Sequence record: OQ790161.1
Length of the DNA: 64,000 bases
Direction: 5' to 3' (one strand)
Part shown: positions 1 to 64,000 of the stretch, piece by piece
Position numbering within the stretch: position 1 is the stretch's first letter
How the letters are laid out: each line of letters starts with the position of its first letter
Made by a program: the position numbers and the translations under genes
The notes under the pieces: generated by a model
What the model saw: the letters and a program-made list of their open reading frames with translations, nothing else
The model's database searches: none
What the model was told of the DNA's origin: nothing

Positions 1-1134
1 GTAGTAGTCACGCTGCTGCGCTGCATTGAGCGGGTTGCCCATGCCGTCGAGCATGATGAAGTATCCCAGATGCTTTTCCGGGTTGGACGGCTGGTGAACC
101 GGGATCACCGATTCAGACGGCAGCTTGAGCACCAGCGGGTGACCGATCGTGGGACGATTCAGTTCACGCGAGGGCTGGAGCATCATGATCGGCTGATGCT
201 GGTACTGGGTACCACGCGGGGCACCGTAGCCCATCTGCATACCCGAGGTGTAGCTTTCCTGTGACACGTTCAACGAGGCCGAACGCAGTCCGGTCATGCC
301 ACGACGTTGTAGCAGGTGGAAGGTACGGTCTTGGGTGATACGACGCTGGAGGCTGGCCACCTTGAGGATGTTCGGGTTGTCCACGATTTCCAACTGCGGA
401 TCCAGACCGTAGCACTTCTGGGTCACCGCCGCATTGTACTCGGTAGCGCCGCCGTAGTTCTCCAGACCGAAGTTGATTCGGGTACCGGAGGTCTGTCCTT
501 CAACGTTGTTACCCAGGAAGCCAAAGCAGCGCAGCTTGCCGCTGGGATCGAAGTCTTCCCCGAGGGCTTCCATCGAAACGCGACCGGGGTTGTTGATGGC
601 GCGGTCGATGGTCGACTCGGCCAAGATCAGCAGCGGGTAGGAGCCGGTCAGGAAGAGTGCGTCTTCCAGCGAAGGCTTCAGCAAGTCGCTAATCTTGTAG
701 ATCTTCTCGAAGTGGTCGGTGACCACGTTCAACATCTGTCCGGCCAATTCGCTGTTGAAGCGGTTGGTTTCGAGACTGAAGTTGATGCCGGTGGTTACCA
801 GATCCTTGGGAGCCAGAATTGAACTGACGAGGATCTGCATTGCCAGCTCTGTCTCGGGCAGCAGCTGGAAGATGGTCTGTGCGTCACTGACGTCATTTGC
901 CGTCAAATCCGTGATGCGTTGCAGCAGGCCCATGTCCGGCGCCTGAAGACCACGGTCACGTCGGCCCGTGTTGGTCGTGATCATTCCAGCGCCAAAGCGC
1001 TGGTTGCTCATTTCCGGCACGTACTTCGACGTCAGTGCTGCGATTTCGTTCATGCGACCTGTCGGATTCAGACGCGGGTACGCACTGCGGGCCTCCATGG
1101 GCACCGCATAAGACGGCGAAAGCGAATTGGACAT
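1..1134 (-). CDS. Probable portal protein (phiKZ gp129-like), partial; runs off the left edge
   Basis: Not in the ORF track because its stop lies outside the window. Manual translation from ATG 1134 is MSNSLSPSYAVPMEARSAYPRL...DAQTIFQLLPETELAMQILVSSILAPKDL...SMEA... and the end at base 1 also reads open in the same frame. The QLxPxxELAxQILxSSILxPxD motif is recalled from phiKZ-like gp129 portal candidates; divergent from a gp128-like gene. Confidence 0.6.
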   Translation of the reverse strand, partial: MSNSLSPSYAVPMEARSAYPRLNPTGRMNEIAALTSKYVPEMSNQRFGAGMITTNTGRRDRGLQAPDMGLLQRITDLTANDVSDAQTIFQLLPETELAMQILVSSILAPKDLVTTGINFSLETNRFNSELAGQMLNVVTDHFEKIYKISDLLKPSLEDALFLTGSYPLLILAESTIDRAINNPGRVSMEALGEDFDPSGKLRCFGFLGNNVEGQTSGTRINFGLENYGGATEYNAAVTQKCYGLDPQLEIVDNPNILKVASLQRRITQDRTFHLLQRRGMTGLRSASLNVSQESYTSGMQMGYGAPRGTQYQHQPIMMLQPSRELNRPTIGHPLVLKLPSESVIPVHQPSNPEKHLGYFIMLDGMGNPLNAAQQRDYY

Positions 1135-1182
1135 AAATGCTAACCTCTGAAGCTAACTTTTTCGTGTTTTGGGAGACGCCCC

Positions 1183-3861
1183 GTGTCAAAGGCGCAATAC
1201 GACATTTACCGACGCAAAGTCCTTGACCTTGCAAGGACACTGGTCGTAAAGAGCTCTGCGTCTGCAGACGCTATCAATCGTGAGTTGCGGGCCTTGGGCT
1301 TGGCGATTAACGAGAACGACCCCGAGAGTTGGAAATACTACCTGCACTTGGCTGGTGAATATCACAGCACCTCGGTGCTGATGACAGTCAAGTCGTTGGA
1401 TACCCTTACCGACATTCCCTTTACCAAGGATAGTCTGGTCAATCATCTGGCCACGATGCGTGAGTACCGACAATTCGGTTCTTATTATCGTGCGCTGGTC
1501 TCTCGTTACCCTGATCAAGAAGACCTCATCCGAGGCATCCTCAATCCGGTTGACATTGACACAGCAATCGCCGCAGAAGATGGGCAAATCCTCTACTTCG
1601 ATCCGGAGTTGGTAGAGTCCAACGAAGAAAACCTGATCCCCAAGCTGGAGAACTGGTGTAAGGTGTTCAGCCGTCGATGGCTGGTCCGTGCATATGCCCA
1701 GGTCGATGACCTGTACGTGCCGGCGCACCTCACCCTGATGTACATGCTCATCCCCTCAGTGGTGATGAACATCCGCTTGGCAAACTGTCATACCAATTAC
1801 GCACATTCCTACCATATCCGCGAGTACTTGGCCAGCCATCAAAAGCTGGACTGGGCTGTGGATTACATGACCAAGAAACAGATGCTCTGGCTGTATCGTG
1901 AGATCCGTTTCATTGAGCGTAATGCCGGTAAACAGTCGACGTTCAAGTCGTTGATCCAGCATATCCTGACCGAGCGCAGCTTGCCGCTGGCCGAATGGAA
2001 CATGCGTCACTCGCTGACGGAGATGCCCGAGGAACTCACCCCTCGTGTTGAATTTGTCCGTGAGACGCTGAATCTGGATCTGTCCGCTGCCGGTGTGGAA
2101 ACCCGCAACGTAGTGGAAATGCTCAACGCTGAAGAAATCGTGGCCAAGGGCAACAGCCGGGTCATGGAAGATGCAGCGCCGCAGATTCGTGAGCAGATGG
2201 AATTCAGTGGCAACGATGAACTCAAGACGAAGGTCTTGGAATCGGCCGTGCTGGATACCACCGATGCCACCGTCTACACGTTGGCGGACACCCTGCTCAA
2301 CCATTGGCTGTATCTGTCGCACACCGGCCGCTACACGGCGGTGCTAACGGTGGACAACCCGCGTACCGGCCAACCGCTGGTGCTGTCGGTCAAGGAAGCT
2401 TTCGTGGTCTTCCTGTACAGCTGTGGTCAGGCCATGGGATTGGAGATGCATAACCTCCCGATCCTGCCTGCCAACAACGTTCGTCGCTTGATCACCCCGC
2501 CCCGGAGTAAACTGGAAGGGTTGGTCGATAAGAAGCTGCGCAATCCGGCAGTGTTCGATGCGATCTACGCCAACATCGTTCCCATTGGCAACTACATCTC
2601 CACCGAAGCGTTCTACCGTGACATCTCCTCGGTCCATAAGGGACTGATGGCCCATCGTTGGATCTGGGCTACGCGAGAGCATAAGGAAGAGCGTGGCATG
2701 GTGGAAGGTGCGGCCATGCATCTGTACCATTCGATCAGCTGTGACTTGGGTTCGTCCCAGACCTTTGATCGTTGGTTTGCAGATCGTGGATTGGACATGC
2801 CGCAGTTCACGCGCTTGGAGCATGAGCTTCTGGCCAACCTGCTGGTGTCCCATGCCACTGGTGCCAACCTCAACATCACCACGAGTCTGCGTGAGATCCA
2901 AGCAGCAATGCTGAAGATCATGGCCACGCTGTCCTCCTACTCGGTCCAGTACCTGCAATCGATCAACAGCCAACCGCTGTTGGTGACCGATTGGCCGATG
3001 CCTCGCATTGGTAAGGTGGCTGGTCGAGGTGGGGATCACATCGAGGGCGTGTCGGTCAATATCGGCGTCACTGGAATGAAGGACCGCGGTCGCGTTCGTG
3101 ACCGTCTGATTTCCGTGGATGAAGAGATGACCGTCAAGGTCAAGGGACATGCACGAGATCGCGTCGAGTTCAACCTCGGTGTTACTCCGCATGGCTCGGT
3201 GCGCTGGCACTACAAGGTGGAAATGGCCAACCCGACCATCTTGCGCGACCACTTCCCGGAATCGCAGCTGGCCGATGTCACCGATCGCGACACCGACTCC
3301 TACGTACCCTTCGGCGGCGTACTGTTGCGTGATGCCTTCACCTCGTTGGATTCGCGTCACTATGCTCTGGACACGGCTGACCGCAATAAGGTCACCACGG
3401 ACTGGAACACGCGTTCGCCGGATCCGAAGACGGACTACTACCTGCCGGGTCTGCGTTACCCGCCGGTCTTGCCGGCAGTGACTTCGGTGGATCTGTTTGA
3501 CATGCCCGAAGCTCCGATTGAATCTGATCTGGAGTTGGATGGCTTTGTCTATCCGGACTATGAGTTGGTGGTGCGGTTGGATGTGCTGTTCTACCCGACC
3601 TTGAATGGTTCGGTGATTGCAGACACGCTGACCTATCCTGAGCTCCATGATTCGGTGATCTCCGATCGTTTGGTCTACCCGACCTTGAACGAGCCGGTGT
3701 ACGCCGAGGCATTGACCTACCCGGATCTGGAACTGGATCTGACCTTGGACAAGCTGGACTATCCGGACGTGGAACGCATCGTGCGTGTCCAAGCCCTGAG
3801 CTATCCGGTCTTTGACGGGCAGACCATGGCCGAGCAGTTGACGTATCCGTTGGTAACCTAA
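1183..3861 (+). CDS. Virion structural (baseplate-type) protein, phiKZ gp128-like, with C-terminal 14-aa repeats
   Basis: 892 aa ORF with GTG start and GGAG RBS upstream. Motifs WKYYLHLAGEYH and HSYHIREYLASH are recalled from phiKZ-like structural proteins. Confidence 0.7.
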   Translation: MSKAQYDIYRRKVLDLARTLVVKSSASADAINRELRALGLAINENDPESWKYYLHLAGEYHSTSVLMTVKSLDTLTDIPFTKDSLVNHLATMREYRQFGSYYRALVSRYPDQEDLIRGILNPVDIDTAIAAEDGQILYFDPELVESNEENLIPKLENWCKVFSRRWLVRAYAQVDDLYVPAHLTLMYMLIPSVVMNIRLANCHTNYAHSYHIREYLASHQKLDWAVDYMTKKQMLWLYREIRFIERNAGKQSTFKSLIQHILTERSLPLAEWNMRHSLTEMPEELTPRVEFVRETLNLDLSAAGVETRNVVEMLNAEEIVAKGNSRVMEDAAPQIREQMEFSGNDELKTKVLESAVLDTTDATVYTLADTLLNHWLYLSHTGRYTAVLTVDNPRTGQPLVLSVKEAFVVFLYSCGQAMGLEMHNLPILPANNVRRLITPPRSKLEGLVDKKLRNPAVFDAIYANIVPIGNYISTEAFYRDISSVHKGLMAHRWIWATREHKEERGMVEGAAMHLYHSISCDLGSSQTFDRWFADRGLDMPQFTRLEHELLANLLVSHATGANLNITTSLREIQAAMLKIMATLSSYSVQYLQSINSQPLLVTDWPMPRIGKVAGRGGDHIEGVSVNIGVTGMKDRGRVRDRLISVDEEMTVKVKGHARDRVEFNLGVTPHGSVRWHYKVEMANPTILRDHFPESQLADVTDRDTDSYVPFGGVLLRDAFTSLDSRHYALDTADRNKVTTDWNTRSPDPKTDYYLPGLRYPPVLPAVTSVDLFDMPEAPIESDLELDGFVYPDYELVVRLDVLFYPTLNGSVIADTLTYPELHDSVISDRLVYPTLNEPVYAEALTYPDLELDLTLDKLDYPDVERIVRVQALSYPVFDGQTMAEQLTYPLVT
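3535..3858 (+). repeat. Eight tandem 14-aa (42-bp) repeats with core xxLxYPxL
   Basis: LDGFVYPDYELVVR / LDVLFYPTLNGSVI / ADTLTYPELHDSVI / SDRLVYPTLNEPVY / AEALTYPDLELDLT / LDKLDYPDVERIVR / VQALSYPVFDGQTM / AEQLTYPLVT. Confidence 0.9.
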
Positions 3862-3868
3862 GCACACA

Positions 3869-3895
3869 GGCGGGGTCTTCGGACCCCGCCTTTTT
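3869..3895 (+). terminator. Intrinsic terminator
   Basis: GGCGGGGTC-TTCG-GACCCCGCC followed by TTTTT, just after the stop at 3861. Confidence 0.9.
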
Positions 3896-3917
3896 CACAG
3901 CTCATCGAGAAAACCTC

Positions 3918-4373
3918 ATGACCATTTCATTGGCTCTGCTGAGTCGTCCTCATCAAGAGGCGGCCCACACGATCGTTGAGGAACTGCTCAAGCCGGGCGT
4001 GGACATCAACAACCTGGTCATTGGCCAGTCGGCGATCCACGATGACGGTGACGGCGTGTTGACGGTCAACGTTGACAGTGAAGCCTACAACGATCCCACC
4101 TGGACCTACCGTGGCAGTGTCGACCTGCGCTACAAGCGCGTGGACCTCAATGTTGCGTTTGGCTCCCTCAAGCTGCGCTGCTACGTCGGCGCTGAATACA
4201 CTACCCAGAAGGTGGTGGATCGACTGAAGCAAGTCTTCGGTCTGCACTTTGAACCCAACGAGTTCGTGAACGAAACCATCCCGATGACCACCTTGGGTCG
4301 TCGCGTGCTCTTGCGCGCTGCAGCGGACTCGCTGCGCTGGAAAGGTCAAGTGAGCGTGTTCGTTTACCGCTAA
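3918..4373 (+). CDS. phiKZ-like tail/baseplate structural protein (gp130-135-type domain)
   Basis: 151 aa; YKRVDL...GLHFEPNEF...AAADSLRWKG matches the recurring YxRxDL...SLxWxG virion domain. Confidence 0.65.
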   Translation: MTISLALLSRPHQEAAHTIVEELLKPGVDINNLVIGQSAIHDDGDGVLTVNVDSEAYNDPTWTYRGSVDLRYKRVDLNVAFGSLKLRCYVGAEYTTQKVVDRLKQVFGLHFEPNEFVNETIPMTTLGRRVLLRAAADSLRWKGQVSVFVYR

Positions 4374-4382
4374 GGACCTGTC

Positions 4383-6136
4383 ATGGCAACAACTGAACGG
4401 TTGCTCGAGTTGTCCACCCGTGGCGCTATCGTCCGGATGATCAACGATGAGAACAAGACCTTCTTCAATGGCGATGAAGCTGGCCCGTTGGTCATCTCCC
4501 CGCCGTTGGTCAAGGGGGCATCCGCACGGAGGTCGAAGTCTCCATCCGGCGTAAGCTCAGTGGAATGGATGAGTTACCCTTTGCAGGGCAGCTGGCCTTC
4601 CGCTACAACCGCTTGGATGTGGAGAACACCTTCTATGGTCGCTTGAATGGTTTCCGTCCTTCGATGCCGACCTCCACCCAAGTCCTGCTGGACGAACTGA
4701 CGGCCCGCATGGGAATCAAGTTCGAGAAAGACGACTTCATCTTGGAAGACATCATCCGCAACAACGCCGCTCCGTATGTGCTCAAGGCCAAACCGGAATC
4801 GCTGCGTTGGGTAGGTTCGATGGCGATCCAACTGATTGACCTGACCGACCTGTCCACCTATATCCCCGGCGGCTTGCCTACCCCAGTTCAAACGCTGGAG
4901 CTGGCCAAACCGCTGGTGCGCTCGCGCGATGTCTTCCCGTATTTGAATGTCACCCCGTTTGTGGATGAACTCAATGCGATCGGACTGAACGAGCCGGTGG
5001 AATCGGCCAGTCATCCGCTGTCGGTGTTCTTGCGCAAGGCCATGCCGGCCTATGGTGCATACCGTCGTGGGGCTACTGACTCGTGGAGCTACGCCGCAGG
5101 CGATAGCGTGGGCAATACCCGTGGTGCACAGCTGATCAGTCTAGGCGAAGTGGTGGCTGGCAACAATGCGTTGCTGGACAGTAATGTGGTGGCCCGTGTC
5201 CGCTTGGGTGCCGGTAACACCGGCTTGGGTGATAAGGACTTGCTCCTGCCCTACGCGCTGCCCAACTTCAACAACAGTCAGTTCAATGGCACCCCGCGTC
5301 TGAAGGCAACGGCGGTGGTCAATGCCAGCAATGGCACGACCTGGAACAAGTGGCTCAATGCATTGGTGGCGCCCTCAATCATCACCTCGTTGCCTGCCGG
5401 GTTGAACCTGCGCTTCAGTGGTCCGGATCTGTGGGTGGCCGATGCTGACAATCCCAGCCCGACCAATCTGTACAACGCAGTGGTGCAGTACAACGGCAGT
5501 CGCCGTGCATATGACATCGACGGCTATTACGCTGAATGTAATCGCGTCATCGTGGTGACCATCAGCGACAAGAACACCGCCTACCAAGGCAACCTGACCT
5601 TCCACTACCGTGCGCCGATCATTATCAATGAGAAGTTGCCCGATGGCGAGTTGGGAACGACCTACGACTTCGCACTGAACCCGCGTGAGGGCGTGGCCCC
5701 GTACACCTTCACCCGTGTGTCAGGTGTGTTTGCCCCGGAGCATGCGCTGACGGCAGACCATCGCATTGCCGGTGACTCTACCCAGACCGGTACGTTCCAA
5801 AGCGTCTATGACGTCAAGGATGCGGCCGGTACGGTGGTGCGCTACACGCTGTTCTATCGCGTGGTGGTGGGTCTGATGCGGGTGGCAGGGACTCCGCCGG
5901 TGGCGGTGCGTGGAACGCCGTATGAGTTCACCTTCGAGGTGGCTGGTGGCGTGCCGGCGTATACCTACCGACTGATCAACAACAGTGGGTCTTCGGAATT
6001 GTCACTGCCGAGTCCCTTCAACCCCCGTGTGGCGGGAACGTTCTCCGGTAATGCCGGAACGCGTTCGTACGCGCTGGAGGTAACTGACCAACAAGGCTCA
6101 GTGGCAACGTACAGTTTCACGATCACCGTGAACTAA
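4383..6136 (+). CDS. Tail structural protein (RLD...SLRWxG domain plus C-terminal Ig-like domains), split by a frameshift at G5 tract 4514-4518
   Basis: ORF 4383-4646 supplies the N-terminus (MATTERLLELS...RMINDEN...PPLVKG). The -1 frame, open from 4478, continues GIRTEVEVSIRRKLSGMDELPFAGQLAFRYNRLDV into ORF 4565-6136. One extra G gives a single 584 aa protein. The C-terminus has GVAPYTF and GGVPAYTY...EVTDQQG Ig-like motifs. Confidence 0.75.
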
Positions 6137-6145
6137 GGTCTAGTT

Positions 6146-6709
6146 ATGAGTAACCTCTCGCGAATCTCCAGCCTCAGCCGCACGGCCTTGGAAGCGGTGC
6201 AAAACCTCTTCCTCGCAGTGTTCACCCGCTCCATCGATACCCGCTTTGTGGACTTCAGTTTGGATCGTCAAAACTCCGAACTGATCATCACGTCCAAGGA
6301 AGAGTCCGAGTCCGGCGAAGTGGGTATCTACCGTGGGGCCTATCGCTGGCCCTACAACAAAGCATCGCTCAATACCTCGGTTCCGTTCCCACTGGCCGTG
6401 CAAGTAGAGTACCCGCTGACCTTCCGTGCTCTGCGTGCCCAGTTGCTGGCGCGTTATGAGATCTTGCTGGAAGAGAACGAGTTCGCCATGACGCTGGGTG
6501 GAACACCGCTGGTGGACGACTCGCTTCTGGATCAACCCTTGCTGATGGAGTTCGGACAGTTCAAGCTGTACGCCACCTCCAGCTCGGGACGGTTCGTTGC
6601 CGGGACGTATCTGACGTTGGTGTTTGTCCAACCCAACAAGCGCATCTCCTTGCGTTCGTTGTTTGACACCACCAAGACCGACCTGCTCGGTTCGCTGGCG
6701 CCGGCATAA
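6146..6709 (+). CDS. phiKZ-like tail structural protein
   Basis: 187 aa; YNKASL...YPLTF..L...L..RY.ILLE.NEF resembles the same domain family as its neighbours. Confidence 0.6.
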   Translation: MSNLSRISSLSRTALEAVQNLFLAVFTRSIDTRFVDFSLDRQNSELIITSKEESESGEVGIYRGAYRWPYNKASLNTSVPFPLAVQVEYPLTFRALRAQLLARYEILLEENEFAMTLGGTPLVDDSLLDQPLLMEFGQFKLYATSSSGRFVAGTYLTLVFVQPNKRISLRSLFDTTKTDLLGSLAPA

Positions 6710-6715
6710 TCCACA

Positions 6716-6740
6716 GGAGCCTTCGGGCTCCCGTGTCTTT
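6716..6740 (+). terminator. Hairpin / probable terminator
   Basis: GGAGCC-TTCG-GGCTCC followed by T-rich sequence. Confidence 0.6.
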
Positions 6741-6765
6741 CCGATCTTTTTCTTTTGGAGCTGGC

Positions 6766-7269
6766 ATGGCCGGTACGAAAAACATCTTCAATGCAGATCC
6801 GGTGGAGGTGGTGATCGAAGCCCTGCGCATGTCCCATGGGACGGTGCTGGATTTGACCTATGCAACGGTTGTCGTAGCAGCGACTGCCTCAGCTGAACTC
6901 ACCCGTGTCACGGTGACGCCCAAAGAAGTCAATGGCTACAGCTTGTATGTGGAGCCGTTGATCTTCGACATGAACAAACTCAATCTGTCAGCACGTCTGC
7001 CCAAAGACATGTGCTACAGTGGTAACTGGCCGGCGACCTTTGCTGCATTTGCCAGCTTCATGAATGCCGCCTACGGTCTGGTGGTGCGCGCTGATGAGTG
7101 GGAGATCGTCCATAACGGTACGACCTATCCACTGACGGTCAACACGACGTTGAACTTCAACATCACCTTGGTGCGTAACTTCGTGTTGCGTCCCAGTGTG
7201 CGCAATCTGCTGTTCTCTCAACAGATGCAGTTCCCGATGTTCATTACCACCACCCAGGCAGTTGCCTAG
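6766..7269 (+). CDS. Tail-region structural protein, hypothetical
   Basis: Likely start is ATG 6766 after GGAG (the track ORF starts at 6733); 167 aa MAGTKNIFNADPVEVV... Confidence 0.6.
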   Translation: MAGTKNIFNADPVEVVIEALRMSHGTVLDLTYATVVVAATASAELTRVTVTPKEVNGYSLYVEPLIFDMNKLNLSARLPKDMCYSGNWPATFAAFASFMNAAYGLVVRADEWEIVHNGTTYPLTVNTTLNFNITLVRNFVLRPSVRNLLFSQQMQFPMFITTTQAVA

Positions 7270-7283
7270 GATACCAAGTGCGA

Positions 7284-7314
7284 GCCCCTGCCTTCGGGCA
7301 GGGGCCTTATGCCG
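7284..7314 (+). terminator. GC hairpin with TTATGCCG tail
   Basis: GCCCCTGCC-TTCG-GGCAGGGGC-CTTATGCCG. Confidence 0.75.
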
Positions 7315-7387
7315 TAAAATCTTCGACCTATCATGTGTACTAAGCCGATACGGCTTTGATTTTTTCGCATTGAATAGGACTGCCCAC

Positions 7388-8680
7388 ATGAGTACCCCGA
7401 TGTCCTTGTTCCAGCGCCTGCTGAACTTGGTCGAAACTTCCGCAGAGGCAGCTGGTCTGTACTTTGTAGTTGCCACCGACGAAGGCCTGCGTGCACTGAA
7501 GCTGGAGGAAATCCTCAAGTCAGTTCCTGCTCCCACCTCCACTGTGATCACCCATGAGGTGGTCCGTGAACCGGAGCCGGAAAACCCCTTGCTCCAGCAA
7601 TTGGTCCAGCAGTTGAGCGAGCACAAAGAACAACTGGACCTGCTCTCCGATGAAATCAGCGATGTCCAATCGGATCTGCTCAAGCGGTTGAAGAAAGCGT
7701 CCAAGGAACCCTTCGTTCCCGATGAGTCGGTGAGCCTGGGTCTGGATGCTCTGCGCGATGGCGCAGTGGATGCAGAGAACGTGGCCGTGGGTCTGTGCGC
7801 GGGTGCAGAGTTGGATGGTCAAGGCAATACCCTGATCGGTCCGCATGCTGGCACCGAATGCAAGGGCGTGTTGCGTGATGTCACGGCCGTGGGTTATTCG
7901 GCACTGGCTGAAGCCCAAGACGATCTGACCAACGTCACCGCACTGGGCGCCTACAGCGATGCCACTGGCGACAACCAAGTCATCTTGGGTAACGCCCACA
8001 CCACCACCTACTCCCATTCTGCCCCGCACCGTCGGGCGGACGTGCGCGATATGCATGAGCCGGAAGTGAATTCGCTGGGTCTGGACTTCGTGTTGGGTAT
8101 CCGACCGCTCCAGTACCGCAACGACTTCCGTGAGCTGTACATCGACTGGGAGAACAAGCCGGTCGAACCTGAAGTGCTGCGTCCGGAACCGCAAGCTCCC
8201 ACGTTGGAGTCTGACGATCCGGCCTACCAGCCGTTGCTCATTGCCTACCGCTCCGACAAGGCGCAGTGGGACCGTGAGCATCGTGACTACGTCCTGGCTG
8301 TCCAACAGTTCCATGTCGATCTGACGCAGTGGCTGGAAGACAACAAACTTTCGCGTATCAAGCCCACCGGCGAACACGTCGGTACTCGTACGCACGTCGG
8401 CTTCAACGGAGCCGAACTGCTGGAGCTGTGCGAACGCTTCGGCGTGAACATGGCCTTCGTTCAAGACCACAAGGTCAACGGCGGCAAGGACGTACTGTCC
8501 CTGTCTGATGGTGAAATGGTCGGCGTCCTGTGGACGGCTATCCATGACCTGTACCGGAAGATGACCTCTTCGGAGTTCATCGACGAAATCGCCAGCGCGC
8601 TCTATCAGCGGCACAAAACGATCACTGAGGCCACGCAGGCACAGACGCCTGTGGGGTCTGATTTGCCGGCCCAAGACTGA
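7388..8680 (+). CDS. Tail-fibre/tailspike-related protein with short beta-helix repeats and a degenerate S74 chaperone domain
   Basis: Likely start ATG 7388 (AGGA upstream), 430 aa. GNTLIGPHAG / VTAVGYSA / VTALGAYS repeats are followed by DNQVILGN..TTTY...RADVRDM...LGLDF...IRPLQY...QDHKVNGGKDVLSL, the layout of an S74 domain. Confidence 0.7.
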   Translation: MSTPMSLFQRLLNLVETSAEAAGLYFVVATDEGLRALKLEEILKSVPAPTSTVITHEVVREPEPENPLLQQLVQQLSEHKEQLDLLSDEISDVQSDLLKRLKKASKEPFVPDESVSLGLDALRDGAVDAENVAVGLCAGAELDGQGNTLIGPHAGTECKGVLRDVTAVGYSALAEAQDDLTNVTALGAYSDATGDNQVILGNAHTTTYSHSAPHRRADVRDMHEPEVNSLGLDFVLGIRPLQYRNDFRELYIDWENKPVEPEVLRPEPQAPTLESDDPAYQPLLIAYRSDKAQWDREHRDYVLAVQQFHVDLTQWLEDNKLSRIKPTGEHVGTRTHVGFNGAELLELCERFGVNMAFVQDHKVNGGKDVLSLSDGEMVGVLWTAIHDLYRKMTSSEFIDEIASALYQRHKTITEATQAQTPVGSDLPAQD

Positions 8681-8717
8681 GTATTTTCTTACACCACTTT
8701 GACGAGGCGGATCAGAC

Positions 8718-11700
8718 ATGTCCCTTGTGTTCAAAAGTTTGAGTGGCCTTGAAACCATCAACGCAGGTCAGTTGGCGACCAATCAGCGTATTACGTTGAT
8801 CACCGCTGCCGGGTTGGTGAATGCCACGTGGGGAACTCTCTCCACGGCCATCACCGATCCACTGAACCTGCGTTTGACGGAAGTGGAAGAAGCATTGGCA
8901 GGTGGCGTGTCGGGTCCTTCGATCTGGCCGGCTGCCCGCACGATCTCACTGGCAGGATTGGTCACCGGTTCGGTGGCTCTTGATGGCAGTCAGAATGTTT
9001 CCCTGACCACTTCCATCGCCGATGGTGCACTGGCGCAAGCCAAGGTCACTGGCCTGGTTGCCAAGCTCGATGAGCTGGGCACGGCCACCAACAATCGATG
9101 GGGTACCGGCTACACGCAAGGTTCCTATCCCACTTCCTACACCGGCAATCTCAACTTGCTGGCAGGTGCCACCTATCTCTACACCGCCACCGGTGTGAGC
9201 AACATGCCCGACCCGGTCAGCAACGGTCATTTCATGATCTTGCAGAACGGTCCGCAGAACTACGGTCAACAGCTTGCCCTGCGTAAAGGTGAGGCGTGGG
9301 TGCGTGGTCAGGACTTGGGCGCATGGAGTAGCTGGAACAAACTGTGGACCAGTGCCAATCTGGATCCCACCACGCTGCTGCTCAAGACCGACACTGCGAC
9401 GGCTGCCACCAAGTTGGCAACGCCGCGTGCGTTCTCCCTCACCGGCGTGGTTACCGCATCGGGTGTGGCCTTTGACGGTACTGGCGCAGTTGCCCTGAGC
9501 ACCGCCATTGCCGATAACGCACTGACGATTGCCAAGACTTCTGGTCTGTCGGCAGCACTGGCACTCAAGTTCGATGTCAAGGGTGCGGTTCCGACCAACA
9601 CCCCGTTGAACTCGGTCGGCGCTACGGGTGTCTACGGTCAGAGCACCCCGGCGCAAGTCACCGCAGCCAACAACTATCCGGTTGTGGGTGTATCGGGTGT
9701 GCTGAAGGTCATCCAGCAGACCGGCTTCATCATGCAAGAGTACGTGACCATCACCAACCAGCACTGGCGTCGTATCTACGACGGTAACGGTTGGTCGACG
9801 TGGACGCGTATCTACGGCTCGGTGGACTTTGACCCCAACAACAAGTTCGACAAGAGCGGCGGTGAGATCACCGGTAGCGTGGACGTCAGTGGCGACCTCA
9901 CCGTCCTGCAGACCTTGAACGCGAAGAGCTACTTTGCCAGCACCTTGACCAGTGCGGCGCGGCTGTTCGGTTACCGCGTCCAGCGCGGTGCGGGCAAGAC
10001 CTCGGGTCTGAGTTACGGTCCGGATTACCTGTCGCTTACCACGATCGTTGACAGCACCAGCCAAACCCATGAGTTGAAGATCACCGATTCCGGCAACCTG
10101 CTGTTCAAGGACCTGCCTGTCTATAGTGGTAACAACTTCGATCCTGCCAATCCGGTTCCCACCGGTGGGCTGCTGAACATTGGTGATCCGGGCAGTACCA
10201 ACCTGCGCTTGCGCAAGGACGGTGCTTACTCCATCGATGGCGGTAGCACCTGGGCACAGTTCGGGGGCGTACAAGACGGCACCGATCCGCGCTTCAATAC
10301 GATTCGCATTGGTGCTGACACCGACATCTATCTCTACGAAGACACGCCGGGACAACTGGGGCTTCGTACCGGCAGTAGCGCAGACTATCGCTTCTTCACC
10401 TTCGGTGCTGATGGAAACTTCGGTGTTCCCAACGGTCGAGTCATGATCGCTGGCAATGAGGCTTGGCATGCGGGTAACTTCAACCCAGCAAACAAACTCA
10501 ATGCCACGGCGACTGCGGTGGCAGCGACGAAGCTGGCGACGGCACGGACGATCAACGGCGTAGCCTTTGACGGTACGGCCAACATCACGATCACCGCGCA
10601 GGCCACGTTGCCCGACAGTCCGGTGTTCACTGGCCCGGCACGTTTTGACGTCAACGGTACCAGTACGGCACAGGCTTGGATTCGTGCTGCTGGTACGACA
10701 GGTATCACCATCGATGCGGTCAATGAAGCCAACTCCGCCTATGCGCCGCTGAACTTCCAAGGTACGGTTGTCACCATCAACAACCAAACTGCGTGGCATG
10801 CCGGTAACTTCGACCCGACGTTAAAGGCCAATCTGGCTGGACCGACGTTCACCAGCATCGTTTACTTCGATGTGGACAACGGCAGCACGGCGAAGGCGCG
10901 CTTCTTGCCCTACGGTACCGACGGTATCAACATGGATTCGGTCAGTCATGACGCCTCTGCGTTCGCTCCGTTGAACCTGCGCGGTACGACGGTGACGATC
11001 AATGGTTTCACGCCATGGACCAATTCCAACTTCAACCCGGCAGGTAAGCTGGATGCGCGCGCCGAACTGGCGGCCTCTTGCGCAACGCCTTCGGGCAATG
11101 ACTGGAATAACGCTAACTCCAACGGCTGGTGGATGATGTCGGGCGGTACCAATACGCCTGGCGGGATCAACGACTGGTTCTTGGGTATGGTCACTGTGCA
11201 CAACGGGGATTGGATCCAACAAGAACTCCAGCGTTTCACCGTCGGTAATGAAGTTGCCGGTGCCAAGTGGCGGCGTTGGAAGAAAGCAGGTTCGTGGACG
11301 GCGTGGACGCAAGACCTGATTGTCGGCGGTGCGCTGTCGGCGAACCGCATGGCTGCGGGTTGGGATTCCGGTACCGCCGGTTCGATCTCCTGCTCCAACT
11401 GGTTCCGTACCACCGGTCAGACGGGTATCTACTTCTCCGATTACGGCGGCGGTTGGTACATGACCGACTCCACCTACGTGCGCTCCTACCAGAACAAGGC
11501 AGTGGCGGGCGCGTGGTTCGAAGTCAATGGTCCTGTCCACAGTCCCAACAGTGCAGCCACCAACGCAGCTTTCCGCGCGTTTGGTAACTACGGTGGCGGC
11601 TATGGCATGGTCGACGGCAGTAACCACATCACCATGTACTCTGAGTCGGGGCACTTGTGCTTTGGTTTCGGCGTCAATGGTGTTGCTAAGAAGGCGCAGG

Positions 11701-12065
11701 TCAACAGCGACGGTATCTTCTACGGTACCGACTATGCCATCTACTCGGATCTGTCGCTGAAGACGGAGGTAACTCCGTTCAAGTTCAACGGTCCGCTGGT
11801 GCCGGTGCGTTTCCAATGGATTGACGGCGGCAAGTGGGACTTCGGTTTCATCGCTCAAGACGTCCAAGCGAAATATGCCGAAGCGGTCGAAGTTGATCCG
11901 ACTACTGGTCTGCTGCGCCTGAAGCAAAGTAAGCTCACTGCGGTGTTGGCTGCGCAAGCTAACGCACAAGGCGAGGACATCGAACTGCTCAAGTCTCAAC
12001 TGGGACAAGCACAACGTGACATCGCTGAATTGAAAGAACTGGTTGCCGAACTGCGCAATCGGTAA
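8718..12065 (+). CDS. Tail fibre protein with C-terminal peptidase S74 intramolecular chaperone
   Basis: 1115 aa, Gly/Thr/Asn-rich, with ATKLATxR...FDG repeats, WHAGNFxP repeats and knob-like W-rich segments; ends YSDLSLK...GFIAQDV followed by a coiled coil. Confidence 0.9.
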   Translation: MSLVFKSLSGLETINAGQLATNQRITLITAAGLVNATWGTLSTAITDPLNLRLTEVEEALAGGVSGPSIWPAARTISLAGLVTGSVALDGSQNVSLTTSIADGALAQAKVTGLVAKLDELGTATNNRWGTGYTQGSYPTSYTGNLNLLAGATYLYTATGVSNMPDPVSNGHFMILQNGPQNYGQQLALRKGEAWVRGQDLGAWSSWNKLWTSANLDPTTLLLKTDTATAATKLATPRAFSLTGVVTASGVAFDGTGAVALSTAIADNALTIAKTSGLSAALALKFDVKGAVPTNTPLNSVGATGVYGQSTPAQVTAANNYPVVGVSGVLKVIQQTGFIMQEYVTITNQHWRRIYDGNGWSTWTRIYGSVDFDPNNKFDKSGGEITGSVDVSGDLTVLQTLNAKSYFASTLTSAARLFGYRVQRGAGKTSGLSYGPDYLSLTTIVDSTSQTHELKITDSGNLLFKDLPVYSGNNFDPANPVPTGGLLNIGDPGSTNLRLRKDGAYSIDGGSTWAQFGGVQDGTDPRFNTIRIGADTDIYLYEDTPGQLGLRTGSSADYRFFTFGADGNFGVPNGRVMIAGNEAWHAGNFNPANKLNATATAVAATKLATARTINGVAFDGTANITITAQATLPDSPVFTGPARFDVNGTSTAQAWIRAAGTTGITIDAVNEANSAYAPLNFQGTVVTINNQTAWHAGNFDPTLKANLAGPTFTSIVYFDVDNGSTAKARFLPYGTDGINMDSVSHDASAFAPLNLRGTTVTINGFTPWTNSNFNPAGKLDARAELAASCATPSGNDWNNANSNGWWMMSGGTNTPGGINDWFLGMVTVHNGDWIQQELQRFTVGNEVAGAKWRRWKKAGSWTAWTQDLIVGGALSANRMAAGWDSGTAGSISCSNWFRTTGQTGIYFSDYGGGWYMTDSTYVRSYQNKAVAGAWFEVNGPVHSPNSAATNAAFRAFGNYGGGYGMVDGSNHITMYSESGHLCFGFGVNGVAKKAQVNSDGIFYGTDYAIYSDLSLKTEVTPFKFNGPLVPVRFQWIDGGKWDFGFIAQDVQAKYAEAVEVDPTTGLLRLKQSKLTAVLAAQANAQGEDIELLKSQLGQAQRDIAELKELVAELRNR

Positions 12066-12102
12066 CATAAGCGCCCCCTAGGGAAACCTAGGGGGCACTC
12101 TT
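12066..12102 (+). terminator. Hairpin preceded by CATAAG
   Basis: CATAAGC-GCCCCCTAGG-GAAA-CCTAGGGGGC-ACTCTTT. Confidence 0.7.
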
Positions 12103-12121
12103 TGCGTACAAGGACACAACC

Positions 12122-15100
12122 ATGTTCAAATATCTCAAGCTGGGAGGTCTGGATTTTCTCGAGAATCCGGAAGTAGGCCAGCATGTGACCGTGCGCACTG
12201 GTCCGGGGGACACTGACTTTGTCAATGTCTTCCTCGGTGACTTCCGCACGTTCATGACCGAACAGGTCACTGAGCGCATCGTCGATCTGGAAGAGGCCGT
12301 TGCTGGCGGCACCGGTCCGTCGGTGTGGCCGGTGGCTCGCAGTCTCTCCTTGACCGGGCTGGTAACCGGCACGGTGGCAATGGACGGTTCGCAAAACGTC
12401 TCCTTGGTCACCTCGATGGCCGACGGTGCTTTGAGCATCGCCAAAGTGGACGGACTGCAAGCGGCGCTGGACGGTAAGTTGGCCAGTACCGGTAACGCAG
12501 CAACGGCGACGCGCCTGCAAACGTCTCGCAATATCGCCCTGTCCGGTGTTGTCACCGGTACGGCTTCGTTCAACGGTTCGGCCAATGCCACCATCGCAAC
12601 TTCGATTGCCGATGGGGCGCTCTCCATTGCCAAGACCTCCGGGTTGCAGGCAGCGCTCGATACCAAGGCCAATCTGAGCGGTGCTGACTTCACCGGTCTG
12701 CTCACTGCGCGTGGTCCGGGGCTGGAAGTGTGGGCTGCTGATGGTAACGCCGATGCGGCGCTGAATGTTCGCAATCAGGCTGGGGTGCTCCAAGGCGCGC
12801 TGGCATGGGACCGGGCAACGGACTCGATGCGTTTGCGTCGTGCCTCGACTGACGGTGCTGCTACGGAAGGTGAGTTCGCGCTCTACGGTGATCGCGCAAC
12901 GATCAATGGTAACGTGCTCTACCACGCAGGTAACTTGAATGCGCAAGCGTTGAGTTATCTGTCCTCGGCTGTGACCGAGTATGTCAGTGGAGCGGGTGCT
13001 AACGCCAATGACTTCGCCGCCGGTACCAAAAACCTGGTGCACAACACCAATGCCAATACGCCCGGTGCAAGCTCGGCCTATTGGTACATCGAAACGCTGC
13101 TGACGGGTACCTCCACCAATGTGCTGATCCAACGCGCTTACTCGCCTACCCTCGATGAGCACTACGTGCGTCGTGGCAATGCGGGTGTGTGGTCGGCTTG
13201 GCGTCGTCAGTGGAACAGCTCCAACTTCGATCCGACCAGTAAGCTCGATAGCAATGCCGTGGCTGCATCGGCAACCAAGCTGCAGACGGCCCGTACGATC
13301 GCCCTGACGGGCATCGCCACCGGTACCGTAAGCTTCGATGGTACTGCCAACGTGTCCATCGCCACGAGCGTGGCAGACGGCGCTCTGTCCATTGCCAAGA
13401 CCTCCGGTCTGCAAACGGCACTGGATGGTAAGCTCAACGTGGGTCAGTACGGTCTGGGCACGGCCTCGGCCAACTACAACTGGGCAGTGGAAGTTCGTCA
13501 GTCGCAGTTTGCAGTGGGTACGACTGGTGCGCCGGAGTCGGGCAAGAACTACATGGGCATGCACGTTGTGCTCAGCCATGCCGACTACTATGCCATGGAC
13601 TTGGCAGCGCGCAACAACAAGCTGTGGTTCCAGACCACGGAGCTGGGCGTGTTGGGTACGTGGAATGAGGTTTACCACACCGGTAACTTCACTCCTGCCA
13701 ATTACGTTCCCGTCACCCGTTCAGTGCTGGCAGGCAACGGTATCCTCGATGGCGGTGCGCTCAGTGGTGATGTCACCTTGACGTTGGGTACGCCGACCAC
13801 CTTGAGTGGTTCGACGACCAATGCGGTGACCGCTGGTTCGCACACCCACGCCCTGAGTGCCAACCTGAAGGCCTGGGACGCCATTACCGTGGCTTCCAAG
13901 TTGGACGCAAGCGCTACTGCTGTTGCAGCTGCAAAGCTCGCTACGGCGCGTACGGTGGCTCTGACGGGACCTGTGACGGCCAGTGCGTCCTTTGATGGCT
14001 CGGCAAACCTGACGTTGGCCACTGCGGTGGCGGATGGTGCGTTGGCCATTGCCAAGATCAATGGTCTGCAAGCGGCACTGGACCTGTTGGCTCCCAAGGC
14101 CAACCCGACCTTCACCGGTACGGCACGTCTGCTGGGCGATCTGTTACCTGACGTGGACAATGTCCGTTCGCTGGGTGCACCGAACCTGATGTGGAAGGAC
14201 GTGTACATCGGCCCTGGGTCACTGTACATCAACGGTCAGAAGGTGCTGGAGGATAACTCCGGTACGATTCGCATGTTGGCTGATCCCAATCAGAACATCG
14301 CGATCCAGACCAGTGGTTCGGGCGACATCGAACTGGCTCCCACCGGCACCGGTGTGATTCAGATGAAGGGGACGGTCTCGTTCCTGGGTGGCTCCAAGAT
14401 CCGCTCCTCCAATGGCTCGGCACTGTTGTTCGATGAGGACATCCAGTTCAGCACTGGCACGGGCCTGATCGGTACGCCCACCATCAACGGCAACGTGATT
14501 TACCATGCGGGCAACCTGGACCTGTCCAGTACCTTCCGCATCGGTGCAGCCAATGCTGCTGACCTGCGCTTCTCCTCGGGCGATGGTCGCGGTATTCGCT
14601 TCTGGGATAACGTCAACTACTCGATTTACATGAGTGCCACCACCAATGCAAGTTTGGGTGGGCGCATCGCCGGTGAGACCACGTCTGACCACAACATGTA
14701 TTTCCGCATGGCTGCCGGGACCAACCGCGGCTTTGTGTTTGAGAACGGTTACGCCAACAAGCTGTTTGCCATCAACACCAACGGTGTGCGCTCGACCCCG
14801 TCCATCACGGCACCTTCGTTCATCGGTGCGTTGGAAGGTAATGCCGCCTCGGCCACCAAGCTGGGAACGGCACGCCAGATCTATCTGCAAAACGATCTGA
14901 CGGGTAACGCAGCCTTCGATGGCTCGACGGACATCAGTATCGCCGCCTACGCTCGTGCGTATGTCTCCGGTGGTACGGGTTCGAGTCAGGCTGGTCAGTA
15001 TGTTCGTGTGGCGCGCGCTACCATTGGTGCGCAGTACGAAGATGCGGCCATTGCATTGCAGATGCTCGGCTACAGTGACGCGGCGTCCTACGCTCGCAGT

Positions 15101-18100
15101 TGCCGTGTGCGCTTCCGCGTCAAGCAGCAAGCAACGCTGCCGGGTTTGCCGGTCGTCAATGTGGACGTGGAATCGACCAACTACATCCAGCCTGAAGAAT
15201 TCGTGGCTGTGATCGGTGATACCGCCGCCTATCCGGTGACGGTGGATCTGTATGTCAAGATGGCTGGTACCTACTCGGGCTTGAAGACGTCGGTCTTGGG
15301 TCGTGGTGGTAGCCGCACCATTCAGTTGGTGGAAAACGACGGGTACGTCACGGCATTGCCTTCCGGTACGCAAGTTCCGGGTGTGGGCGATAACGCCAGC
15401 CGTGCTTACGCCAACGCGCTCACGGCCTCCACTGTCACTGCCACGGACATCATCGGTAACCTGCAAGGTACTTTCGCTGGCACGTTGGCACGGGTGTACA
15501 ATCCGAACAACTCCGGCGCCACGATGGGAATGGAGTGGAGCAGCAATGCACCGCGCCTGCGCATCGGCGGTACGGGTTCGTATGTGGATGCCACCTTCCG
15601 CATTCAAGGCGCAAGTGACTTTGTGCGCATGTCGCTGGATGCTCAGGGTAACATGACCATTCCGGGTACGCTGACGGCTTCGGCCATCAACGGCAACCTG
15701 AACTGGAGCGGTACGCAGTACTTCGAAGCGAGTAACACCCACTTCGGCAGTAAGGCTACCAGCAATGTGCTTCTGGAAATCGGTGGGCGTGCTGGCACGG
15801 CGACCTCGACGGGCTTGGACTTCCACTCCAGTGGCGGTAACAACGACTTTGACACGCGCATCATGGCCACTGGTGGCGATGGTACGACCAACGGTGCAGG
15901 TACGCTCACGGTGTCGGCTGCGGCCTTCACGTTGACCGGTCACCTGAATCTGCCGACCAGTCGTGCAATCACCTTCGGCAGCAACAGCTCGGTTGTCCGC
16001 GACGCAGGTACGGCGGGCTTGGTCATCAGTACGGCAACGGGTGGTTACATCTATCTGCGGCCCAACGGTGATGCTTCGGCCACCAATCAGTTCGTCGTTA
16101 ACAACACTGGCGTGTCCTACGGCGGCAACGACATCTGGCATGCGGGTAACTTCAATCCGGATGGTAGGGTCGAACGTGGCACCACCGCGCTCAACCAAGA
16201 CGGTACGGTCCCGGCTGGCTTCTTTACCGATGTCGCCAATCAGCTCGCGCTGAAGATGTCCAACAACACCACTGGCTCGACGGGCTACCCGAGTGAGTTT
16301 GGTGCAACGTTGTCGGTCATCATGGGTCGTCAACCGACGCGCTCGTTCGATCTGCACGTCACTACCGGTTCGCCGAACTTCCTGTACTATCGCGGCTATC
16401 CCTCCACGGGCACTGCGGGTGGTGAATGGAAGACCATCGCGGCTTTGCAGAACGCCAACAGCTGGACCGGACTGCAGACCTTCACCAACGGTGTGACGTT
16501 TGCCAATGACAAGGTAGTCAGTCTGGGCACCGGCGGTGGCACACTGCGTGCAACCAACACCGGCAGTGTGGTGATCTCCTCGGGCACGGGTGGTAGTGGT
16601 TTTGTCTACCTGCGTCCCAATGGCGATACCGTCACCACCGGTCAGGTCGTGGTCTACGCCACCGGCGTGCTGGACGCAAGCAGCCTCAAGGCCAATGCTT
16701 CTGGCTCGGGTGCGGTGTTCTTGGAAATGGCAGGTGAGCGTGCATGGCAGTTCCGTCAGATCGGCACGGGGGCAACCTCGGGTCTGGAGCTGTTTGACAC
16801 CACTGGCGGTAAGGCCTTCCATGTCACCAGCACGTCCAACAGCAACCGCATCTCCATGGACGGCTCGCTCTCGCGCGTGACGGCCAATGAGTTCGTGGGC
16901 GCACTGACGGGCAATGCCGCAACGGCTTCCAATGCTTCGGCAGTGGGTGGTCTGGCAGCGACCTCGTTCCTGCGTAATGACGCGGCCAATTCTTCGGATG
17001 TGCGCGTTGCCTCTGGTGACGGACGTGGTTTGCGGTTCTGGGATAACGATCAGTACAAGATCTGGATGAGTGCATCGGGCACCGCTTCGACGGGTGGCCG
17101 GATCGATGGTGAAACCACCTCCGATTACAACATGTACTTCCGTATGGCCAGCGGTACCAATCGAGGCTTCGTCTTCGAGTCGACCAATGCGGCCAAGCTG
17201 TTTGCGATCAATCCCAGTGGAGTGCGTTCCACGCCGTCGATCACTGCGCCGAGCTTCATTGGTGCAGTTCGCGGTAACGCGGACACGGCCACTAAACTGC
17301 TCACCGCGCGCACCATCAACGGTGTTGCCTTCGATGGTAGTTCCAACATCACCATCGCAGTGGCCATGCCTACTTCGATCGACGTGACAGGTTCCATCAA
17401 CGCCGGCGCGAGTTTGCGCTCGGGTGGTTGGGGTGGGATCGCCACTAACGGTGTGGTGTACTTTGGTACGGCCGACAGCTACATCTTCAAGTCGGGCAAC
17501 AACTTCGCGTTCAAGAACGAGGAGGGTTCGTACACGGCCACCTTGACGTCGGGCGGCAACATCTGGACGACCAGCAACCTGACGCCGTTGGATCGCAACA
17601 CTGGTGGTTCTGTTCTCGCTACCCTGGATGTCTTCTCGGGTGCTTTCGGCACCCAGACGGGCTTGTACGGTATGGGGTACAACAACGGCGTTCGTCGTTG
17701 GTTGCACGTGATGGAATCGGACGCCTCCTACGCGCTCTACAGCTACAACACCAGCGGTGGTGGCGCCGGTCGCGTCCTCAAGATCAACAACCTCGCCAGC
17801 GGTCAATCGGCGTTTGAAGCACTTGTCGTTTGGGGCGGTATCAAATCGCTCGGCACGTCGGCCGGCTTCAGCTTGGGTGACCGTAACGGTACGGGTCCGG
17901 AATGGAGCATCTACGCCAGTGAAAGTGCCCTGCGGTTGTGGGTATCTGGTGGTGGTGATCGTTTCAGCATCAACAGTGCTGGCAATGCCAACATTGCAAA
18001 CGGACTGGTGGTGTCTGGCCGAATGGACGTGGGCAACCAGCTCTACGTGAACGCCGGTTGGGTTCGATCGCAACAGTCGGGTACGGGTTGGTACCACGAA

Positions 18101-18733
18101 GCGCATGGCGGTGGTATCTTCATGCAAGATTCCCAGTGGGTGCGAACCTACAACAACAAGGGTTTCTTGATCGCCGGTGCAGCTGGTAATGACGGCGGTC
18201 TGCGTATGGAAGGTACTTCGCCGACGGTCACCTTCTACGACACCGACTCGGGTCGTACGAACTGGCTGCACTGCAACGACGACAACATTGGCTTCTTGGC
18301 CAGTAACTCGTTCTCGTGGTGCTCCTACCGTGACGGTAGCAACAACTGGATCACGGTGGGCAACATCGTGGGCTACGCTTCGGATGAACGTCTGAAGACC
18401 GGCATTGATTTCGTTGATCGTCAGATCCCGACGGACTTCTTCGACCGCTTCCGCGTTCGTGAGTTCGACTGGAACTACGAGGCGATTGCCAAGTTGAATC
18501 CGGACTTCAAGCCGATTGCCGATCACGAAGTTGGTGGTATTGCGCAGGAGGTGGAGGAGATCTACCCGTTCATGGTGACCACTCACCAGAACACGGGCAT
18601 CAAGACCATCATGTGGGACAAGGCGGTCCCGCTGTTGATCTCCGAAGTGCAGGAGCTGCGTAAGCTCAAGCCGGTGGTGGATGAGTTGCTGGGACGTCTG
18701 GCAGCTCTGGAAGCCAAGGTGGGAGGTGCGTAA
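12122..18733 (+). CDS. Long tail fibre (2203 aa) with C-terminal peptidase S74 chaperone
   Basis: Repeated ATKLxTARxIxLxG...FDG..DGALSIAK..GLQxALD modules and internal duplications; C-terminal ASDERLK...VGGIAQEVEE...YPFMV. Confidence 0.92.
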   Translation: MFKYLKLGGLDFLENPEVGQHVTVRTGPGDTDFVNVFLGDFRTFMTEQVTERIVDLEEAVAGGTGPSVWPVARSLSLTGLVTGTVAMDGSQNVSLVTSMADGALSIAKVDGLQAALDGKLASTGNAATATRLQTSRNIALSGVVTGTASFNGSANATIATSIADGALSIAKTSGLQAALDTKANLSGADFTGLLTARGPGLEVWAADGNADAALNVRNQAGVLQGALAWDRATDSMRLRRASTDGAATEGEFALYGDRATINGNVLYHAGNLNAQALSYLSSAVTEYVSGAGANANDFAAGTKNLVHNTNANTPGASSAYWYIETLLTGTSTNVLIQRAYSPTLDEHYVRRGNAGVWSAWRRQWNSSNFDPTSKLDSNAVAASATKLQTARTIALTGIATGTVSFDGTANVSIATSVADGALSIAKTSGLQTALDGKLNVGQYGLGTASANYNWAVEVRQSQFAVGTTGAPESGKNYMGMHVVLSHADYYAMDLAARNNKLWFQTTELGVLGTWNEVYHTGNFTPANYVPVTRSVLAGNGILDGGALSGDVTLTLGTPTTLSGSTTNAVTAGSHTHALSANLKAWDAITVASKLDASATAVAAAKLATARTVALTGPVTASASFDGSANLTLATAVADGALAIAKINGLQAALDLLAPKANPTFTGTARLLGDLLPDVDNVRSLGAPNLMWKDVYIGPGSLYINGQKVLEDNSGTIRMLADPNQNIAIQTSGSGDIELAPTGTGVIQMKGTVSFLGGSKIRSSNGSALLFDEDIQFSTGTGLIGTPTINGNVIYHAGNLDLSSTFRIGAANAADLRFSSGDGRGIRFWDNVNYSIYMSATTNASLGGRIAGETTSDHNMYFRMAAGTNRGFVFENGYANKLFAINTNGVRSTPSITAPSFIGALEGNAASATKLGTARQIYLQNDLTGNAAFDGSTDISIAAYARAYVSGGTGSSQAGQYVRVARATIGAQYEDAAIALQMLGYSDAASYARSCRVRFRVKQQATLPGLPVVNVDVESTNYIQPEEFVAVIGDTAAYPVTVDLYVKMAGTYSGLKTSVLGRGGSRTIQLVENDGYVTALPSGTQVPGVGDNASRAYANALTASTVTATDIIGNLQGTFAGTLARVYNPNNSGATMGMEWSSNAPRLRIGGTGSYVDATFRIQGASDFVRMSLDAQGNMTIPGTLTASAINGNLNWSGTQYFEASNTHFGSKATSNVLLEIGGRAGTATSTGLDFHSSGGNNDFDTRIMATGGDGTTNGAGTLTVSAAAFTLTGHLNLPTSRAITFGSNSSVVRDAGTAGLVISTATGGYIYLRPNGDASATNQFVVNNTGVSYGGNDIWHAGNFNPDGRVERGTTALNQDGTVPAGFFTDVANQLALKMSNNTTGSTGYPSEFGATLSVIMGRQPTRSFDLHVTTGSPNFLYYRGYPSTGTAGGEWKTIAALQNANSWTGLQTFTNGVTFANDKVVSLGTGGGTLRATNTGSVVISSGTGGSGFVYLRPNGDTVTTGQVVVYATGVLDASSLKANASGSGAVFLEMAGERAWQFRQIGTGATSGLELFDTTGGKAFHVTSTSNSNRISMDGSLSRVTANEFVGALTGNAATASNASAVGGLAATSFLRNDAANSSDVRVASGDGRGLRFWDNDQYKIWMSASGTASTGGRIDGETTSDYNMYFRMASGTNRGFVFESTNAAKLFAINPSGVRSTPSITAPSFIGAVRGNADTATKLLTARTINGVAFDGSSNITIAVAMPTSIDVTGSINAGASLRSGGWGGIATNGVVYFGTADSYIFKSGNNFAFKNEEGSYTATLTSGGNIWTTSNLTPLDRNTGGSVLATLDVFSGAFGTQTGLYGMGYNNGVRRWLHVMESDASYALYSYNTSGGGAGRVLKINNLASGQSAFEALVVWGGIKSLGTSAGFSLGDRNGTGPEWSIYASESALRLWVSGGGDRFSINSAGNANIANGLVVSGRMDVGNQLYVNAGWVRSQQSGTGWYHEAHGGGIFMQDSQWVRTYNNKGFLIAGAAGNDGGLRMEGTSPTVTFYDTDSGRTNWLHCNDDNIGFLASNSFSWCSYRDGSNNWITVGNIVGYASDERLKTGIDFVDRQIPTDFFDRFRVREFDWNYEAIAKLNPDFKPIADHEVGGIAQEVEEIYPFMVTTHQNTGIKTIMWDKAVPLLISEVQELRKLKPVVDELLGRLAALEAKVGGA

Positions 18734-19203
18734 TGCCCCTCCCCACTTCTGGAACGCTCAGTTGGGAAATGATTCGCAATGAATTTGGTGGAGGCAACCC
18801 TGTCTACATCAGTCAGTACTATCGCGGTGCCGGTCGTGTACCGAACATCCCCGAGAATGCTGGCGTTCCCACCAGTGGTCCCATCTACCTGCATCAGTTC
18901 TACGGTGCGCGTGCCCAAGGGCAGAGTCCGCTCAGTGTCACTGCCCCTGACGTGTTCAACCAAGTCAACAACGGTACAGCCTCAGGTACGTCGGTGGCCA
19001 GTGGCGCTGGTGGCACAGGGGGTTACACCTACACGTGGGCCAACAACACCGGTGGTGCATCGATGGGCGTTAATGGCGCAGGTGCGACGTTCTCCTCTGG
19101 TCGTTCAGTAACTGGTACCGCCACGGTCACGGTACGTGACTCGTCCGGTGCCACAGCCACCAAGACAATCTACGTCGAACTGACCGTGGGTCGTCCTGTT
19201 TAA
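18733..19203 (+). CDS. Putative fibre-tip adhesin (docking module plus Ig-like domain)
   Basis: 156 aa, coupled to the long fibre by TAATG. N-terminal SGTLSW..IRNEFG..P..ISQYYRG...VPTSGPI....FYG module; C-terminal GGYTYTW...TVTVRDSSG beta-sandwich. Confidence 0.65.
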   Translation: MPLPTSGTLSWEMIRNEFGGGNPVYISQYYRGAGRVPNIPENAGVPTSGPIYLHQFYGARAQGQSPLSVTAPDVFNQVNNGTASGTSVASGAGGTGGYTYTWANNTGGASMGVNGAGATFSSGRSVTGTATVTVRDSSGATATKTIYVELTVGRPV

Positions 19204-19275
19204 GCAAACCTCCTCGGCGACAGGGACGTCACTGAGGACACCTTTTCACATGGCACAGTTCTACGGGGGTAGACG

Positions 19276-19707
19276 ATGTCCAATCAACAAGAGAATGCAC
19301 GTTTCGTGGATATGGGTGGCGGTAACATTGCCGAAATGATCGCACATCAGATCCAGGTCTTCTGGGATCCGACAAACCAGGCAGCGCGGGCCATCTTCAA
19401 CGGCGCACCTTACATGCTGATGGGACGGAAGTACCAACGTATCGGCATGGATCAAGACATGCTCGAGCAGGAACTGACGCACTTGATGCATCTGCGTTTG
19501 ATCCCGCCGGGGACGCTTGATCCGGTGACTGGCTTTGACCTGTCCAACGTCTCGATGTACGGGATCGTGCTCATCCACAAGGGTGCCTACGATTTCTTCT
19601 ACAACGTGCGTGCAGGTACGCCGGGGTATCCGTTGCCCGGTACGATCGCTGGCGCAGCACCGACCTACCAAGGCGAAAGTCGTCCTTCGGTTCCGGTCGA
19701 AATCTGA
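19276..19707 (+). CDS. Hypothetical tail-associated protein
   Basis: 143 aa with FWDPT and DPVTGFDLSNVS...KGAYD motifs; lies between two adhesin-like genes. Confidence 0.6.
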   Translation: MSNQQENARFVDMGGGNIAEMIAHQIQVFWDPTNQAARAIFNGAPYMLMGRKYQRIGMDQDMLEQELTHLMHLRLIPPGTLDPVTGFDLSNVSMYGIVLIHKGAYDFFYNVRAGTPGYPLPGTIAGAAPTYQGESRPSVPVEI

Positions 19708-19713
19708 AAACCA

Positions 19714-19757
19714 GCATAGCGTAGAGAGGAGCTTCGGCTCCTCTCTATTTTATGTCC
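19714..19757 (+). terminator. Hairpin with GCATAG / TTTTATGTC flanks
   Basis: GCATAGCG-TAGAGAGGAGC-TTCG-GCTCCTCTCTA-TTTTATGTC. Confidence 0.85.
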
Positions 19758-19775
19758 TTCATGGTAGCGACCTTT

Positions 19776-20234
19776 ATGGCTCTTGGCACTAACCCCAGTT
19801 TCTCGCAGATCCGTGCGTTCTTTGGCGGATCCAACAATTTCAAGGACTACTATCGCGGCGGTCCTTACGTTCCCAACATTCCAGCCAACAACGCCATCCC
19901 GACATCGCCGGCCGGCATGTCCATGCGGCAGTTCTCTGGTGCTGACAAGAACGTGAGTGGCCCGTTGAGCGTCACTGCACCTGACGTGTTCAACCAAGTC
20001 AATAACGGTACAGCCTCAGGTTCGTCTGTAGCGAGTGCGTCGGGTGGTGCAGGCGGCTATACCTATACCTGGGCCAACAACAGTGGGGCCACGATGAGTA
20101 CCAATGGTGCAGGCGCCACGTTCTCTGCGACGTCCTCTCGGTCCGGTAGCGCTACGGTCACGGCACGTGACTCCTCGGGAGCTACCGCAACGAGGACGAT
20201 CGTCGTTGAGTTGACGGTGGGGCGCCCTGTTTAA
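19776..20234 (+). CDS. Second putative fibre-tip adhesin, paralog of 18733-19203
   Basis: Likely start ATG 19776 (the track starts at 19752). N-terminus SFSQIRAFFGG..FKDYYRGGPYVPNIP; the last ~91 aa are about 80% identical to those of 18733-19203. Confidence 0.65.
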   Translation: MALGTNPSFSQIRAFFGGSNNFKDYYRGGPYVPNIPANNAIPTSPAGMSMRQFSGADKNVSGPLSVTAPDVFNQVNNGTASGSSVASASGGAGGYTYTWANNSGATMSTNGAGATFSATSSRSGSATVTARDSSGATATRTIVVELTVGRPV

Positions 20235-20307
20235 GTATACAAAGTGGGCAATACTTTGAGACCGTTTCTTCACGCCATGGTCAAAGATTACATAGCCGAC
20301 TAGGTCT

Positions 20308-20886
20308 ATGACTTTACGGACCTCTTGGCCGCCTACTGACTCTTATCAAGGCCACGTACCTATGGGCAATCCACCACCCACCGATCGACGCTTCGATAAG
20401 CCTGCAAGCGAATCGCTCGTTGATCTGATCAACTACAGCAACAAGACGTATATCCAGTACGGCGAGATCGAAGGCGACCAAGTCGCTCCGTTCGCCGGAG
20501 GTGCGATGTATAACACCTCGGTGCGCATTTGCCTTGCGGGCATGAGCAACAGTGGTCCGCATTCCAAGATGACCTACGGGCGCTTGGACATTGGCCAGTA
20601 CCTGCCGGAACCGGACCTGTTCACCTACGACACCGTGGCCGATGCCAGCGGACTGTTCCAACAGCTGCGCGATCGCCATCATATCTGGTTGGACGGGGAC
20701 GACTGCAAGATCATCATCGGGGAACTCGATTCCGCCGGACTTCGTTCCATCGTCTTCATTCCCAAAGCCGACCACTACGTGTGGACCGGACAGTTGGTGG
20801 TGAGGGCTGCCTTGAAGAACCATCTCCAGCGCTTCATCACCGAGCGCACCCTGCTGGGTTTCTCCAGACCACAGCTGGAATTGTAA
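20308..20886 (+). CDS. phiKZ-like virion structural protein
   Basis: 192 aa with LVDLINYSN...YGRLDI...VWTGQL and a terminal TLLGF motif. Confidence 0.65.
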   Translation: MTLRTSWPPTDSYQGHVPMGNPPPTDRRFDKPASESLVDLINYSNKTYIQYGEIEGDQVAPFAGGAMYNTSVRICLAGMSNSGPHSKMTYGRLDIGQYLPEPDLFTYDTVADASGLFQQLRDRHHIWLDGDDCKIIIGELDSAGLRSIVFIPKADHYVWTGQLVVRAALKNHLQRFITERTLLGFSRPQLEL

Positions 20887-20890
20887 CAAT

Positions 20891-20920
20891 GGGGCTCCTT
20901 CGGGAGCCCCAGTTATGTCG
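20891..20920 (+). terminator. Hairpin with TTATGTCG tail
   Basis: GGGGCTCC-TTCG-GGAGCCCC-AGTTATGTCG. Confidence 0.75.
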
Positions 20921-21027
20921 CTTATACTGTGACTACCTTGACCTGTACACTGACCTAGCGTTCAGCTGTCCGCCGTTCGCAGGTCGAGTCGGTACTGTCT
21001 AACCAACTCACAGTGGAGCACTAACCA

Positions 21028-21900
21028 ATGGCAACCACGCCACGCATCATCACGCGCACCATCAACGGTTCGCGCATCCTGGCCGGCCTGCAGCAGGGCA
21101 AGGAATACACCCACGTTCCCTTCACCACCCTCAACGAAGCCCTCGGCAGCAATGCTGCGGTGATGCCGTTGGACGGTGATACCCCGCGCGTGCGTTACTA
21201 CGCGATCGGCATCAACGGTCACGTCAACCGCGTGGGTACCGATGGCGGCCATTACACCCAGGCACGTCAGAAGGGTCCGGAAGAGTTCGGCCTGTACAAC
21301 CAGATCCCGTTCGTGCTGCGTTCGCCGACCGAAGATCTGACCCAAGCCGAGCGTGCACCGTACGCCCTGCGCAAGATCATCGAGATCAACGGCGAGAAGT
21401 TCATTGCCTATTACCTCAAGCGCATCCCGATCAGCAACGAAGCGGTCAAGATGCTGCACAACACCGTCGTGGACGGTGTGACCACCACGGTCCCGTACGT
21501 GCCGACCAACGCCAACCTGCATCCGGTTCCCAAGGATCCGTCGTCGGTGAATGTGATCTCCACCAACGGCACCTACCTGTCCACCTCGGCCATGATGACC
21601 TTGGAGTTCTCGGCCAAGGACGTGGAAGAGTTGCTGGAAGTGGCCAAGATCATGTTCGGCTCCGAAGAGCGTGCACTGATCTCCGAAATCGCGCTGGTCG
21701 CAGGTAGCGACCGCACCTTGCAAGTGACCGACCCCGGTCAGGCGCCGTTCGCAATGAACGAAGTGGTGCAAGCGCAGATCTCCACCAACATCACGGGCCT
21801 GTGGCCGGTGGCCTTCACTTCCGAAGGTTTCACCTACGACCTGGATCTGGGTGGAACCGAACCGATGGTGGGCATGGATCCCTCCGCGGTCATCCCGTAA
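21028..21900 (+). CDS. Conserved phiKZ-like virion structural protein (gp87-like)
   Basis: 290 aa; TLNE...YYAIG..GH...IPFVLR...DL...ER..Y.LR...AYYLKR motif string recalled from phiKZ-like phages. Confidence 0.7.
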   Translation: MATTPRIITRTINGSRILAGLQQGKEYTHVPFTTLNEALGSNAAVMPLDGDTPRVRYYAIGINGHVNRVGTDGGHYTQARQKGPEEFGLYNQIPFVLRSPTEDLTQAERAPYALRKIIEINGEKFIAYYLKRIPISNEAVKMLHNTVVDGVTTTVPYVPTNANLHPVPKDPSSVNVISTNGTYLSTSAMMTLEFSAKDVEELLEVAKIMFGSEERALISEIALVAGSDRTLQVTDPGQAPFAMNEVVQAQISTNITGLWPVAFTSEGFTYDLDLGGTEPMVGMDPSAVIP

Positions 21901-21919
21901 TACCCCTGAGGTAAACCCC

Positions 21920-22504
21920 ATGTTACTGCGTGAAGAGAAAGAAAGACCGCTTCGCGTGGTAGGCATTGACCCCGGTACGGAAAACCTCGGTTTCTCCGTA
22001 CTGGATCTGTTCTTGCGTACCGGTGCTGTGGAAGTGGCTCATTCGGAAACGCTTCTGGGCAACAAGCTCATGAGCGAGTTCCGTGTTGAAGAACGAGTCC
22101 ACGGCGCTCGTACGGCAAGACTGATGGCGTTGGAAAATCGCTTGTTCGATATGTTCGAGGAATTCCAACCGCATGCCATCTGCACAGAGTCGCCTTTTTT
22201 GGGACGCTTCCCGCAAGCCTTCGCTGCACTGACTGAGTGCGTGAGCTTTGTGCGGCGGGCTGTGTGTCGGTACGACCGATACATGCCCTTGGAGATGGTT
22301 GATCCACCCACTGCCAAGAAAGCGGTGGGCATGACAGTCAAGCGCGGCATCACGAAAGACGACGTTACGGTGGCAGTTGCCAAGTTGCCCCTTCAGTATG
22401 CCAGCGGTATTGTGTTGGCCGATCTGGATGAGCACGAGGTTGACTCGATCGCCGTTGCCTACTACCAAGCCAAGATTTTCCTCAATCAGATTCCCAACCT
22501 TTAA
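21920..22504 (+). CDS. ruvC: RuvC-like Holliday junction resolvase
   Basis: VVGIDPGT, AICTESPF, AKKAVG and DEHEVDSIAVA acidic catalytic motifs; start ATG 21920 after GAGGT. Confidence 0.9.
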   Translation: MLLREEKERPLRVVGIDPGTENLGFSVLDLFLRTGAVEVAHSETLLGNKLMSEFRVEERVHGARTARLMALENRLFDMFEEFQPHAICTESPFLGRFPQAFAALTECVSFVRRAVCRYDRYMPLEMVDPPTAKKAVGMTVKRGITKDDVTVAVAKLPLQYASGIVLADLDEHEVDSIAVAYYQAKIFLNQIPNL

Positions 22505-22516
22505 GTGGAATGAGCC

Positions 22517-23008
22517 ATGAAGCTGGATGATGTTTTCCAAACAGCAGGCGATCACCAGCTTTCTGGTTTTGCATGGGGCGCAAGCGCTGTCGTGTTGTAT
22601 AACACGCTGGTTGCTCCGCCCCACGCCATCGACGTAAGTCACACCGGCACCCAAGCCCGTGACAAGTTGCGTGCATTGCCCACCTCCACGTTGTTGGCAG
22701 TGCTTTCCCGTCGGGTGTTGCTGGAAGGAGATGCGGTGGAATTCATCGGTACTGCTCGCGAGCAGGCTGATGGTGTTCCACCCACGGTTCCCACCAACAC
22801 GCGTCGGGTCAATCCGATGGCGATGGTTCTGATGGCTTTCCTGCTGATGATCTGCGGCGTGCTCACCTTCGGCGCATATCAAGGTAAGACGGATCCGGAA
22901 ACACTCAAGGTCATTATCACGGCCCTGGTGGATCTGTCCAAGGACGCCTACAAGGACCCCAACCAACCGGCAGCTCCCAAGCCTGCCGAGGAAACGGTAA
23001 CGCCTTAA
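22517..23008 (+). CDS. Hypothetical membrane protein
   Basis: 163 aa with one hydrophobic segment, MAMVLMAFLLMICGVLTFGAY. Confidence 0.6.
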   Translation: MKLDDVFQTAGDHQLSGFAWGASAVVLYNTLVAPPHAIDVSHTGTQARDKLRALPTSTLLAVLSRRVLLEGDAVEFIGTAREQADGVPPTVPTNTRRVNPMAMVLMAFLLMICGVLTFGAYQGKTDPETLKVIITALVDLSKDAYKDPNQPAAPKPAEETVTP

Positions 23009-23009
23009 G

Positions 23010-23050
23010 CGACATAGACCCCCGCCCCAAAAGGGCGGGGGCTTATGCTG
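23010..23050. terminator. Bidirectional hairpin between convergent genes
   Basis: CGACATAGA-CCCCCGCCC-CAAAA-GGGCGGGGG-CTTATGCTG. Confidence 0.8.
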
Positions 23051-23051
23051 T

Positions 23052-23660
23052 TTAGATGGCTTGCAACTGGACGTGCGGTGTCTTCTTCATGGCCTTGGCC
23101 ACCTGCGAGAGGATGGCAGTGGGCTCACGGTAAGTACCGTACTCCTTCATGTACTCCGACTCGATACGACGCTTGGCTTCCATGCGCTTCTTGCTCGGCC
23201 GCCAGCCGAAGATGCCCCAGGCACGCACAGCGGTGAACATGACGCCACGTTCGAACCAATGAACGCCAGCCACCTTCATCGCATCGCGGAAGATATGGTC
23301 AGCTTGCTTGCGGGAGATCTCATACGGGATCTCATCGCGGAACATGGTCTTGGTTTCGCACAGGATGTCATGCAGCACGGCGGCTTGACCGTAGCGGCCC
23401 CACGGTGGCAGGATCCACCACAGCGGCTTGGGCACACTGGCACCGTCAGTCAGGAAGCCAGCCGGCACGTAGCCCCACACGTTGCGTTCTGCTTCGCTGA
23501 GGTAGTACCGGAAGGATTTGGTGACCTTGAAGTAGGTCTTCCCCAACACTTTGGAGGCCACCTCATCTTTCTCCACCGACAAGTCGGTATCGAAGTTGGT
23601 GAACGCCTCAGCTTCCTTGAGCAAGGTCGCCGTGGGGACATACGGGGTGTTGATGATCAT
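23052..23660 (-). CDS. DUF1353-family protein
   Basis: Likely start ATG 23660, 202 aa; VPAGFLTDGASVPKPLWWILPPWGRYGQAAVLHDILC...ADHIF..AM signature. Confidence 0.85.
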   Translation of the reverse strand: MIINTPYVPTATLLKEAEAFTNFDTDLSVEKDEVASKVLGKTYFKVTKSFRYYLSEAERNVWGYVPAGFLTDGASVPKPLWWILPPWGRYGQAAVLHDILCETKTMFRDEIPYEISRKQADHIFRDAMKVAGVHWFERGVMFTAVRAWGIFGWRPSKKRMEAKRRIESEYMKEYGTYREPTAILSQVAKAMKKTPHVQLQAI

Positions 23661-23685
23661 TGAATGCTCCACGGAATAAAAGAAC

Positions 23686-23707
23686 CGGGGGAGGTTGCCC
23701 TCCCCCG
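23686..23707 (-). terminator. Hairpin downstream of the Hint-domain gene
   Basis: CGGGGGAGG-TTGC-CCTCCCCCG, with T-rich sequence following on the minus strand. Confidence 0.7.
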
Positions 23708-23718
23708 ATACGGTGCAG

Positions 23719-25053
23719 TTATGCCAGCTGCTTCTGGTTGGACATGTTGTGCGTTGCGATACGACGATCGCCGCGCTCACCAGCGAAGTAACTCTGGTCA
23801 TCCACGTTGAATAGGACCACGTCACGCACACCGACGAACTCGATGAAGCGTACCGGCTCCCAACGCAACTCGCCTTGGTCGTTGACGAAGACGTCTTCGT
23901 TGAGCATCTCCGGTCCGAACATCTTGCACGAGCCATCGCGCATGGTCATCGGGGTGGACTCCGACGCCACGATCGAAATACCCGACTCGGTGGTCAGACG
24001 GTAGCACGGTTGCGGCATCACTGCATTGGCACGAACCTGACGCGGAACCATCGTGTCGGGGTTGTAAGCCGACCCGTCGATCCAATCGTCAATGGCAATG
24101 TCCGATGCCAACCGCTCATCGTCCATGTACATCGTCGTGGCCACGCAGCCGCCACCACCACCACCGCCTCCGCCCCCTCCGCCACCACCGCCTCCGCCAC
24201 CACCCGATTCGGGCGTGATGATGTCCAGATCACAGAACTCGCAGTTCATGTTGAACAGGTAACGGAAGTTGGCGACCACGTTGCCATTGCGCTTGATCAA
24301 CACGCGGAACCAGCCGCGGTTGTAAATACGCAACACTGCATTGGGATCGCGGTAGGCCGAGTTGTTAGCCAAGGTGGTCATGTCAAGCGTCAGGTCCAAC
24401 GCACGGTCGGTGTTGACCGGCATGTCGTTACCTGCGCCAGCCACAGAGGTGTTGGAGTTGTTGAACTGACCGGGCACGCCCGGCTGCCACGACCACGTCG
24501 CCGGATTGGCCGGCTTGGGGATCCACCAACGTCCGTTCTCCTGGGTTTCCAGTTGATAGGAGATGGTGTATGCGTCGCCGAAGTCGCCGCGCGGAGACTG
24601 GGCCCAGTTACCCGAAGCGACCGTGCGGCCTTCCGGATACAGGTAACCCAGCTGACCGCCGCCGGAGCGCACCACACGTGCGGTGAAGTTACGGGTGGAC
24701 TGCCAGATGTCCCAGGTGCCGTTACGACGGAACGTCAAGACCACACGCTGGATGCAGTGGGCCACGTGCCACTGGGTAGAAGGACAGGTCGACCACGGAC
24801 CGTCGTAGGTACCGATGTCACCCATCGGCTGGGTGTAAGAGACCGTGCCCTTACCTGCCCAGTAGTTGGCCAAGTCCGTACCGTTGCTGTCGTAGTGCCC
24901 CACATCGCCAATGCGCGACCCCGCCGAAAGCGGGGCGTAGCGCAACTGCTGTCCATCGGGGCGGAAGAATCCGCCCGCTTGGGGACCGCCTTCATCTTGC
25001 TCGAAGATGTCGTCGAAGTCCTGCCCGGCGCCGTTGTAGAAATAGGTGGTCAT
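23719..25053 (-). CDS. Putative fibre-tip protein with G19 linker and C-terminal Hint (intein-like) domain
   Basis: 444 aa. N-terminal DFDDIF...RYAPLSAGSRIGDVG...DLANYWAGKGT module, a W-rich middle domain, 19 Gly (24148-24204), then a 134 aa domain from CVATT to ATHN with QPCYRLTTESG and GVRDVVLFNV, followed by MSNQKQLA. Confidence 0.8.
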   Translation of the reverse strand: MTTYFYNGAGQDFDDIFEQDEGGPQAGGFFRPDGQQLRYAPLSAGSRIGDVGHYDSNGTDLANYWAGKGTVSYTQPMGDIGTYDGPWSTCPSTQWHVAHCIQRVVLTFRRNGTWDIWQSTRNFTARVVRSGGGQLGYLYPEGRTVASGNWAQSPRGDFGDAYTISYQLETQENGRWWIPKPANPATWSWQPGVPGQFNNSNTSVAGAGNDMPVNTDRALDLTLDMTTLANNSAYRDPNAVLRIYNRGWFRVLIKRNGNVVANFRYLFNMNCEFCDLDIITPESGGGGGGGGGGGGGGGGGGGCVATTMYMDDERLASDIAIDDWIDGSAYNPDTMVPRQVRANAVMPQPCYRLTTESGISIVASESTPMTMRDGSCKMFGPEMLNEDVFVNDQGELRWEPVRFIEFVGVRDVVLFNVDDQSYFAGERGDRRIATHNMSNQKQLA

Positions 25054-25063
25054 GGTAACCTCC

Positions 25064-27142
25064 TTATTTGCTTTCCAGCGCGGCCAGACGAACCAGCAGC
25101 GATTGGATCAGGTCATCTTGCTGAGCGACCTTTTCGTGCAGCGCATCCACTTCCTGACCGGCCTTGTAGGCCATCTCGAAAGCAGCACCGGTGTTGTTCA
25201 CCGCCAGACGCTTGCACTTACGGCGACCGATACCATGGTCGTACTCGATGACCAGATCCGGAGCCACACGTTGCATGTCCTGTGCCACCGGACCGTGCTG
25301 CTTCTCACCAGTGTCCTTCATCTCCCACTGCTTGTAGTCGAAACTACGCCAGAGGGGACGAGCGTCCAGCTTACGGATACCGGTCTTCAGGCGCTTGTCC
25401 GAGGGCTGGAAACCAGCGCCGGCAATTGCACGGCCGTTGTGGACCACGTAGTTACCGCTGGCCTGGAACTGGAAGTAACGCGAACCAGCCACACGCAGCG
25501 AGATCGAACCATCACCGTCCTGATACAGGTAGCCGCTGTTGCCGATGACCAGTGTGTTCAGCTGGGCGTTGGAACCAACCACCACACGCTGATCGATCTG
25601 AGCCTGCAACGGATTGACCGCACGCGCCTGCACCAACTGCGCGGTGCGCAGCGGGGTCATGTACACGGTGTTGGCCCCGCCACCTTCAGCGTCGCCTTGC
25701 GAGGCGATGCCGTAGTTCTGCACGTTACCCAGATTCACCTGTGCGGCAGTGGTGCCGTGCGGGTTGTTGGTATTGTTGATGTGGCCGTTGATCGAGTTGG
25801 TCAGTGGCGTCACAGCCTGGGCGGTGATCGCTTCCTTGGTCCGCAGCGGCGTCATGTACGTCGCATTGTCCGCACCGGCCTGTGCCTGCGCCGTCGAGGC
25901 AATACCGTAGTTCTCCACGTTGCCCAGGTTGACCTGTGCTTTGGTGGTACCGTGAGGATTGTTGGTATTGTTGATGTGCGCGGTGAACTGCGAACCCACA
26001 GCACTGTCGATCAGCGACTTGGTGGTCGCCGGCGTCATGAACAGGTTCGTGGCCGTGCCAGCTTGCGCTTGGGCCGTGGTGGCCGTCAGGAAGTTGTCCA
26101 CGTTGCCGAGCTGGACTTGGGCCTTGGTCGTGTTATGCGGATTGTCCTGACGAGCAATGTGCGCATTCAACGGAGCCAGTGCCAGCGCCGTGATTGCAGC
26201 ACCGGTGAGGGTAGCAGTCATGTACGCTTCACCCACGCCGGCCTGTGCCTGAGCGGTGGTGGCCAGACCATAGTTGACCACGCTGCCCAACTGAACCTGG
26301 GCTTTGGTCACGCCATGGGGATTGTCGACACGCGCGATGTGCGCGTTCAGCGGAGTGACCGCCTGGAAGGTGATCGCTTCTTTGGTACGCAACGCGGTCA
26401 TGTAGACGTTGTTGGCCGTACCAGCCGTGGCTTGCGCCGTGGTTGCGATCCCGTAGTTTTCCACCGACCCCAGCAGCACTTGGGCCTTGGTGACCTGGTG
26501 CGGGTTGCTGACGTTGTTGATGTGGTCGTTGATCTGCGAGTCCAGCGAGGTGATCAGTGCGCGCAGCTCATTGTCCTTGAGGTCAATGTACTGACGCAAT
26601 TCATCGAACGCTGCCTGGTCGCCCAGCAAGATCGCACGACGGATCTGTTCCAACACGGCCACGAGATACTCGAAGCCGTAGAGGTCACCGATGTCATGCA
26701 AGTGAGCGGTGGGCGGGAAGTACTCGGGAGCACCGATCAGATCGCCCCAGTACACGGTGCGGTTGTCCAGATCCAGACCTTCGATCATGTCCTCGATCGA
26801 GGACACCGAAGCGGAGTAGGTACCACCGATGGCCTGGTAGTCGATCTCGATGTCCGTGGCCCGGCATTCGGGCAGGATGATCACGACCGAACAGATTTCC
26901 TGACCAGCACGCAGCGAGGCTTCGAGGAACATGTGGACCGGACGGTAATCCACGTCCGGTACCAGCACTGCGCTGGTGACCTTGTTGCGGACGACCATCC
27001 CACGGGTGTAGAACGGACCACGAGTGGTCACGAAAGCTCGGGTTCCGGTAGCTGCAACAACGTGCAGCTCAGCGGTCACCTTATTGGTGACCGCAGTACC
27101 GGAGAGATCGAGCGGGAGTTGAATTACGGGAGGGGTACTCAT
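25064..27142 (-). CDS. phiKZ-type tail fibre (gp145/146-like N-terminus) with five ~61-aa NPH repeats and C-terminal S74
   Basis: LPLDLSG...N.V..E.H...GPFY...DYQAIGG N-terminus; NPHxxTKAQVxLG repeats; PSDKRLK...GPVAQD. Confidence 0.85.
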   Translation of the reverse strand: MSTPPVIQLPLDLSGTAVTNKVTAELHVVAATGTRAFVTTRGPFYTRGMVVRNKVTSAVLVPDVDYRPVHMFLEASLRAGQEICSVVIILPECRATDIEIDYQAIGGTYSASVSSIEDMIEGLDLDNRTVYWGDLIGAPEYFPPTAHLHDIGDLYGFEYLVAVLEQIRRAILLGDQAAFDELRQYIDLKDNELRALITSLDSQINDHINNVSNPHQVTKAQVLLGSVENYGIATTAQATAGTANNVYMTALRTKEAITFQAVTPLNAHIARVDNPHGVTKAQVQLGSVVNYGLATTAQAQAGVGEAYMTATLTGAAITALALAPLNAHIARQDNPHNTTKAQVQLGNVDNFLTATTAQAQAGTATNLFMTPATTKSLIDSAVGSQFTAHINNTNNPHGTTKAQVNLGNVENYGIASTAQAQAGADNATYMTPLRTKEAITAQAVTPLTNSINGHINNTNNPHGTTAAQVNLGNVQNYGIASQGDAEGGGANTVYMTPLRTAQLVQARAVNPLQAQIDQRVVVGSNAQLNTLVIGNSGYLYQDGDGSISLRVAGSRYFQFQASGNYVVHNGRAIAGAGFQPSDKRLKTGIRKLDARPLWRSFDYKQWEMKDTGEKQHGPVAQDMQRVAPDLVIEYDHGIGRRKCKRLAVNNTGAAFEMAYKAGQEVDALHEKVAQQDDLIQSLLVRLAALESK
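25590..26524 (-). repeat. Five ~61-aa HxxxxxNPHxxTxAQVxLGxVxN repeats
   Basis: Read directly from the translation of 25064-27142. Confidence 0.9.
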
Positions 27143-27173
27143 AACCCGCTTGCTCCTAGTTGCTTGATTGGGA

Positions 27174-30100
27174 TTAGGTCGTCACGACCGTCGGGTTCTC
27201 ACGGCTGTACGCCTCGACCAAGATCGGGCGGAGACGGCCGTTGCGCTGGGACTGATACATCACACCGTTCCAGTCGCTGAAGTACAGACGGTTGGGGCGA
27301 ACCAGCGGGTTGTTGAGACCCAGGTAGGTCATTTCCCACGCCGAGCCGTTGTAACGGTAGAAGCGCTGCTTGTCGTTGTCGGCGGCGATGCCCGTACGGA
27401 CATAGTCACGGTAACGACGCGGACGGGTCAGCACCTTGAAGGTGACCTTGGGCTGACGCACGGAGATCACACCCCACGTGGTGGGACGATCCACCAGCGG
27501 TGCCAGGGCCGGAACAGCAGTCAGGTCGATCACCACGCGAGCGGTGGTCGGGTAGGTGGTTGCACCGAACTCGGACACGTCCACCGTGATGATGCTGCCT
27601 GCACGCACAGCCTTGATGCGGACCTTGCCGGCGGTGTTCCAACCGTTGCCCGCGTCCACGAAGGTTGCCGGGTCACGTGCATCGTTGGGCACATCCGTGT
27701 CGGACCACATCAGCGAGCCGTTCTTGGAACCCAGGTCCACGCCATCGGCTTGACCGATGTGGAGTGCGACCGTGTGCAGCTTGTAGGCGAAGCTGGAGGG
27801 TACGCCTTGGACCTTGGTCAGGCCGCCGGGGGTACGCACCACAGCGATCGATACCGGACGGTTGGCGATCGTTGCCGAAGCCACGATGACACCTGCGCCG
27901 TTAGCCTTCAGATCCGTCGAGCTCAGCTCCACCTCGATGGTGTAGTTCAGCGATGCTTCGTTGGCCAGCAGCATTGCGTTGCCATCCACCGTGTCGGTGT
28001 CCAGCAAGATGCCGGCGTTGGTTGCATCCCAGCCCCACTTGTCCAGGATCGGCAAGTCGTTGTAGAGCCAGTTGGAACCTTGTGCCGAATACGGAATGAA
28101 GCTACCGTAATCCTCACGCAGGTTCTGCTCGATCGCCTGGACCTCGGTCTCTTCCGCAGCCGAACTGGCCACCGACACCCACTCCACCAGCGAACCGTTG
28201 AGCTGCTCAGCGTTCTGCGTGTTGGGCAGTTCACCGTAGGGCAGATCACCGAAGTACGCACGCTGACGCGCGTAGGGCGGCAGGTTGATGGTGAGGTAGT
28301 TGATACCGGTCGGTTCAGCGTCCAGCACCGTATTGGTGTTGGTGAAGAACTTATCGCCTTGCGAGACAGCGGCCACCGAGATGGGCTGACGACCCGACGG
28401 GCCACGTGCGAAGACCTTCAGTTCCGTACCGCCGGAGACCGGAGCGGTGGTGTAGCCGAAGCTGACCACGCGGCTGTAGTTCTCCACTTGTGCAACGACG
28501 GTGGAGAAGGACAGGTTTCGCAGAGCGATACGCAGCTGGAAGGACGGGGAGGCGCCATCGAAGGCCGACTCACCACCGGTCACATTGGCGACCAGATCCG
28601 GCAGAGGGTTGGTGGCGATGTTGGCGGGGATGACCATCGTACCCAACAGGGTCCACGTGTCGGTCGCACCGGCCACCGGGGACGGATACACTTCCACGCT
28701 CTTGGCATTGCCGATCACTTCAGCGTAGGTCTTGCCATCGAGCTTGCTCGAGTCAGCAGCCTTGGCCGTGCTGCCCAGCTTGCCTGCCAGTGCGGTGTCC
28801 ACCTGTGCGGTGGTGTAAGCGCCGACCTGTGCAGCCGTGGTGTTGTGCGGATTGCTCGTGCTGGCGGCGTGCTGCGCGTAGGCATCACCCACCAGAGCCA
28901 TCACCGCTGCCTTCGTACCGGCCGGGGTCACGTACAGGTTACTGGCCGTACCGGTCACGGTCTGGGCATTGGTTGCCGTGCCGTAGTTGTTGACCGAACC
29001 CAGCTGCACCTGATCCTTGGTCACTTCGTGCGGGTTGGCCAGATCGGCCTTGTGCGCATTCAGTGCCGCCGTGGCATCACCGCCGCCACCACCGCCGAGG
29101 GCATCGAACAACGCCTTGGTGGTTGCCGGGGTCATGAACAGGTTGGTCGCCGTACCGGCAGTTGCCTGCTGAACGGTCGCCGTGGAGAAGTTATCCACGT
29201 TACCCAACTGCACTTGCGCCTTGGTGGTGCCGTGCGGGTTGGAGCTGTTGTTCAAGTGCGACTGCAACGAGTTCCCCACCAGCGCGGTGATCGCTTGCGC
29301 GGTGCGCAGGGGCGTCATGTAGCGGTTGGCGGCGGTACCGGCTTCCGCTTCAGCTTGGGAGGCGATGCTGTAGTTCTGCACACTGCCCAGCTGGATCTGC
29401 GCGGCCGTCACGTTGTGCGGGTTGGCCATGTTGTCGATGTGCTCGGTCACGCCTTGCAGCGCGATGGCAGTGATCGCTTCACGGGTCATGGCCGGAGTCA
29501 TGTACAGCTCGTTGCTGGTACCTGCACGAGCCGCCACGACATCGGCGATACCGTAGTTGAGTACGCTACCCAGTTGGACCTGTGCCTTGGTCACGGCGTG
29601 CGGGTTGTCCACACGCGCGATGTGCGCGTCCAGACGAACGCCCACCAGTGCCTGGATGGCATTGGCCGTACGGACCGGAGTCATGTAACGGTTGTTGGCC
29701 GTACCCGCTTCCGCTTCGGCCTGCGTGGCCGGGGCGTAGTTCTCCACCGAGCCCAACTGAACCTGAGCCTTGGTGGTGTTGTGCGGGTTGTTGCTGTTGT
29801 TGACGTGCGAGTCCAGCGCATTGCCGATCAGGGCTTGGACCAGCTGTGCACCACGCAGCACCGTGAGGTACTTGGTTGCACTGGTACCAGCCTGGGCTTC
29901 GGCCACGGTGGCCACGCCGTAGTTCTCGACGTTGCCGAGATTGACCTGCGCCTTGGTGACTTGGTGCGGGTTGCCCTTGTCTGCGATGTGCTGCAGCAGG
30001 CCACCTTCACCGGAGGCAATCAGGGCGTCACGGATGCCTTCCAGCACTTCCACGACTTCCTTCATGCCCACCATGTCATCCAGGTGCCAGTCGTGATCGA

Positions 30101-30539
30101 TCGGCGGGAAGGCATAGGGAAGATCCGCGACCTGTTCCCAGGTGACGCGGCGGGGGTTGACCAGCTTGTTGGACAAGATCTCGACGATCTTCTGCGAGTT
30201 CAGGGTCCAGTCGCCGCCCAGCGTCTGGTACTCCATGCGCACAGCGCCGGTGAGGCGGTTGTCGAAGAAGGTGATCGAACCGTAAATCGGCTTGGCACAG
30301 GCCAGAGAAGCATCGTGGAACAGATGCGTCGGCATGTAGTCAACGCCCTCAACGAGCGAACGCTGACTCGGCAGATGCACGATCTTCATCGACTCGGCGA
30401 AGAAGGGCGTCGCCTGAGGGATGATGTAAAGGAACTCGGACAACTCCGGTGGGGAGATGGTCTGATGCTCCGCCGTGATTTTGTTCGAAGCCAGCGTGCC
30501 GCTGGGATCGAACGGATACGCAATGGTTGCGTTGCTCAT
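27174..30539 (-). CDS. phiKZ-type tail fibre (gp145/146-like) with six full NPH repeats plus one partial
   Basis: YPFDPSG...NKI..E...PFF...EGVDY...YQTLGG...V.WEQV..LP..FPP..H N-terminus; no S74 at the C-terminus. Confidence 0.85.
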   Translation of the reverse strand: MSNATIAYPFDPSGTLASNKITAEHQTISPPELSEFLYIIPQATPFFAESMKIVHLPSQRSLVEGVDYMPTHLFHDASLACAKPIYGSITFFDNRLTGAVRMEYQTLGGDWTLNSQKIVEILSNKLVNPRRVTWEQVADLPYAFPPIDHDWHLDDMVGMKEVVEVLEGIRDALIASGEGGLLQHIADKGNPHQVTKAQVNLGNVENYGVATVAEAQAGTSATKYLTVLRGAQLVQALIGNALDSHVNNSNNPHNTTKAQVQLGSVENYAPATQAEAEAGTANNRYMTPVRTANAIQALVGVRLDAHIARVDNPHAVTKAQVQLGSVLNYGIADVVAARAGTSNELYMTPAMTREAITAIALQGVTEHIDNMANPHNVTAAQIQLGSVQNYSIASQAEAEAGTAANRYMTPLRTAQAITALVGNSLQSHLNNSSNPHGTTKAQVQLGNVDNFSTATVQQATAGTATNLFMTPATTKALFDALGGGGGGDATAALNAHKADLANPHEVTKDQVQLGSVNNYGTATNAQTVTGTASNLYVTPAGTKAAVMALVGDAYAQHAASTSNPHNTTAAQVGAYTTAQVDTALAGKLGSTAKAADSSKLDGKTYAEVIGNAKSVEVYPSPVAGATDTWTLLGTMVIPANIATNPLPDLVANVTGGESAFDGASPSFQLRIALRNLSFSTVVAQVENYSRVVSFGYTTAPVSGGTELKVFARGPSGRQPISVAAVSQGDKFFTNTNTVLDAEPTGINYLTINLPPYARQRAYFGDLPYGELPNTQNAEQLNGSLVEWVSVASSAAEETEVQAIEQNLREDYGSFIPYSAQGSNWLYNDLPILDKWGWDATNAGILLDTDTVDGNAMLLANEASLNYTIEVELSSTDLKANGAGVIVASATIANRPVSIAVVRTPGGLTKVQGVPSSFAYKLHTVALHIGQADGVDLGSKNGSLMWSDTDVPNDARDPATFVDAGNGWNTAGKVRIKAVRAGSIITVDVSEFGATTYPTTARVVIDLTAVPALAPLVDRPTTWGVISVRQPKVTFKVLTRPRRYRDYVRTGIAADNDKQRFYRYNGSAWEMTYLGLNNPLVRPNRLYFSDWNGVMYQSQRNGRLRPILVEAYSRENPTVVTT
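28820..29990 (-). repeat. Six full plus one partial ~61-aa NPH repeats
   Basis: Read directly from the translation of 27174-30539. Confidence 0.9.
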
Positions 30540-30675
30540 GAAGAATTTCTCCAGCAGAGGACGACATCGTATGGCACGATGTAAAAGAATACGTGTACCA
30601 TATCATAGGGTTTAGCCCTCTGACGGTGGGCCGTTCTACCTTAGTTATACGAACCTTTTCCGAGGAGTAATTTTC

Positions 30676-31920
30676 ATGTCTTATCAGCTCGTTGCGGCCA
30701 AGGCGCGCTCCAAGGGATTGGATGCAATCTGGAGTGACGTTGACATCTCGGCGATGAAGATCAGCGCGCTGTTTGCCAACTACACCAGCGTGTGGATGAC
30801 GCTCTCCCATCCGGCCCTGACCAAGAACGTCTACCTCAAGTTGGACGACGTGCGTGAGCAGGTGTCCTCCAAGTATCACAACCTCACCATCCCGCAGTGG
30901 CTGACGGCCATCGGCGATCTGGCGCTGCCCACCAACGTGGCGCTGCCGGATTTGACCCTGCGCAAAGTGCGGTGCACCGATGTGTGGCGTGCAGGCTACG
31001 ATGTCAAACCCTTCGACCGTACCCGCCATCCCGATGCGCAGATCCCCTACGGTGAAAAGGACGACTTGCTGTTGTCCAAGGAAGGGGTGGACTTCCGCAT
31101 TTATCACCGCTTCTCGCTGGTGAGCGTCAATGGCTTCTTCCACCGCACTGGTGCCTCTGAGCACGGCTTGCAGGTGGTTGATGGTGGACGTACCGGGCGA
31201 CTGGGCAACGACAACCAGGTGAGCCTGCATTCGTTCTACGGCGTGGGTGCGTTGGACTTCATTCCAATCACCGCCGACATGATCTACAAGACCACCGCTG
31301 ATGGCAAGCTGGCCGATCGCGCCTATGTCGAACTTCCCTACAACGTGGAAGACAAGACGGTGCTGCTGGTCATCGGTGGTTACCTGCATGTGCTGGACGA
31401 AGTCTACACGCGCATTGGTCCGCGCTCGCTGCGCATCAACATGAACCAGCTGGCTCTGGCCGAGCGTTACTTCGAAAGCTGGAAGCTGCTGGACCTGACT
31501 TCGCTGCCACTGACCCTGAACAAGGACAACCCCGGCCATATCTCTCCCGAGGAGTTGTATTCGGATGAAGTGATCAAGGCGTACCTGAGTGTCAGTCAGT
31601 CGTTTGTGATCGTGGTCAACACCAAGGACTTCTACGTGCGTCGCCACCCGGTGGTGAACTCGCAGATTCCGGGCCGTTACGAAGTGCCGGCCGGCACCGA
31701 GCGGCTGCCGCTGTTTGGTCCGTGGGGTAAGGTGTGCGATTACGCGATCTTCCCGGACTGGGGCGTGAACGTTCTGGCGTGCAGTGAGAACATGCGCAAG
31801 CGCTACATGTTCCGTACCACCGACTGGCGTGGCCGCCGGACCATCGATGATTCCCAGTACGCCTATCGTCCGTGGGACTGGGCCAATGGTCATCTGTTGG
31901 AAATGGGCCGAGTTGCCTAA
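30676..31920 (+). CDS. Conserved phiKZ-like virion structural protein
   Basis: 414 aa with GAGGAG RBS; LVSVNGFFH and LLVIGGYLH motifs recalled from this phage group. Confidence 0.65.
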   Translation: MSYQLVAAKARSKGLDAIWSDVDISAMKISALFANYTSVWMTLSHPALTKNVYLKLDDVREQVSSKYHNLTIPQWLTAIGDLALPTNVALPDLTLRKVRCTDVWRAGYDVKPFDRTRHPDAQIPYGEKDDLLLSKEGVDFRIYHRFSLVSVNGFFHRTGASEHGLQVVDGGRTGRLGNDNQVSLHSFYGVGALDFIPITADMIYKTTADGKLADRAYVELPYNVEDKTVLLVIGGYLHVLDEVYTRIGPRSLRINMNQLALAERYFESWKLLDLTSLPLTLNKDNPGHISPEELYSDEVIKAYLSVSQSFVIVVNTKDFYVRRHPVVNSQIPGRYEVPAGTERLPLFGPWGKVCDYAIFPDWGVNVLACSENMRKRYMFRTTDWRGRRTIDDSQYAYRPWDWANGHLLEMGRVA

Positions 31921-31924
31921 ACGA

Positions 31925-31970
31925 CAGCATAAGAGCCCCTCCCAAACGGGAGGGGCTCTGTTTTATGCCG
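31925..31970. terminator. Bidirectional hairpin with CAGCATAA / TTTTATGCCG flanks
   Basis: CAGCATA-AGAGCCCCTCCC-AAAC-GGGAGGGGCTCT-GTTTTATGCCG. Confidence 0.85.
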
Positions 31971-32358
31971 GTCGCACCATGAAGTCGCGCTGCGGTGCAT
32001 TGCTGTAGGAGGCAATGAATCCCAACGCGGCGTACAGTGCCTTGGCACCGTGGTTGTGGGGCATGACATACAACGTACGGATGTTGCGTTCGTTGATGTA
32101 CTGCCGACCCAACCCCAGTCCACGGAACTCCGGGACGATGTACAGGTTGGACAGATGGAAGTTGCGCTTGTCCCACCGACCGAAACCGGCAAGCTGTCCG
32201 TCCACGTAAATGCCTTCCACGGTCTGCTCACAGAACATGGAGTAGGTCATGTAGCGAACGTCTTGATCGACATCCCGATTGATCTTGCACTGTTCCAGAT
32301 GCAAGAACCGGGCCAGGTCATCCCACGTGATGGGACGGAATTCGATTACTCGTTGCAC
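31963..32358 (-). CDS. GNAT-family acetyltransferase
   Basis: Probable GTG start at 32358, 131 aa; motif A LYIVPEFRGLGLG and motif B NHGAKALYAALGF. Confidence 0.85.
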   Translation of the reverse strand: MQRVIEFRPITWDDLARFLHLEQCKINRDVDQDVRYMTYSMFCEQTVEGIYVDGQLAGFGRWDKRNFHLSNLYIVPEFRGLGLGRQYINERNIRTLYVMPHNHGAKALYAALGFIASYSNAPQRDFMVRPA

Positions 32359-32794
32359 TGAGATGACTCGCTTTGATGTTGGGCCGGGTGAGTTCGGCCA
32401 CGTGGGTGGTGTACTGGCGGGTCGTGTAGACGTAGCCCTTCTTGCGGCACAGGCTGAGCAGCTGGATGCAACGCACCGGTACGTTGATTTCGGTGATCGG
32501 CATTTCATCGAGCACCCAAGAGGCGATGCCGTGACGACGGAACTCGGGCATCACGTAGATACGCAGCAGGCGCTTGCGCAGGCCCTCGCACTTGGCGGTG
32601 GCAAAGCCGACCATGCGATCGGCGAACATCAGGCGGAAGCACACTTCACCGCGCAAGTCGAACATCGACAGCTCAGCGTAGTCACCCAAGTCGCGGCTAT
32701 TGCCACGGGCCACTTCTGCCTCGACAAAGCGCAGAATCGGAAGTGCTTCGGTACGCACGTATTGCTTGTATCCCCGTTTGAAGTCACGGCTCAT
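32318..32794 (-). CDS. GNAT-family acetyltransferase (divergent)
   Basis: Start ATG 32794, 158 aa; MVGFA...LLRIYVMPEFRRHGIAS...SLCRKKGY. Confidence 0.75.
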   Translation of the reverse strand: MSRDFKRGYKQYVRTEALPILRFVEAEVARGNSRDLGDYAELSMFDLRGEVCFRLMFADRMVGFATAKCEGLRKRLLRIYVMPEFRRHGIASWVLDEMPITEINVPVRCIQLLSLCRKKGYVYTTRQYTTHVAELTRPNIKASHLSATSNRIPSHHVG

Positions 32795-32816
32795 AAAAAT
32801 CCCCTGGAGCTTTTGC

Positions 32817-33845
32817 TTAGATCCGACCGTTGGGTCCGGACAGCGTTGCAGTTGTGGTGCCGCCTGCCAATTGGACAGGAGACTGGAAGGTTGCTTGTTG
32901 CGTAAAGGTCGCCGCACCGTTGAAGGTCACCGATCCGCCGCTGCCAGCGGCCGTCAGGCTCTGACCGACCGCGACGTTACCGCCGAAGGTGGTGTTGGGC
33001 GTCTTGAAGAAGTTGGTGTCCGACTCGACCTCAAAGGTCGGGGTCTTGATCCCAAAGCGGGTGGAGGCATTGACCTGACCTGTCTGGGTCTCCAGCAAGA
33101 AGTCCTTGGTTTCCAACAGGATCTTCTCTTCGGCCTTCAAGTAGATCGTGTCCTTGGCGTACATGTAGGCGATCTCCTTGTTGAGCTGCATCAAGGTGCC
33201 ATCGCCGTTTTGCAAGGAGATGATCTTGTCGATGCAGTTCCAGTCAAGAAAGTTGCCGTGGTTGTCCGTCAAGGCGATATGGCCGTCCTTGGTGTTGAGC
33301 TGCAAGACGAAGGTGGCCTTTTCCTTGTTGGCCTCCGAGGTCTCCAGATGGATCATCCCTTCGTGGGTGGAAACCATCAGGTGGTAGTAGTTGGTGCCGG
33401 CGGTCATGTCCGCCCCCGGTTCAGGGGTAGCCGACCAACGGTAGTGGACCGTCTCCAGACGACGCAGGTGCTCATCCCAACCGGTCTCGGTCCAGTAGAA
33501 CTGGTCGGTGTCCTTATAGCGCCAGATGATCACACGCTCGCCACGACGGACATCCGGCGGGGTTACCCGGTTGCTACCCATGGGCAGCCAGGTGGCCGTC
33601 AGCGCCGTGTTCAGGGTCACCTTGGAGGTGTAGGACGAACCGTCGGCTCGTTCACCACTGACTTCGGATTGGAAGGGCAGAGAAACCAGCTCACCATCCA
33701 ACTGACCCAGCTGTTCGACGGGGGTCACTTCCAGCGTACGGTCCGGCCGGCCGTTTCCGTCAGTCAGGCGCTTGTTATTTGCGGCCTGGCCAATGGAGTA
33801 AAATCGCATCCCAGAAAGTTCGGGATCTTGATGATCATCGGACAT
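32817..33845 (-). CDS. Baseplate central spike / cell-puncturing protein (phiKZ gp164-like)
   Basis: SNRVTPPDVRRGERVII...DTDQFYW motif, followed by a beta-strand-rich C-terminal region typical of spike beta-helices. Confidence 0.7.
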   Translation of the reverse strand: MSDDHQDPELSGMRFYSIGQAANNKRLTDGNGRPDRTLEVTPVEQLGQLDGELVSLPFQSEVSGERADGSSYTSKVTLNTALTATWLPMGSNRVTPPDVRRGERVIIWRYKDTDQFYWTETGWDEHLRRLETVHYRWSATPEPGADMTAGTNYYHLMVSTHEGMIHLETSEANKEKATFVLQLNTKDGHIALTDNHGNFLDWNCIDKIISLQNGDGTLMQLNKEIAYMYAKDTIYLKAEEKILLETKDFLLETQTGQVNASTRFGIKTPTFEVESDTNFFKTPNTTFGGNVAVGQSLTAAGSGGSVTFNGAATFTQQATFQSPVQLAGGTTTATLSGPNGRI

Positions 33846-33943
33846 GCCGATACTCCGTATTAGAATTCATATCATGACCGGGTAAAGTTTTACGGTCTCG
33901 AACAAGGCTATGTACGCTACAGCAAACTAGGTCTCACACGCAC

Positions 33944-36403
33944 ATGAAGATCGAACGTTTGGAGCTGTACGGCTATAAGCGCCTGATGCTCAACAACATC
34001 AAACGCTTCACCTACACTCCGACTGCGTCCCACCAGTTGATTCTGGGGACCAACGGTTCGGGCAAGAGTTCAGTTCTCAGCGAGCTGTCTCCGTTGCCGG
34101 GCCATCATTCCAATTATTCCAAAGACGGGTTCAAGAAAGCCACCGTCGCCCATCTGGGTCGCACCTATCAGCTCAACTCCAGCTTCAGTCCCAACAAGCA
34201 CAGCTTCGTTGTGGACGGCAATGAGCTCAACCCCGGTGGTACCTATCAAGCCCAGCTGACGCTGGTGCTTCAGCACTTCGGCATTGACAAGGACATCCAT
34301 GAACTGCTGACGGGTGAAGTACGCCTGTCGCAACTGCCTGCCACCGAGCGGCGTAAGTGGATCACGCGTATCTCCCGTGCTGACTACGGGTACGCCATGG
34401 GCGAGTTCCGTAAGTTCGCCAGTCGTGCCCGAGATCAACAAGGTGCGCTCAAGCATCTGCGTTCTCGCCTGTCGGCAGAGACCCACGCCTTGCAGTCGAT
34501 GCAAGATGTGGAGGGATTGGGCGAACGTGCCCAGAAGCTGCGTGAGGAGCTCAACCACCTCATGCTCGAGCGTATCCCCAACCTACCCTCGCTGGAGACG
34601 CAGAAGGCCCGCTTGCGGGCTTTGTATGCTGCTCTGGTGGAACAGGCCGATGAGTACTTCCGTAACATCGTCTACCTGCCCAAGGGTCGTACTTACCGCA
34701 GCAACGAAGATGTGGTGTTTGATCTGCAACGCTTGGACGTAGGTGTGCAGAACAACCAGTCGATCTTGCAGCGCATGGGTAATGAGTTCTCCGATATGGA
34801 GTCGGTGCTCAATTCGGTCAAGGTCGATGCCGGTGAACTACTGGACAACCTGCCCGAGTTGATTGCTCAGACCCACGAGGAAATCCGCGCAGCCCTCAAT
34901 GCGCCGGTGACCTTCCGTGAGCTGACCAGTCCCTCGGAGATCCGGCGCGATTGGCAAGCCATCAGCACCGAAGTCCAGATGACCTTCCGGGGCCTGCCTG
35001 ACAACATGGACCGCCGGTTCAGTCGTGAGGCTGTGCAGAACACGCAAATGGAGATCGCCAAGCATCAGCGAACCATTGAGATGTCTGAGGCTAAGATCCG
35101 TCAGATGCAAAACCGCATCGAGGCGATGGAAGAAGCCAAGGAAAGTCAGTGCCCCAGCTGTAAGTATGTCTGGCGTCCGGGTTTCTCGGATGAAGAGATG
35201 ACGCAGCTGAAGACGTGGCAGGGTGAACACGGTGCGTTGATCGATAACGCCAAGGTGCAGATCAAGGAACTGGAAGCGTTTGTGGAAGAGTGCGGCGGGT
35301 ATACCGAACTGTACCAGCGCTTCCGTGGTTTCGTGCAGGGCTATCCTCGCCTGCAACCGCTGTGGGATCACATCCTGACCAACCAACTGTTGCTGGACAA
35401 TCCACGGGGCAACCTCGCCTTGTTCTCGCAGTGGGCAGGGGATCTGGAGGCCAACGTCCGTCACGAGGAAGCCGTCAAGCGTCTGAACCGGTACTTGGAG
35501 ATCCAAGAGCGTCAGAACAACATGGGCGATACCGCTCACTTTACCCGGCGCATGCACTCCTTGCAGAGTGAGATCGAACAGGCCACCGTCCAGCTGCTTC
35601 AGCAGCGCGAAGAACGGGGCATGGTGGAGAAGTTCTACCGGAAGTTGCAGCGGGTGCAAGAGATTGCCCTGCGCATGGAGAACGACTACAACGAGATCGA
35701 ACGTATTCGAGGTGTGCTGATCGATTCGCTGCGTAACGAGGTCATCGATGAAACCGTCACCGCTCACCAGTTGGAATTGGGTGGGATCGTACGGCGGTTG
35801 TCGGAGAAGGAAGGACAAGAAGGTATTGTCCGTGACATCGAAACCAGCATGGGTGAAGTGGAGATCGACGCAAAGGCATGGCAGGTGCTCACCAACCTGC
35901 TCTCGCCCAATGAAGGTTTGATTGCCGAACAGTTAGCCAGTGACATTGGCTGCATGGTGGCGCAGTTGAACTCGATCGTCAGTTCGATCTGGACGTATGA
36001 GATGACCGTACTGTCGTGCGGTCTGGACTCGGGGGAGTTGGACTACAAGTTCCCGGTGCAGTTTGCCGCATCGGACAACCTCAGCCCGGACGTGGCCAAA
36101 ACCTCCAAGGGTCAAAAGCAGGTCATTGACTTTGCCTTCCAGTTGACGGTGATGCTGTACTTGAACCTGACTGACTATCCGCTGTTCTTGGATGAGCCGG
36201 GTGAAGGATTTGACGAAGCGCACCGTGTACGACTGATGGACTTTGTCAAGCAGTTGATGGATAGCAACCGTCACAGCCAGCTGTTCATGATCTCCCACTA
36301 CGCCTCCAGCCATGGCTCTTTCACCAATGCAGAAGTGTTGGTGCTGGATACCTCCAACATCGCCGTCCCCGGCGTTTACAACCAACACGTGGTCCTCGGG
36401 TAA
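33944..36403 (+). CDS. sbcC: SbcC/Rad50-like ATPase
   Basis: Walker A GTNGSGKSS, long coiled coil with CPSC zinc hook, signature SKGQ, Walker B FLDE and H-loop MISH. Confidence 0.93.
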   Translation: MKIERLELYGYKRLMLNNIKRFTYTPTASHQLILGTNGSGKSSVLSELSPLPGHHSNYSKDGFKKATVAHLGRTYQLNSSFSPNKHSFVVDGNELNPGGTYQAQLTLVLQHFGIDKDIHELLTGEVRLSQLPATERRKWITRISRADYGYAMGEFRKFASRARDQQGALKHLRSRLSAETHALQSMQDVEGLGERAQKLREELNHLMLERIPNLPSLETQKARLRALYAALVEQADEYFRNIVYLPKGRTYRSNEDVVFDLQRLDVGVQNNQSILQRMGNEFSDMESVLNSVKVDAGELLDNLPELIAQTHEEIRAALNAPVTFRELTSPSEIRRDWQAISTEVQMTFRGLPDNMDRRFSREAVQNTQMEIAKHQRTIEMSEAKIRQMQNRIEAMEEAKESQCPSCKYVWRPGFSDEEMTQLKTWQGEHGALIDNAKVQIKELEAFVEECGGYTELYQRFRGFVQGYPRLQPLWDHILTNQLLLDNPRGNLALFSQWAGDLEANVRHEEAVKRLNRYLEIQERQNNMGDTAHFTRRMHSLQSEIEQATVQLLQQREERGMVEKFYRKLQRVQEIALRMENDYNEIERIRGVLIDSLRNEVIDETVTAHQLELGGIVRRLSEKEGQEGIVRDIETSMGEVEIDAKAWQVLTNLLSPNEGLIAEQLASDIGCMVAQLNSIVSSIWTYEMTVLSCGLDSGELDYKFPVQFAASDNLSPDVAKTSKGQKQVIDFAFQLTVMLYLNLTDYPLFLDEPGEGFDEAHRVRLMDFVKQLMDSNRHSQLFMISHYASSHGSFTNAEVLVLDTSNIAVPGVYNQHVVLG

Positions 36404-36430
36404 CTGAGGACCTTCCATTGTGAGAGAGCA

Positions 36431-37804
36431 ATGAATCCTCTGAACAACCCCAAACATCACTATCGCCCCACGGCTCATGAGATCGTGTTGGAGCAGCGTC
36501 TGCTGAATCTCAACAACTTCGTTCAACAACTGGCGCAAGGGTTGAGGACCGCTTTCCCCCACACTCCGCTTCCGGGTCCGGAGACGGTTTACGGCGGTCA
36601 GGGTCCGGTACTGACGTTCTACGATCAGATAGCCGACACGGCGTTGCTGGCTGGTCACGGTCCTCGCTTTGTGGCGAAGTATCACTTGGCCGAGAATGAC
36701 CTACAGCGCAAGTTGCTGCTCGACACCCTGACTCCGGCCACCGATGGGTTCAACCAGTCCCGTACCTACGACAGCGACATCGCCGATCTCACTGCGGCGT
36801 ATTACTTCCGCAAGATGGACGATAACTCCCCAACCGAGGAAGCGCCGGAGTTTCTGGCGTGGCTGACCGCTACACGGGAGGCTGGGGGCTTCGAACTCAT
36901 CGAGGGTCATGATCTACGACTGGTTGCGCAGAAGTGCAGCGACTGGGTTCAGTATTCCGGACCTGACAACACGTGGCGACTGGAGCTGGAGAAGGACATC
37001 CGTACCTTCAGTTACGTGCCGGCCCCGCAGTCGCAACGTGACACGTATGGGCGGGGGTTGCCTGACAAAACCTTCGAAGCCCAAGAGTTCGTCTCGATCC
37101 CGCTGCCCAAGTACAAGGGGTTTGTGCTGATCGAACTGACCGAAGTGAACTACAACCGCGGTAAGCGTTGGACCCCGCGCTATTTCCGTTGGCTGGTGTG
37201 GTCGGAGATCGAGCGCACTTGGTGCATGACCTCTGGTCCGCATTTCCCGGTGGATGAGCTGGACGATGTTGCTCGTCGGTTCCTCGACTTCGTCGGTATG
37301 CCGAAGTTGGATGTGCCTTCCACCAGTGAAGTACTTGAAAGCTGCGCTGGTCTGTGTGCGATCATCAAGGCCAAGCTGGAGGAATGGAAAGCTGACTTGG
37401 CAGTGTATGGCGCAATGACCGAATACAAGATCATCCTGCCGGGTGTGATGGCCTTGACCTTTGAAGGTCGTCGTTCGTGGCATTCGTCCTATGACGCTGA
37501 TCGAGTCGAGTTCCAGTTGCTTGATGGGCAGCTGAAACGCCACGACTATATCCCGCCCATGCGGGCGGTCTGGACGGCATCCGGTGAAATCGTACCTTTG
37601 GTCTATATGGGCACGGAGTACAACGACCGGCCGGTCCTCAAGGGAAACCTGAACGTTCCCACGCGCCATCGTCGCACGGTGGTGAATGCCTTCAATGCGT
37701 TCATCCAAGCCGATCCTTCCGAGTTCGAAATCCAGAGCACCCCCAACCCGGACTATCGTCCGCCCAAGCCGCCGGAAGAGCCTGCCACTGAGGCGAGCGC
37801 TTAA
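36431..37804 (+). CDS. Hypothetical protein, paralog of 37869-38906
   Basis: 457 aa; shares IVLxQRL...F...L...TxFP and WSEIERxW with the next gene. Confidence 0.8.
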   Translation: MNPLNNPKHHYRPTAHEIVLEQRLLNLNNFVQQLAQGLRTAFPHTPLPGPETVYGGQGPVLTFYDQIADTALLAGHGPRFVAKYHLAENDLQRKLLLDTLTPATDGFNQSRTYDSDIADLTAAYYFRKMDDNSPTEEAPEFLAWLTATREAGGFELIEGHDLRLVAQKCSDWVQYSGPDNTWRLELEKDIRTFSYVPAPQSQRDTYGRGLPDKTFEAQEFVSIPLPKYKGFVLIELTEVNYNRGKRWTPRYFRWLVWSEIERTWCMTSGPHFPVDELDDVARRFLDFVGMPKLDVPSTSEVLESCAGLCAIIKAKLEEWKADLAVYGAMTEYKIILPGVMALTFEGRRSWHSSYDADRVEFQLLDGQLKRHDYIPPMRAVWTASGEIVPLVYMGTEYNDRPVLKGNLNVPTRHRRTVVNAFNAFIQADPSEFEIQSTPNPDYRPPKPPEEPATEASA

Positions 37805-37868
37805 CTTTTACACCGCACCGGATCCTTATGGGTCCGCCCACGCAATCATTCCACTACAAGTGACCAAG

Positions 37869-38906
37869 ATGTCCAACAACAAACCCGTTCCGCATTTCAT
37901 CCGCCAGCCGGCGTCGCTGATCGTGCTCCAGCAGCGTCTGGATGTCCAGACCCAGTTCAGCAATGCCCTGCTGGAACTGATCGCCACCGAGTTCCCGGCC
38001 ATCAAGGACAAGGCAGGCAAGCTGTTCGAAGGTCTCAACCAAGCCCAGCAGGGCCTGGGCTCCCTGAACGGCGAACTGATCCTCAAGGGTCATGGTCCGC
38101 GCGGTGCGCTGGTCTCGCAGACCCTCACCACCAAGAAGGAAAACGAAGCCTTCCTGGCCAAGACCGTACAGCCGGCCGAAAACCCGATCGACCCGCAGGT
38201 GCTGATCAGCACGCTGGAATCTTACCTGGCCGTGGACGGCGGGGAGAAGGGTCGCCAGTTCGCCATGCCCGATGAAGTCATGTACGGCCAGCAGCTGCGC
38301 GACGGTGCCAAGATCGCTGATGCTGATCTGATGGAGCAGCCCGACGGCATCTACCTGGTCGCCAACGACAAGGGCAGCAGCTACACTCTGAAGGTCACCG
38401 TCGATGGCGGTGCGCTGGTGTTCTCCCCGCTGACCGGCCCCACGCTGGTGACCTGGAGCGAGATCGAGCGCGGTTGGGTGCAGCACACTGCCTGGGCCTA
38501 CGGCGATGGCGAGAAGACCCTCCAGGCGCTGGCTGCGTTCTTCGAGAAGACCAACGTGCGCGATGCCACGGTCGGCGAACTCAAGACCCTGGAAAGCACC
38601 CTGCGCAAGATGCCCAAGGCGAAGCTGGACGCACTGGCACAGACCACCGGCGAGCAGCAGATCGACATCAACCTGCCGATCAACGAGCTGTTCAAGATCC
38701 GCTTCACCGTCGAGAACGACCCGGTGATCATCTCCGCTCGCGATGACGTCCAGTGGGAAAACCTGACCATCTACACCCGTCGCCGCCTGTTCCGTGACAC
38801 CGTGGCCCGTGTCAAGGAAGCCAACGCCGCCTCGGCACCCAAGGCCGAAGCCAAGACCGAAACCAAGCCGGTCAAGAAGGCCGCCGCCAAGAAGGCTGCG
38901 CGCTAA
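37869..38906 (+). CDS. Hypothetical protein with Lys/Ala-rich C-terminal tail
   Basis: Start ATG 37869, 345 aa, strongly C-ending codons; ends KPVKKAAAKKAAR. Confidence 0.8.
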   Translation: MSNNKPVPHFIRQPASLIVLQQRLDVQTQFSNALLELIATEFPAIKDKAGKLFEGLNQAQQGLGSLNGELILKGHGPRGALVSQTLTTKKENEAFLAKTVQPAENPIDPQVLISTLESYLAVDGGEKGRQFAMPDEVMYGQQLRDGAKIADADLMEQPDGIYLVANDKGSSYTLKVTVDGGALVFSPLTGPTLVTWSEIERGWVQHTAWAYGDGEKTLQALAAFFEKTNVRDATVGELKTLESTLRKMPKAKLDALAQTTGEQQIDINLPINELFKIRFTVENDPVIISARDDVQWENLTIYTRRRLFRDTVARVKEANAASAPKAEAKTETKPVKKAAAKKAAR

Positions 38907-39391
38907 TGAGCTTCCTCCGGGTAGCTCTCACCCCTGCGGAGTTGCGGGCTTACAAGCCCGCGCTCCCGCAAGCTCTGTCCAGCAGCATTCCGAAGCCGCT
39001 GATCGAAAAGATCAAAGGTACCGGACACGTCACGCCTGATTTTGCGTTTGCAGTGGCGGTGGATCTGCTCGGCCTGGAGTACGTCACCAAGTCGGTGACG
39101 GCAACGCCCACGTTGCTGGCCACGTGGGTGGGGTTGATCGAAAGCCAAGGCTGGGGTGACAACCTGCGTCCGATGGACTTGCAGATCTCCCTGCTGGCCA
39201 ATGCGATCAAGGCCAACGCCAAGCTGTCCAATCCACCGGATGACCTGCGTTTGGAAGGGATCATCTACAACCTGATCGTGGAAGCCGCCAAGGGCGACCA
39301 GAGCGTCAATGATCAGTTGGTGGAAAACCTGATCTCGGGCAAAGGCATGACCATGCCGTGGGCACTGGTCATCCGAGCTGTGAAAGCATAA
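38906..39391 (+). CDS. Hypothetical protein
   Basis: 161 aa, coupled to the previous gene by TAATG. Confidence 0.75.
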   Translation: MSFLRVALTPAELRAYKPALPQALSSSIPKPLIEKIKGTGHVTPDFAFAVAVDLLGLEYVTKSVTATPTLLATWVGLIESQGWGDNLRPMDLQISLLANAIKANAKLSNPPDDLRLEGIIYNLIVEAAKGDQSVNDQLVENLISGKGMTMPWALVIRAVKA

Positions 39392-39393
39392 GG

Positions 39394-39434
39394 CAGCATA
39401 TCACCCCCTCCCGAAAGGGAGGGGGCTTATGCCG
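39394..39434. terminator. Bidirectional hairpin with CAGCATA / CTTATGCCG flanks
   Basis: CCCCCTCCC-GAAA-GGGAGGGGG. Confidence 0.85.
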
Positions 39435-39438
39435 TTGA

Positions 39439-40047
39439 TTAGCTTTGCAGCTGTTGGATCAACTGTTGCAGTTGGCGAATCTTCTCCGCTTGGGCGTCGA
39501 TCGTTTCCTGCTGGGACAATACCGTTGCCCGATCGGTGGTGCGGTTGGTGATAGCCGCTTGACGTGCTGCTTCCTGCGTCGCGTGCTGGTCAGCACTCAC
39601 CACCCCAGCACTCGGAGCAATGAATTCAGCCACCACCGCTTCCACACCAGTGATGTCTGACGACACCGAAGCCAGAGAAGCCTTCAGATGAGTCAGATCC
39701 ACGCCATCGGGCAACGCACCCAACTCAACAGTGCATACGACGCGCTTATATGCAACATTGGTCAGGTCAGGGAACTTCTCGATGTACGTGTCGGGAACAT
39801 GGATCACAGCCGAGACCGGAGACTGCAAGGTCACGATATGTGCCCCTGCCGCCTTGTCTGCTTCGTACATTTCCCGCGTCAAGCCTTTGCTGGCGTAGAA
39901 GCGGGTAAAGGCATCTTCACCACGTTCGATGAAGTCCTCAAAGCTACGAACGGCGATGGCTTCGTAAAGCGCATCGCTCACAGTGGTCCAGGGAGTCTTG
40001 AGCGTGTAAACACCCTTGGCGTGCAAGGGAGGCGTGTTACGTGCCAT
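39439..40047 (-). CDS. Conserved phiKZ-like protein, probably virion-associated
   Basis: 202 aa; PP....GVY.LK.PW...VPDTYI..FPD...ELGALP motif string. Confidence 0.65.
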   Translation of the reverse strand: MARNTPPLHAKGVYTLKTPWTTVSDALYEAIAVRSFEDFIERGEDAFTRFYASKGLTREMYEADKAAGAHIVTLQSPVSAVIHVPDTYIEKFPDLTNVAYKRVVCTVELGALPDGVDLTHLKASLASVSSDITGVEAVVAEFIAPSAGVVSADQHATQEAARQAAITNRTTDRATVLSQQETIDAQAEKIRQLQQLIQQLQS

Positions 40048-40058
40048 AGCTCAGCTCC

Positions 40059-41807
40059 TTAGGTTTGCGGAGCGGTGTAGATGTGCAGCGTGAATTCCTT
40101 GCTGGACACCGTGCCGCTATCGTCGGTGATCTTGACGGTCACCTTGATGTCACCTGCCGCCGTCGGATTGGCGGTGAAGTCACCGGTATCCGGATCGAGC
40201 AGTGCGTTCTGCAACTTGTTGGTATCGGACACGCTCACCAGCTCATAGCGGTACGGCTGGACGCCGCCGATGCCCACGAACTTGGTTGCGTATGCGCCAG
40301 CTGCGATGTTCGCATTGGGCATGGCCGTGACACCTTCAGCGCCGTTGGAGGTCACACGCAGTGCATCCACGCCACGGGGCGGGAAGTACGTCTGCACCGA
40401 CTGACGGGACACCACCAGGTACTGGATGTTGTTGAAGTTGGCCACCACGTACATGTAGGTCTCGCCGGCAGCGTTGGTACGACGCAGGCGGGTCATCGGG
40501 TACGGGGCTTGCGGCAGGTCGGAGAAATCGGTCATGGTCTCGGCGACCTTGAGCATCGCGTGCAGCATCAGTACCCAGTTCTGGGTCATCGGTTGCATAC
40601 GGTTGAAATCGGCCGAACTGGTGGCTGCGGAGATATAGTCCGGCCAGACCTCTTCGAAACGATCCTTGCCATTGCGGTTTTCCGGACCACCCACGGCCAA
40701 CAGGCCGATGGACTTGTACAGACAGCCGACCGTGGTCAGTACGCTGTCGATGTGCGCGTCGGTATAGGCCGTACCGGTGCAGGTGCGACGGGCCATGCTC
40801 TGTGCACCGAACATGTTGATCACCGGCGAATACACTGCATCACCGAGGGTCATGTTGGGGATGGCCACCAGGTTCCACGTCGGGGTCAGGATCATCTCGG
40901 TGCTGGTGAAGATGTCCGGGAAAATGACCGCCCACTCTTCGCGAGTGTGGGTGGAGTTTTCCAGAATCCACTTGGCCAGGCCGTCCTTGATCGAGTCGAT
41001 GTTGTCACCGGCAATGCCGTAGATGACAAACGACCAGTTGGTCGGCAGGGTCCAGTCCTTGTCGTTCGGATCGTGGTACTCGAAGATGATGGTGCGGATC
41101 TTGGTTTCCGGCTTACCATCTTTGAGCTGATGGATCAGGATGTGGGTCTCCTCCATCGTACGGGCTTTGACCTTCAGTTCCACTTGGTCAGCCAGCAGGA
41201 AGAAATCATCCAGTCGATCATTGGCGATCGGGGCGAGGAATTCGATCTCGAACTCATCGTACTCGGTGGAGAAGGCCGAGTCGGCAAACCACAGCTTGAC
41301 GCGCGAACGGTCCAGCTCGGCGCGGATGGCCGGATCCCACGTGGTGCTGACCGCATCGGGGTTGATGTAGAAGGTCAGGCTGGCCGGCAGCCACACACCG
41401 TCCTGCTCGATCATCGGACCCACGATCGCATCGCGGATCTGGGTGTCGAATTCGGCCATGATGGCCTGGCGGCAGTTTTCCGGGTTGTTGCCGAACACAC
41501 CACCGATGGCCTGCGCGTGGCACCAGCGCATCATTGCCGTCAGCAGGGTGGCGTACGGGGCCGGAACCGCGTAGTGGTCGTCATCCGGGGTACGACTGGA
41601 GAAGACGGACAGCTCCAACGTGGTGGGGCTGGCACCAGAGGACGCAGCGGCGAAGATCGCCCGGTCCTTGGCATAGGTGGCACTTTGCAGAGACAGCTCG
41701 CCCAAGGGAGCTACCTCATAGCGGACGTTGTCCACAAAAGCACCGACGGACACAAAGCCCTTCAGGCTATAGGTGTCCGCCAGATTGGGGTTGTTGGTAT
41801 CACTCAC
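40059..41807 (-). CDS. phiKZ-like virion structural protein with an appended C-terminal Ig-like domain
   Basis: 582 aa; YSLKGF...DN...GELS N-terminus; C-terminal GGVQPYRY...VTVKITDDSG...KEFTLHI. Confidence 0.7.
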   Translation of the reverse strand: MSDTNNPNLADTYSLKGFVSVGAFVDNVRYEVAPLGELSLQSATYAKDRAIFAAASSGASPTTLELSVFSSRTPDDDHYAVPAPYATLLTAMMRWCHAQAIGGVFGNNPENCRQAIMAEFDTQIRDAIVGPMIEQDGVWLPASLTFYINPDAVSTTWDPAIRAELDRSRVKLWFADSAFSTEYDEFEIEFLAPIANDRLDDFFLLADQVELKVKARTMEETHILIHQLKDGKPETKIRTIIFEYHDPNDKDWTLPTNWSFVIYGIAGDNIDSIKDGLAKWILENSTHTREEWAVIFPDIFTSTEMILTPTWNLVAIPNMTLGDAVYSPVINMFGAQSMARRTCTGTAYTDAHIDSVLTTVGCLYKSIGLLAVGGPENRNGKDRFEEVWPDYISAATSSADFNRMQPMTQNWVLMLHAMLKVAETMTDFSDLPQAPYPMTRLRRTNAAGETYMYVVANFNNIQYLVVSRQSVQTYFPPRGVDALRVTSNGAEGVTAMPNANIAAGAYATKFVGIGGVQPYRYELVSVSDTNKLQNALLDPDTGDFTANPTAAGDIKVTVKITDDSGTVSSKEFTLHIYTAPQT

Positions 41808-41834
41808 TGGTTTGCTCCATTGACTGGGATCGAG

Positions 41835-41846
41835 TAACTCTATGAC
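41835..41846 (+). promoter_or_regulatory. Candidate late promoter TAACTCTATGAC
   Basis: Contains the TATG core reported for phiKZ late promoters; an identical 12-mer lies on the minus strand at 45687-45698. Confidence 0.5.
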
Positions 41847-41879
41847 GGAACTCTATACCATAAACCCTTGAAGGTCTCT

Positions 41880-42452
41880 ATGTCCATTCTCTCGCTCCTA
41901 GTGATGCTCGGCCGAGAAGTCTTCCCGTTTTTGAAGGAAGCCTTGTTGGAAGGGCAGACGTTTCGAGCGTGGTTTAAAACGAATTGGCCCACCTTCACTT
42001 GGCTTGTCAGCGCATTGCTGATGACCTTGATGTTGGCGTACCTTTCTGACCTGTTGGTTGTCACTCAGCGCAACGAGCATACCTTTGCTCAACAGCTGCA
42101 GCCCGTACATCAGTCCATGGAACGGTTGGTAAAGGAATACAAAGAACTGAAGGTGGAAAACAGTCGCCTTCTGATCGAGAACGAACAACTGAGTACGCTG
42201 AAGACCGCACATGAAGCCAAGCTTGATCAATACGAACAGTGGATGGGAACCTGTGGCGTAAACATCGAGAGCGGTCAATGCCGCGTCGTCCGTCAACCAG
42301 CAAGGCCTGCCGCACGGGCCAAGCCACGCACGCAACTCCCGCAACCGCAACCTAACATCGACCTGCCGCAACCTGAACCGGAGAAGCCTGGCTTCCTCCA
42401 GCGCATCAAGCGCATGCTCAGTCGCGACAAGAAGAACGAGGACGAACCATGA
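41880..42452 (+). CDS. Putative inner-membrane spanin (i-spanin)
   Basis: TM segment FTWLVSALLMTLMLAYL, then a coiled coil, two Cys and a Pro-rich tail; overlaps a lipoprotein gene by ATGA. Confidence 0.55.
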   Translation: MSILSLLVMLGREVFPFLKEALLEGQTFRAWFKTNWPTFTWLVSALLMTLMLAYLSDLLVVTQRNEHTFAQQLQPVHQSMERLVKEYKELKVENSRLLIENEQLSTLKTAHEAKLDQYEQWMGTCGVNIESGQCRVVRQPARPAARAKPRTQLPQPQPNIDLPQPEPEKPGFLQRIKRMLSRDKKNEDEP

Positions 42453-42766
42453 AGCACCTCTTTTCATTGGTGTTGATCCTCACGCTCGCAGGCTGTGTCA
42501 CCATCAGCATGCCGCCTGCACAACAGCCTCCGTCGTCCCAGCCAACTGCTCGGGCGACGGGGGATTGTCGTCCCTACCTTCCGCCGCAACGGCGGATTGT
42601 TCCCAACCAGCCTCATATCCCCGAACAGGATGGAGACTACGTGGCCTTCCTTGAGAAGCTCACCGAACGCATGGTTGGATATATCGGGGAGCTGCGCGAC
42701 TACATCGACACCGAACACGACGCCGAAGATCAAGCGCTGCGCAAACACCAGCTGGACTGCCAGTAA
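42449..42766 (+). CDS. Lipoprotein, putative outer-membrane spanin (o-spanin)
   Basis: Signal MKHLFSLVLILTLAG-C (lipobox LAGC), Pro-rich body and two additional Cys. Confidence 0.65.
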   Translation: MKHLFSLVLILTLAGCVTISMPPAQQPPSSQPTARATGDCRPYLPPQRRIVPNQPHIPEQDGDYVAFLEKLTERMVGYIGELRDYIDTEHDAEDQALRKHQLDCQ

Positions 42767-42820
42767 CGGTATTTCGTTACGGGTCCTATCAATACTACGA
42801 TAGGTGGAACCCACGGATTA

Positions 42821-44287
42821 ATGATGAGCAACGAAACCAACAAGCCCACCCACGCCGTCCTGTATACGGACGGTGGATGTGACAATGCCCAAGTTGCTGG
42901 CTGGGGTATTCACGGCTACTTCTTCTACCCTGAAGCTGCCAAGCAGGGTACCGGCAATCCCAAGGCGCTGCCCACGTCGCTGGGATACAAGATGGGTGCC
43001 TCCGGTAAGCCGGACATCACCTTGACCCATTACATCGACGCCTTCGGTTCGATCACCCAAGGTGCAACCAACAACGTCGCTGAAGTGATGGCTACCCTCA
43101 ATGCCCTGAAGGTGGTCAAGGACGCAGGTATCACCAATGTCCACTTCATGAAGGACAGTCAGTACGCCCTCCAAGGTTTCGACAAGTGGATGGTGGACTG
43201 GCGCAAGAACAACTGGATCAAGAAAGACGGCTCGGCCGTCAGCAATGCTCCGCTGTGGGAATCGATCTACAATCTCAAGACCGAACTGGTCGAGACTGGC
43301 GTGAAGTTCACCACCGGCTGGGTCAAGGGTCACTCCGGCGATCTCGGCAACGAGCGCGCTGACGATCTGGCCACTGCTGGCAAGATGGCCGCACGCAACG
43401 GCAATCCTCGTGAGTCCTTCCGGACCGTGGATGCCAAGGGCTACTGGAACAGCAAGAACGAACGCAACCGCATGTTCTCGCTACCCAACTGGTACTTTGC
43501 CGCCTATGACGGTGGTGAGGCCACCGCACCGGGTGAGCGTCACGCTTACTACATCGGTACCATTCGCGATGACATCGAACTGATCGGCAAGCAGATTGCC
43601 GATGCCAGCTTTGCCGTGCTCTTCTTGAAGGAGCGCGATCCAGTGCTGGATGTGGTTGCCCAAGGCACGCAGGACATGCGTGTGGGTCGACCGCAGGGTG
43701 TGATGGTCGGTTATCTCGATCAGATCTTCAAACCGGCCGTGTATGAAGAGTTCGGCCAGTTCGGCCGTGACCTGCTGATCAAGGACCGTCGTCAGCGTCG
43801 CCTGATGACCAAGGACAAGAAGCTGGTGTTGCATGAGGCCGATCCGCCGGGGCTTTCGTTCCGTCTGATGGACCACTTGGGCCTGCTCGAGGACCGGTTG
43901 AACAACTACCTCAACCCGCCCAAGGGTAGCCAGCTGAGAACTACTGATCTGACTGACCTAATCTATGAGAAAACGGAAGCCAAAGGCAAGGTATCCGTCA
44001 AACTCAAGAATACGATCACCAGCGGTACGCGCTCGATGAAAGTCCTCGGCAATTACTACAGCGAGAAAGGCATTGACAAGCAATTGTCTTTTGTCTTGAC
44101 GTTGGCCCAAGACCTTCCCGATCGCAACACCCTCGCAGCTTTGTCCGCAGAGGATGTGAAGGTCACGTTAGTATCGTGGCCGGAATCCCTGCGAGCGGTG
44201 CGATTTGCTATCGTGATCGAATCCAACGGCGACGTCGGTATCTGGTCAGGTCCGTACTCCAACCTGCAGATGCTTCCTCTCAAGTAG
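42821..44287 (+). CDS. rnhA: Ribonuclease HI with C-terminal extension
   Basis: LYTDGG, TNNVAE, KDSQY, NAPLW and WVKGHSG..GNERADDLA motifs. Confidence 0.95.
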   Translation: MMSNETNKPTHAVLYTDGGCDNAQVAGWGIHGYFFYPEAAKQGTGNPKALPTSLGYKMGASGKPDITLTHYIDAFGSITQGATNNVAEVMATLNALKVVKDAGITNVHFMKDSQYALQGFDKWMVDWRKNNWIKKDGSAVSNAPLWESIYNLKTELVETGVKFTTGWVKGHSGDLGNERADDLATAGKMAARNGNPRESFRTVDAKGYWNSKNERNRMFSLPNWYFAAYDGGEATAPGERHAYYIGTIRDDIELIGKQIADASFAVLFLKERDPVLDVVAQGTQDMRVGRPQGVMVGYLDQIFKPAVYEEFGQFGRDLLIKDRRQRRLMTKDKKLVLHEADPPGLSFRLMDHLGLLEDRLNNYLNPPKGSQLRTTDLTDLIYEKTEAKGKVSVKLKNTITSGTRSMKVLGNYYSEKGIDKQLSFVLTLAQDLPDRNTLAALSAEDVKVTLVSWPESLRAVRFAIVIESNGDVGIWSGPYSNLQMLPLK

Positions 44288-44307
44288 TACTACCCTGAGG
44301 TCTTTCC

Positions 44308-44757
44308 ATGTACAGCACGACGAGTCAAGACCAGCGTGCAACAAGTCTGGTAAGGACGGTAATGGAGTTCATTCTGTCCAAGTTCGTCAATCAGCACACC
44401 CGGCGCATCATCTTCGTGACCAGTCTGTTCACCCGGACTTCTCGCTTGGATCGACTCCAGCAGTCTGCCGTGGCAAAGCTGAATCAAGTGATGGTACTGG
44501 CTTCGAATGACAGTTCGTTGCCACTGGCCTCGCGGCTCCACAACCTCGTTTGGCGAGGTACTGACCTGAACAGCGTGTTGTCGGCCGAAGTCATGCATGG
44601 CGTACCCGTCATGACTGAAGCGCAGTTGCGCGATCTCTCGACGCGAGTCGTTGATACGGCTCCGAAGTACCTCCGCTACGGCGCAAAGCCTGACATGATT
44701 CGAGACGTCTTTCGTCTTCTGACTCAGTCCGGCAAAATGGTGCCCGCGACCGCCTGA
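44308..44757 (+). CDS. Hypothetical protein
   Basis: 149 aa, GAGGT RBS, followed by a terminator. Confidence 0.7.
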   Translation: MYSTTSQDQRATSLVRTVMEFILSKFVNQHTRRIIFVTSLFTRTSRLDRLQQSAVAKLNQVMVLASNDSSLPLASRLHNLVWRGTDLNSVLSAEVMHGVPVMTEAQLRDLSTRVVDTAPKYLRYGAKPDMIRDVFRLLTQSGKMVPATA

Positions 44758-44773
44758 TCGCAGAACAATGCGA

Positions 44774-44816
44774 GCATAGAGCCCCCGCCCAAAAGGCGGG
44801 GGCTCGCTTTATGCCG
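44774..44816. terminator. Bidirectional hairpin with GCATA / TTTATGCCG flanks
   Basis: GAGCCCCCGCC-CAAAA-GGCGGGGGCTC. Confidence 0.85.
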
Positions 44817-44823
44817 GCAAGGC

Positions 44824-45648
44824 TCAGATGTGCGGCTTGACCAGTTCCACGTTCTGGTCCACGGTGCGGATGAACTCATCCACGCGGTGACGCAGCACGC
44901 CGTAGAACTCGACGTGTTCGGCCACGTCGTAGATCACCTTGGAGAGCTTGTCGATGGTCACCGAGGAGAACTGGTAGACTTCGGCGGACTTGTCTTCGGC
45001 CATGCGGGCCGAGAGCAGACGCAGCAGTTCGCTCAGTTCGGGGACCTTCTTCTGGACGCGTTCGAAGTTGCCGTTGGCGTACAGGGTGTTGAGCTTCTTG
45101 ACCTGGTTGTTCAATTCCACCCAGTCGCCCTGACGCTTGAACAGCTCACCGTAGACGGCCGGCTTGTCTTCTGCCTTGTCGGGGAAATAGCGGTCCAGTT
45201 GTTTCTGGATGCCTTCGATCTTGGGTTCACTCAGGCCGGGGATGCGCAGGGTGTTGGTCAGGCTCTTGAGCGACTCGGGATCGGCCACGCGCTGACCCAG
45301 CCAAGCGTTGAACGGTTCCAGCACGTCCTTGTAGAGGTTGTCCATTTCCTCGGCACCCTTGATCAGGGTGTTGCCGTACTCGGCCAGGGTACCCTTGAAG
45401 CCGGGCGGGGCCACCGCTTGCAGACCACGCAGTTCGCTGTAGTTGGCACGGGAGGCATTCAGAGCCAGCCAGCCCAGGTTCTTGACCGAGAAGAAATCGC
45501 CCAGCGATTGCAGCACGGTCTTGGTCAGGAATTCGCTGGCTTTGTCGAAGAAGGAAGGCAGACGCGAAACCGCGGCGGCAGCTGCGTTACCACCTGCGAC
45601 CGCCTCCATGGAGATGATGTCGCGAGCGTGGCGAAGTTGGTTCAACAT
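44824..45648 (-). CDS. Probable head/virion protein with SME processing motif
   Basis: Start ATG 45648 after GGAG, 274 aa; ISME-A near the N-terminus fits the S/A/G-x-E cleavage motif of phiKZ-type prohead proteases. Confidence 0.6.
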   Translation of the reverse strand: MLNQLRHARDIISMEAVAGGNAAAAAVSRLPSFFDKASEFLTKTVLQSLGDFFSVKNLGWLALNASRANYSELRGLQAVAPPGFKGTLAEYGNTLIKGAEEMDNLYKDVLEPFNAWLGQRVADPESLKSLTNTLRIPGLSEPKIEGIQKQLDRYFPDKAEDKPAVYGELFKRQGDWVELNNQVKKLNTLYANGNFERVQKKVPELSELLRLLSARMAEDKSAEVYQFSSVTIDKLSKVIYDVAEHVEFYGVLRHRVDEFIRTVDQNVELVKPHI

Positions 45649-45686
45649 AGATGACTCCACGGAGTTGAAGGGGTAAATGACACGGT

Positions 45687-45698
45687 GTCATAGAGTTA
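45687..45698 (-). promoter_or_regulatory. Candidate late promoter TAACTCTATGAC
   Basis: Reverse complement of GTCATAGAGTTA, about 40 nt upstream of the start at 45648. Confidence 0.5.
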
Positions 45699-45821
45699 GG
45701 TTAACTTCTCTATGGGTTTTTTTACATCAAAGGAAGATGATTTGAGAAACTCGGTCCCGCAACTGCCAAACGGCAGTGCCGATCCTCTTCCCATTCAAAA
45801 CGAGCAAAGGAAAGTCAACCC

Positions 45822-46649
45822 ATGTTCCATCCCGAAACCTATCAGGCCAAGCGCAGCTCCCTCAACGAGATCATGCTGCAGCAGCTGGTGACCTTCATGC
45901 GTTCGGTCATGCCGGCCGAAGGCAAGCGCGTCATCGACAACATGTTCGACCAGTACGCTCGTGGTCAGGATGCGCTGAAGTCGGCTGAAGCCGAACGCGT
46001 GCTCGGCCCGGTCGTGAAGGAAGAGGGCGTGGACTACGCTGATCGTGGCCTGATCTTCGAATACATGAAGGCCAACCTGGGCCGCACGTATTTCGACATG
46101 GACGAGAAGACCGCAGCACCGGACGGCTCCATCGGCACCGCCGGCTTCGGCACCAAGTTCAAGGACTGGCTGGCCAGCCTGCCGGACTTCGATGAATCCA
46201 TCAGCCCGGACATGCAGACCGGCTTCTACCGTGACGACAACACCCTGGGCGGCGCCCAGCACGGCAACAAGTCCCTGCCGGTTCTGGTGCTGCGTCATGG
46301 CAGCCAGCTGATCGCCTCGGTCTACAACAACTACCTGTCCCCGGTCGTGCTGCACTTGGACCACATCCCGACCGACTTCCCGTGGCACCTGAAGTCCAAG
46401 AGCGCGCTGCGTTCGGAAATGTACGCCTACCGTGGCGACCTGAAGGTTTCCGAGCTCGAAGAACTGCTGGGCGCTGCACTGGCCACCGCCGGCGTGACCA
46501 ATGCTGTGCAGGCGCCGGTCCTGCCGGAAGTCACCAACGGCCTGTCGCAGGTCAAGAGCGTCGAAGAGCTGGAGCAGGCCGAAACCGTTCAGCTGACCAA
46601 CGATGCCGACGCCATCCTCGCCGGCGCAGACGCACCGGCCGACAACTGA
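45822..46649 (+). CDS. Hypothetical protein, probably highly expressed
   Basis: 275 aa, AAAGGAAAG RBS, strong codon bias, own terminator. Confidence 0.8.
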   Translation: MFHPETYQAKRSSLNEIMLQQLVTFMRSVMPAEGKRVIDNMFDQYARGQDALKSAEAERVLGPVVKEEGVDYADRGLIFEYMKANLGRTYFDMDEKTAAPDGSIGTAGFGTKFKDWLASLPDFDESISPDMQTGFYRDDNTLGGAQHGNKSLPVLVLRHGSQLIASVYNNYLSPVVLHLDHIPTDFPWHLKSKSALRSEMYAYRGDLKVSELEELLGAALATAGVTNAVQAPVLPEVTNGLSQVKSVEELEQAETVQLTNDADAILAGADAPADN

Positions 46650-46657
46650 TCCATCCG

Positions 46658-46690
46658 GTCCCCGCCTTCGGGCGGGGATCTCCCTTAATT
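46658..46690 (+). terminator. Hairpin
   Basis: GTCCCCGCC-TTCG-GGCGGGGAT. Confidence 0.7.
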
Positions 46691-46706
46691 TATCGCCGAG
46701 CAAACC

Positions 46707-48296
46707 ATGAGTTTGAAGAACCATTTCAAGAAGGCACCGAAGATGCGACCACAGCTCAATGTCGGTTCGGTCTTCGATATTCCCAACGGCCGATACTACT
46801 TTGGCAAGCACGGTGAGTCCATCCTCAACGGCGGCGTGGCGTACTTCACCGGCGTGGCCGGTAAGGGCAACACGTTCAAATCCACCCTGATGCACTACAT
46901 GACGCTGGCGATCCTCGATCGTTACGCGAGCTCGGAGTGCAACATCTACGACACCGAGATGTCCCTGACGGCCGAGCGCATGTACCAGCTTGCGCAGCAC
47001 ATGGACTTCATCGCCGGTGTGGATCTTGAAGCAGAAGATCGCATGCTGATCACCGACTCCACCGCCATGATGGGCGAGGAGTGGTTCGATGCTCTGAAGG
47101 ACATGGGCGCAGAGCGCATCTCCAAGGAAAACATCAAGAAGAATACCCTCACCACGCCGTTCATCAACCACGAGCTGGGTGGATTCTTCACCGCCGTGCG
47201 TCCCACGGTTGTGGAGATCGATTCGCTGTCCATGCTGACGACCTCCACGGTCCAGCAGGTCTTCGACAAGAACGAGATCGGCGACAGCGCCACGAATATG
47301 TCGGCCATGAGCGATGCGCGTATCAAGACGCAGATGCTCAACCAGTTCCCGTCCTTCACCGCCGCACACGGCGTGTACATCCTGACCTCGGCCCACGTGG
47401 GCAAGCAGCATGTGCTGGACAAGTACGCTCCGCCGGCCAAGCAGTTGCAGTTCCTCAAGAGCGCCGAGTCGTTCAAGAACGTGCCCGAGAAGTTCTCCTT
47501 CCTGACCAACAACCTGTACTTCGTGCACTCGGCAGAAATCCTGCTGAACGCCGACAAGACCGGTTGCGAGTTCCCGAAGGACAGCGACGACAAGCGCAAG
47601 AACGATACCGACCTCCAGCTGCTGACGGTGCAGAACCTGCGTGCCAAGTCCGGCCCGACTGGTATGCCCATCGAAGTGATCGTGTCCCAGAACGAAGGCG
47701 TCCACATGGGCCTGACCGAGTTCAACATGATCAAGTCGCTGGCCCGCTTCGGTCTGGAAGGCAACCTCCAGAACTACCAGCTCGTACTGTGCCCCGGTGT
47801 GGCACTGTCGCGTACCACGGTGCGTGGCAAGCTGGACTCCAACCCCAAGCTGCGTCGGGCCATGGAGATCACGGCCGAGTTGGGCTACATGTACAACTTC
47901 GGCTACCGGACCGAGAACACCGCCACGCGTGCACCCAACATCAACGAAGAAGAACACTTCGATCGGGATCTGGTCTGCACGGCCAAGGAACTTTACGACG
48001 ATCTGGTTGCGAAAGGATATGACTGGGACGTGCTGCTGAACACTCGCGGCTACTGGGTCTTCGAAGAAGACGCCAAGGATCGTCCTCCGTTCCTGAGCAC
48101 CATGGATCTGATGCGCATGCGCGCCGGCCTCTACCACCCGTACTGGATGGAAAAGCCGTCGCCGACCATCACGGTTGTAAGCGAGCACACCAAGGACTCC
48201 GGGCCTGTCAAGACGAAGGCGACTGACGCCGACGTCAAGAAGAAGGTGAAGGAAATCACCGACTCCCTCAAGACCGCAGGTGCGGTCGAAGCGTAA
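46707..48296 (+). CDS. uvsX: UvsX/RecA-like recombinase (phiKZ gp152-like)
   Basis: RPQLNVG..FDIPNG, P-loop variant GVAGKGNTFKST, YDTE and Walker B VEIDSLS. Confidence 0.85.
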   Translation: MSLKNHFKKAPKMRPQLNVGSVFDIPNGRYYFGKHGESILNGGVAYFTGVAGKGNTFKSTLMHYMTLAILDRYASSECNIYDTEMSLTAERMYQLAQHMDFIAGVDLEAEDRMLITDSTAMMGEEWFDALKDMGAERISKENIKKNTLTTPFINHELGGFFTAVRPTVVEIDSLSMLTTSTVQQVFDKNEIGDSATNMSAMSDARIKTQMLNQFPSFTAAHGVYILTSAHVGKQHVLDKYAPPAKQLQFLKSAESFKNVPEKFSFLTNNLYFVHSAEILLNADKTGCEFPKDSDDKRKNDTDLQLLTVQNLRAKSGPTGMPIEVIVSQNEGVHMGLTEFNMIKSLARFGLEGNLQNYQLVLCPGVALSRTTVRGKLDSNPKLRRAMEITAELGYMYNFGYRTENTATRAPNINEEEHFDRDLVCTAKELYDDLVAKGYDWDVLLNTRGYWVFEEDAKDRPPFLSTMDLMRMRAGLYHPYWMEKPSPTITVVSEHTKDSGPVKTKATDADVKKKVKEITDSLKTAGAVEA

Positions 48297-48323
48297 GCCA
48301 TCCTCTGCGATGGCATGTTAAAA

Positions 48324-48347
48324 GAGCCCCGGTCATCTCCGGGGCTC
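48324..48347 (+). terminator. Hairpin after uvsX
   Basis: GAGCCCCGG-TCATCT-CCGGGGCTC; no U-tract. Confidence 0.55.
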
Positions 48348-48365
48348 CACCTCTGAGATGTCATC

Positions 48366-48722
48366 ATGAAACCCCAACTGTTTCCCTCGACCAACCCTGT
48401 CACGGTGGGGGTCTACGCTGTGCTGGCTGGCATGGATGTCAGCTGTGCTTGGCGTTTCGTGCAGTCCTACTGTGAACCTGATAGCTACAACATCAATGAC
48501 CACATTCGTGAGGTCAACAAGTACTGGCGTGAACAACTGGCCAACGTCCGCATGGTCGATACCATGGACGCGCGCTCCAACCTGATCGACCAGGTGGAGT
48601 TGCAGGACTGGATGAGGTTGTTCAGCCGCTTTGTTGCCCCGATCGTGGTTTCCTTGGATCTGCCGCAGGAATTGCCGCAGTCCACGGGCTTCATTCCGGT
48701 CTTCGGTCTGGCCCCAGCATAA
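48366..48722 (+). CDS. Hypothetical protein
   Basis: 118 aa ORF between two hairpins. Confidence 0.7.
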   Translation: MKPQLFPSTNPVTVGVYAVLAGMDVSCAWRFVQSYCEPDSYNINDHIREVNKYWREQLANVRMVDTMDARSNLIDQVELQDWMRLFSRFVAPIVVSLDLPQELPQSTGFIPVFGLAPA

Positions 48723-48774
48723 GACACACAAGCCTCCCTCTGACTTTGCACGGGTCAGAGGGAGGATCTTGTGT
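48716..48774 (+). terminator. Long hairpin upstream of the RNAP subunit gene
   Basis: CCTCCCTCTGAC-9 nt-GTCAGAGGGAGG, extended by ACACAAG/CTTGTGT. Confidence 0.65.
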
Positions 48775-48795
48775 ACGTCATTTGGAATTATGCAC

Positions 48796-49461
48796 ATGAG
48801 CGCTCGTAAAGCGGCTACGGCCGAATGCCTGAAGTGGATCGAAAAGATGGTCCCCGGTGGGCAGGCAGTGAAAGACATGGAAGCCGTTTTGAACGCGCTC
48901 AGTGATGAGCAGTTCGACGCTTACATTGATGCCTTGGATAAGGATGAGGAGATTCTCTCCATCGCCATCCCCAACCTGGGCACGGACAAGCTGGAAATGG
49001 AGCGCCTGTTGGCGCTGGGTCCGGAGTTGGACCATGAGTTCTTCGAACAGCTCTGGCTGACCGACTCCAAGACCGGTGTGACTTATCTCACCCCGGAGAA
49101 GTACCTGATCTTGCTGCTGCCGCTGCGTCGTCAGCAACAGATGCTCTCCAAGAAGATCTCCATTCCCGACAACAACAACCACGTCGATGAACTCACCGGT
49201 CAGGTGACCGGCGCCTCCAAGGGCGCAAGCCTGTCGGGTCCGGAAATCCAGATCCTGCGCTCGCAGGGCTTGGACCGTCCGATCCTGGAGGCCATCAAGG
49301 TCCGCGGTGGCGATGAGAAGGCGTACCGCCAGATCACCCGCGAGATCATCGAAACCGGTGGTGCCAACATCGACAGTGCACTGGCCGCAGGTACGCGTGT
49401 CAAGGGGACCCAGACCTTGAGCGATCTGTTGCTGGGCATGCACCTGAAGAACAACCTGTAA
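48796..49461 (+). CDS. Virion RNA polymerase beta subunit, C-terminal fragment (phiKZ gp149-like)
   Basis: DELTGQVTGASKGASLSGPE..IL...G....LE.IKVRGGD..AY..I..TG aligns by eye with the bacterial RpoB C-terminal region (TQQPxGGKAQ..GEME..L.A.GA...LQE..TVKSDD). Confidence 0.8.
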   Translation: MSARKAATAECLKWIEKMVPGGQAVKDMEAVLNALSDEQFDAYIDALDKDEEILSIAIPNLGTDKLEMERLLALGPELDHEFFEQLWLTDSKTGVTYLTPEKYLILLLPLRRQQQMLSKKISIPDNNNHVDELTGQVTGASKGASLSGPEIQILRSQGLDRPILEAIKVRGGDEKAYRQITREIIETGGANIDSALAAGTRVKGTQTLSDLLLGMHLKNNL

Positions 49462-49470
49462 GGGGACTCC

Positions 49471-50025
49471 ATGTCCAATGCAATGATTGATGCCAGCGGT
49501 GGAATTGCTGCCCTGCTGGATGGAATGAACAACGAGCTGAACGATCGAATGGCCATGCTGGCAATGGACCCGGCCATTGCCCAAGCCGTGGAGAACTACT
49601 TGGTCAGTGGGTTGCAGACGATTCGCTTCCCCATGATCAACGATGAGATCGTGCTGGGTGACATCTGGTCGGTCATCCGTGGTCAGGAAGCGTTGGTGGA
49701 TCTGGTTGTGGATCTGACCAACAGCCTGCACTTCCAAGCCAGCCTCACCTTCCCCGGTGGCTGGGCCAAGCTGCAAGAGTTGGTCGTGGCCGGTCTGACG
49801 TGTTTCAACAACGCACCGCAAGGCGACCTGACCAGTGTCTGGCACAACAGTGAGGAGATGGGCTATTTCGCCACCGCTGATCAGTTGACGCCGCTGGTGA
49901 GGACCAATCCCTGGTTGATCACGCTGTATCTGCTGCGCCGGACTGTCTTTGTACGGGAACTGCTGCGTGCAAGCGTTGTCAGGGCCGCACAGGCGCGTCA
50001 GAACGCGCGTACGGGAGGTACGTAA
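49471..50025 (+). CDS. Hypothetical protein
   Basis: 184 aa, GGGG RBS, in operon with the RNAP subunit gene. Confidence 0.75.
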   Translation: MSNAMIDASGGIAALLDGMNNELNDRMAMLAMDPAIAQAVENYLVSGLQTIRFPMINDEIVLGDIWSVIRGQEALVDLVVDLTNSLHFQASLTFPGGWAKLQELVVAGLTCFNNAPQGDLTSVWHNSEEMGYFATADQLTPLVRTNPWLITLYLLRRTVFVRELLRASVVRAAQARQNARTGGT

Positions 50026-50028
50026 GCC

Positions 50029-50865
50029 ATGAGCAACGATCGTGGTTCACGCGTCAAGGATCACCGTCCAGAGTCGGTGGTGTACGTCGAGCTCGATGCG
50101 TACCTGGACACCCGTCTGGCGGCGCTGGGAGCAATCTCACCCAAGGCAGCCACCGACTGCTCTCAGGACCCGGCCTATTTTGATCGGGTGATCGATGACT
50201 TCGAATCGATCTGTGGCGTCACGCGCGAGGCGTTCCGCAATGCGTACTCGCTACGCGACGAAGAGTTCCTGCGCGCATCGGTCATCACCGAGATTCCGTT
50301 CATCTTGGATGATCTGGTGCGCAAGCTGGAAGCGGAGACCGTCGATACCCCGTTCCTGTCACGGGTGATCGTGGAAGTCAACACGTATCCGTACAAGCTG
50401 GACAAGGAAACCCTCAATGCCCTGAGCCTGGCTGTGATGTCCCGTGCGGGCATCGAGACGGAGGTGCGGTGTGTGTCCATCCCGCTGGAGCGATTGACGC
50501 CTACGTTCTGTAAGGAGCGTTACGGCGGCCTGATCCTGTACAACTTCCATGACTGGATGAAGCATCACCTGACGGCCTTTGAAAAGGTCAAGATGCCCAC
50601 GGTCACGGTGATGGCACCGGCACTGTACCGCGACACCGTTCCTTCTGAAGATGCCTTCTCGGGTGAGGGCATCTCCAAGCACATCACCGGCTTCCAGTTG
50701 TCTGAAGTGGGGTGCGTGGAACTGTTCTCGCTGTCGCTGCTGCCGGCGGCCAATTTTTCCATGGTGCGCGTGCCGGGCCATTACAAGCCCAAGCCGGCTC
50801 CGGTGGTTCCCAAGGAAGAAATGCCCGTTCCCACACCGGGTCACCAAGAGTTCAAGATCCTGTAA
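50029..50865 (+). CDS. Conserved phiKZ-like hypothetical protein (possible degenerate HAD fold)
   Basis: 278 aa; VYVELDAYLDTRL N-terminal motif. Confidence 0.65.
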   Translation: MSNDRGSRVKDHRPESVVYVELDAYLDTRLAALGAISPKAATDCSQDPAYFDRVIDDFESICGVTREAFRNAYSLRDEEFLRASVITEIPFILDDLVRKLEAETVDTPFLSRVIVEVNTYPYKLDKETLNALSLAVMSRAGIETEVRCVSIPLERLTPTFCKERYGGLILYNFHDWMKHHLTAFEKVKMPTVTVMAPALYRDTVPSEDAFSGEGISKHITGFQLSEVGCVELFSLSLLPAANFSMVRVPGHYKPKPAPVVPKEEMPVPTPGHQEFKIL

Positions 50866-50868
50866 GAA

Positions 50869-50905
50869 CGGCATAGACCCCCGCCCGTTGGGGCGGGGGC
50901 TTATG
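50869..50905. terminator. Bidirectional hairpin with CGGCATAG / CTTATG flanks
   Basis: CCCCCGCCC-GTTG-GGGCGGGGG. Confidence 0.8.
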
Positions 50906-50909
50906 GACA

Positions 50910-51419
50910 TTACTCGCCTTGACCGTTGCGTTCCATCAGCTCGTCGAAGGTGGTGGAATCCACACCGACCTGCATTTCGTCGGGTACGGTATCCACCGGC
51001 GGCAGATCGGCAGCATCGGAGATCGAGGGACGCTCGCGGGTTGCCTGGCCTGCAATCGGATCCACGCGCATGGCGCTGGTACCCAGCTGCTGGATGACGC
51101 GCTGAACCGTTTCGGCAGCCAGCTTGTCCACCGCAGAGATCTTCTCTTTGACGCCGGTGAGCTTGTTCTTGGCAGCGGCTGCTTCCAATTCCTTCAGGTT
51201 GGATTGAAAGACCTTACGATCTTCCGGATCCACCGGCATCTCACCGCCGTTGTTGTTCAGATCGATCGCAATCTGGCGCAACCGGATGCGACGGGCCAGA
51301 TCCAAGGTCTGGTCATCGGTCAACAGCGGCACCTGATCCAGACGCGGCGACGTCGGTTGCAGGATCTGATCAAAACCGTTGGGGCCGTCAGTCGCCAACG
51401 GCAGTTTTTCGTCGCTCAT
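50910..51419 (-). CDS. Hypothetical protein
   Basis: 169 aa, AGGAG RBS. Confidence 0.75.
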   Translation of the reverse strand: MSDEKLPLATDGPNGFDQILQPTSPRLDQVPLLTDDQTLDLARRIRLRQIAIDLNNNGGEMPVDPEDRKVFQSNLKELEAAAAKNKLTGVKEKISAVDKLAAETVQRVIQQLGTSAMRVDPIAGQATRERPSISDAADLPPVDTVPDEMQVGVDSTTFDELMERNGQGE

Positions 51420-51433
51420 GGCAACTCCTATCT

Positions 51434-51503
51434 AAAAATTATGTAGGCCTATATTATTCAGGGGAGCAGCCTTTAGTAAACGCAAGCGCCTATTAAAAAT
51501 TAC
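51434..51503 (+). promoter_or_regulatory. AT-rich divergent promoter region with phiKZ early/middle-like motifs
   Basis: AAAAATTAC (51495-51503) fits the reported middle motif AAanntTAC; TATATTAT (51450-51457) is one mismatch from the early motif TATATTAC; AAAAATTAT at 51434. Confidence 0.5.
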
Positions 51504-51532
51504 TGATCGCCCTTAACATAGAAGAGCCCTCA

Positions 51533-52078
51533 ATGTCTGTACTTACTTACCTTCGTGGGGTCTATGCACGCTACTTCGCCCAAAAGAAGGTGAAGACGTG
51601 GGAAACTGACCTCCAGGAATTCCTCACCCACCACCCAGACACCTTCAACATCGAAGGTATCGAACTGATCTGTTCCTACACCGATCAGCTGAACCTGCGT
51701 GCCTTCTCGCTGGCTGAGCGACGCACGTTGAAGGTCTATGGGTTCACCTCCACCTTCGAAGAGTTGCAAACGCTTTTGCGCACCGCAAGATCGGTCGTTC
51801 AAGCGCAAGATAATGTGCCCAAAAATTTCAACCTGAGCGAAGATCGTCTGGCGCATCGGCGCTTTGAGGATTACTTCCAGACAGGTCAAGGGCACGCCGT
51901 TTCGATTGAGCTGGCCTACGGTTCCTACCGGACCTTGGTGACTCGATTGATTTCCGTTCTGCGTGAGTTGGAAGCAGTCAACGGTAACCGCCGTGCGTAT
52001 TACGATCGCAAGTTCCGTCCGCTCTACCGCGAAACGTTCTACGTACTGCAAGCGCTGTATCTGTCCAGCAAACGCTGA
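51533..52078 (+). CDS. Hypothetical protein
   Basis: 181 aa ORF downstream of the AT-rich region. Confidence 0.7.
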   Translation: MSVLTYLRGVYARYFAQKKVKTWETDLQEFLTHHPDTFNIEGIELICSYTDQLNLRAFSLAERRTLKVYGFTSTFEELQTLLRTARSVVQAQDNVPKNFNLSEDRLAHRRFEDYFQTGQGHAVSIELAYGSYRTLVTRLISVLRELEAVNGNRRAYYDRKFRPLYRETFYVLQALYLSSKR

Positions 52079-52123
52079 CATCCAATTGCCCGGTCCGCCA
52101 CCGGGTTACAAAGAGAGGCTACA

Positions 52124-52666
52124 ATGTCCTACTACGACGACCAGGACCTGCTGAACACAGATGACAAACGCGTCGGTGAAGCGCGTGGTGTTCTGTCGGT
52201 ACTGTTTCGACAACTCCTTGTGGTATTGAACATCGACGGCTGGATGTGGGATAAGTTGATGAGGCGCTATCTCCTCGACCCCCGCAATGGCATCCAGAAC
52301 AACTCCCGTGACCGGTCTTCGGCTCGCGGTAACCTCAACAAGGAACTCAAGCGCGACGACATGACGTGGCGTGTGTTCTTGAAGTCGCTGAACTTTCTTG
52401 ACTTTGTCCGGGTGGAGTTCTCCATCAAGGCAACGGTCAAGAGCGGGAAGTCCTACACGGTCACTGCGAAGCTGAAAGATCGCGGTCCCATCGTGCAGCA
52501 GGAACTCTTCGAGCAGGAAGACGAAGACGACCGTGACAACGGCACCGGCAATGATCCCATTGACGAGGTCGATGATCTGATGACCTCAACTCACCAGCCG
52601 ATTCGTCAACAGCAGCCCTTCTCTGCTGACGACGTCCTCAAGGCTATCAACAGCAGGCACTCGTAA
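52124..52666 (+). CDS. Conserved phiKZ-like hypothetical protein
   Basis: 180 aa, GAGAGG RBS; GVL..LFR...RSSARGNLNKEL...MTW.VF motif; acidic tail. Confidence 0.7.
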   Translation: MSYYDDQDLLNTDDKRVGEARGVLSVLFRQLLVVLNIDGWMWDKLMRRYLLDPRNGIQNNSRDRSSARGNLNKELKRDDMTWRVFLKSLNFLDFVRVEFSIKATVKSGKSYTVTAKLKDRGPIVQQELFEQEDEDDRDNGTGNDPIDEVDDLMTSTHQPIRQQQPFSADDVLKAINSRHS

Positions 52667-53391
52667 TGTCCAAAAAGAAAAACGCCCGCCTCGACTACGA
52701 CCGTGACTCCGACGGCGTGGACTACATTGCCATCTCCAGCAAAGCCCGCACCCGTCTGGGTCGGGCCTTGGCGACCGGTGGCCATCTGCCGTTCGAGCAC
52801 CGTGACTACGGTCACTTCAACTCGGTGGCAGGGCTGATCCGCTTCCTCGGAGGCGACCATCGCGAAATCAATCGCGAGATCAGTGGCGTGGAGTACGACG
52901 ATGCGATTACCGATCGTCTGGGCGACCAGTACGAAGAGGTCCTGCAAGATCACCTCCGGCAGGCACTCCATTCGCTGGCTTTCCTGAAGGCTGACATTCA
53001 GATGGCCGCGCATAACCAGCTGGACTTCATTGTCTTCCACAATGTGGATGATGATTGGGTTCAGCTGGAAAAGCCGCTGTGGTTAGCGGAGCTGATCCAG
53101 GATCTGCTCAAGTCGGTTCCCGTCCAAGGCTCCGGCCCGAAGACGTTGGATTGGGACCCGGCCGAGATCCAGGCCCCTGTTGTCCAAACGCCGCAGCGGA
53201 CCCTGCTGGAACTGCAGGCGGCGTGGTTGGAAGCCAAAGCTGGCACCAATGAAATGATTGACTTCCTGGTGTCTCAGGAAGAGTACGACAGCATCCCCGA
53301 ACATGTCCGCACCATGATGGGCGAAACGCTGAAATTGCAACGGGCTATCGACGGTACCGCCGTACCTGCGCCGCCGAAGAAGATAATGTGA
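52666..53391 (+). CDS. Degenerate paralog of the downstream NADAR-like protein
   Basis: DGVDYIAISSKARTRLGRAL...HLPFEHRDYGHFNSVAG aligns with DGIDHINIYSHARTALGQLA...HLPLRHPRYGFFASMEA. Confidence 0.65.
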   Translation: MSKKKNARLDYDRDSDGVDYIAISSKARTRLGRALATGGHLPFEHRDYGHFNSVAGLIRFLGGDHREINREISGVEYDDAITDRLGDQYEEVLQDHLRQALHSLAFLKADIQMAAHNQLDFIVFHNVDDDWVQLEKPLWLAELIQDLLKSVPVQGSGPKTLDWDPAEIQAPVVQTPQRTLLELQAAWLEAKAGTNEMIDFLVSQEEYDSIPEHVRTMMGETLKLQRAIDGTAVPAPPKKIM

Positions 53392-53477
53392 GGACAACAA
53401 CAGTTGTCTTGACGTTCCTCTTCTAGGCGACATTGAGCGCCAGATCCAACTGGCGCTTTCCCGCCAAAGTGAATCCC

Positions 53478-54104
53478 ATGTCCACCACCATCGAACCCCT
53501 GTCGCCTGATGCCCGGCCCGTTCCGGAAAACGACGGCATTGACCACATCAACATCTACTCCCACGCCCGTACGGCGTTGGGTCAACTGGCCACCAACTTC
53601 GCACATCTACCCTTGCGTCATCCGCGTTACGGCTTCTTCGCATCCATGGAGGCCTACTGGTACTGGATCAAGACCGGCAAGCAGCACGACTCCCTGCGTC
53701 GCCTGTACGGGGCCACGGCCAAGACTGCTGGCATTCGTCTCAATCCGGTGATGATGCCCGAAGAGCAGTTCGTCAACGAAATCTGCGACGGCCTGAAACT
53801 CAAGGTCGTGCAGAACCAGAAGTTGATGGAGGCGTTGAAGAAGTCGACCCTGCCCATTCGACACTACTACGTCTACGGCACCAACCCTCCGGTTGTCAAG
53901 GAGCCGCGCAACAACCTGTGGCTCTGGACCTGCCTGGAGAGCATCCGCAAGTCGCTCAAGGAGAACCGTCCGCTCTTCTTGACCGACGGTACGCCGGTCA
54001 TTGCTGATCCGATCAAGGAACCGCCGGAGAATCCGATCCCGGAAGACATCCAGCGCTACATTCCTCGTGAAGGCAGCGACGACGTCAACAACGCCGACTA
54101 CTGA
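53478..54104 (+). CDS. NADAR-like (T4 gp30.3-like) protein
   Basis: Start ATG 53478, 208 aa. LATNFAHLP...FASMEAYW..IK...LYGATAK.AG...QNQKLMEALKKS..PIRHYY resembles the NADAR pattern LSNF...F.S.E....K....G..A...G...QN.....L..; family assignment from memory. Confidence 0.55.
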   Translation: MSTTIEPLSPDARPVPENDGIDHINIYSHARTALGQLATNFAHLPLRHPRYGFFASMEAYWYWIKTGKQHDSLRRLYGATAKTAGIRLNPVMMPEEQFVNEICDGLKLKVVQNQKLMEALKKSTLPIRHYYVYGTNPPVVKEPRNNLWLWTCLESIRKSLKENRPLFLTDGTPVIADPIKEPPENPIPEDIQRYIPREGSDDVNNADY

Positions 54105-54152
54105 CCATAAGACCCCCTGCCTTCGGGCAGGGGGCTTGTGCCGTTTCTTTTT
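54105..54152 (+). terminator. Intrinsic terminator with CCATAAG / CTTGTGCCG flanks
   Basis: CCCCCTGCC-TTCG-GGCAGGGGG-CTTGTGCCG-TTTCTTTTT. Confidence 0.85.
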
Positions 54153-54201
54153 GTCTCTTCAGCCCAGCGCAAAGGTATGATGACTCTTAAGGTGGAACGC
54201 C

Positions 54202-55725
54202 ATGGGCAATAATCCCAATTACGTACCGGTTACCGCTGCCAACGCACCGAAGATCAACGTCGGTAGTTCGGCGACCGGGTATAAGACTGAAAGTCTGTTG
54301 ACGAACATCATCAAGACCGAAGGCGCCAAGTACGCCAAGAAGGAAGCAGGTAAGTTCGTCAGTAACAAAGCCAGCAAGTTGATCAACGACAAGCTGGGCA
54401 AGATCGGCCTGCCCGGTGGACTGGGCGGTTCTGCACAGAACGCTGCACTGGCCGGCGCACGCTCGGCCTCTGATCAGCTCAGCGGAGTGATCGGCGGTAA
54501 ACTCTCTTCGGTACTCGGTTCGGGCATCGGTGGAAGCGTGGCCTCGTTGGCCACCAAACAGATCTCTAACCTCGCCACAGGGGCGATCACCAAAGCCACC
54601 TCGATGGTACAGGATAAACTCGGAGCGGCCGTGTCGGGCGCCCTGGGCGGTCTGGGTGGGGGTCTGCTGGCTAACACCCTGTCCAAGCTCTCTGACACCG
54701 GTACCAAGAACCTGCTGGCTGCCAAGATCGCTCCGGGCTTCTTGGAAACCGGTCCCAAGGATGAGTCGCTGACCCAAGACGTCTACGGAGTGAGTGACAA
54801 CAACATCCTCAATGGACTGGGTGAGAAAGTCTCTGGGTTGGCCAAGGATGCCTTCAATGACATCCGCAAGTCGCCGGGGCTGATTACCGACCTGACCTCG
54901 ATGATCAAGTCCGGCGGCTCCAACTTCAAGATCAGTAAGGAAGGCTTGGCCGATCGCGTGTTGGGTTCGCTCGGTGGACGCACGGGTGTATTGAACAACC
55001 TGGCCGATACCTTCAAGGATACGGTCGTTGGTGGGTTGGGTTTGCCGCCCGACATCTACTCCACGGCCATTGCGGTGATCGGTAGCAAGACCCAGCGCTT
55101 TGATGCCGGTCAGATGGACAACGCACGTCAAGTGTTCTCGTTGGTCAACCAAGTCACCAACTCCAGCCAGCTCAAGGCCTTCTTCGATGTCGGCAGTGAA
55201 TCGGCGTTGCTTTCCGGGGTGATGCGCGAGGCAATCGCGCTGGGCGTACCCGATGCCATCGACGTGCTGGTAGAAAATGCCAAGGACAGCGAGATCGCTT
55301 ACAACGCCCTGTATGCCAACATGCGGGTGGCCTGTGAGAACTCGGATCTGGACACGGTCAATCTGATGATTGAGAAGGTCGGGGTCACTCAGTTCCTGGC
55401 ACAGGTGCCGGATGCAGCGCCCGTGTTGCTCTCCAGCTACGAGTTGCCGTTGGGCACCAACAGCACCAACTACGACAACGAGTGGGCTGCTCTGAAGCTG
55501 GCGCTGGACAAGCTCAGCCCGCAGTGGGACAAGGTCGAACGCAACGGCACGATGGTCACTGACCTGACGGCCTTCACCGGCGTGAGCGATGATGCCCGCA
55601 AGCTGATGATGCGTCAGCCGGAGTATCTGGTGGCGACCTTGATCGGTGCCAACTACGCAGAATCGGTGGACCTGATCGCCGACCTGCAACAGAAGTATCC
55701 GTTGGCCCCCATCCAGTCGGCATAA
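54202..55725 (+). CDS. phiKZ-like virion structural protein
   Basis: 507 aa, Gly/Ala/Ser/Leu-rich N-terminal half, F.ETGPKD....DVY motif; GGTATG upstream. Confidence 0.65.
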   Translation: MGNNPNYVPVTAANAPKINVGSSATGYKTESLLTNIIKTEGAKYAKKEAGKFVSNKASKLINDKLGKIGLPGGLGGSAQNAALAGARSASDQLSGVIGGKLSSVLGSGIGGSVASLATKQISNLATGAITKATSMVQDKLGAAVSGALGGLGGGLLANTLSKLSDTGTKNLLAAKIAPGFLETGPKDESLTQDVYGVSDNNILNGLGEKVSGLAKDAFNDIRKSPGLITDLTSMIKSGGSNFKISKEGLADRVLGSLGGRTGVLNNLADTFKDTVVGGLGLPPDIYSTAIAVIGSKTQRFDAGQMDNARQVFSLVNQVTNSSQLKAFFDVGSESALLSGVMREAIALGVPDAIDVLVENAKDSEIAYNALYANMRVACENSDLDTVNLMIEKVGVTQFLAQVPDAAPVLLSSYELPLGTNSTNYDNEWAALKLALDKLSPQWDKVERNGTMVTDLTAFTGVSDDARKLMMRQPEYLVATLIGANYAESVDLIADLQQKYPLAPIQSA

Positions 55726-55760
55726 AAAGCCCCTCCCAAACGGGAGGGGCTTTTATGTCG
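55718..55760. terminator. Bidirectional hairpin, near-perfect 19-bp palindrome including flanks
   Basis: CGGCATAAAAAGCCCCTCCC-AAAC-GGGAGGGGCTTTTATGTCG. Confidence 0.9.
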
Positions 55761-55850
55761 TGTGTAGGAAGTCGTGTCCCTGTGTTCGACCTTTCCCGGA
55801 CCCGATGGGTCGAAGGCTTGGTGCTAGGGCGGGACACTTCTCCTACAGGA
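55757..55850. ncRNA. Candidate structured small RNA or structured 3' UTR
   Basis: Nested stems TGTAGGA/TCCTACA, GTGTCCC/GGGACAC and TTCGACC/GGTCGAA in a non-coding gap between convergent genes. Confidence 0.35.
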
Positions 55851-55871
55851 TCAGCACCGCTACGTAAAAAA

Positions 55872-58142
55872 TTAATCCGTACGATCCGTTTCGGTGGAGA
55901 TCGCATTGATGATGCGGCCCAAGGTGGTGTTACCCGCCCACATGGCCACACGTCCCGGCGACTTCCAGCTGGTCCAGTTCTGCATCTGGCGATAACGTGC
56001 CAGCTTCCAGCGACGGTTGGAGTACACCATGTCCTGCCAACTCAAACTGCCCAGTACCGCCATGTAGTCGGTAAAGGTGTTGTCATCGTCGTAGGTGCCC
56101 TTCTGTGCGTAGGAGGCAAACTCCTGACCGCGCAGTCCGCCAATCAGATCACCCACGGCCTGAGCGAACATGTCGGTGTAACCGAAGTTCGTTTGGATCG
56201 GCAGGTGCATGATCGAGGACAGATCGGTGATGGAGAAGGTGACATCGATGCCCAGTGCATCACCGTCCTGCGTCCAGCCCAGGTTACCCGTACCACGGGT
56301 GATGGACATATCGGTGATCATGCCCAGACGGATCGCATGGCGACCACGGCAGAACGCTTCACAGATGAACGGGGAGGTGTAGGAGTGCTTACCCGTGGAC
56401 AGCGGCAGTGCCGCAGCCAAGAGCATGCTCAGCGGGATGTACAGGTTCATCAGGCGCGACATGCGCGTACCGTAAGGGCTACGCAGCTTGATCGTGTACT
56501 CCGCCTTAGGCAGGTTCGCCGTGGAGCCCGACCAGGTCTTGGGGATGTCCACGAACGCGTTACCGGCCAATGCCATCAGGCCCGACATCTGCAACCCTTC
56601 CAGCGTACCGGAGACGAAGTCCTTGACGGCCCCCATCACTTGGTCCAGACCCGGCACACCCAAGTTACCGTTGGCCCAATCGAATCGAGCCGAGCGCGAA
56701 CTGGAGGAGGTCGAGTTGAATTTCTGCTGGATCTGGGATTCTTCCACCGAGGAGGAGAACGATTCGTTGGACGAACCGGAGTAGCCGACGCGGAAGGTCA
56801 CGTACTGCGCACCGTCACGACGTTCGGCTTCGAACATCGACTTCAGACTGCCCAGCCAACTTTGACCACCCTCGCCTTGACCGTCACCCATGTTGTACCA
56901 ATCACGGTTGCCGTCCGGACCCACCGACTCCACGTCGATCTGCTTGGCCGGCTCTTCACCGGTGGTCGGTGTGCCGCCCACGTTCTCGGTGCTGCCGTCA
57001 CCGGCTGCCGGTGCAGGAGCTGCCTCGCCCGTACCGCCTGCATCTGCGGTATCGGTTGCAGCGGCGGTGCCGTCCAGCTTGATGTAATTGGACTGACCAT
57101 CGGAGCGGTTGCGATCCGAGTTCAGGTACAGGTTGCGGTACTCATCGATACCTTGGGATTCGATACGCTTCAGACCACCGCCCTTGTACAACTTGTCCTT
57201 GAGCTCGTTGACAGCTTGGAACAACCCGGAGGCATCGGTGAGCGAATCCACCTTGTTCTGCAATTCGGCATTGAAGGTGTTGGCGATACGCTGTGCGCGG
57301 TTGGCAATGGCGTACACGTCCAGACCCGCAGCCTGTTGGCCCGAGCGCAAGAAGATGTCCGGCAGTACCTTGGCGTACTCTTGCAGCATTTCGTTCTGGT
57401 CACCCAGATAGCTGGAGTCCTGACCGGTGACCTTGGTCTGTGCTTCGGTCAGGGCCATCGGAATGACACCGATGTTCACCGCGATGGCATTGGCGATCGT
57501 GTTGACCGCTTGCCAGTACGGGTACATGGTCGGTTTCATGTAGTAGTACTTGGAGGCAGGCCATGCACCCAAGAACTTGATGATCTGGCCACCGAGGATA
57601 ACCGGTTGCAGTGGCAAGGCCAGCAAGAAGCCCAATGCTTTGCCTGCGGTAGCGAACACATTGCTGGTTCGGCCGGTACGCGAGAGCAACGCTGCATCGG
57701 TACTGTAGAAGTTACCGAAGAACTGGATCAGCGAGTTGTACTCGGGCACACCAAAGCGCATGACCAGATCTTGCCCCCAGTCATCGATGGCTTCGCTGTA
57801 GTAGCGACCCATACCCGCACTGGGAGTGGTGAATTCGGAATTGGGATTATCGCCCTCGGTCATGAAGCGACCGGTGGACATCATCCACTTGATACCACCT
57901 GGGGTCGTGGACCCATTGGTGGCGCCGCGGGAATAGCGCTGACTACCACCGACGCGGATGTCGGCGTAGCGGGTGAACTGGGGTGGAGCATTGATCGCGA
58001 AGTTTCCGCCCAACGTGGTGTCGGTGAACTTGTAAGCCGCCGACGTGAGGACGCGGCGTCGCTGATCGACATCGTTCAGTGCCGATTCCGGCAACAGAAA
58101 CGATTGCTGGACCCAGACGGTGTCTTTGATACGAAACGACAT
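55872..58142 (-). CDS. Baseplate (hub-type) structural protein, phiKZ gp182-like
   Basis: TTLGGNFAINAPPQFTRYADI, GMGRYYSEAIDD and RFGVPEYNSL motifs; adjacent to the tape-measure gene. Confidence 0.8.
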   Translation of the reverse strand: MSFRIKDTVWVQQSFLLPESALNDVDQRRRVLTSAAYKFTDTTLGGNFAINAPPQFTRYADIRVGGSQRYSRGATNGSTTPGGIKWMMSTGRFMTEGDNPNSEFTTPSAGMGRYYSEAIDDWGQDLVMRFGVPEYNSLIQFFGNFYSTDAALLSRTGRTSNVFATAGKALGFLLALPLQPVILGGQIIKFLGAWPASKYYYMKPTMYPYWQAVNTIANAIAVNIGVIPMALTEAQTKVTGQDSSYLGDQNEMLQEYAKVLPDIFLRSGQQAAGLDVYAIANRAQRIANTFNAELQNKVDSLTDASGLFQAVNELKDKLYKGGGLKRIESQGIDEYRNLYLNSDRNRSDGQSNYIKLDGTAAATDTADAGGTGEAAPAPAAGDGSTENVGGTPTTGEEPAKQIDVESVGPDGNRDWYNMGDGQGEGGQSWLGSLKSMFEAERRDGAQYVTFRVGYSGSSNESFSSSVEESQIQQKFNSTSSSSRSARFDWANGNLGVPGLDQVMGAVKDFVSGTLEGLQMSGLMALAGNAFVDIPKTWSGSTANLPKAEYTIKLRSPYGTRMSRLMNLYIPLSMLLAAALPLSTGKHSYTSPFICEAFCRGRHAIRLGMITDMSITRGTGNLGWTQDGDALGIDVTFSITDLSSIMHLPIQTNFGYTDMFAQAVGDLIGGLRGQEFASYAQKGTYDDDNTFTDYMAVLGSLSWQDMVYSNRRWKLARYRQMQNWTSWKSPGRVAMWAGNTTLGRIINAISTETDRTD

Positions 58143-58168
58143 TGCGAGGACCTCGTGGGTTTAGAAAG

Positions 58169-58208
58169 GCCGGGGAGGGGTTACCTCCCCGGCTCTCGTT
58201 TTATGCCG
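58169..58208 (-). terminator. Hairpin with TTTTATGCCG flank after the tape-measure gene
   Basis: GCCGGGGAGG-GGTTA-CCTCCCCGGC-TCTCGTTTTATGCCG. Confidence 0.7.
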
Positions 58209-58209
58209 C

Positions 58210-61200
58210 TTAGTTACCCGAACTGAACCGTACGTCGATCGGCAAGCGATTGCCGTTACGTTGTTCGGTCGGGCGCTGAGCGCGGCTGGGTGCAGGTGCC
58301 GCAGTTTCGACCTTCTCCGGAGTTGCCTCCGCAGTGGACGAACCAAGACCCCCGAGCTTGAGTGCTTGACGCAGAACGTCAACGGTGTTGGCAGTGTTGC
58401 GTTCAATCTTCAGCTGCGTATCGAGCTGCTGCTGCAAGATCTCTGCCACACGCGACATTTGCGCCGACTCGTTTTGGCTTTGGCGCTGACTCTGCGCCTC
58501 CACTGCTCGAGCCTGCTGTTCCGCAGCTTGGCGCTGCTTCTCTTGGGCATTGGCACGGGTTGCTTCATCAGAGGCAGTGGCCGAAGCGGCTGCATTCAAC
58601 GAAGCGGTCGACTCCAGACTCGGAGCTGCAGCCACCGGTGCGTATCCGCCACCGACACTTGCCCCTGCCATCTGTGCCGCAGACCCGCCACCACTGGTGA
58701 GCGAATTGGTTCCGCTCGTGGTAGCCGACATGGCCGGACTTGCGCCCGAGGCCGATGCAGTCACGCCACCGGCCGAAGCCGAAGCGCCCAGACCGCCACC
58801 GACGTTGGCCGTGGTGGTGGTACCTGCCTTTGCTCCGGTGGTGTCCACCGAAGAGGTCACGCCAGAGAAGTCAGCTTTGGCAACCGGGGCAGTGCCGCCG
58901 GTGCTGGGGACGCCCATTCCGCCTTGGGTGCGACCACCATACACAGCTTGGGCCTTGTTGACCTTCTGCTGCATCAGCTGGTACACGCCGCCGACTGTCT
59001 TGGGACTGGACATGTTGGGCACGTTCTTGTTGCCCTGCTTCATCATGTCGTAGAAGATCCACTTGTTGGCCGCAGCTTCCTTGGGGAAGGTTGCCGGAGC
59101 GTTCAAGTTGGGATCCTTGGACAGGAAGTTGGCAGCGCCACCGGCACCCATGAAGTGCGCCATGTACATATCGGTCTCGTTGATGCCACGACCGATACGA
59201 CCCTTCAGGATGTTGTAGTTGTCCTTCAGGAACATTGCGCCCATCAAGGCATTGGCTCGCGGATCGAACGGGGAGGCCGTCGGACTGAGTCCGTAGGTCG
59301 AACCGTACTTCTTGAGCATGCCATTCCACGTACCGCGGATGAACTGGAACAGACCCGAGGCGCTGGAGGTCGGCGCCTTAGCACCGGGGTTGAAGGTGGA
59401 CTCAATCGAGCAGATGGCGTAGAGCATGTTCGGATCCACACCGGTCATCTTGGCCACAGAGTCGAACAGCGGCTTCAGAACTGCAAAGCGCTGTGCGGGC
59501 TTCATGGCCGCAATTTCTTCGTTGGACGGAACGTTGGGCAGGGAGTTGATGTCGCCACCAGTACCCTTACCCGGATGATCCAGCCCCGGACCGAAGCCCA
59601 GTGCACCTGCCACCGCTTGACCAGGGATCATTGCAGCACGACCCGCCGTTTCCAGCGCGCCACTGTAGTCACCACTGGTAGCCTGACCGTAAGCGTCCTT
59701 GGCCATGTTCAAACCGCGCGTAGCGGCTTGGTTCACGCCATCAACGGTACGACCCAACCAATTGCGGTTGTTCTTGTCACCCATCAACCAGTCCGATGCC
59801 TTCTGTACGCCTTCGCGCATCGAATCCATCATTCCACCCAGCAGACCCTTTTCCTTCTTGACAGCCGCATCGCGACCAGCAATCAGTTCTTCGGTCATGG
59901 CCTTGCCGTCGGCGTTCTTCTTGAGCACCAGCAGCGAACCGGCCAGTGCGTTGGAATCACTGTTCAGGCGTTCCTGCGGGCTCCACGGGGAAGTGGACCA
60001 GCTCCAGATCGAACCACCATCAGGCGTCTTGGCATTCATCATCGCCTGAGCCACATCCGTCAGCTGCGCCGGCTTGAGTTGCTTTTCCGGAGCTTCGAAG
60101 TCTGCGTTGGGCGAAAGCGCCTTGACCGTCTTCATGTAGGCGTAGGCCACCGGCAGGAAGCGACGTCCGAACCAGGAGCACCAGCGCGTGCGGTCATTGG
60201 GCGAGTTGGCCGTCAAGCCGAACAGACCCGCTGCCGCGGTAAAGGCTTGGTCCGCTTCCATGGGGAAGAACGGATTGCCTGCGCTGGAGATCGAGGTCTT
60301 CTTGAACACCAACGTTTCCAATGCCGCCAGGGCACGGACACGATCGGTATCCAGATCCGTCAGGCCGTAGGCCCGGTAACGAATCGCCTGCAAGGCAGTG
60401 ACCTTGTTCAGACGTGCCAGCGAGGAGGACAGCAGTCCATCCACATCCTTGGTGTTTTTCACACTGCCGGAGGTGGAGAGCATGTTGCTCCCTTGCGCGC
60501 CTTCGATCTTCTTGGCCGTTTCAGCCGCACCGTCCTTCTTGGCTTGGGATTCGTCCATCTGGTTCTGAACGTAGTTCGTCACCAACCCCATGCCCGGCAC
60601 CGTCCATGCCATCACGCTCAGAGCGCGGTTCTTCCACTTGTCACGACTCTTCTCGCTGTCGCTCTTGCCCGATTCCTTCAGGGCCAGATTGTAAGCGTCT
60701 TCGATGTCGGCAAAGTTGGTCACCGCCGGCTCATCCTCGAAGGGACCGGCCGAGATCGCGTACAGGTTGCGCGAGATGGTCCATGCCTTGTTCACCAACT
60801 TCGCTTGGGCTTCGCCACTGAGCTTTTCGTCGGCTTCCAAGATGTCCATCTTCGGATCGATCTCACGCAGGTTCTTCACCCACGTCAGGAAGATCGGCTT
60901 GAATCGCTGAGCGTACCAGATGTTGAACGATGCACGCGCTTGGCTCTTGTTGGAGAACCAGCCATCGTCCATGCCCATGATCTCATACACGTCCTTCATG
61001 GTGATGTCCTTACCACCAGAACTGGACTTGCTCAGGATCTCCAACCCGCCACCCTTATCGCCCACGTGATCCAGCAGCAGCTCTTCCAACTGGAAGATCT
61101 TCTTGTTGTTACCGGCATCACCGGGAGCAACACCGTACTGGAGATAGCGGAAGCGACGCACCGGGGTGAGCTTACCGTACTTGTGCTGCTTGTAACCGTA

Positions 61201-64000
61201 GTAGACCGCAGCGCCTGCGGCAGCAACCACAGCGGCACCGACAGCGATCGGGACCCAGATAGGTGCACCGACCACAGCGGCAGCAGTGCCCGCCGTACCG
61301 GCAGCAACCGTACCTGCCGTAGCAGCAGCACCGGCACCAGCGGCCGCCGTAGCGCCCGCAGCGGCCGTACCAGCCGCGGCAGTACCTGCGGCTGCTGCAG
61401 TACCCGCAGCGGCTGCGCCACCTGCGGCAGTAGCTGCACCGCCCGCTGCAGCAGCGGTACCACCGGCTGCGGCTGCACCGCCTCCACCGACACCGAACAG
61501 GCTGCCCAACCACGGCACCGCACGAGCCAGCTGTGCGTACATCATGACATCAGAGGCCGTGTTGGCAACATCGCCCGCACCGTTGATGACCTTACCGGTC
61601 GTGCTGTTTTCGTCAGCACCCAGGGCGTCAGAAGCTGCCCCCGTTGCGCCGGAGATCAACATACCTGCCAGCAATGCCTTGGGATTCATCAGGCCCTTCG
61701 CGCCACGTCGGAACATTCCACCCTTGCCACGACCCTTACGGGCGTTACGCAGTTTGGCTGCCTGACGGTTGCGACGCATTCCGCCCTTCTTCCCACGACC
61801 ACGCTTGGCCTTGGCGGCATCACGCTTCTTCTTGTCGCCGTCCTTGTCATCCCCACCGCCACCGCCGATGATCGTGGTATTACCGCCACCACCGTCATCG
61901 TCGTCGTCATCCTCGTCTTCGTCGTCACCGCCGAAGCCGAACAGACCCTTGGCCTTGTTCTTGAAGAACGACAGCAGTCCGCCAGCGCCCCACTTCTTGT
62001 CCTTCTCGTCTTGCTCTTCCTTGGACTTCTTTTCCTTGTCCTCAGCTTCGTTGATTTCCTTCTGCTCCTGCCACGAACCCTTGCGGTTCTTCTTGCCAGG
62101 CAGACGCTGATCGAGCAAGCCGTAAATCTTTTCGAGCAGCTCCACTTGCTTGGTGCCCGTCTTTTCAAACGGATTGAGCAACGCACCCAGCATCTTGAAC
62201 GGAGCCCCCAGTGCCGCACCGCCGAAGCCCATCAGGCCACCGAACAGTTTGCCGTAGCCCTTCATGGCGCCACCGAACAATGCACCAGCGCCCTTGACCA
62301 CCGAGATCGCAGCACCGCCGAGTGCACCCACCAGAGCCGCCAACGGCGTCTTCAGCGGCAAGCCCCAACGGTTACTGATACCCGGATCGTGGATCTCGTT
62401 TTCGTGCAGCACCGTCTTGTCATCGGCAGAGGCCTTATCGCTACCTTGCGGCAGCTCCTTGATCTCGCCGTAGATGTCAGCGTAGGTGGTGACTACCTTA
62501 CCTGTCTTCTTCGGACCGGCATTGTAGTAACGCCCGGTCTTCATCTTGCTGGCCAACAGACGCGGGGACGATTCGCCCTTGACGTACACGTCCACTTGCT
62601 TGTTGGTGGCCCACTTGAAGGTAGCGCCAACCGCCTTGACACCCAGTGCGGCCGCCTTGAACGGCAGCGCAGCTGCATTGCCATAGAAGGACACCACAGC
62701 ACTGCCGAAGGTCTTGAGCGACTTGGTCGCCAGACGCACCATGCCTGCTGGGCCCTTGACGTAGATACCCTGGTCGAAGCCTTCCTGATCCAAGATGGTC
62801 TCGCCCGTGGTGACATCAATCACCGGACCGGTGACATCGCCCCAACGGGTGATCTTCTTCTTGGTGTTGACATCGCGGTAGTGACCCATCTTGATCCGCT
62901 CGGCGGTCATGATCGGCTTGCGCTCGCCTTGGACGTAGATGTCCTTGACGCCACGGACCATATTGCCAATCCGGTGAGCACCGCCCGAAGCGACTGCCCC
63001 CACACCACGACCAGCCAGACCCGCCGCACCACCGATACCACCGAAGACCTTCTTGGTCCACCACCAGGTTGCCTTACCGGTTCCCTTGGCAGCACCCCAC
63101 ACGCCCTTAGCACCGCCGATAGCCAGCGAGTCCAAGAAGCCGCGACGCGGACCGCCACCACCATCACCGCCGGAGCCTTGGCTCGCCAGTACTTCAGCGA
63201 TGACCTTGAGCACTTCCAGCTGTTCAGAGTTCAGGCGCACCAATTCACTGGTGTCACCCAGCGAACCTGCTTCCTGTGGCGCAAAGGCATTGGTGGATTG
63301 CGAAGACGTACCCGCACCCAAACCGCTCTCGACATTGCGAGCTGCACGTTCGGAGTTGGAGCGCATCTTCTCCACAGCGCCGTTGAGTTCTTCACCGGTG
63401 CCAGCCACCTTCAGCACTTCTGCCACATCGGCAGCGGTAACGACGGTGTTACCGTTTTCGTCGATCACCGGACCTTGGATGTCTTGCGGACGACGCAGGA
63501 CCTTACCGGTCAGGGCGTCACGGTACTTACCCAGACGCAGGCGCAGGCCGGAGATCAGGGTCTCACCACGACGGTTCACCACGTCACGTACTTCAGTGAC
63601 GGTGGAGTTGTTGTTGACCGCATCACGCGCGGAGTTGAACGCGTTGGAAACGCTGTTGGCTGCTGCCGTGGTGGCAGAGCGCAGGTTGAAGTTGAATTCC
63701 TTACCCGAGGAGTCTTGCAGACCACCGGCCAAGGTTTCGGTATCGATCGTGGAGCCGTTGGACATGTCCTCGACCGGACCCTTGATCTCTTCCCACTTAC
63801 GCAGGATTTGACCGGTGGCCTTATCGCGGTACATGCCGCCCTTGAGCTTGAACTCCATCAGTACCGCTTTGCTGCCGCCCTTGGCGTACAGGTCCTTGGC
63901 CTTGCCGAGCTTCTCGTTAACCTTGGCCTTGGCCTCGTCGCGGAACATCTCAGCGGCCGACTTCTTCTTGACGTTGATGTCGCGGTAGTCTGCACCGGAG
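58210..64000 (-). CDS. Tape-measure / tail lytic transglycosylase (phiKZ gp181-like), partial; starts beyond the right edge
   Basis: Frame stays open from 63948 to 64000. GxYRDxxTGK...DIxGPVxD repeats, an Ala-rich hydrophobic segment, and an SLT domain at ~59120-59475 (GVDP..L.AI..IESTFNP.A.A.TSSASGLFQF...TW...MYMAHFMG). Confidence 0.9.
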   Translation of the reverse strand, partial: SGADYRDINVKKKSAAEMFRDEAKAKVNEKLGKAKDLYAKGGSKAVLMEFKLKGGMYRDKATGQILRKWEEIKGPVEDMSNGSTIDTETLAGGLQDSSGKEFNFNLRSATTAAANSVSNAFNSARDAVNNNSTVTEVRDVVNRRGETLISGLRLRLGKYRDALTGKVLRRPQDIQGPVIDENGNTVVTAADVAEVLKVAGTGEELNGAVEKMRSNSERAARNVESGLGAGTSSQSTNAFAPQEAGSLGDTSELVRLNSEQLEVLKVIAEVLASQGSGGDGGGGPRRGFLDSLAIGGAKGVWGAAKGTGKATWWWTKKVFGGIGGAAGLAGRGVGAVASGGAHRIGNMVRGVKDIYVQGERKPIMTAERIKMGHYRDVNTKKKITRWGDVTGPVIDVTTGETILDQEGFDQGIYVKGPAGMVRLATKSLKTFGSAVVSFYGNAAALPFKAAALGVKAVGATFKWATNKQVDVYVKGESSPRLLASKMKTGRYYNAGPKKTGKVVTTYADIYGEIKELPQGSDKASADDKTVLHENEIHDPGISNRWGLPLKTPLAALVGALGGAAISVVKGAGALFGGAMKGYGKLFGGLMGFGGAALGAPFKMLGALLNPFEKTGTKQVELLEKIYGLLDQRLPGKKNRKGSWQEQKEINEAEDKEKKSKEEQDEKDKKWGAGGLLSFFKNKAKGLFGFGGDDEDEDDDDDDGGGGNTTIIGGGGGDDKDGDKKKRDAAKAKRGRGKKGGMRRNRQAAKLRNARKGRGKGGMFRRGAKGLMNPKALLAGMLISGATGAASDALGADENSTTGKVINGAGDVANTASDVMMYAQLARAVPWLGSLFGVGGGGAAAAGGTAAAAGGAATAAGGAAAAGTAAAAGTAAAGTAAAGATAAAGAGAAATAGTVAAGTAGTAAAVVGAPIWVPIAVGAAVVAAAGAAVYYGYKQHKYGKLTPVRRFRYLQYGVAPGDAGNNKKIFQLEELLLDHVGDKGGGLEILSKSSSGGKDITMKDVYEIMGMDDGWFSNKSQARASFNIWYAQRFKPIFLTWVKNLREIDPKMDILEADEKLSGEAQAKLVNKAWTISRNLYAISAGPFEDEPAVTNFADIEDAYNLALKESGKSDSEKSRDKWKNRALSVMAWTVPGMGLVTNYVQNQMDESQAKKDGAAETAKKIEGAQGSNMLSTSGSVKNTKDVDGLLSSSLARLNKVTALQAIRYRAYGLTDLDTDRVRALAALETLVFKKTSISSAGNPFFPMEADQAFTAAAGLFGLTANSPNDRTRWCSWFGRRFLPVAYAYMKTVKALSPNADFEAPEKQLKPAQLTDVAQAMMNAKTPDGGSIWSWSTSPWSPQERLNSDSNALAGSLLVLKKNADGKAMTEELIAGRDAAVKKEKGLLGGMMDSMREGVQKASDWLMGDKNNRNWLGRTVDGVNQAATRGLNMAKDAYGQATSGDYSGALETAGRAAMIPGQAVAGALGFGPGLDHPGKGTGGDINSLPNVPSNEEIAAMKPAQRFAVLKPLFDSVAKMTGVDPNMLYAICSIESTFNPGAKAPTSSASGLFQFIRGTWNGMLKKYGSTYGLSPTASPFDPRANALMGAMFLKDNYNILKGRIGRGINETDMYMAHFMGAGGAANFLSKDPNLNAPATFPKEAAANKWIFYDMMKQGNKNVPNMSSPKTVGGVYQLMQQKVNKAQAVYGGRTQGGMGVPSTGGTAPVAKADFSGVTSSVDTTGAKAGTTTTANVGGGLGASASAGGVTASASGASPAMSATTSGTNSLTSGGGSAAQMAGASVGGGYAPVAAAPSLESTASLNAAASATASDEATRANAQEKQRQAAEQQARAVEAQSQRQSQNESAQMSRVAEILQQQLDTQLKIERNTANTVDVLRQALKLGGLGSSTAEATPEKVETAAPAPSRAQRPTEQRNGNRLPIDVRFSSGN

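Follow-up and report, generated by a model that had tools for sequence, protein, structure and literature searches.

Hairpins with a TTATG tail in the Xanthomonas jumbo phage RTH11 resemble mapped transcription terminators of phiKZ-like phages

Intergenic regions of the window analyzed here, a contiguous stretch of 64 kb, contain GC-rich hairpins that differ in their stems but have palindromic flanks in common. This raises the question whether the flanks belong to a termination signal, to a promoter or to a DNA-level palindrome. The window is identical (100%) to record positions 186001-250000 of the Xanthomonas jumbo phage RTH11, and a scan of the 64 kb against Rfam returned zero family matches. 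RTH11 is a phiKZ-like jumbo phage that forms a nucleus and encodes multisubunit RNA polymerases of its own. Its record annotates a tubulin (PhuZ-like) and several split RNA polymerase beta-like subunit fragments; one polymerase subunit shares 36% identity with phiKZ gp178 (tblastn), and a gp123 homologue is located at record positions 179129-180754. We propose, by analogy with the mapped signals of related phages, that the hairpin-tail elements are very probably factor-independent transcription terminators of this chimallivirus.

A common tail at unrelated hairpins

Whole-genome counts were made on the RTH11 sequence from the GenBank record. The genome contains 121 intergenic GC hairpins, 84 of which carry the tail yTTATGCCGy on one (59/84) or both strands (25/84); at hairpins inside genes the same motif is found in 7 of 388 tails. 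Perfect hairpins with a stem of at least 8 number 139, compared with 26-33 in Markov simulations. The tail is closely bound to the hairpins: of the 33 copies of TTATGCCG, 31 follow the 3' end of a hairpin at a distance of a few bases at most and only 2 stand free, and 52 of the 61 TTATGYYG copies are equally close to a hairpin 3' end. A consensus from 109 tails reads y-T-T-A-T-G-C-C-G-y, with the highest information content on T-A-T-G (1.6-2.0 bits), followed by C, C and G, and mostly 1-3 nt separate the stem end from the T of TATG. A typical hairpin has the form CCCCCNCCC-TTCG-GGGNGGGGG, with a C-run in the 5' arm, a G-run in the 3' arm and a short loop, and the stem-loops have a median free energy of -20.7 kcal/mol. 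Only a handful of tails in the genome are T-rich. A tail with only 3-4 U, which in its RTH11 form ends in GCC, is unexplained by the classical weak-hybrid release model.

The elements of the window are as follows (strand in brackets; ++, both neighboring genes on the plus strand):

6702..6731 (-): CGGCATAA, then a 6-bp GC hairpin with a TTCG loop; tail on the minus strand only; tandem ++ context, with the TAA of its CGGCATAA being the stop codon of gene 6146..6709
7284..7314 (+): putative terminator with a 9-bp stem, TTCG loop and tail cTTATGCCG; between plus-strand genes 6766..7269 and 7388..8680
12066..12096 (-): CATAAG, then a 10-bp stem with a GAAA loop; motif on the minus strand only, plus-strand tail ACTCTTTGCG; tandem ++ context among tail protein genes
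19714..19756 (both strands): two-sided element with GCATAG, an 11-bp stem, TTCG loop and TTTTATGTC; tandem ++ context
20890..20920 (+): putative terminator with a 9-bp stem, TTCG loop and tail gTTATGTCG; tandem ++ context
23010..23050 (both strands): putative bidirectional terminator with CGACATAGA, a 9-bp stem and cTTATGCTG; between convergent genes 22517..23008 (+) and 23052..23660 (-)
23673..23707 (-): both neighboring genes on the minus strand; 9-bp hairpin whose sense (minus) tail is the weak variant TTTTATTCCG
31925..31970 (both strands): putative bidirectional terminator with a 12-bp stem; between genes 30676..31920 (+) and 31963..32358 (-), with the TTA of the plus-strand TTATGCCG being the stop codon of the minus-strand gene
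39394..39434 (both strands): putative bidirectional terminator with GCATATCA, a 9-bp stem and cTTATGCCG; between genes 38906..39391 (+) and 39439..40047 (-); the LucasX counterpart has TTATGCCG between the corresponding convergent genes (record 290999)
44772..44816 (both strands): putative bidirectional terminator with an 11-bp stem; between genes 44362..44757 (+) and 44824..45648 (-); tail kept and stem sequence different at the orthologous LucasX site
48718..48775: variant below the motif threshold, with a 12-bp stem, a 9-nt loop and flanks CATAAGACACACAAG and CTTGTGTAC (TGTG replaces TATG); CATAA supplies the stop codon (TAA) of gene 48366..48722
50869..50905: putative terminator between convergent genes 50029..50865 (+) and 50910..51419 (-); the tail is strong on the minus strand (gtcTATGCCG) and partial on the plus strand (cTTATGGAC)
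54106..54143 (+): putative terminator with a 9-bp stem, TTCG loop and tail cTTGTGCCG (TGTG variant, above threshold); partial left flank CCATAAGA; tandem ++ context
55718..55760 (both strands): putative bidirectional terminator with a 13-bp stem; between genes 54202..55725 (+) and 55872..58142 (-), with the TAA of CGGCATAA being the stop codon of the plus-strand gene; nearly identical LucasX ortholog
58169..58208 (+): both neighboring genes on the minus strand; 10-bp hairpin with TTTTATGCCG on the plus (antisense) strand and CTTTCT as sense (minus) tail

An earlier note on this DNA, made from the letters, had listed most of these sites. All 11 of its right flanks read as it gave them, as do 8 of its 10 left flanks; position 39397 reads CATAT, and the CATAA placed at 48719 begins at 48718. 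Its list lacks the copies at 6702-6731 and 23673-23707 as well as three motif-less hairpins (3868-3891, 46659-46678 and 48324-48347). Enrichment in the window is shown by seven copies of TTATGCCG against 0.9 expected (0 of 100 shuffles reach 7) and by 11 GC hairpins (stem at least 7) followed by TATG, against a mean of 0.5 and a maximum of 3 in 20 shuffles. It was also right that most copies lack a classical U-tract, as a scan of 38001-58000 for hairpins with at least 5 T in 8 found 12 sites compared with 14.7 expected by chance, only one of them a strong GC hairpin. The stems are unrelated in sequence throughout RTH11, and often differ even between orthologous sites of RTH11 and LucasX, while the flanks are common to them.

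Gene ends, strand and conservation

In RTH11 the elements stand 3' of genes on the transcribed strand and are bidirectional between convergent genes. Hairpins are present at 22 of 30 convergent but 4 of 30 divergent junctions. At tandem junctions the sense tail carries the motif in 49/90 and the antisense tail in 18/90 cases; the tails at convergent junctions do so in 17/26 and 23/26, compared with the 49/90 at tandem junctions. Both tails are found at 15 of 26 convergent versus 10 of 90 tandem junctions (p = 3e-6). The loop is likewise oriented, reading UUCG 46 times and CGAA once on the coding strand (p = 7e-13), and this asymmetry points to an RNA signal rather than a DNA cruciform.

We considered whether the left flank is a by-product of stop-codon context and reject this, as it is found in 9 of 257 stop regions without and 54 of 107 with a hairpin. 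The antisense-side tails of the 18/90 tandem hairpins have no obvious source of antisense transcripts; they do not appear to be backstops near opposite-strand gene blocks (median distance 6.5 kb vs 4.5 kb, p = 0.95). Nor do the flanks seem to serve by pairing with each other and lengthening the stem: their variable Y positions show no covariation, with (T,T) occurring 0 times at column +4, the spacing between flanks is often asymmetric, and at tandem junctions the left flank occurs independently of the right (both in 10 cases, 9.8 expected). Termination in 201phi2-1 is more efficient where a terminator has two motifs and a longer stem (PMC11512511), which leaves room for a role of flank pairing.

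The signal extends to other phages. With TTATG as first or second 5-mer, tail enrichment is 67-fold in RTH11, 52-fold in LucasX, 43-fold in Rebecca and 40-fold in RP31, and lower in FLC6 (21-fold), phiKZ (20-fold) and OBP (14-fold). TTATG is not the top hairpin-tail 5-mer in PCH45, SPFM4 and AR9, and a second group of related phages has U-rich tails. At 16 orthologous LucasX sites the hairpin is kept in 15 and the TATG tail in 12, often with a different stem sequence. Hairpin and TTATG together span 37%-58% GC and phages of Pseudomonas, Xanthomonas, Ralstonia, Erwinia and Burkholderia; this wide range of hosts and base composition and the U-rich second group link the signal to how the phages transcribe their genes and not to the bacteria that they infect.

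Correspondence to mapped terminators and alternative readings

ONT-cappable-seq has defined 61 terminators in phiKZ with the common motif BCCYCCCCHWWDGGGRRGGBYTTATKYYGT (Putzeys et al. 2024, Microlife, PMC10914365), including six bidirectional terminator regions between convergent genes, and motif A of 201phi2-1 (n = 59) is similar to it (PMC11512511). The published phiKZ pattern matches RTH11 38 times at no more than 6 mismatches, compared with 0-1 in simulations; the fixed-length pattern finds only 38 because RTH11 stems are longer. We placed the first 76 phiKZ 3' ends of Table S4 (bioRxiv supplement) on NC_004629. Thirty-one lie at a hairpin with a TAT tail, where the RNA ends at ...UUAU in 9 cases and 2-3 nt later in 17, at a resolution of ~2 nt and with termination and 3' trimming or processing not separable in such data. 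The phiKZ RNA ends are located 5-8 nt past the stem. Judged by their sequence, the RTH11 signals are of the terminator kind already mapped by RNA sequencing in phiKZ and 201phi2-1.

The sequence-specific termination signal suggested in the earlier note is supported, by the match to the phiKZ motif and the phiKZ 3' ends inside the TTATGYY tail as well as by gene-end position, the strand-specific UUCG loop and conservation across phiKZ-like phages. Its assignment to the phage polymerase goes further: 201phi2-1 terminators are active with the host polymerase, in a two-gene reporter in uninfected Pseudomonas (PMC11512511), so that specificity for the phage enzyme is unproven. A search of sequencing runs for RTH11 RNA returned metagenome runs only, with 5-18% of sampled words matched, and termination at the RTH11 sites therefore rests on homology. 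RTH11's own polymerases would, by this analogy, stop at the elements.

A terminator of this kind would form an RNA hairpin of high GC content and great stability, in most cases with a UUCG tetraloop, followed after 0-4 nt by yUUAUGCCGy in place of a long U run, and the RNA would end within this tail. The tail would act on each strand separately and CGGCATAAG-stem-CTTATGCCG would be a bidirectional terminator, which would account for the clustering of palindromic flanks between convergent genes. The non-U tail bases (A, G, CC) are presumably read by the polymerase, beyond a weak RNA-DNA hybrid effect. One possible but doubtful extension is that the tail reuses the promoter-reading pocket of the phage polymerase, as a sequence-specific, promoter-like pause-and-release signal replacing the U-tract. 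At phiKZ late promoters, TATG of the non-template strand is bound in a beta-lobe pocket of gp123, and its G takes the start position. An elongating enzyme meeting TATG after the hairpin might pause with its RNA at ...UAU and G next, and the hairpin would release the transcript there or 2-3 nt later. In favor of such reuse, T-A-T-G are the four most conserved tail bases, and phiKZ RNAs of one 3'-end class end precisely at ...UUAU, directly before G. Among three phages with published late-promoter data, phiKZ and 201phi2-1 pair phiKZ-type late promoters with phiKZ-type tails, and AR9 pairs an AACA-N6-TA/G promoter with U-rich tails. The pocket residues S144, S334 and Q466 are kept in the gp123 homologue of RTH11 but also in that of the U-rich-tailed PCH45 (alignments at 20-32% identity).

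The earlier note also offered a combined module in which the hairpin stops the upstream RNA, its extrusion from DNA exposes the adjacent TATG as the start of a new one, and copies between convergent genes fire antisense RNAs. Its premise agrees with published late-promoter work: TATG is the four-base phiKZ late-promoter core, read in the non-template strand after melting, and coincides exactly with the most conserved RTH11 tail bases. The companion claim that the non-virion polymerase needs a melted template in vitro was overstated, as Yakunina et al. observed transcription from double-stranded PCR fragments and a mismatch bubble was needed only for the cryo-EM complex. The phiKZ late promoters P049 and P075 are indeed located downstream of a terminator tail at a distance of 5-8 nt, and several others at 20-50 nt, but P049 and P075 start from a second TATG, none of the 119 start sites P008-P126 falls on a terminator's own TATG, and phiKZ 3' ends place this TATG inside the finished RNA. 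RTH11 tails do not stand upstream of a drivable gene independently of terminator hairpins: TTATGCCG rarely stands free (see above), ~24 kb of hairpin-free intergenic DNA hold only 6 TATGCC, TATG there occurs without the CCG flank, and the tail is commonest at convergent junctions, where no gene follows. A de novo late-promoter search in hairpin-masked upstream regions gave no clear oriented motif (TCTATG, 13 sense and 11 antisense). With 0/119 phiKZ starts, a hairpin-bound tail and a loop strand bias that disfavors cruciform extrusion, we regard the module as very improbable. Still less credible is a DNA-level palindrome, whether recognized by a dimeric DNA-binding protein, extruded as a cruciform, or of the REP-like or mobile repeat type. 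The flanks do form an inverted repeat, and at 25 sites the whole element is an interrupted palindrome, but the loop is oriented with the coding strand in 46 cases against 1, 59 of 84 elements have a one-sided tail, flank-to-flank spacing is variable and often asymmetric, and the elements are found where genes end and seldom between divergent genes. Their unrelated stems further indicate that they are not copies of one repeat.

A post-transcriptional role, as an RNA processing site, a 3'-end stabilizer or a tag for an RNA-binding protein (for example on mRNA leaving the phage nucleus), would turn the mapped ends into processed ones. ONT-cappable-seq cannot tell the two apart, the two phiKZ 3'-end classes (...UUAU and +2/+3) could reflect trimming, a simple U-tract would not need the conserved A and G, and both-flank elements can fold into long stems in free RNA. 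Against this, 201phi2-1 elements of this family halt transcription when placed between two reporter genes in uninfected Pseudomonas, and hence on their own either bring about termination or strongly reduce expression downstream. The distance of 5-8 nt from stem to RNA end fits the geometry of an intrinsic terminator, the two strands are served alike at convergent genes, and none of the present results implicates a cleavage enzyme or binding protein. We consider such a role improbable, if slightly less so than the promoter module.

Comparison with known systems

Read as terminators, the elements can serve directly as a map of where transcription units end in RTH11 and the related phage LucasX (~84 putative terminators, 25 two-sided). 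The result corrects the tempting idea of antisense promoters at hairpin-tail elements, and sharpens the question how a multisubunit polymerase terminates at a TATG core shared with its late promoter.

The closest known counterparts are the terminators of phiKZ and 201phi2-1, likewise nucleus-forming phages with two multisubunit polymerases. They share with the RTH11 elements a GC-rich stem of a C-run and a G-run arm, a short loop that is often TTCG, the tail YTTATKYYG(T), a gene-end location and CATAA/TTATG-flanked bidirectional copies between convergent genes. RTH11 differs in its host, Xanthomonas, in stem length (typically 9 bp vs 7-8 in phiKZ) and in a fixed GCCG where phiKZ has KYYG, in agreement with 58% vs 37% GC; its elements are known from sequence, those of phiKZ from mapped RNA ends. 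Compared with the late promoter of phiKZ (TATG, start at G, non-virion RNA polymerase), the tail has the same four bases most conserved, but needs an upstream hairpin, has an additional conserved T before and CCG after them, and lies at gene ends, including sites without a following gene. U-run-targeting terminator predictors largely miss RTH11-type elements. Bacterial intrinsic (Rho-independent) terminators also have a stable GC hairpin immediately downstream of the stop codon, and their symmetric forms serve both strands at convergent genes; phiKZ RNA ends 5-8 nt past the stem and the activity of 201phi2-1 members with bacterial polymerase in vivo are further likenesses. In place of their U-tract of ~7-9 nt, RTH11 has a tail whose conserved bases include A, G and CC.

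Hairpins and tails in the RTH11 genome

Our counts show that a hairpin followed by a conserved tail is a real and abundant signal in RTH11. In the window, TTATGCCG occurs seven times (0.9 expected) and a GC hairpin followed by TATG 11 times (mean of 0.5 in shuffles). The whole genome contains 139 perfect hairpins with a stem of at least 8 bp, compared with 26–33 in Markov simulations, and 31 of its 33 copies of TTATGCCG lie directly 3′ of a hairpin. The enrichment over background that the earlier note had asked about is thus found at both scales, and its individual sites largely hold: all 11 right flanks are exact, as are eight of ten left flanks, whereas the flank at 39397 reads CATAT and that at 48719 is one base off. 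A position matrix derived from the tails yields the consensus y-T-T-A-T-G-C-C-G-y, with the highest information at T, A, T and G (1.6–2.0 bits), starting mostly 1–3 nt from the stem end. The motif is present on at least one strand at 84 of 121 intergenic hairpins (109 tails in all); of 388 tails of intragenic hairpins, only 7 have it. Searching for classical hairpin-plus-T-run terminators gives no excess over chance, so the remark that most elements lack a U-tract was right.

Genome-wide counts were made on the complete RTH11 sequence rebuilt from the GenBank record (OQ790161.1; circular, 312,199 bp), in which the window, identical in sequence, spans positions 186001–250000. By megablast, the segment 25000–45000 of the window matches this record at 100% identity. 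Our codon-usage caller finds 366 genes, compared with 367 features in GenBank, and recovers all annotated stop codons within the window. The record annotates a tubulin, several split 'RNA polymerase beta subunit' genes and many virion proteins, from which RTH11 is judged to be a phiKZ-like, nucleus-forming jumbo phage; a literature search returned no RTH11 paper. Thirteen tRNA genes cluster at record 73.6–76.9 kb, outside the window (ARAGORN), where few coding genes are annotated and the feature table has no RNA-gene rows; tRNA arms account for some short hairpins in our scan. Three coding genes, adjacent or overlapping, share the tail sheath annotation (record 271821–273935, minus strand); the cause may be an intron, a frameshift or a sequencing error, or the gene may be split.

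Strand and gene context

The stem-loops have a median free energy of −20.7 kcal/mol, and stems of different elements are unrelated in sequence. The coding-strand loop is UUCG in 46 cases and CGAA in one (p = 7e-13); selection therefore acts on the transcript rather than on a cruciform in the DNA. Convergent junctions have a hairpin in 22 of 30 cases, tandem junctions in 84 of 305 and divergent ones in only 4 of 30. Tails on both strands are concentrated at convergent junctions (15 of 26 hairpins versus 10 of 90 in tandem context, p = 3e-6), and thus the flanks described earlier as a conserved palindrome, although present, are for the most part two tails, each specific to its strand, on a common hairpin. 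Their variable positions show no covariation, and their spacing is often unequal. The TAA or TAG within CATAA/CATAG is the gene's own stop codon in 11 genes. We rejected a stop-codon context effect, as the left flank is present in 9 of 257 cases without a hairpin and in 54 of 107 with one.

Of 90 hairpins in tandem context, 49 have a sense-side tail and 18 an antisense one. The latter share, 20%, is ten times background, and these hairpins are not closer to opposite-strand genes. Possible roles of the left flank are to halt pervasive antisense transcription or, by extending the stem, to strengthen sense termination. The second view is hinted at by a reporter assay in uninfected Pseudomonas, where eight terminators of the related phage 201phi2-1 were active and those combining motif A with the co-occurring, hairpin-lengthening motif B were stronger (PMC11512511).

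At window 48718–48775, an unusual 12-bp stem with a 9-nt loop lies within a longer ACACAAG/CTTGTGT palindrome and has a TGTG variant of the tail; the small gene just downstream, 48796..49461, is annotated 'RNA polymerase beta subunit'. A divergent intergenic region at record 284941–284975 has a hairpin with TTTATGCCC upstream of a plus-strand gene; this element may end a short 5′-leader RNA or an unannotated small gene.

Promoter or transcript end

The earlier note had also proposed that the hairpin-adjacent TATG is a late promoter combined with a terminator. The phiKZ late promoter is indeed TATG, with the start at G, and its core is bound by the non-virion polymerase subunit gp123, which reads the non-template strand. 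Yet in none of 119 phiKZ start-site rows (P008–P126) does the start coincide with the end of a hairpin-plus-TTATG: P049 and P075 initiate from a second TATG, 5–8 nt beyond the terminator tail, and other starts near tails lie 20–50 nt further on. The extended tail of RTH11 almost never occurs without a hairpin and is most frequent where no same-strand gene comes next, and in ∼24 kb of intergenic sequence with the hairpins masked, TATG is not flanked by CCG. Start sites, hairpin dependence and gene context thus fail to support a promoter module. The earlier note overstated the need of the phiKZ polymerase for a melted template in vitro: double-stranded PCR fragments served as templates in run-off assays, and a bubble was required only for the cryo-EM complex. 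A gp123 homologue is encoded at record 179129–180754 (annotated 'hypothetical protein'; 32% identity, E = 1e-82); the large RTH11 polymerase subunit shares only 36% identity with phiKZ gp178.

Hairpin-less (C)TCTATG(R) boxes, e.g. GTCATAGAG ... CTCTATGGG, face each gene in these divergent intergenic regions of the window:
45649–45821
41808–41879
30540–30675
33846–33943
As candidates for late promoters used by the phage polymerase, they are better placed than the hairpin tails.

phiKZ transcript ends have been mapped by ONT-cappable-seq (Putzeys et al., Microlife 2024, PMC10914365). We placed the first 76 3′ ends (bioRxiv supplement, Table S4) on NC_004629 and found a hairpin with a TAT tail at 31. 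Nine of these RNAs end at the last U of UUAU and 17 end 2–3 bases beyond (UUAUGY, UUAUGYY), 5–8 nt past the stem. The ends lie inside the tail, and the conserved tail is therefore the transcript end point. In one class G would be the next nucleotide, in the register of the late promoter, and the TATG core may thus mark a promoter-like pause read by the polymerase beta-lobe pocket.

Relation to known terminators

We compared ten further phage genomes by 5-mer enrichment within 14 nt downstream of GC hairpins.

Tails after GC hairpins: phage (host), TTATG enrichment, G after tail TAT
RTH11 (Xanthomonas), 67x, 85%
LucasX (Xanthomonas), 52x, 86%
Rebecca (Erwinia), 43x, 72%
RP31 (Ralstonia), 40x, 84%
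FLC6 (Burkholderia), 21x, 72%
phiKZ (Pseudomonas), 20x, 44%
OBP (Pseudomonas), 14x, 47%
VP4B (Vibrio), 10x, 19%

TTATG ranks first or second among tail 5-mers in all of these except VP4B, whose tails are mostly U-rich. Tails in PCH45, SPFM4 and AR9 are U-rich or TTATT, with G after TAT in only 34, 11 and 8%, respectively; two tail types thus exist within phiKZ-like phages. Among 16 RTH11 elements with both flanking genes matched in LucasX, the hairpin is kept at 15 sites, often with a different stem sequence, and the TATG tail at 12. The LucasX paper counted 47 ARNold terminators and described no terminator motif.

The 61 intrinsic terminators of phiKZ share the motif 5′-BCCYCCCCHWWDGGGRRGGBYTTATKYYGT-3′, in which a TTAT region follows the stem-loop, and six bidirectional terminator regions lie between convergent genes (PMC10914365); motif A of 201phi2-1 (n = 59) 'strongly resembles' it (PMC11512511). 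The phiKZ terminator table has the flanks seen in RTH11, e.g. GCATAAG ... CTTATGC in the pairs T012/T013 and T018/T019. The fixed-length phiKZ pattern matches RTH11 at 38 sites with at most six mismatches (0–1 in simulations), a number limited by ungapped matching because RTH11 stems are slightly longer. This match supports the other proposal of the earlier note, a sequence-specific termination signal, and by it the RTH11 elements are assigned to the known phiKZ-type terminator family, here in a Xanthomonas phage. Hairpin and tail resemble an intrinsic terminator, but one in which the U-tract is replaced.

What the first reader, a model, noticed from the sequence alone, without database searches (positions are those of the whole stretch)
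7388..30539. Matched set: three cleavable-S74 fibres and three small tip proteins, suggesting a multi-receptor arsenal
Seen: fibres 8718, 12122 and 27142(-) each end in an intact SDxxLK chaperone. There are also three small tip-like genes (18733, 19776, 25053(-)), two of them directly after their fibre. The fibre at 30539(-) lacks S74 and the one at 7388 has a degenerate S74. Known: in T-even systems, removal of the fibre C-terminus allows a separate adhesin (gp38) to cap the fibre. Inference: each fibre is capped by its own tip, with the 19776 protein possibly serving the 8718 fibre in trans, giving at least three parallel adsorption devices.
Basis: partly seen in the sequence, partly recalled or inferred. 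Interest (0 to 1): 0.65.

Follow-up and report, generated by a model that had tools for sequence, protein, structure and literature searches.

The report
Phage tail fibres with partner proteins
A giant Xanthomonas phage carries three self-trimming tail fibres; two are paired with small proteins from a widespread, unstudied family whose gene nearly always directly follows such a fibre gene, and the third is paired with a different protein that ends in an intein-like self-cutting domain.

Summary
The window is Xanthomonas jumbo phage RTH11, 100% identical. The three fibres at 8718, 12122 and 27142(-) do end in intact Peptidase_S74 chaperones with the SDxxLK dyad. The fibre at 30539(-) has none. 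The S74 remnant at 7388 is plausible but not significant.

The three "tips" are two different things. The proteins at 18733 and 19776 are paralogs: a conserved 60-residue N-terminal motif plus an Ig-like domain. This motif family (phrog_30374, function unknown) is large. In 35 of 37 IMG/VR loci, and in 12 of 13 cultured-phage lineages checked, its gene follows an S74 fibre gene, usually with overlapping stop and start codons. In a 272-kb relative, an 8718-type fibre end is directly followed by a 19776-type protein.

The gene at 25053(-) encodes 444 residues and is unrelated to the other two. It has a beta-sandwich domain, a 19-glycine run and a C-terminal Hint (intein/hedgehog) fold with invariant Cys1 and terminal His-Asn. 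It sits in a conserved cassette: fibre A, S74 fibre B, this protein, DUF1353.

The analogy to T2/S16 gp37-gp38 is apt, but there is no homology to gp38. Physical capping of the fibre tip remains inferred.

The parts
7388..8680 (+). 430-aa fibre-like protein (WJJ55129). Its C-terminal part may be a non-catalytic remnant of an S74 chaperone.
   Evidence: phrog_4636 'tail spike protein' E=6e-39. No Pfam S74. My own HMM gives E=0.078. The homolog in L056 matches the S74 HMM at E=2e-6.
8718..12065 (+). 1115-aa fibre. S74 intramolecular chaperone from residue 1010 (DNA about 11745-12065), motif SDLSLK. Its N-terminal 117 residues are paralogous to those of the next fibre.
   Evidence: Pfam PF13884 29.8 bits against a cut-off of 22; motif; 50% identity over residues 4-117 to the 12122 fibre.
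12122..18733 (+). 2203-aa fibre. S74 chaperone from residue 2087 (DNA about 18380-18733), motif SDERLK. The domain just before the cleavage site is shared with fibres of Stenotrophomonas T7-like, BUDD and DLP6 phages.
   Evidence: Pfam PF13884 28.7 bits; shared pre-cleavage sequence.
18733..19203 (+). Small protein 1 (156 aa): conserved N-terminal motif (residues 1-60) plus an Ig-like domain (68-152). Its start overlaps the fibre's stop codon (TAATG).
   Evidence: Homologs and alignment; AF2 model pLDDT 87; Ig/Rib/PKD fold hits; weak hit to the T5 decoration protein Ig domain; junction; phrog_30374, function unknown.
19276..19707 (+). 143-aa protein of unknown function, lying between the two small proteins and conserved in the jumbo-phage relatives.
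   Evidence: phrog_25696; homologs only in L055-L059. Resemblance to the DLP6/BUDD intervening protein is not supported (hhalign 7.7%).
19721..19748 (+). Terminator-like hairpin (12-bp stem followed by a T run) between the 19276 gene and small protein 2.
   Evidence: This is a consensus match only.
19776..20234 (+). Small protein 2 (152 aa): a paralog of small protein 1 with a variant N-terminal motif and a very similar (about 80% identical) Ig-like domain. No fibre gene lies directly upstream.
   Evidence: 66% identity to small protein 1; N-motif HMM E=7e-26. Proteins of this type follow 8718-type fibre ends in L055.
23052..23660 (-). 202-aa DUF1353 protein, annotated 'tail assembly chaperone'. 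It is the last gene of the minus-strand cassette.
   Evidence: Pfam PF07087 E=2e-25; phrog_1158. The same position is kept in L008, L017, L055 and L056. The DUF1353 founding member TtaP is a phospholipase A2 (PMC11525133).
23684..23709 (-). Terminator-like hairpin between the 444-aa gene and the DUF1353 gene.
   Evidence: This is a consensus match only.
23719..25053 (-). 444-aa protein X. It has an N-terminal region and beta-sandwich (residues 1-283, DNA 24205-25053), a 19-Gly run (284-302, DNA 24148-24204) and a Hint-fold module (303-444, DNA 23722-24147) that begins with Cys303 and carries T-H-N at residues 434-436, followed by an 8-residue tail.
   Evidence: Translation; homolog alignments; AF2 model; Foldseek hits to inteins, BIL domains and hedgehog, probability 1.0, TM 0.7-0.83; BFVD Hint proteins.
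25064..27142 (-). 692-aa fibre B. S74 chaperone from residue 581 (DNA about 25064-25402), motif SDKRLK. Its N-terminal 500 residues are paralogous to fibre A.
   Evidence: Pfam PF13884 37.1 bits; motif; 39% identity over 543 residues to fibre A.
27174..30539 (-). 1121-aa fibre A, without an S74 domain.
   Evidence: No Pfam S74; not reported by my S74 HMM at E<=10; phrog_13857 'tail protein' E=4e-177.

Best explanation
The region holds two separate fibre modules of phage RTH11.

Module 1 (plus strand) has two paralogous fibres, 8718 and 12122. Each is folded by a C-terminal S74 chaperone that then cuts itself off. The two small proteins, 18733 and 19776, belong to a large uncharacterised family. 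Its members have an N-terminal motif of about 60 residues, always at the very start of the protein, followed by a variable C-terminal domain, which here is Ig-like.

I propose that this motif docks on the end of the fibre that S74 cleavage exposes. The Ig-like domain would then become the outermost part of the fibre and add a surface-binding element, probably for glycans. On this reading, 18733 serves the 12122 fibre in cis and 19776 serves the 8718 fibre in trans. This works like gp38 on gp37 in T2/S16-type phages, but the protein is unrelated to gp38.

Module 2 (minus strand) is a conserved cassette: fibre A (no S74), fibre B (S74), protein X, DUF1353. X is not a small tip protein. It is a beta-sandwich protein that carries its own removable C-terminus, a poly-Gly linker followed by a Hint domain. 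That domain most likely cleaves at the Gly-Cys junction.

Shown here: the domains, the folds, the conserved residues and the gene linkage.
Inferred: the cleavages, the docking, presence in the virion and any role in adsorption.
For: S74 domains and the dyad.

Linkage of N-motif genes to S74 fibres:
- 35 of 37 IMG/VR loci have an S74 ORF upstream on the same strand. In 27 of them the stop/start gap is -4 to +3 nt.
- The same holds in Stenotrophomonas T7-like elements and in L004.
- It also holds in JC1, ST4, Itty13, BUDD and DLP6, and in phiXF1, Rb1, OC, YL1, Dolphis and BUCTxx99.

Features of the motif family:
- The motif sits at residue 1 in essentially all short hits among the 150 best of 7309.
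- The anchor is conserved while the C-terminus varies: Ig-like, several Ig domains, or Gly-rich.
- Motif subtype follows fibre-end type. In L055, an 8718-type end (60% identity, E=2e-148) is followed by a 19776-type protein. 12122-type ends are followed by 18733-type proteins in L056, the T7-likes, BUDD and DLP6.
- Pairwise identity of the motif tracks the pre-cleavage tip (Spearman rho 0.52) more than the chaperone (0.35). This is not corrected for phylogeny.

Precedent: S16 gp37 chaperone cleavage exposes the gp38 docking site (PMC7917993).

Protein X:
- Hint fold.
- Cys1, His and Asn are invariant across homologs fused to at least four unrelated N-terminal parts.
- A natural homolog, P0004, stops exactly before the poly-Gly run.
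- The X N-domain is present in 7 of 7 loci where fibre B has S74, and absent in the 2 loci where it does not.
Against: - There is no direct evidence that any of these proteins is in the virion.
- JC1 virion proteomics detected neither its S74 fibre gp59 nor its N-motif protein gp60.
- In Vibrio Straboviridae, which account for most of the cultured-phage hits, the N-motif gene lies among non-structural genes with no S74 within 6 kb.
- Two IMG/VR loci have no S74.
- Relative L056 has three N-motif genes for two plus-strand S74 fibres, so the counts are not strictly matched.
- A terminator-like hairpin separates 19776 from the fibre operon.
- A conserved N-terminus with a variable C-terminus also fits modular tail-fibre assembly chaperones.
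- For X, the Hint assignment rests on fold and end motifs. Only 1 of 15 homologs gives even a weak Pfam Hint hit (E=0.061). The module has no second invariant His where inteins have the block-B His.
- The N-domain of the X model has low confidence.
Confidence: 0.5

Rival explanations
1. The small N-motif proteins are assembly factors, not virion parts. They would bind the nascent fibre end or the S74 chaperone during folding or cleavage and be released afterwards, like Tfa-type chaperones or the 'transient chaperone caps' described for Alteromonas phages.
For: - The tight translational coupling to the fibre gene fits a co-folding partner equally well.
- A conserved N-terminus with a variable C-terminus is the layout of modular fibre chaperones (my own knowledge of Mu/P2 Tfa proteins).
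- JC1 gp60 is absent from the virion proteome.
- The one feature shared by all partner fibres is the S74 domain itself.
Against: - These fibres already carry their own chaperone.
- An Ig-like domain, or chains of 3-5 Ig domains, is typical of exposed virion decoration and not of chaperones.
- Neither small protein (18733 or 19776) matches a tail-fibre-assembly family in Pfam or PHROGs; NCBIfam was run on 18733 only.
- In JC1 the fibre itself was also undetected, so that proteome is uninformative.
Confidence: 0.2
2. The small proteins are fibre or virion decoration proteins of the Hoc or T5 pb10 kind. They would bind somewhere on the fibre shaft or elsewhere and give weak, non-essential adherence. 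They would not cap the cleaved tip, and there would be no one-to-one pairing with fibres.
For: - The best sequence match of the C-terminal domain is the Ig-like domain of the T5 decoration protein (E=0.012).
- There is a weak PHROG hit to Hoc-like decoration.
- The two RTH11 paralogs have very similar Ig-like domains (about 80% identical), which argues against two different receptor specificities.
- N-motif gene counts do not strictly match fibre counts in L056.
Against: - Position directly after S74 fibres in many unrelated phage types.
- Co-variation of motif subtype with fibre-end type.
- Both point to the fibre's C-terminal region as the partner, not to the capsid or the shaft.
Confidence: 0.15
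3. The Hint module of protein X is a decayed intein-like remnant with no activity. X would then act as an uncleaved 444-aa structural or accessory protein.
For: - No Pfam Hint hit for the RTH11 protein.
- No second invariant His in the module.
- The residue after the terminal Asn is not a nucleophile, so splicing is excluded.
Against: - Cys1 and the terminal Thr-His-Asn are invariant across homologs with only 28-36% overall identity and unrelated N-terminal parts.
- The module is the best-conserved part of these proteins.
- A Gly run always precedes the Cys.
- One homolog ends exactly where cleavage would occur.
Confidence: 0.12

Closest known systems
T2/S16-type long tail fibre tip: gp37 with a C-terminal S74-type intramolecular chaperone, plus the gp38 adhesin
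   Same: - The fibre gene ends in a self-cleaving chaperone with an S-D-x-x-hydrophobic-K site, and the partner gene follows directly.
- The partner has a conserved N-terminal attachment part and a variable distal part.
- Cleavage is what exposes the docking surface (PMC7917993).
   Different: - No sequence or fold similarity to gp38 was found.
- The N-terminal motif is a different, short, Gly/Tyr/Pro-rich element.
- The distal domain in RTH11 is Ig-like, not a polyglycine sandwich.
- The family spans podo-, sipho-, myo- and jumbo-phage types.
- Docking has not been shown.
Endosialidase / T5 pb1 type C-terminal intramolecular chaperone (Peptidase_S74, PF13884)
   Same: Three RTH11 fibres carry the domain above Pfam's threshold, with the Ser/Lys motif intact.
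   Different: To my knowledge, the classical examples have no dedicated downstream partner gene. Here two of the three fibres appear to have one, and the third has protein X.
Bacterial intein-like (BIL) and hedgehog-type Hint autoprocessing domains
   Same: - The C-terminal module of X has the Hint fold (TM 0.7-0.83 to gp41-1 intein, BIL2, Clostridium thermocellum BIL and hedgehog).
- It starts with Cys after a Gly and carries His-Asn at its C-terminal end, before a short tail.
- Like BIL and hedgehog domains, it sits at the C-terminal end of the protein and cannot splice, because there is no +1 nucleophile.
   Different: - No significant Pfam Hint match.
- No conserved block-B His.
- It is preceded by a Gly run of 7 to 19 residues.
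- It is found on phage fibre-locus proteins with at least four different N-terminal parts.
Ig-like decoration proteins (T4 Hoc, T5 pb10)
   Same: A small anchor domain plus an exposed Ig-like domain. There is weak sequence similarity to the pb10 Ig domain.
   Different: The anchor motif is unrelated, and the gene is linked to fibre genes, not head genes.

Membership tests
Peptidase_S74 intramolecular chaperone (fibres 8718, 12122, 27142c) | Match to PF13884 above the gathering score | tested here: met
   29.8, 28.7 and 37.1 bits against a cut-off of 22.
Peptidase_S74 intramolecular chaperone (fibres 8718, 12122, 27142c) | Catalytic Ser and Lys five residues apart (S-D-x-x-hydrophobic-K) at the start of the domain | tested here: met
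   SDLSLK at residue 1010, SDERLK at 2087 and SDKRLK at 581.
Peptidase_S74 intramolecular chaperone (fibres 8718, 12122, 27142c) | Autocleavage and release after trimerisation | not testable with these tools
   This needs protein-level data.
Peptidase_S74 (fibre 7388, claimed to be degenerate) | Detectable S74 domain | tested here: inconclusive
   No Pfam hit at E<=10. My own HMM gives E=0.078. The homolog in L056 gives E=2e-6 over the distal part of the model only. No Ser/Lys motif in either protein.
gp38 tail fibre adhesin (Pfam family GP38; S16 gp38, PDB 6F45) | Sequence or fold homology to gp38 | tested here: not met
   No Pfam hit for 18733 or 19776, nor for the N-terminal piece at E<=10. 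No gp38 chain in the PDB sequence search at E<=10, nor among the 50 Foldseek matches listed.
gp38 tail fibre adhesin (Pfam family GP38; S16 gp38, PDB 6F45) | Gene directly downstream of a fibre gene that ends in a cleavable chaperone | tested here: met
   for 18733 and the family. Not met for 19776, which lies two genes away.
gp38 tail fibre adhesin (Pfam family GP38; S16 gp38, PDB 6F45) | Bound to the fibre tip in the virion and determines the receptor | not testable with these tools
   No structure or proteome was available for RTH11 or a close relative.
Hint superfamily (intein / BIL / hedgehog), for residues 303-444 of protein X | Hint fold | tested here: met
   Foldseek against PDB: 49 intein, BIL or hedgehog hits, probability 1.0, target TM up to 0.83. 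Module pLDDT is 70-90.
Hint superfamily (intein / BIL / hedgehog), for residues 303-444 of protein X | Nucleophilic Cys/Ser at position 1 and His-Asn at the C-terminal end | tested here: met
   C303, H435 and N436 are present in at least 90% of the homologs in the 15-sequence alignment (the remainder is the Hint-less P0004) and are invariant in the 4-sequence module alignment.
Hint superfamily (intein / BIL / hedgehog), for residues 303-444 of protein X | Block-B Thr-x-x-His | tested here: not met
   The only invariant His of the module is the penultimate one.
Hint superfamily (intein / BIL / hedgehog), for residues 303-444 of protein X | Significant match to a Pfam Hint model | tested here: not met
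   0 hits for the RTH11 protein. One of 15 homologs hits at E=0.061.
Splicing intein | Cys/Ser/Thr directly after the terminal Asn, and a C-extein to ligate | tested here: not met
   The next residue is Met, Ala or Val, followed by 2-8 residues to the stop.
Tail fibre assembly chaperones (Tfa / Caudo_TAP type) | Match to a known chaperone family | tested here: not met
   None found for 18733 (Pfam, PHROGs, NCBIfam), 19776 (Pfam, PHROGs) or X (Pfam, PHROGs, NCBIfam). Only the DUF1353 gene carries a 'tail assembly chaperone' PHROG label.

The most novel reading that the evidence does not exclude
The poly-Gly plus Hint module of protein X may be more than a disposable C-terminus. It could act as a ligation device, like hedgehog or the Tetrahymena BIL/BUBL proteins. 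In that case it would form a Gly thioester at the Gly-Cys junction, and a nucleophile on the fibre would resolve it. The beta-sandwich domain would then be covalently attached to the virion. Separately, the N-motif family would be a general plug-in tip system for S74 fibres, used by many phage types.
Probability: 0.1. Interest if true: 0.85.

Novelty: new variant of a known kind. Interest (0 to 1): 0.6.

Why it matters
Receptor-binding parts decide which bacteria a phage can attach to. Automated annotation reads S74 fibres as complete receptor-binding proteins.

If the N-motif family really caps such fibres, many phages carry an unannotated outermost component. These include phages of Xanthomonas, Stenotrophomonas, Burkholderia, Ralstonia, Pseudomonas and Aeromonas. 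Every record I saw calls the protein 'hypothetical', apart from a few Vibrio phage records that label it 'cell wall mannoprotein'. Host-recognition predictions based on the fibre alone would then be incomplete.

The family would also be a second, independent case of the 'cleave the chaperone, then dock a tip protein' logic, so far known from T2/S16-type phages.

A Hint domain used as a removable or reactive C-terminus on fibre-locus proteins is, as far as I could find, undescribed.

Tried and rejected
- Sequence searches of protein X and of its Hint piece against Pfam, NCBIfam and the PDB gave only poly-Gly artefacts or nothing. The fold search was what identified the domain.
- I tested whether X's own N-terminus is a divergent copy of the small-protein motif. 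It is not (hhalign 0.2%). The N-termini of the Hint-bearing homologs P0011-P0013 are (97.9%).
- I tested whether the 19276 protein is the same family as the small gene lying between fibre and N-motif gene in BUDD, DLP6, Rb1 and BUCTxx99. This is not supported: jackhmmer found nothing and hhalign gave 7.7%.
- The first related-loci run, with the broad alignment, failed for lack of a conserved stretch. A narrower alignment worked.
- The Hint module is rare in IMG/VR: 3 loci, all close relatives.
- No paper on RTH11 was found, and none describing this gene pair. The JC1 proteome was uninformative.
- The correlation of motif identity with tip against chaperone is not corrected for shared ancestry and is only suggestive.
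- An earlier reading, that relative L055 has one small protein for two fibres, was wrong. An HMM scan shows two N-motif genes there.

These were a generic intein block pattern with an intein-like example, and a half-remembered version of the N-terminal motif. None was entered into a tool or used as evidence.
Full report
**Identity and gene map**

The region is 100% identical to Xanthomonas phage RTH11 (OQ790161.1), a 312-kb jumbo phage. Window coordinate equals record coordinate minus 186000.

Plus strand:
- 7388-8680: 430 aa
- 8718-12065: 1115 aa
- 12122-18733: 2203 aa
- 18733-19203: 156 aa
- 19276-19707: 143 aa
- 19776-20234: 152 aa
- 20362-20886: DUF7941

Minus strand, converging on the above:
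- 30539-27174: 1121 aa
- 27142-25064: 692 aa
- 25053-23719: 444 aa
- 23660-23052: DUF1353

**Checking the observation**

Pfam finds Peptidase_S74 above threshold in the 1115-, 2203- and 692-aa fibres and nowhere else. Each has the Ser/Lys motif: SDLSLK, SDERLK and SDKRLK. A six-frame scan of the whole window with HMMs built here finds exactly three S74 domains, two N-motif genes and one Hint module. The 1121-aa fibre has no S74.

The 430-aa protein gives no significant S74 signal in RTH11. Its 46%-identical homolog in a 327-kb relative matches the distal part of my S74 model (E=2e-6 in a small search). Both lack the Ser and Lys at the expected position. A decayed S74 is therefore plausible but unproven.

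The fibres form two paralogous pairs. 8718 and 12122 share their first 117 residues. 27142(-) and 30539(-) share about 500 N-terminal residues.

**The two small proteins**

18733 and 19776 are paralogs, 66% identical. Each has a conserved N-terminal motif of about 60 residues and a C-terminal Ig-like domain.
- The AF2 model has pLDDT 87.
- Fold matches are to Rib, PKD and I-set Ig domains.
- The best sequence match is the Ig domain of the T5 decoration protein (E=0.012).
- The stop codon of the 12122 fibre overlaps the start of 18733 (TAATG). GenBank's later start at 18769 would cut off conserved motif residues.
- The family corresponds to phrog_30374, function unknown.

A profile search of 1.84 billion representatives gave 7309 hits. 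Many are long Ig-repeat proteins, but roughly 100 of the best 150 are proteins of 150-260 aa with the motif starting at residue 1. Some carry 3-5 Ig domains or Gly-rich C-termini instead.

**Gene linkage, the main new result**

Homologs of the small protein sit directly after an S74 fibre in:
- Stenotrophomonas T7-like elements (L002, L003, L005, L006) and an unknown phage (L004);
- Burkholderia JC1, Aeromonas ST4 and Pseudomonas Itty13;
- Xanthomonas phiXF1, Ochrobactrum OC, Ralstonia YL1, Pseudomonas Dolphis and Stenotrophomonas BUCTxx99;
- BUDD, DLP6 and Rb1, with one small gene in between.

In an IMG/VR scan, 35 of 37 loci have an S74 ORF upstream on the same strand. In 27 of them the stop/start gap is -4 to +3 nt. 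About a dozen distinct lineages are represented.

The exceptions are two IMG/VR loci and the Vibrio Straboviridae. In the Vibrio phages the motif is fused to a Ser/Thr-rich tail and lies among non-structural genes.

**Pairing of small proteins with fibres**

The domain just before the cleavage site of the 12122 fibre is shared with the Stenotrophomonas T7-likes, BUDD, DLP6 and L056. All of these are followed by 18733-type proteins.

In the 272-kb relative L055, the long fibre's last 330 residues are 60% identical to those of 8718 (E=2e-148). The protein that follows it, 44 nt later, has the 19776-type N-terminus.

RTH11 has two N-motif genes in its whole genome for two plus-strand S74 fibres. 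L055 has two for two. L056 has three for two. The match in numbers is therefore frequent but not strict.

Across 24 pairs, motif identity correlates with pre-cleavage tip identity (rho 0.52) more than with chaperone identity (rho 0.35). This is uncorrected for ancestry and only suggestive.

**The third 'tip'**

The 25053(-) gene encodes 444 residues and is unrelated to the small proteins. It has three parts:
- a poorly modelled N-terminus and a beta-sandwich (residues 1-283);
- 19 consecutive glycines;
- a 142-residue module that begins with Cys303 and carries Thr-His-Asn at residues 434-436, followed by an 8-residue tail.

Sequence searches were blind to this module. The AF2 model of the module (pLDDT 70-90) matches inteins, bacterial intein-like domains and the hedgehog autoprocessing domain, with probability 1.0 and target TM up to 0.83. 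It also matches phage 'Hint domain' proteins in BFVD.

The fourteen homolog clusters show the following:
- The module is the best-conserved part.
- It is always preceded by a Gly run.
- Cys1 and His-Asn are invariant.
- It is fused to at least four unrelated N-terminal parts. One of these is a fibre-like N-terminus. Another (P0011-P0013) is the small-protein N-motif itself (hhalign 97.9%).
- One natural homolog (P0004) ends exactly before the Gly run.
- The residue after Asn is not a nucleophile, so this is not a splicing intein.
- The canonical block-B His is not conserved.

The most economical reading is autocleavage at the Gly-Cys junction, that is, a second kind of removable C-terminus.

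**The minus-strand cassette**

The order is a ~414-aa gene on the opposite strand, then fibre A, fibre B, X and DUF1353. It recurs in L008/L009, L017, L056 and L057-L059.

The X N-domain occurs in all seven loci where fibre B has S74. It is missing in the two loci where fibre B lacks it (L055 and L016). L016 instead has a different N-domain on the same Hint module.

**Mechanism and comparison**

The literature precedent is accurate. [quoted passage not shown]

The RTH11 arrangement has the same logic, but it is not a member of the gp38 family: there is no Pfam, PDB sequence or fold match. An assembly-chaperone role and a plain decoration role remain open.

The one virion proteome available for a phage with such a pair (JC1) detected neither partner.

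**Verdict**

However, the 'matched set of three' is really two members of a widespread, uncharacterised family that accompanies S74 fibres, plus one Hint-bearing protein of another kind.

The gene linkage, the folds and the conserved residues are shown here. Cleavage, docking and any role in adsorption are inferred.

Noticed in passing
window 23052-23660 (-): The DUF1353 protein is labelled 'tail assembly chaperone' (phrog_1158). The founding characterised member of that family, TtaP, is a phospholipase A2 (PMC11525133), and the RTH11 protein contains a His-Asp pair inside the domain. It may be a lipid-cleaving enzyme and not a chaperone.
   Followed up: partly
window 18733 vs 18769: GenBank starts WJJ55132 at 18769. 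All homologs keep 12 more conserved N-terminal residues, which puts the start at 18733, overlapping the fibre's stop codon (TAATG).
   Followed up: yes
window 19721-19748 (+), 23684-23709 (-), 31932-31959 (+): Three strong intergenic terminator-like hairpins (11-12 bp stems followed by a T run). One separates small protein 2 from the fibre operon and one separates DUF1353 from protein X. The overall count of terminator-like sites is not above the shuffled expectation.
   Followed up: no
L012 5600-6001, L013 5590-5997, L062 5563-5997, L066 6509-6940: A second small protein family (133-145 aa, 'AAY80_074-like') lies next to the N-motif gene, either before or after it, in BUDD, DLP6, Rb1 and BUCTxx99. 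It is not detectably related to the RTH11 19276 protein.
   Followed up: partly
L060 6001-6534 (Vibrio phage 6E35.1a) and about 35 related Vibrio phage records: Here the N-terminal motif is fused to a Ser/Thr-rich low-complexity tail ('cell wall mannoprotein'). The gene lies among queuosine and NAD genes with no fibre nearby. This is an exception to the linkage rule.
   Followed up: partly
L056 11438-12064, L055 10457-11056: Relatives of RTH11 carry an extra N-motif protein of 190-192 aa after the 19776-type gene, and in L056 also an 83-aa Phage_tail_APC gene after it. RTH11 lacks the extra N-motif gene (HMM scan); I saw no APC gene at that position in RTH11 but did not test for one.
   Followed up: no
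window 24148-24204 (-): The 19-Gly run is encoded by mixed GGN codons, not a homopolymer. Its length varies from about 7 to 19 residues among homologs.
   Followed up: no
window 21956-22504 (+): A gene annotated as a Holliday junction resolvase sits between the two fibre modules, among structural genes.
   Followed up: no

Follow-up and report, generated by a model that had tools for sequence, protein, structure and literature searches.

Introduction

Bacterial intein-like (BIL) domains reportedly cleave or ligate without a nucleophile at the +1 position. Here we describe a predicted domain of this kind at the end of a protein of Xanthomonas phage RTH11, a jumbo phage, found in a window (the whole stretch of DNA analysed) of 64,000 nt. 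It shares with the A-type BIL domain 2lwy a Hint fold, a Cys at position 1 (Cys1), a terminal His-Asn and the lack of a +1 nucleophile, and both sit in variable, non-conserved surface or host-interaction proteins; in these features it resembles an A-type BIL. The RTH11 family differs from A-type BILs in having no Pfam or NCBIfam Hint match and SxxT rather than TxxH as block B, and in always being the last domain of a phage tail protein, between a Gly-rich linker and a Lys-bearing tail of 3-11 residues. BIL2, from the BUBL polyubiquitin-like locus of Tetrahymena thermophila, also combines a Hint fold with an upstream partner that ends in Gly. Its nucleophile is a Lys of the C-extein, with which an isopeptide is formed, which sets a precedent among Hint domains for isopeptide splicing directed by a Lys (PMC8616854); the invariant tail Lys of the RTH11 family is a candidate for the same role. 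BIL2 retains its block-B His (H69) and lies between entire ubiquitin-like domains, whereas in RTH11 the C-extein is a micro-peptide and the N-extein a phage tail protein.

The Hog domain of Hedgehog likewise shares the Hint fold and a Gly-Cys junction, with an upstream product ending in Gly, and its Hint is C-terminal and discarded, as we propose for the C-terminal Hint of RTH11. In Hedgehog, however, a sterol-recognition region follows the Hint and there is no terminal Asn, whereas the RTH11 Hint ends in His-Asn, is followed by a tail of eight residues and has no region for sterol binding. Class-1 mini-inteins (Ssp DnaB, gp41-1) have Cys1, His-Asn and presence/absence polymorphism among orthologues in common with the RTH11 domain, but the latter lacks both the +1 Cys/Ser/Thr and the block-B His, does not occupy a conserved site within an essential enzyme and has a C-extein of a few residues; with eight residues after the Asn, it does not have the functional exteins on both sides that characterize a canonical intein.

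To our knowledge, self-removing C-terminal modules on phage fibres have so far been mainly S74 intramolecular chaperones. By analogy, Peptidase S74 appears to be the nearest functional counterpart in phage biology, a C-terminal module that removes itself from tail fibres, as is proposed here for the Hint. The two folds are unrelated: S74 has a Ser-Lys dyad and is a trimeric folding nucleus, whereas the RTH11 domain is a monomeric Hint that would act through a thioester and Asn cyclisation. Moreover, S74 abuts the fibre shaft, whereas a flexible Gly linker sets the RTH11 Hint apart from its carrier, and a role as a folding nucleus is therefore unlikely.

Results

The gene for the Hint carrier lies in a block of tail genes on the minus strand, with the following features.

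27174..30539, minus strand: gene that opens the fibre block, for a tail or virion structural protein of 1121 aa
25064..27142, minus strand: upstream 692-aa fibre protein with a C-terminal Peptidase_S74 intramolecular chaperone
25059..25064, minus strand: Shine-Dalgarno AGGAGG, 5 nt ahead of the ATG, overlapping the upstream fibre gene's stop codon
23719..25053, minus strand: gene for a 444-aa putative tail-fibre accessory protein, ATG start (WJJ55140.1, 'hypothetical protein')
23684..23709, minus strand: terminator-like hairpin, 11-bp stem and T-run, just 3' of the stop codon
23052..23660, minus strand: DUF1353 / PHROG 1158 'tail assembly chaperone', downstream of the Hint carrier

The stop codon of the Hint-carrier gene is at 23719-23721, and the LucasX homologue has an annotated terminator in the matching position. 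An overlapping plus-strand ORF (23875-25251) was rejected as a high-GC shadow because the ribosome-binding site, terminator and homologues all belong to the minus-strand ORF. The neighbouring 692-aa fibre matches Peptidase_S74 (PF13884, E 3.9e-9) at residues 581-631 (25250-25402), confirming that the gene is directly downstream of an S74-terminated fibre, as the initial annotation had it. The other Peptidase_S74 match in the window is in a 2203-aa fibre; the 444-aa Hint carrier has no match to PF13884, and no second copy of the Hint was present in the 64,000 nt. The DUF1353 gene was ruled out as a Hint-specific partner because it also adjoins an orthologue that has no Hint.

The protein consists of an N-terminal part (residues 1-283), a run of Gly (284-302), a domain (303-436) and eight further residues, and translation reproduced each element described previously: 19 Gly, a Cys at 24147, a domain of 134 aa, His-Asn at 23746 and MSNQKQLA. 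Family counts are given with the features.

24676..25038, minus strand: N-terminal module, residues 6-126, PHROG 11610, common to PhiXhv-15 and Smp131 Smp_22
24205..24795, minus strand: all-beta middle part, rich in Trp, residues 87-283, matching no family or fold
24148..24204, minus strand: 19-Gly linker, residues 284-302, mixed Gly codons
23746..24147, minus strand: predicted Hint (intein-like) domain, residues 303-436, 134 aa, from the AF2 model, Foldseek and the family
24145..24147, minus strand: Cys303, Hint position 1, predicted nucleophile (Cys 146/151, Ser 4/151)
23953..23964, minus strand: block B equivalent S364-E-S-T367, SxxT replacing TxxH, with an invariant Pro after it
23746..23751, minus strand: His435-Asn436, C-terminal Hint motif (His 158/158, Asn 155/158)
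23722..23745, minus strand: eight-residue tail (micro C-extein) MSNQKQLA (3-11 aa in 148/157, never 0-2)
23731..23733, minus strand: Lys441, +5 after the Asn, candidate acyl acceptor, family-invariant tail Lys

The N-terminal module is similar to that of Smp_22 (E 1e-13), the gene immediately after the tail-fibre gene of phage Smp131, and PhiXhv-15, which has the same module, is also a Hint carrier. Gene order and the similarity to Smp_22 are the grounds on which the protein is placed, putatively, in the virion and at a fibre tip. The AF2 model of the N-terminal part is poor (pLDDT 60), and the best of its fold matches (E 0.02, TM <0.2) is not credible. A 'docking' N-terminus shared between the ORF at 18733-19203 and the Hint carriers P0011-13 was considered and found to be unsupported (E 0.33). 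The middle domain is Trp-rich, as had been remarked, with 10 Trp in residues 87-283 (5.1%). The Gly run uses mixed codons (ggt/ggc/gga/ggg) and is therefore no simple DNA repeat. A Gly-rich linker is general in the family, Gly averaging 7.7 of the 20 residues that precede Cys1 in 157 representatives; the 19-Gly run is an extreme case of this linker.

That the last 142 residues adopt a Hint fold, as the initial annotation had supposed, is borne out by structure prediction. The AF2 model of the domain has a pLDDT of 92.3 and a pTM of 0.86, and Foldseek returned 47 matches in the PDB at E<=1e-3 (best E 7e-7, TM 0.55-0.81), every one of which is an intein, a BIL domain or the Hedgehog Hint. The best matches, with TM up to 0.81, were to canonical class-1 mini-inteins; 2lwy, the BIL of C. 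thermocellum, ranked 6 (TM 0.75-0.77), the BIL2 structures 6y75 and 6tmm ranked 9 and 12 (TM 0.74-0.76), and the Hedgehog Hint 1at0 was also among the matches (TM 0.77). On the basis of this model, we assign the domain to the Hint superfamily at the level of fold. Neither the whole protein nor any of its parts gave a Hint match when scanned with Pfam, NCBIfam and PHROG, the Pfam/NCBIfam Hint models (Hint, Hint_2, PT-HINT, Intein_splicing) did not match the domain at E<=10, and none of 10 diverse family members was matched at E<=1. Sequence searches of the PDB retrieved only Gly-linker artefacts, such as scFv linkers, with the whole protein, and no significant match with the Hint domain alone, while a family profile built from clean alignment A4 reached inteins only at E 0.09-1.7. 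2lwy is a fold match to the RTH11 domain but has 15% identity to it and no HMM match, the models being general Hint models and none of them BIL-specific.

The family also supports the description of a domain that begins with a nucleophile and ends in His-Asn. Cys or Ser is at Hint position 1 in 150/151 sequences, and the near-invariance of the catalytic positions goes beyond chance, which points to selection on them. The +1 residue is Met437 in RTH11 and I/A/P/V in 103/157 members, with Ser/Thr in 18 and Cys in 0; the earlier comparison with cleavage-type and BIL domains, in which the +1 residue is no nucleophile, therefore holds. So does the reading of block B as SEST in place of TxxH (residues 364-367): in the family, the Ser is found in 152/158 and Thr-Pro in 158/158, and in alignments with the PhoCDC21-1 and NpuDnaB inteins, both at sub-threshold E-values, the block-B His falls on Thr367.

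The block-B His is normally essential to the N-S acyl shift. It is missing throughout the family, and the -1 residue in RTH11 is Gly. When the Ssp DnaB M86 intein lost its block-B His, only bulky -1 residues rescued it (PMC6333167). With neither the His nor a bulky residue but Gly at -1, thioester formation may therefore be slow or may proceed by another route. One possible consequence is that cleavage is confined to the C-terminal junction, such that the N junction is inert, cyclisation of Asn436 clips off the eight-residue tail and the Hint stays on the virion on its Gly tether; the initial annotation had likewise allowed that Asn cyclisation may dominate. In support of this, the block-B His is Thr in 158/158 members, a -1 Gly failed to support the N-S shift in the His-less DnaB intein (PMC6333167), and His-Asn is near-invariant. 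We consider this outcome improbable, since Cys/Ser1 is as conserved as His-Asn (150/151), loss of 3-9 residues would have no obvious effect, and the invariant Lys sits in the very piece that would be discarded. The initial annotation had suggested that thioester formation at the N-terminal junction may be weak; the conservation of Cys/Ser1 argues that this junction is used.

The invariant Lys of the short tail was overlooked in the initial annotation. A Lys lies 3-6 residues past the Asn in 148/148 short tails, in proteins in which Lys makes up 2.6% of residues overall, and its spacing varies from +3 to +6. Five members with long tails that keep His-Asn have a Lys at +3 to +5, and the three members without the Asn are also without a nearby Lys. 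Natural variants in the family include His-Thr or His-Ile where others have His-Asn, Ser at position 1 and Trp at -1. In the model, the tail Lys falls in a low-confidence end (residues 137-142, pLDDT <50). From these patterns we infer that the tail Lys is a candidate nucleophile.

The same tail bears on whether the domain could be a polymorphic-toxin HINT or a canonical intein, releasing a downstream toxin or splicing the halves of a host protein. HINT domains do serve as releasing proteases in polymorphic toxins, which can have tail-fibre-like repeats (PMC3482391), and many of the weaker BFVD matches to the domain are inteins in terminases and polymerases. Yet only eight residues follow the Asn here, and 3-11 in 148/157 members, no PT-HINT or intein Pfam model matches, and the +1 residue is Met in RTH11 and never Cys in the family. 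We give this explanation almost no weight, and the sequence rules it out, there being no downstream domain.

The initial annotation placed the module at a fibre tip, but it is no peculiarity of such a tip: the family comprises at least 542 clusters at 50% identity (E<=1e-3), and in nearly all of them the module follows a Gly-rich linker and closes the C-terminal end of a phage tail protein. The carriers are diverse and include a lambda-J-like central fibre, giant baseplate-adjacent proteins and a nozzle subunit; S. maltophilia has a podophage-like block with two consecutive nozzle subunits, the first of which ends in the Hint. A first profile search of genome contigs gave no match, a search with a narrower alignment found three Xanthomonadales genomes, and homologue searches restricted to single regions added nothing further. 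A syntenic orthologue of 282 aa (P0004) has no linker, Hint or tail; its end aligns to residue 282, just before the linker, and only 95 nt separate its stop codon from the DUF1353 gene. CP2-like phages likewise have homologues of the nozzle subunit without a Hint. One pair with and without the cassette involves CP2 ORF19, in which the junction reads N-VQQEAL against HN-IQQMKP. The module is therefore dispensable, and we propose from these comparisons that the cassette is an optional add-on, gained and lost on many phage tail proteins.

Identity was higher in the Hint than in its carrier in each comparison (77% vs 61%, 74% vs 48% and 49% vs 28%), which is the opposite of the pattern expected for a receptor-binding tip. 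This bears on the idea of an inert structural or receptor-binding knob, for which the Hint fold would serve as a compact beta domain with no chemistry. The Hint is at the distal C-terminus, the usual place of receptor-binding domains, for example on a lambda-J-like central fibre, but it is exactly the Hint catalytic positions and the tail Lys that are near-invariant, the domain is better conserved than the rest of carriers that are otherwise unrelated tail proteins, its connection is a floppy Gly linker, and it is missing from orthologues; we find a knob very hard to credit. In its gain and loss, we propose, the cassette resembles an intein-like element or a removable pro-domain rather than a receptor-binding part.

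We found no published description of a phage tail protein with such a Hint domain, in keeping with the earlier statement that no characterised phage adhesin is known to be of this kind. Neither the XacN1 paper nor the LucasX paper says anything of the homologues, virion-proteome data included, and the public records examined carry no Hint annotation.

Discussion

In this study, we compared a C-terminal domain of a phage RTH11 tail protein with described Hint systems, and the explanation that we favour, and think fairly probable by analogy with them, is a self-excising module of the BIL type, in which the tail Lys might act in resolution in the manner of Tetrahymena BIL2. The last 161 residues would constitute a self-contained autoprocessing cassette of Gly linker, Hint and short Lys-bearing tail. 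After translation, Cys303 would attack the carbonyl of Gly302 in an N-S acyl shift to give a thioester, which would be resolved either by the epsilon-amine of Lys441, forming an isopeptide as in BUBL BIL2, or by water. Cyclisation of Asn436 would cut the Asn436-Met437 bond and set free the 15.2-kDa Hint domain, leaving, of the 48.7-kDa chain, a mature protein of 32.7 kDa that ends in a Gly arm; the end of the arm would be free or would be capped via the Lys by the octapeptide, for a mass of about 33.6 kDa.

Another possibility is that the Gly302~Cys303 thioester is resolved in trans by a nucleophile on another molecule, in a Hedgehog-like or BUBL-like conjugation. Candidate acceptors are, on a neighbouring virion protein, a Lys or the N-terminus and, on the host envelope, a hydroxyl or an amine, and the C-terminus of the tail protein would become covalently attached to the acceptor. 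BIL2 joins its upstream domain not only to its own C-extein but also to Lys of other proteins (PMC8616854), the Hedgehog Hint is among the fold matches, and a long flexible Gly arm seems suited to reaching a target. Further support comes from the S. maltophilia block, where the Hint-bearing nozzle subunit is the first of two: in the related PhiXacm4-11, a gap of ~6 A separates the C-end of that first subunit from the N-end of the second (bioRxiv 10.64898/2026.02.16.706137). However, covalent attachment cannot be essential, since orthologues and homologues without a Hint are found at the corresponding place in the genome, and the orthologue that lacks linker, Hint and tail in particular weighs against the idea that Hedgehog-style ligation, one of the options named in the initial annotation, is essential. 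A cis Lys is also always a few residues from the active site and would compete, and the carriers are structurally so diverse that no common acceptor is evident. Ligation in trans therefore strikes us as unlikely.

Whether by self-excision in cis or by transfer, the family would be one of Hint domains that exchange both the +1 Cys/Ser/Thr and the block-B His for a Lys in a micro-C-extein of 3-9 residues. It is possible, though we put it forward tentatively, that such domains splice the Gly end onto that Lys as an isopeptide, or transfer it to a partner virion protein or the host envelope when offered a better amine. If this were true, the distal end of a phage tail protein would be armed with a ligation warhead that is used once and needs no ATP. 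An argument against self-excision is that a removable domain offers the phage no evident benefit.

If the module does remove itself, the Hint would be a second class of self-removing module beside S74, chemically unrelated to it and widespread. Since no Pfam or NCBIfam model matches it or the members scanned and none of the public records examined has a Hint annotation, the domain goes unflagged by genome annotation. A self-processing cassette would mark the true mature C-terminus of many host-recognition proteins, which matters for reading receptor-binding domains from sequences or structure predictions. For intein chemistry, the family, if active, would be a natural one with neither a block-B His nor a +1 nucleophile and with an invariant Lys, and the activation of the N-S shift and the resolution of the thioester are therefore testable on a small soluble domain. 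Finally, gain and loss of the cassette at the ends of tail genes bears on how modules move between phages.

Genomic setting and N-terminal part

Xanthomonas phage RTH11 (OQ790161.1), a jumbo myovirus of 312 kb and the source of the window, encodes the 444-aa protein studied here. At record positions 209722-211053 of OQ790161.1, a protein 100% identical to our query is annotated 'hypothetical protein'. Its gene is the last in a block that runs from a 1121-aa tail protein through an S74-terminated fibre, with the following features:

27174-30539, gene for the 1121-aa tail protein, in the same block as the Hint gene
25064-27142, gene for the 692-aa fibre, with Peptidase_S74 at its end (PF13884, E 3.9e-9)
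5 nt 5' of the ATG of 23719..25053, minus strand, AGGAGG
23719..25053, minus strand, 444-aa gene with the C-terminal Hint domain
23684-23709, terminator-like hairpin directly 3' of the stop of the Hint gene
23052-23660, DUF1353 / PHROG 1158 'tail assembly chaperone', past the terminator

In phage LucasX, which carries a homologue, the gene order is the same and an annotated terminator occupies the matching place. The features that the initial annotation had read in this gene all hold. It directly follows the S74-terminated fibre; the Trp-rich middle has 10 Trp within residues 87-283; the 19 consecutive Gly are residues 284-302, written in mixed ggt/ggc/gga/ggg codons; the Cys at 24147 is Cys303 and the His-Asn at 23746 is His435-Asn436; SEST, in block B, spans residues 364-367; and only eight residues, MSNQKQLA, follow the Asn.

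Residues 6-126 match PHROG 11610, and residues 23-131 match Smp_22 of the P2-like phage Smp131 (E 1e-13). Since Smp_22 lies immediately 3' of a tail-fibre gene, this similarity supports a fibre-associated role for the RTH11 protein; that it is a fibre-tip adhesin we infer from gene order. The AlphaFold2 model of residues 1-283 was poor (pLDDT 60) and gave no credible fold match, and our literature search found no virion proteomics on homologues.

Elsewhere in the window, a 2203-aa fibre (12122-18733, plus strand) also ends in Peptidase_S74 (E 5e-8), so RTH11 has two or more S74-processed fibres in addition to the Hint protein. Two small paralogous ORFs, of 156 and 160 aa (18733-19203 and 19752-20234, both plus strand), lie 3' of this giant fibre gene and are nearly identical over their C-terminal halves; neither matched any family, and they resemble the N-termini of three Hint carriers (P0011-13) only at a non-significant level (E 0.33). 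A 192-aa ORF (20308-20886, plus strand), located between the two fibre blocks, matches DUF7941 (E 6e-12).

A remote Hint lineage

With a cutoff as loose as E<=10, neither Pfam nor NCBIfam matched the whole protein, its N-terminal part or its last 142 residues, and PDB sequence searches with the query returned Gly-linker artefacts only. The C-terminal domain was modelled well by AlphaFold2 from a 14-sequence alignment (pLDDT 92.3, pTM 0.86), with disorder confined to the last six residues. In a Foldseek search with this model, all 47 PDB matches at E<=1e-3 were Hint domains, among them the MchDnaB-1 intein (7e-7), the Ssp DnaB mini-intein (TM 0.80-0.81), the gp41-1 intein, Hedgehog (1at0), a bacterial intein-like (BIL) domain of C. 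thermocellum (2lwy) and the Tetrahymena BUBL BIL2 domain (6y75). The Hint assignment proposed initially is confirmed at the level of the modelled fold. A profile of the clean family alignment reached inteins in 6 of 12 PDB sequence hits, only at E 0.09-1.7, which points to a remote lineage missed by current sequence models. In BFVD the close matches, of 448, 285, 912 and 410 aa, were all unnamed or labelled 'uncharacterized'; the first three lengths are those of the LucasX, XacN1 and DLP_6 homologues, whose names are absent there.

Searched by phmmer with the last 142 residues, a set of 1.84 billion representative proteins yielded 542 clusters at E<=1e-3, of which 137 passed E<=1e-10. Carrier lengths lie between about 100 and 3431 aa, and nearly always the match ended a few residues short of the carrier C-terminus or closer. 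The missing downstream domain excludes a HINT that releases a toxin, as well as a true intein, and leaves both with practically no chance. Membership of the canonical inteins, Hedgehog Hog domains, PT-HINTs or S74 was rejected, each failing on defining features. Conservation was counted on domains cut from 157 retrievable members which, with the query, gave 158 aligned rows.

Table. Residue conservation in the family
Position 1 Cys: 146/151
Position 1 Ser: 4/151
Block-B Ser (query 364): 152/158
Thr-Pro (query 367-368): 158/158
Penultimate His: 158/158
Terminal Asn: 155/158
First residue after Asn (+1) I/A/P/V: 103/157
+1 Cys: 0
At least 5 Gly among the 20 residues before Cys1: 94/117 (mean 7.7)
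Residue before Cys1 (-1) Gly: 56 members
-1 Trp: 20 members
3-11 residues after Asn: 148/157
0-2 residues after Asn: 0

Ser replaces Cys at position 1 in P0115, P0123, P0135 and P0146. Gly-rich stretches before Cys1 give the family a flexible linker throughout, of which the 19-Gly run in RTH11 is an extreme form. Two independent HMM alignments, one with the PhoCDC21-1 intein and one with NpuDnaB, agree in pairing the block-B Thr with Ser364 and the His with Thr367, bearing out the earlier reading of TxxH as SEST, and the counts indicate that SxxT is a fixed family trait, not the decay of a single copy.

An invariant tail lysine and a proposed mechanism

All 148 short tails contain Lys, at +3 to +6 (next-to-last in 106, last in 21), although Lys makes up just 2.6% of residues across these proteins. 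Usual endings are x-x-Y-K-P, Q-Q-M-K-P and V-L-K; in RTH11 the residue is Lys441, at +5, and a tail Lys is also present at 19/19 viral-contig and phage loci. Five members with His-Asn and a longer C-terminal extension have Lys at +3 to +5, whereas the three that have lost Asn (P0033, P0052 and P0079, with His-Thr or His-Ile) lack a nearby Lys in tails of 23-26 residues. One further long-tail member keeps His-Asn with its first Lys not before +13, so Asn and tail Lys largely co-vary. Tandem cassettes in the 1560-aa homologue P0018 (residues ~1269-1552), where His-Asn is followed by A-I-K, G-P-G-G and then the Cys of the second Hint, mark out the unit: a linker, then the Hint, then a Lys tail.

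The conserved positions agree with a Hint that is active and works at both of its junctions; an inert knob is highly improbable. Canonical splicing is excluded because there is no +1 nucleophile. In our proposed mechanism, an N-S acyl shift at Gly302-Cys303 would form a thioester, to be resolved by the tail Lys epsilon-amine, as its invariance suggests, or by hydrolysis; Asn436 would then cyclise, and either route would free a 15.2-kDa Hint from a 32.7-kDa mature protein. The predicted function is most like that of A-type BILs or of BIL2, itself a fold match, which is reported to use 'the nucleophilic lysine' in its C-extein for splicing, with an isopeptide as product (PMC8616854). The weak point of this scheme in RTH11 is the missing block-B His together with a -1 Gly. 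Only bulky -1 residues are reported to make up for loss of this His in the Ssp DnaB M86 intein (PMC6333167), a rule to which the 20 Trp(-1) members conform and RTH11 does not; there may therefore be two mechanistic subtypes, by -1 Gly or Trp. Clipping at the C-terminal junction only is distinctly unlikely. We judge that the cassette probably excises itself and that, if so, the Lys route would have about an even chance.

Carriers and dispensability of the cassette

Hint carriers are tail proteins of widely differing kinds. They include a lambda-J-like central fibre (FNIII-A_GpJ and Phage-tail_3), DUF4815/PKD proteins of 1768-1824 aa, PHROG 376 'tail protein' and proteins with the RTH11-type N-terminal module (PHROG 11610), as in PhiXhv-15. 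The 1824-aa carrier of DLP_6, a 168-kb phage, adjoins the baseplate wedge. The family was found in three Xanthomonadales genomes. One is from S. maltophilia, where the genes flanking the carrier encode proteins of phage heads and tails as well as internal virion proteins. In a podophage-like block on the S. maltophilia Sm46PAILV contig (L022:4888-8079), a nozzle-type tail protein (PHROG 376) is split into two ORFs: the first covers the N-terminal half (profile positions 4-275 of 712) and ends in linker, Hint and Lys tail, and the next covers the C-terminal half (280-709). The XacN1 carrier, ORF231 (L025:5581-6438), has only 285 aa; upstream lie ORF232-235, unannotated hypothetical proteins (three of 430-434 aa, one of 528 aa), and the XacN1 paper reports no tail fibres.

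P0004, a 282-aa orthologue (L027:6001-6849, GCA_011800935.1, inside a 40-kb contig), is 51-52% identical to the N-terminal part of the RTH11 protein and lacks linker, Hint and tail. It ends at the equivalent of query residue 282, just ahead of the linker and 95 nt from the next gene, in a syntenic block of 1021-aa, 627-aa, 282-aa and DUF1353 proteins. Hint-less homologues of the nozzle-subunit carrier, too, are numerous among CP2-like Xanthomonas podophages, and no phage record in our homologue search covered the carrier's Hint part. From these two comparisons, the cassette is evidently dispensable. CP2 ORF19 (L029:2501-3892) ends in a Gly-rich stretch followed by N-VQQEAL, at the very place of His-Asn-IQQMKP in the carrier; this resembles an empty site or the scar of a deletion. 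Where present, Hint is each time more conserved than its carrier (77% vs 61%, 74% vs 48% and 49% vs 28% identity), by this measure the reverse of what is expected of a receptor-binding tip.

Ligation in trans onto a virion partner or the host surface has precedents in BIL2 and Hedgehog, and would suit the PhiXacm4-11 nozzle, in which about 6 A separates the Gly-rich C-terminal end of gp30 from the N-terminal end of gp31 (bioRxiv 10.64898/2026.02.16.706137); with the cassette dispensable and the Lys in cis, we nevertheless regard it as unlikely, and favour self-excision.

In the literature, with most subscription journals outside our coverage, we found no description of this family. What the searches for phage tail proteins with a Hint or intein-like domain yielded was confined to S74 chaperones, HINTs of polymorphic toxins, and inteins of enzymes such as terminases. 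Our analysis adds an unannotated and widespread C-terminal Hint cassette on phage tail proteins, marked by an SxxT block B and an invariant tail Lys.
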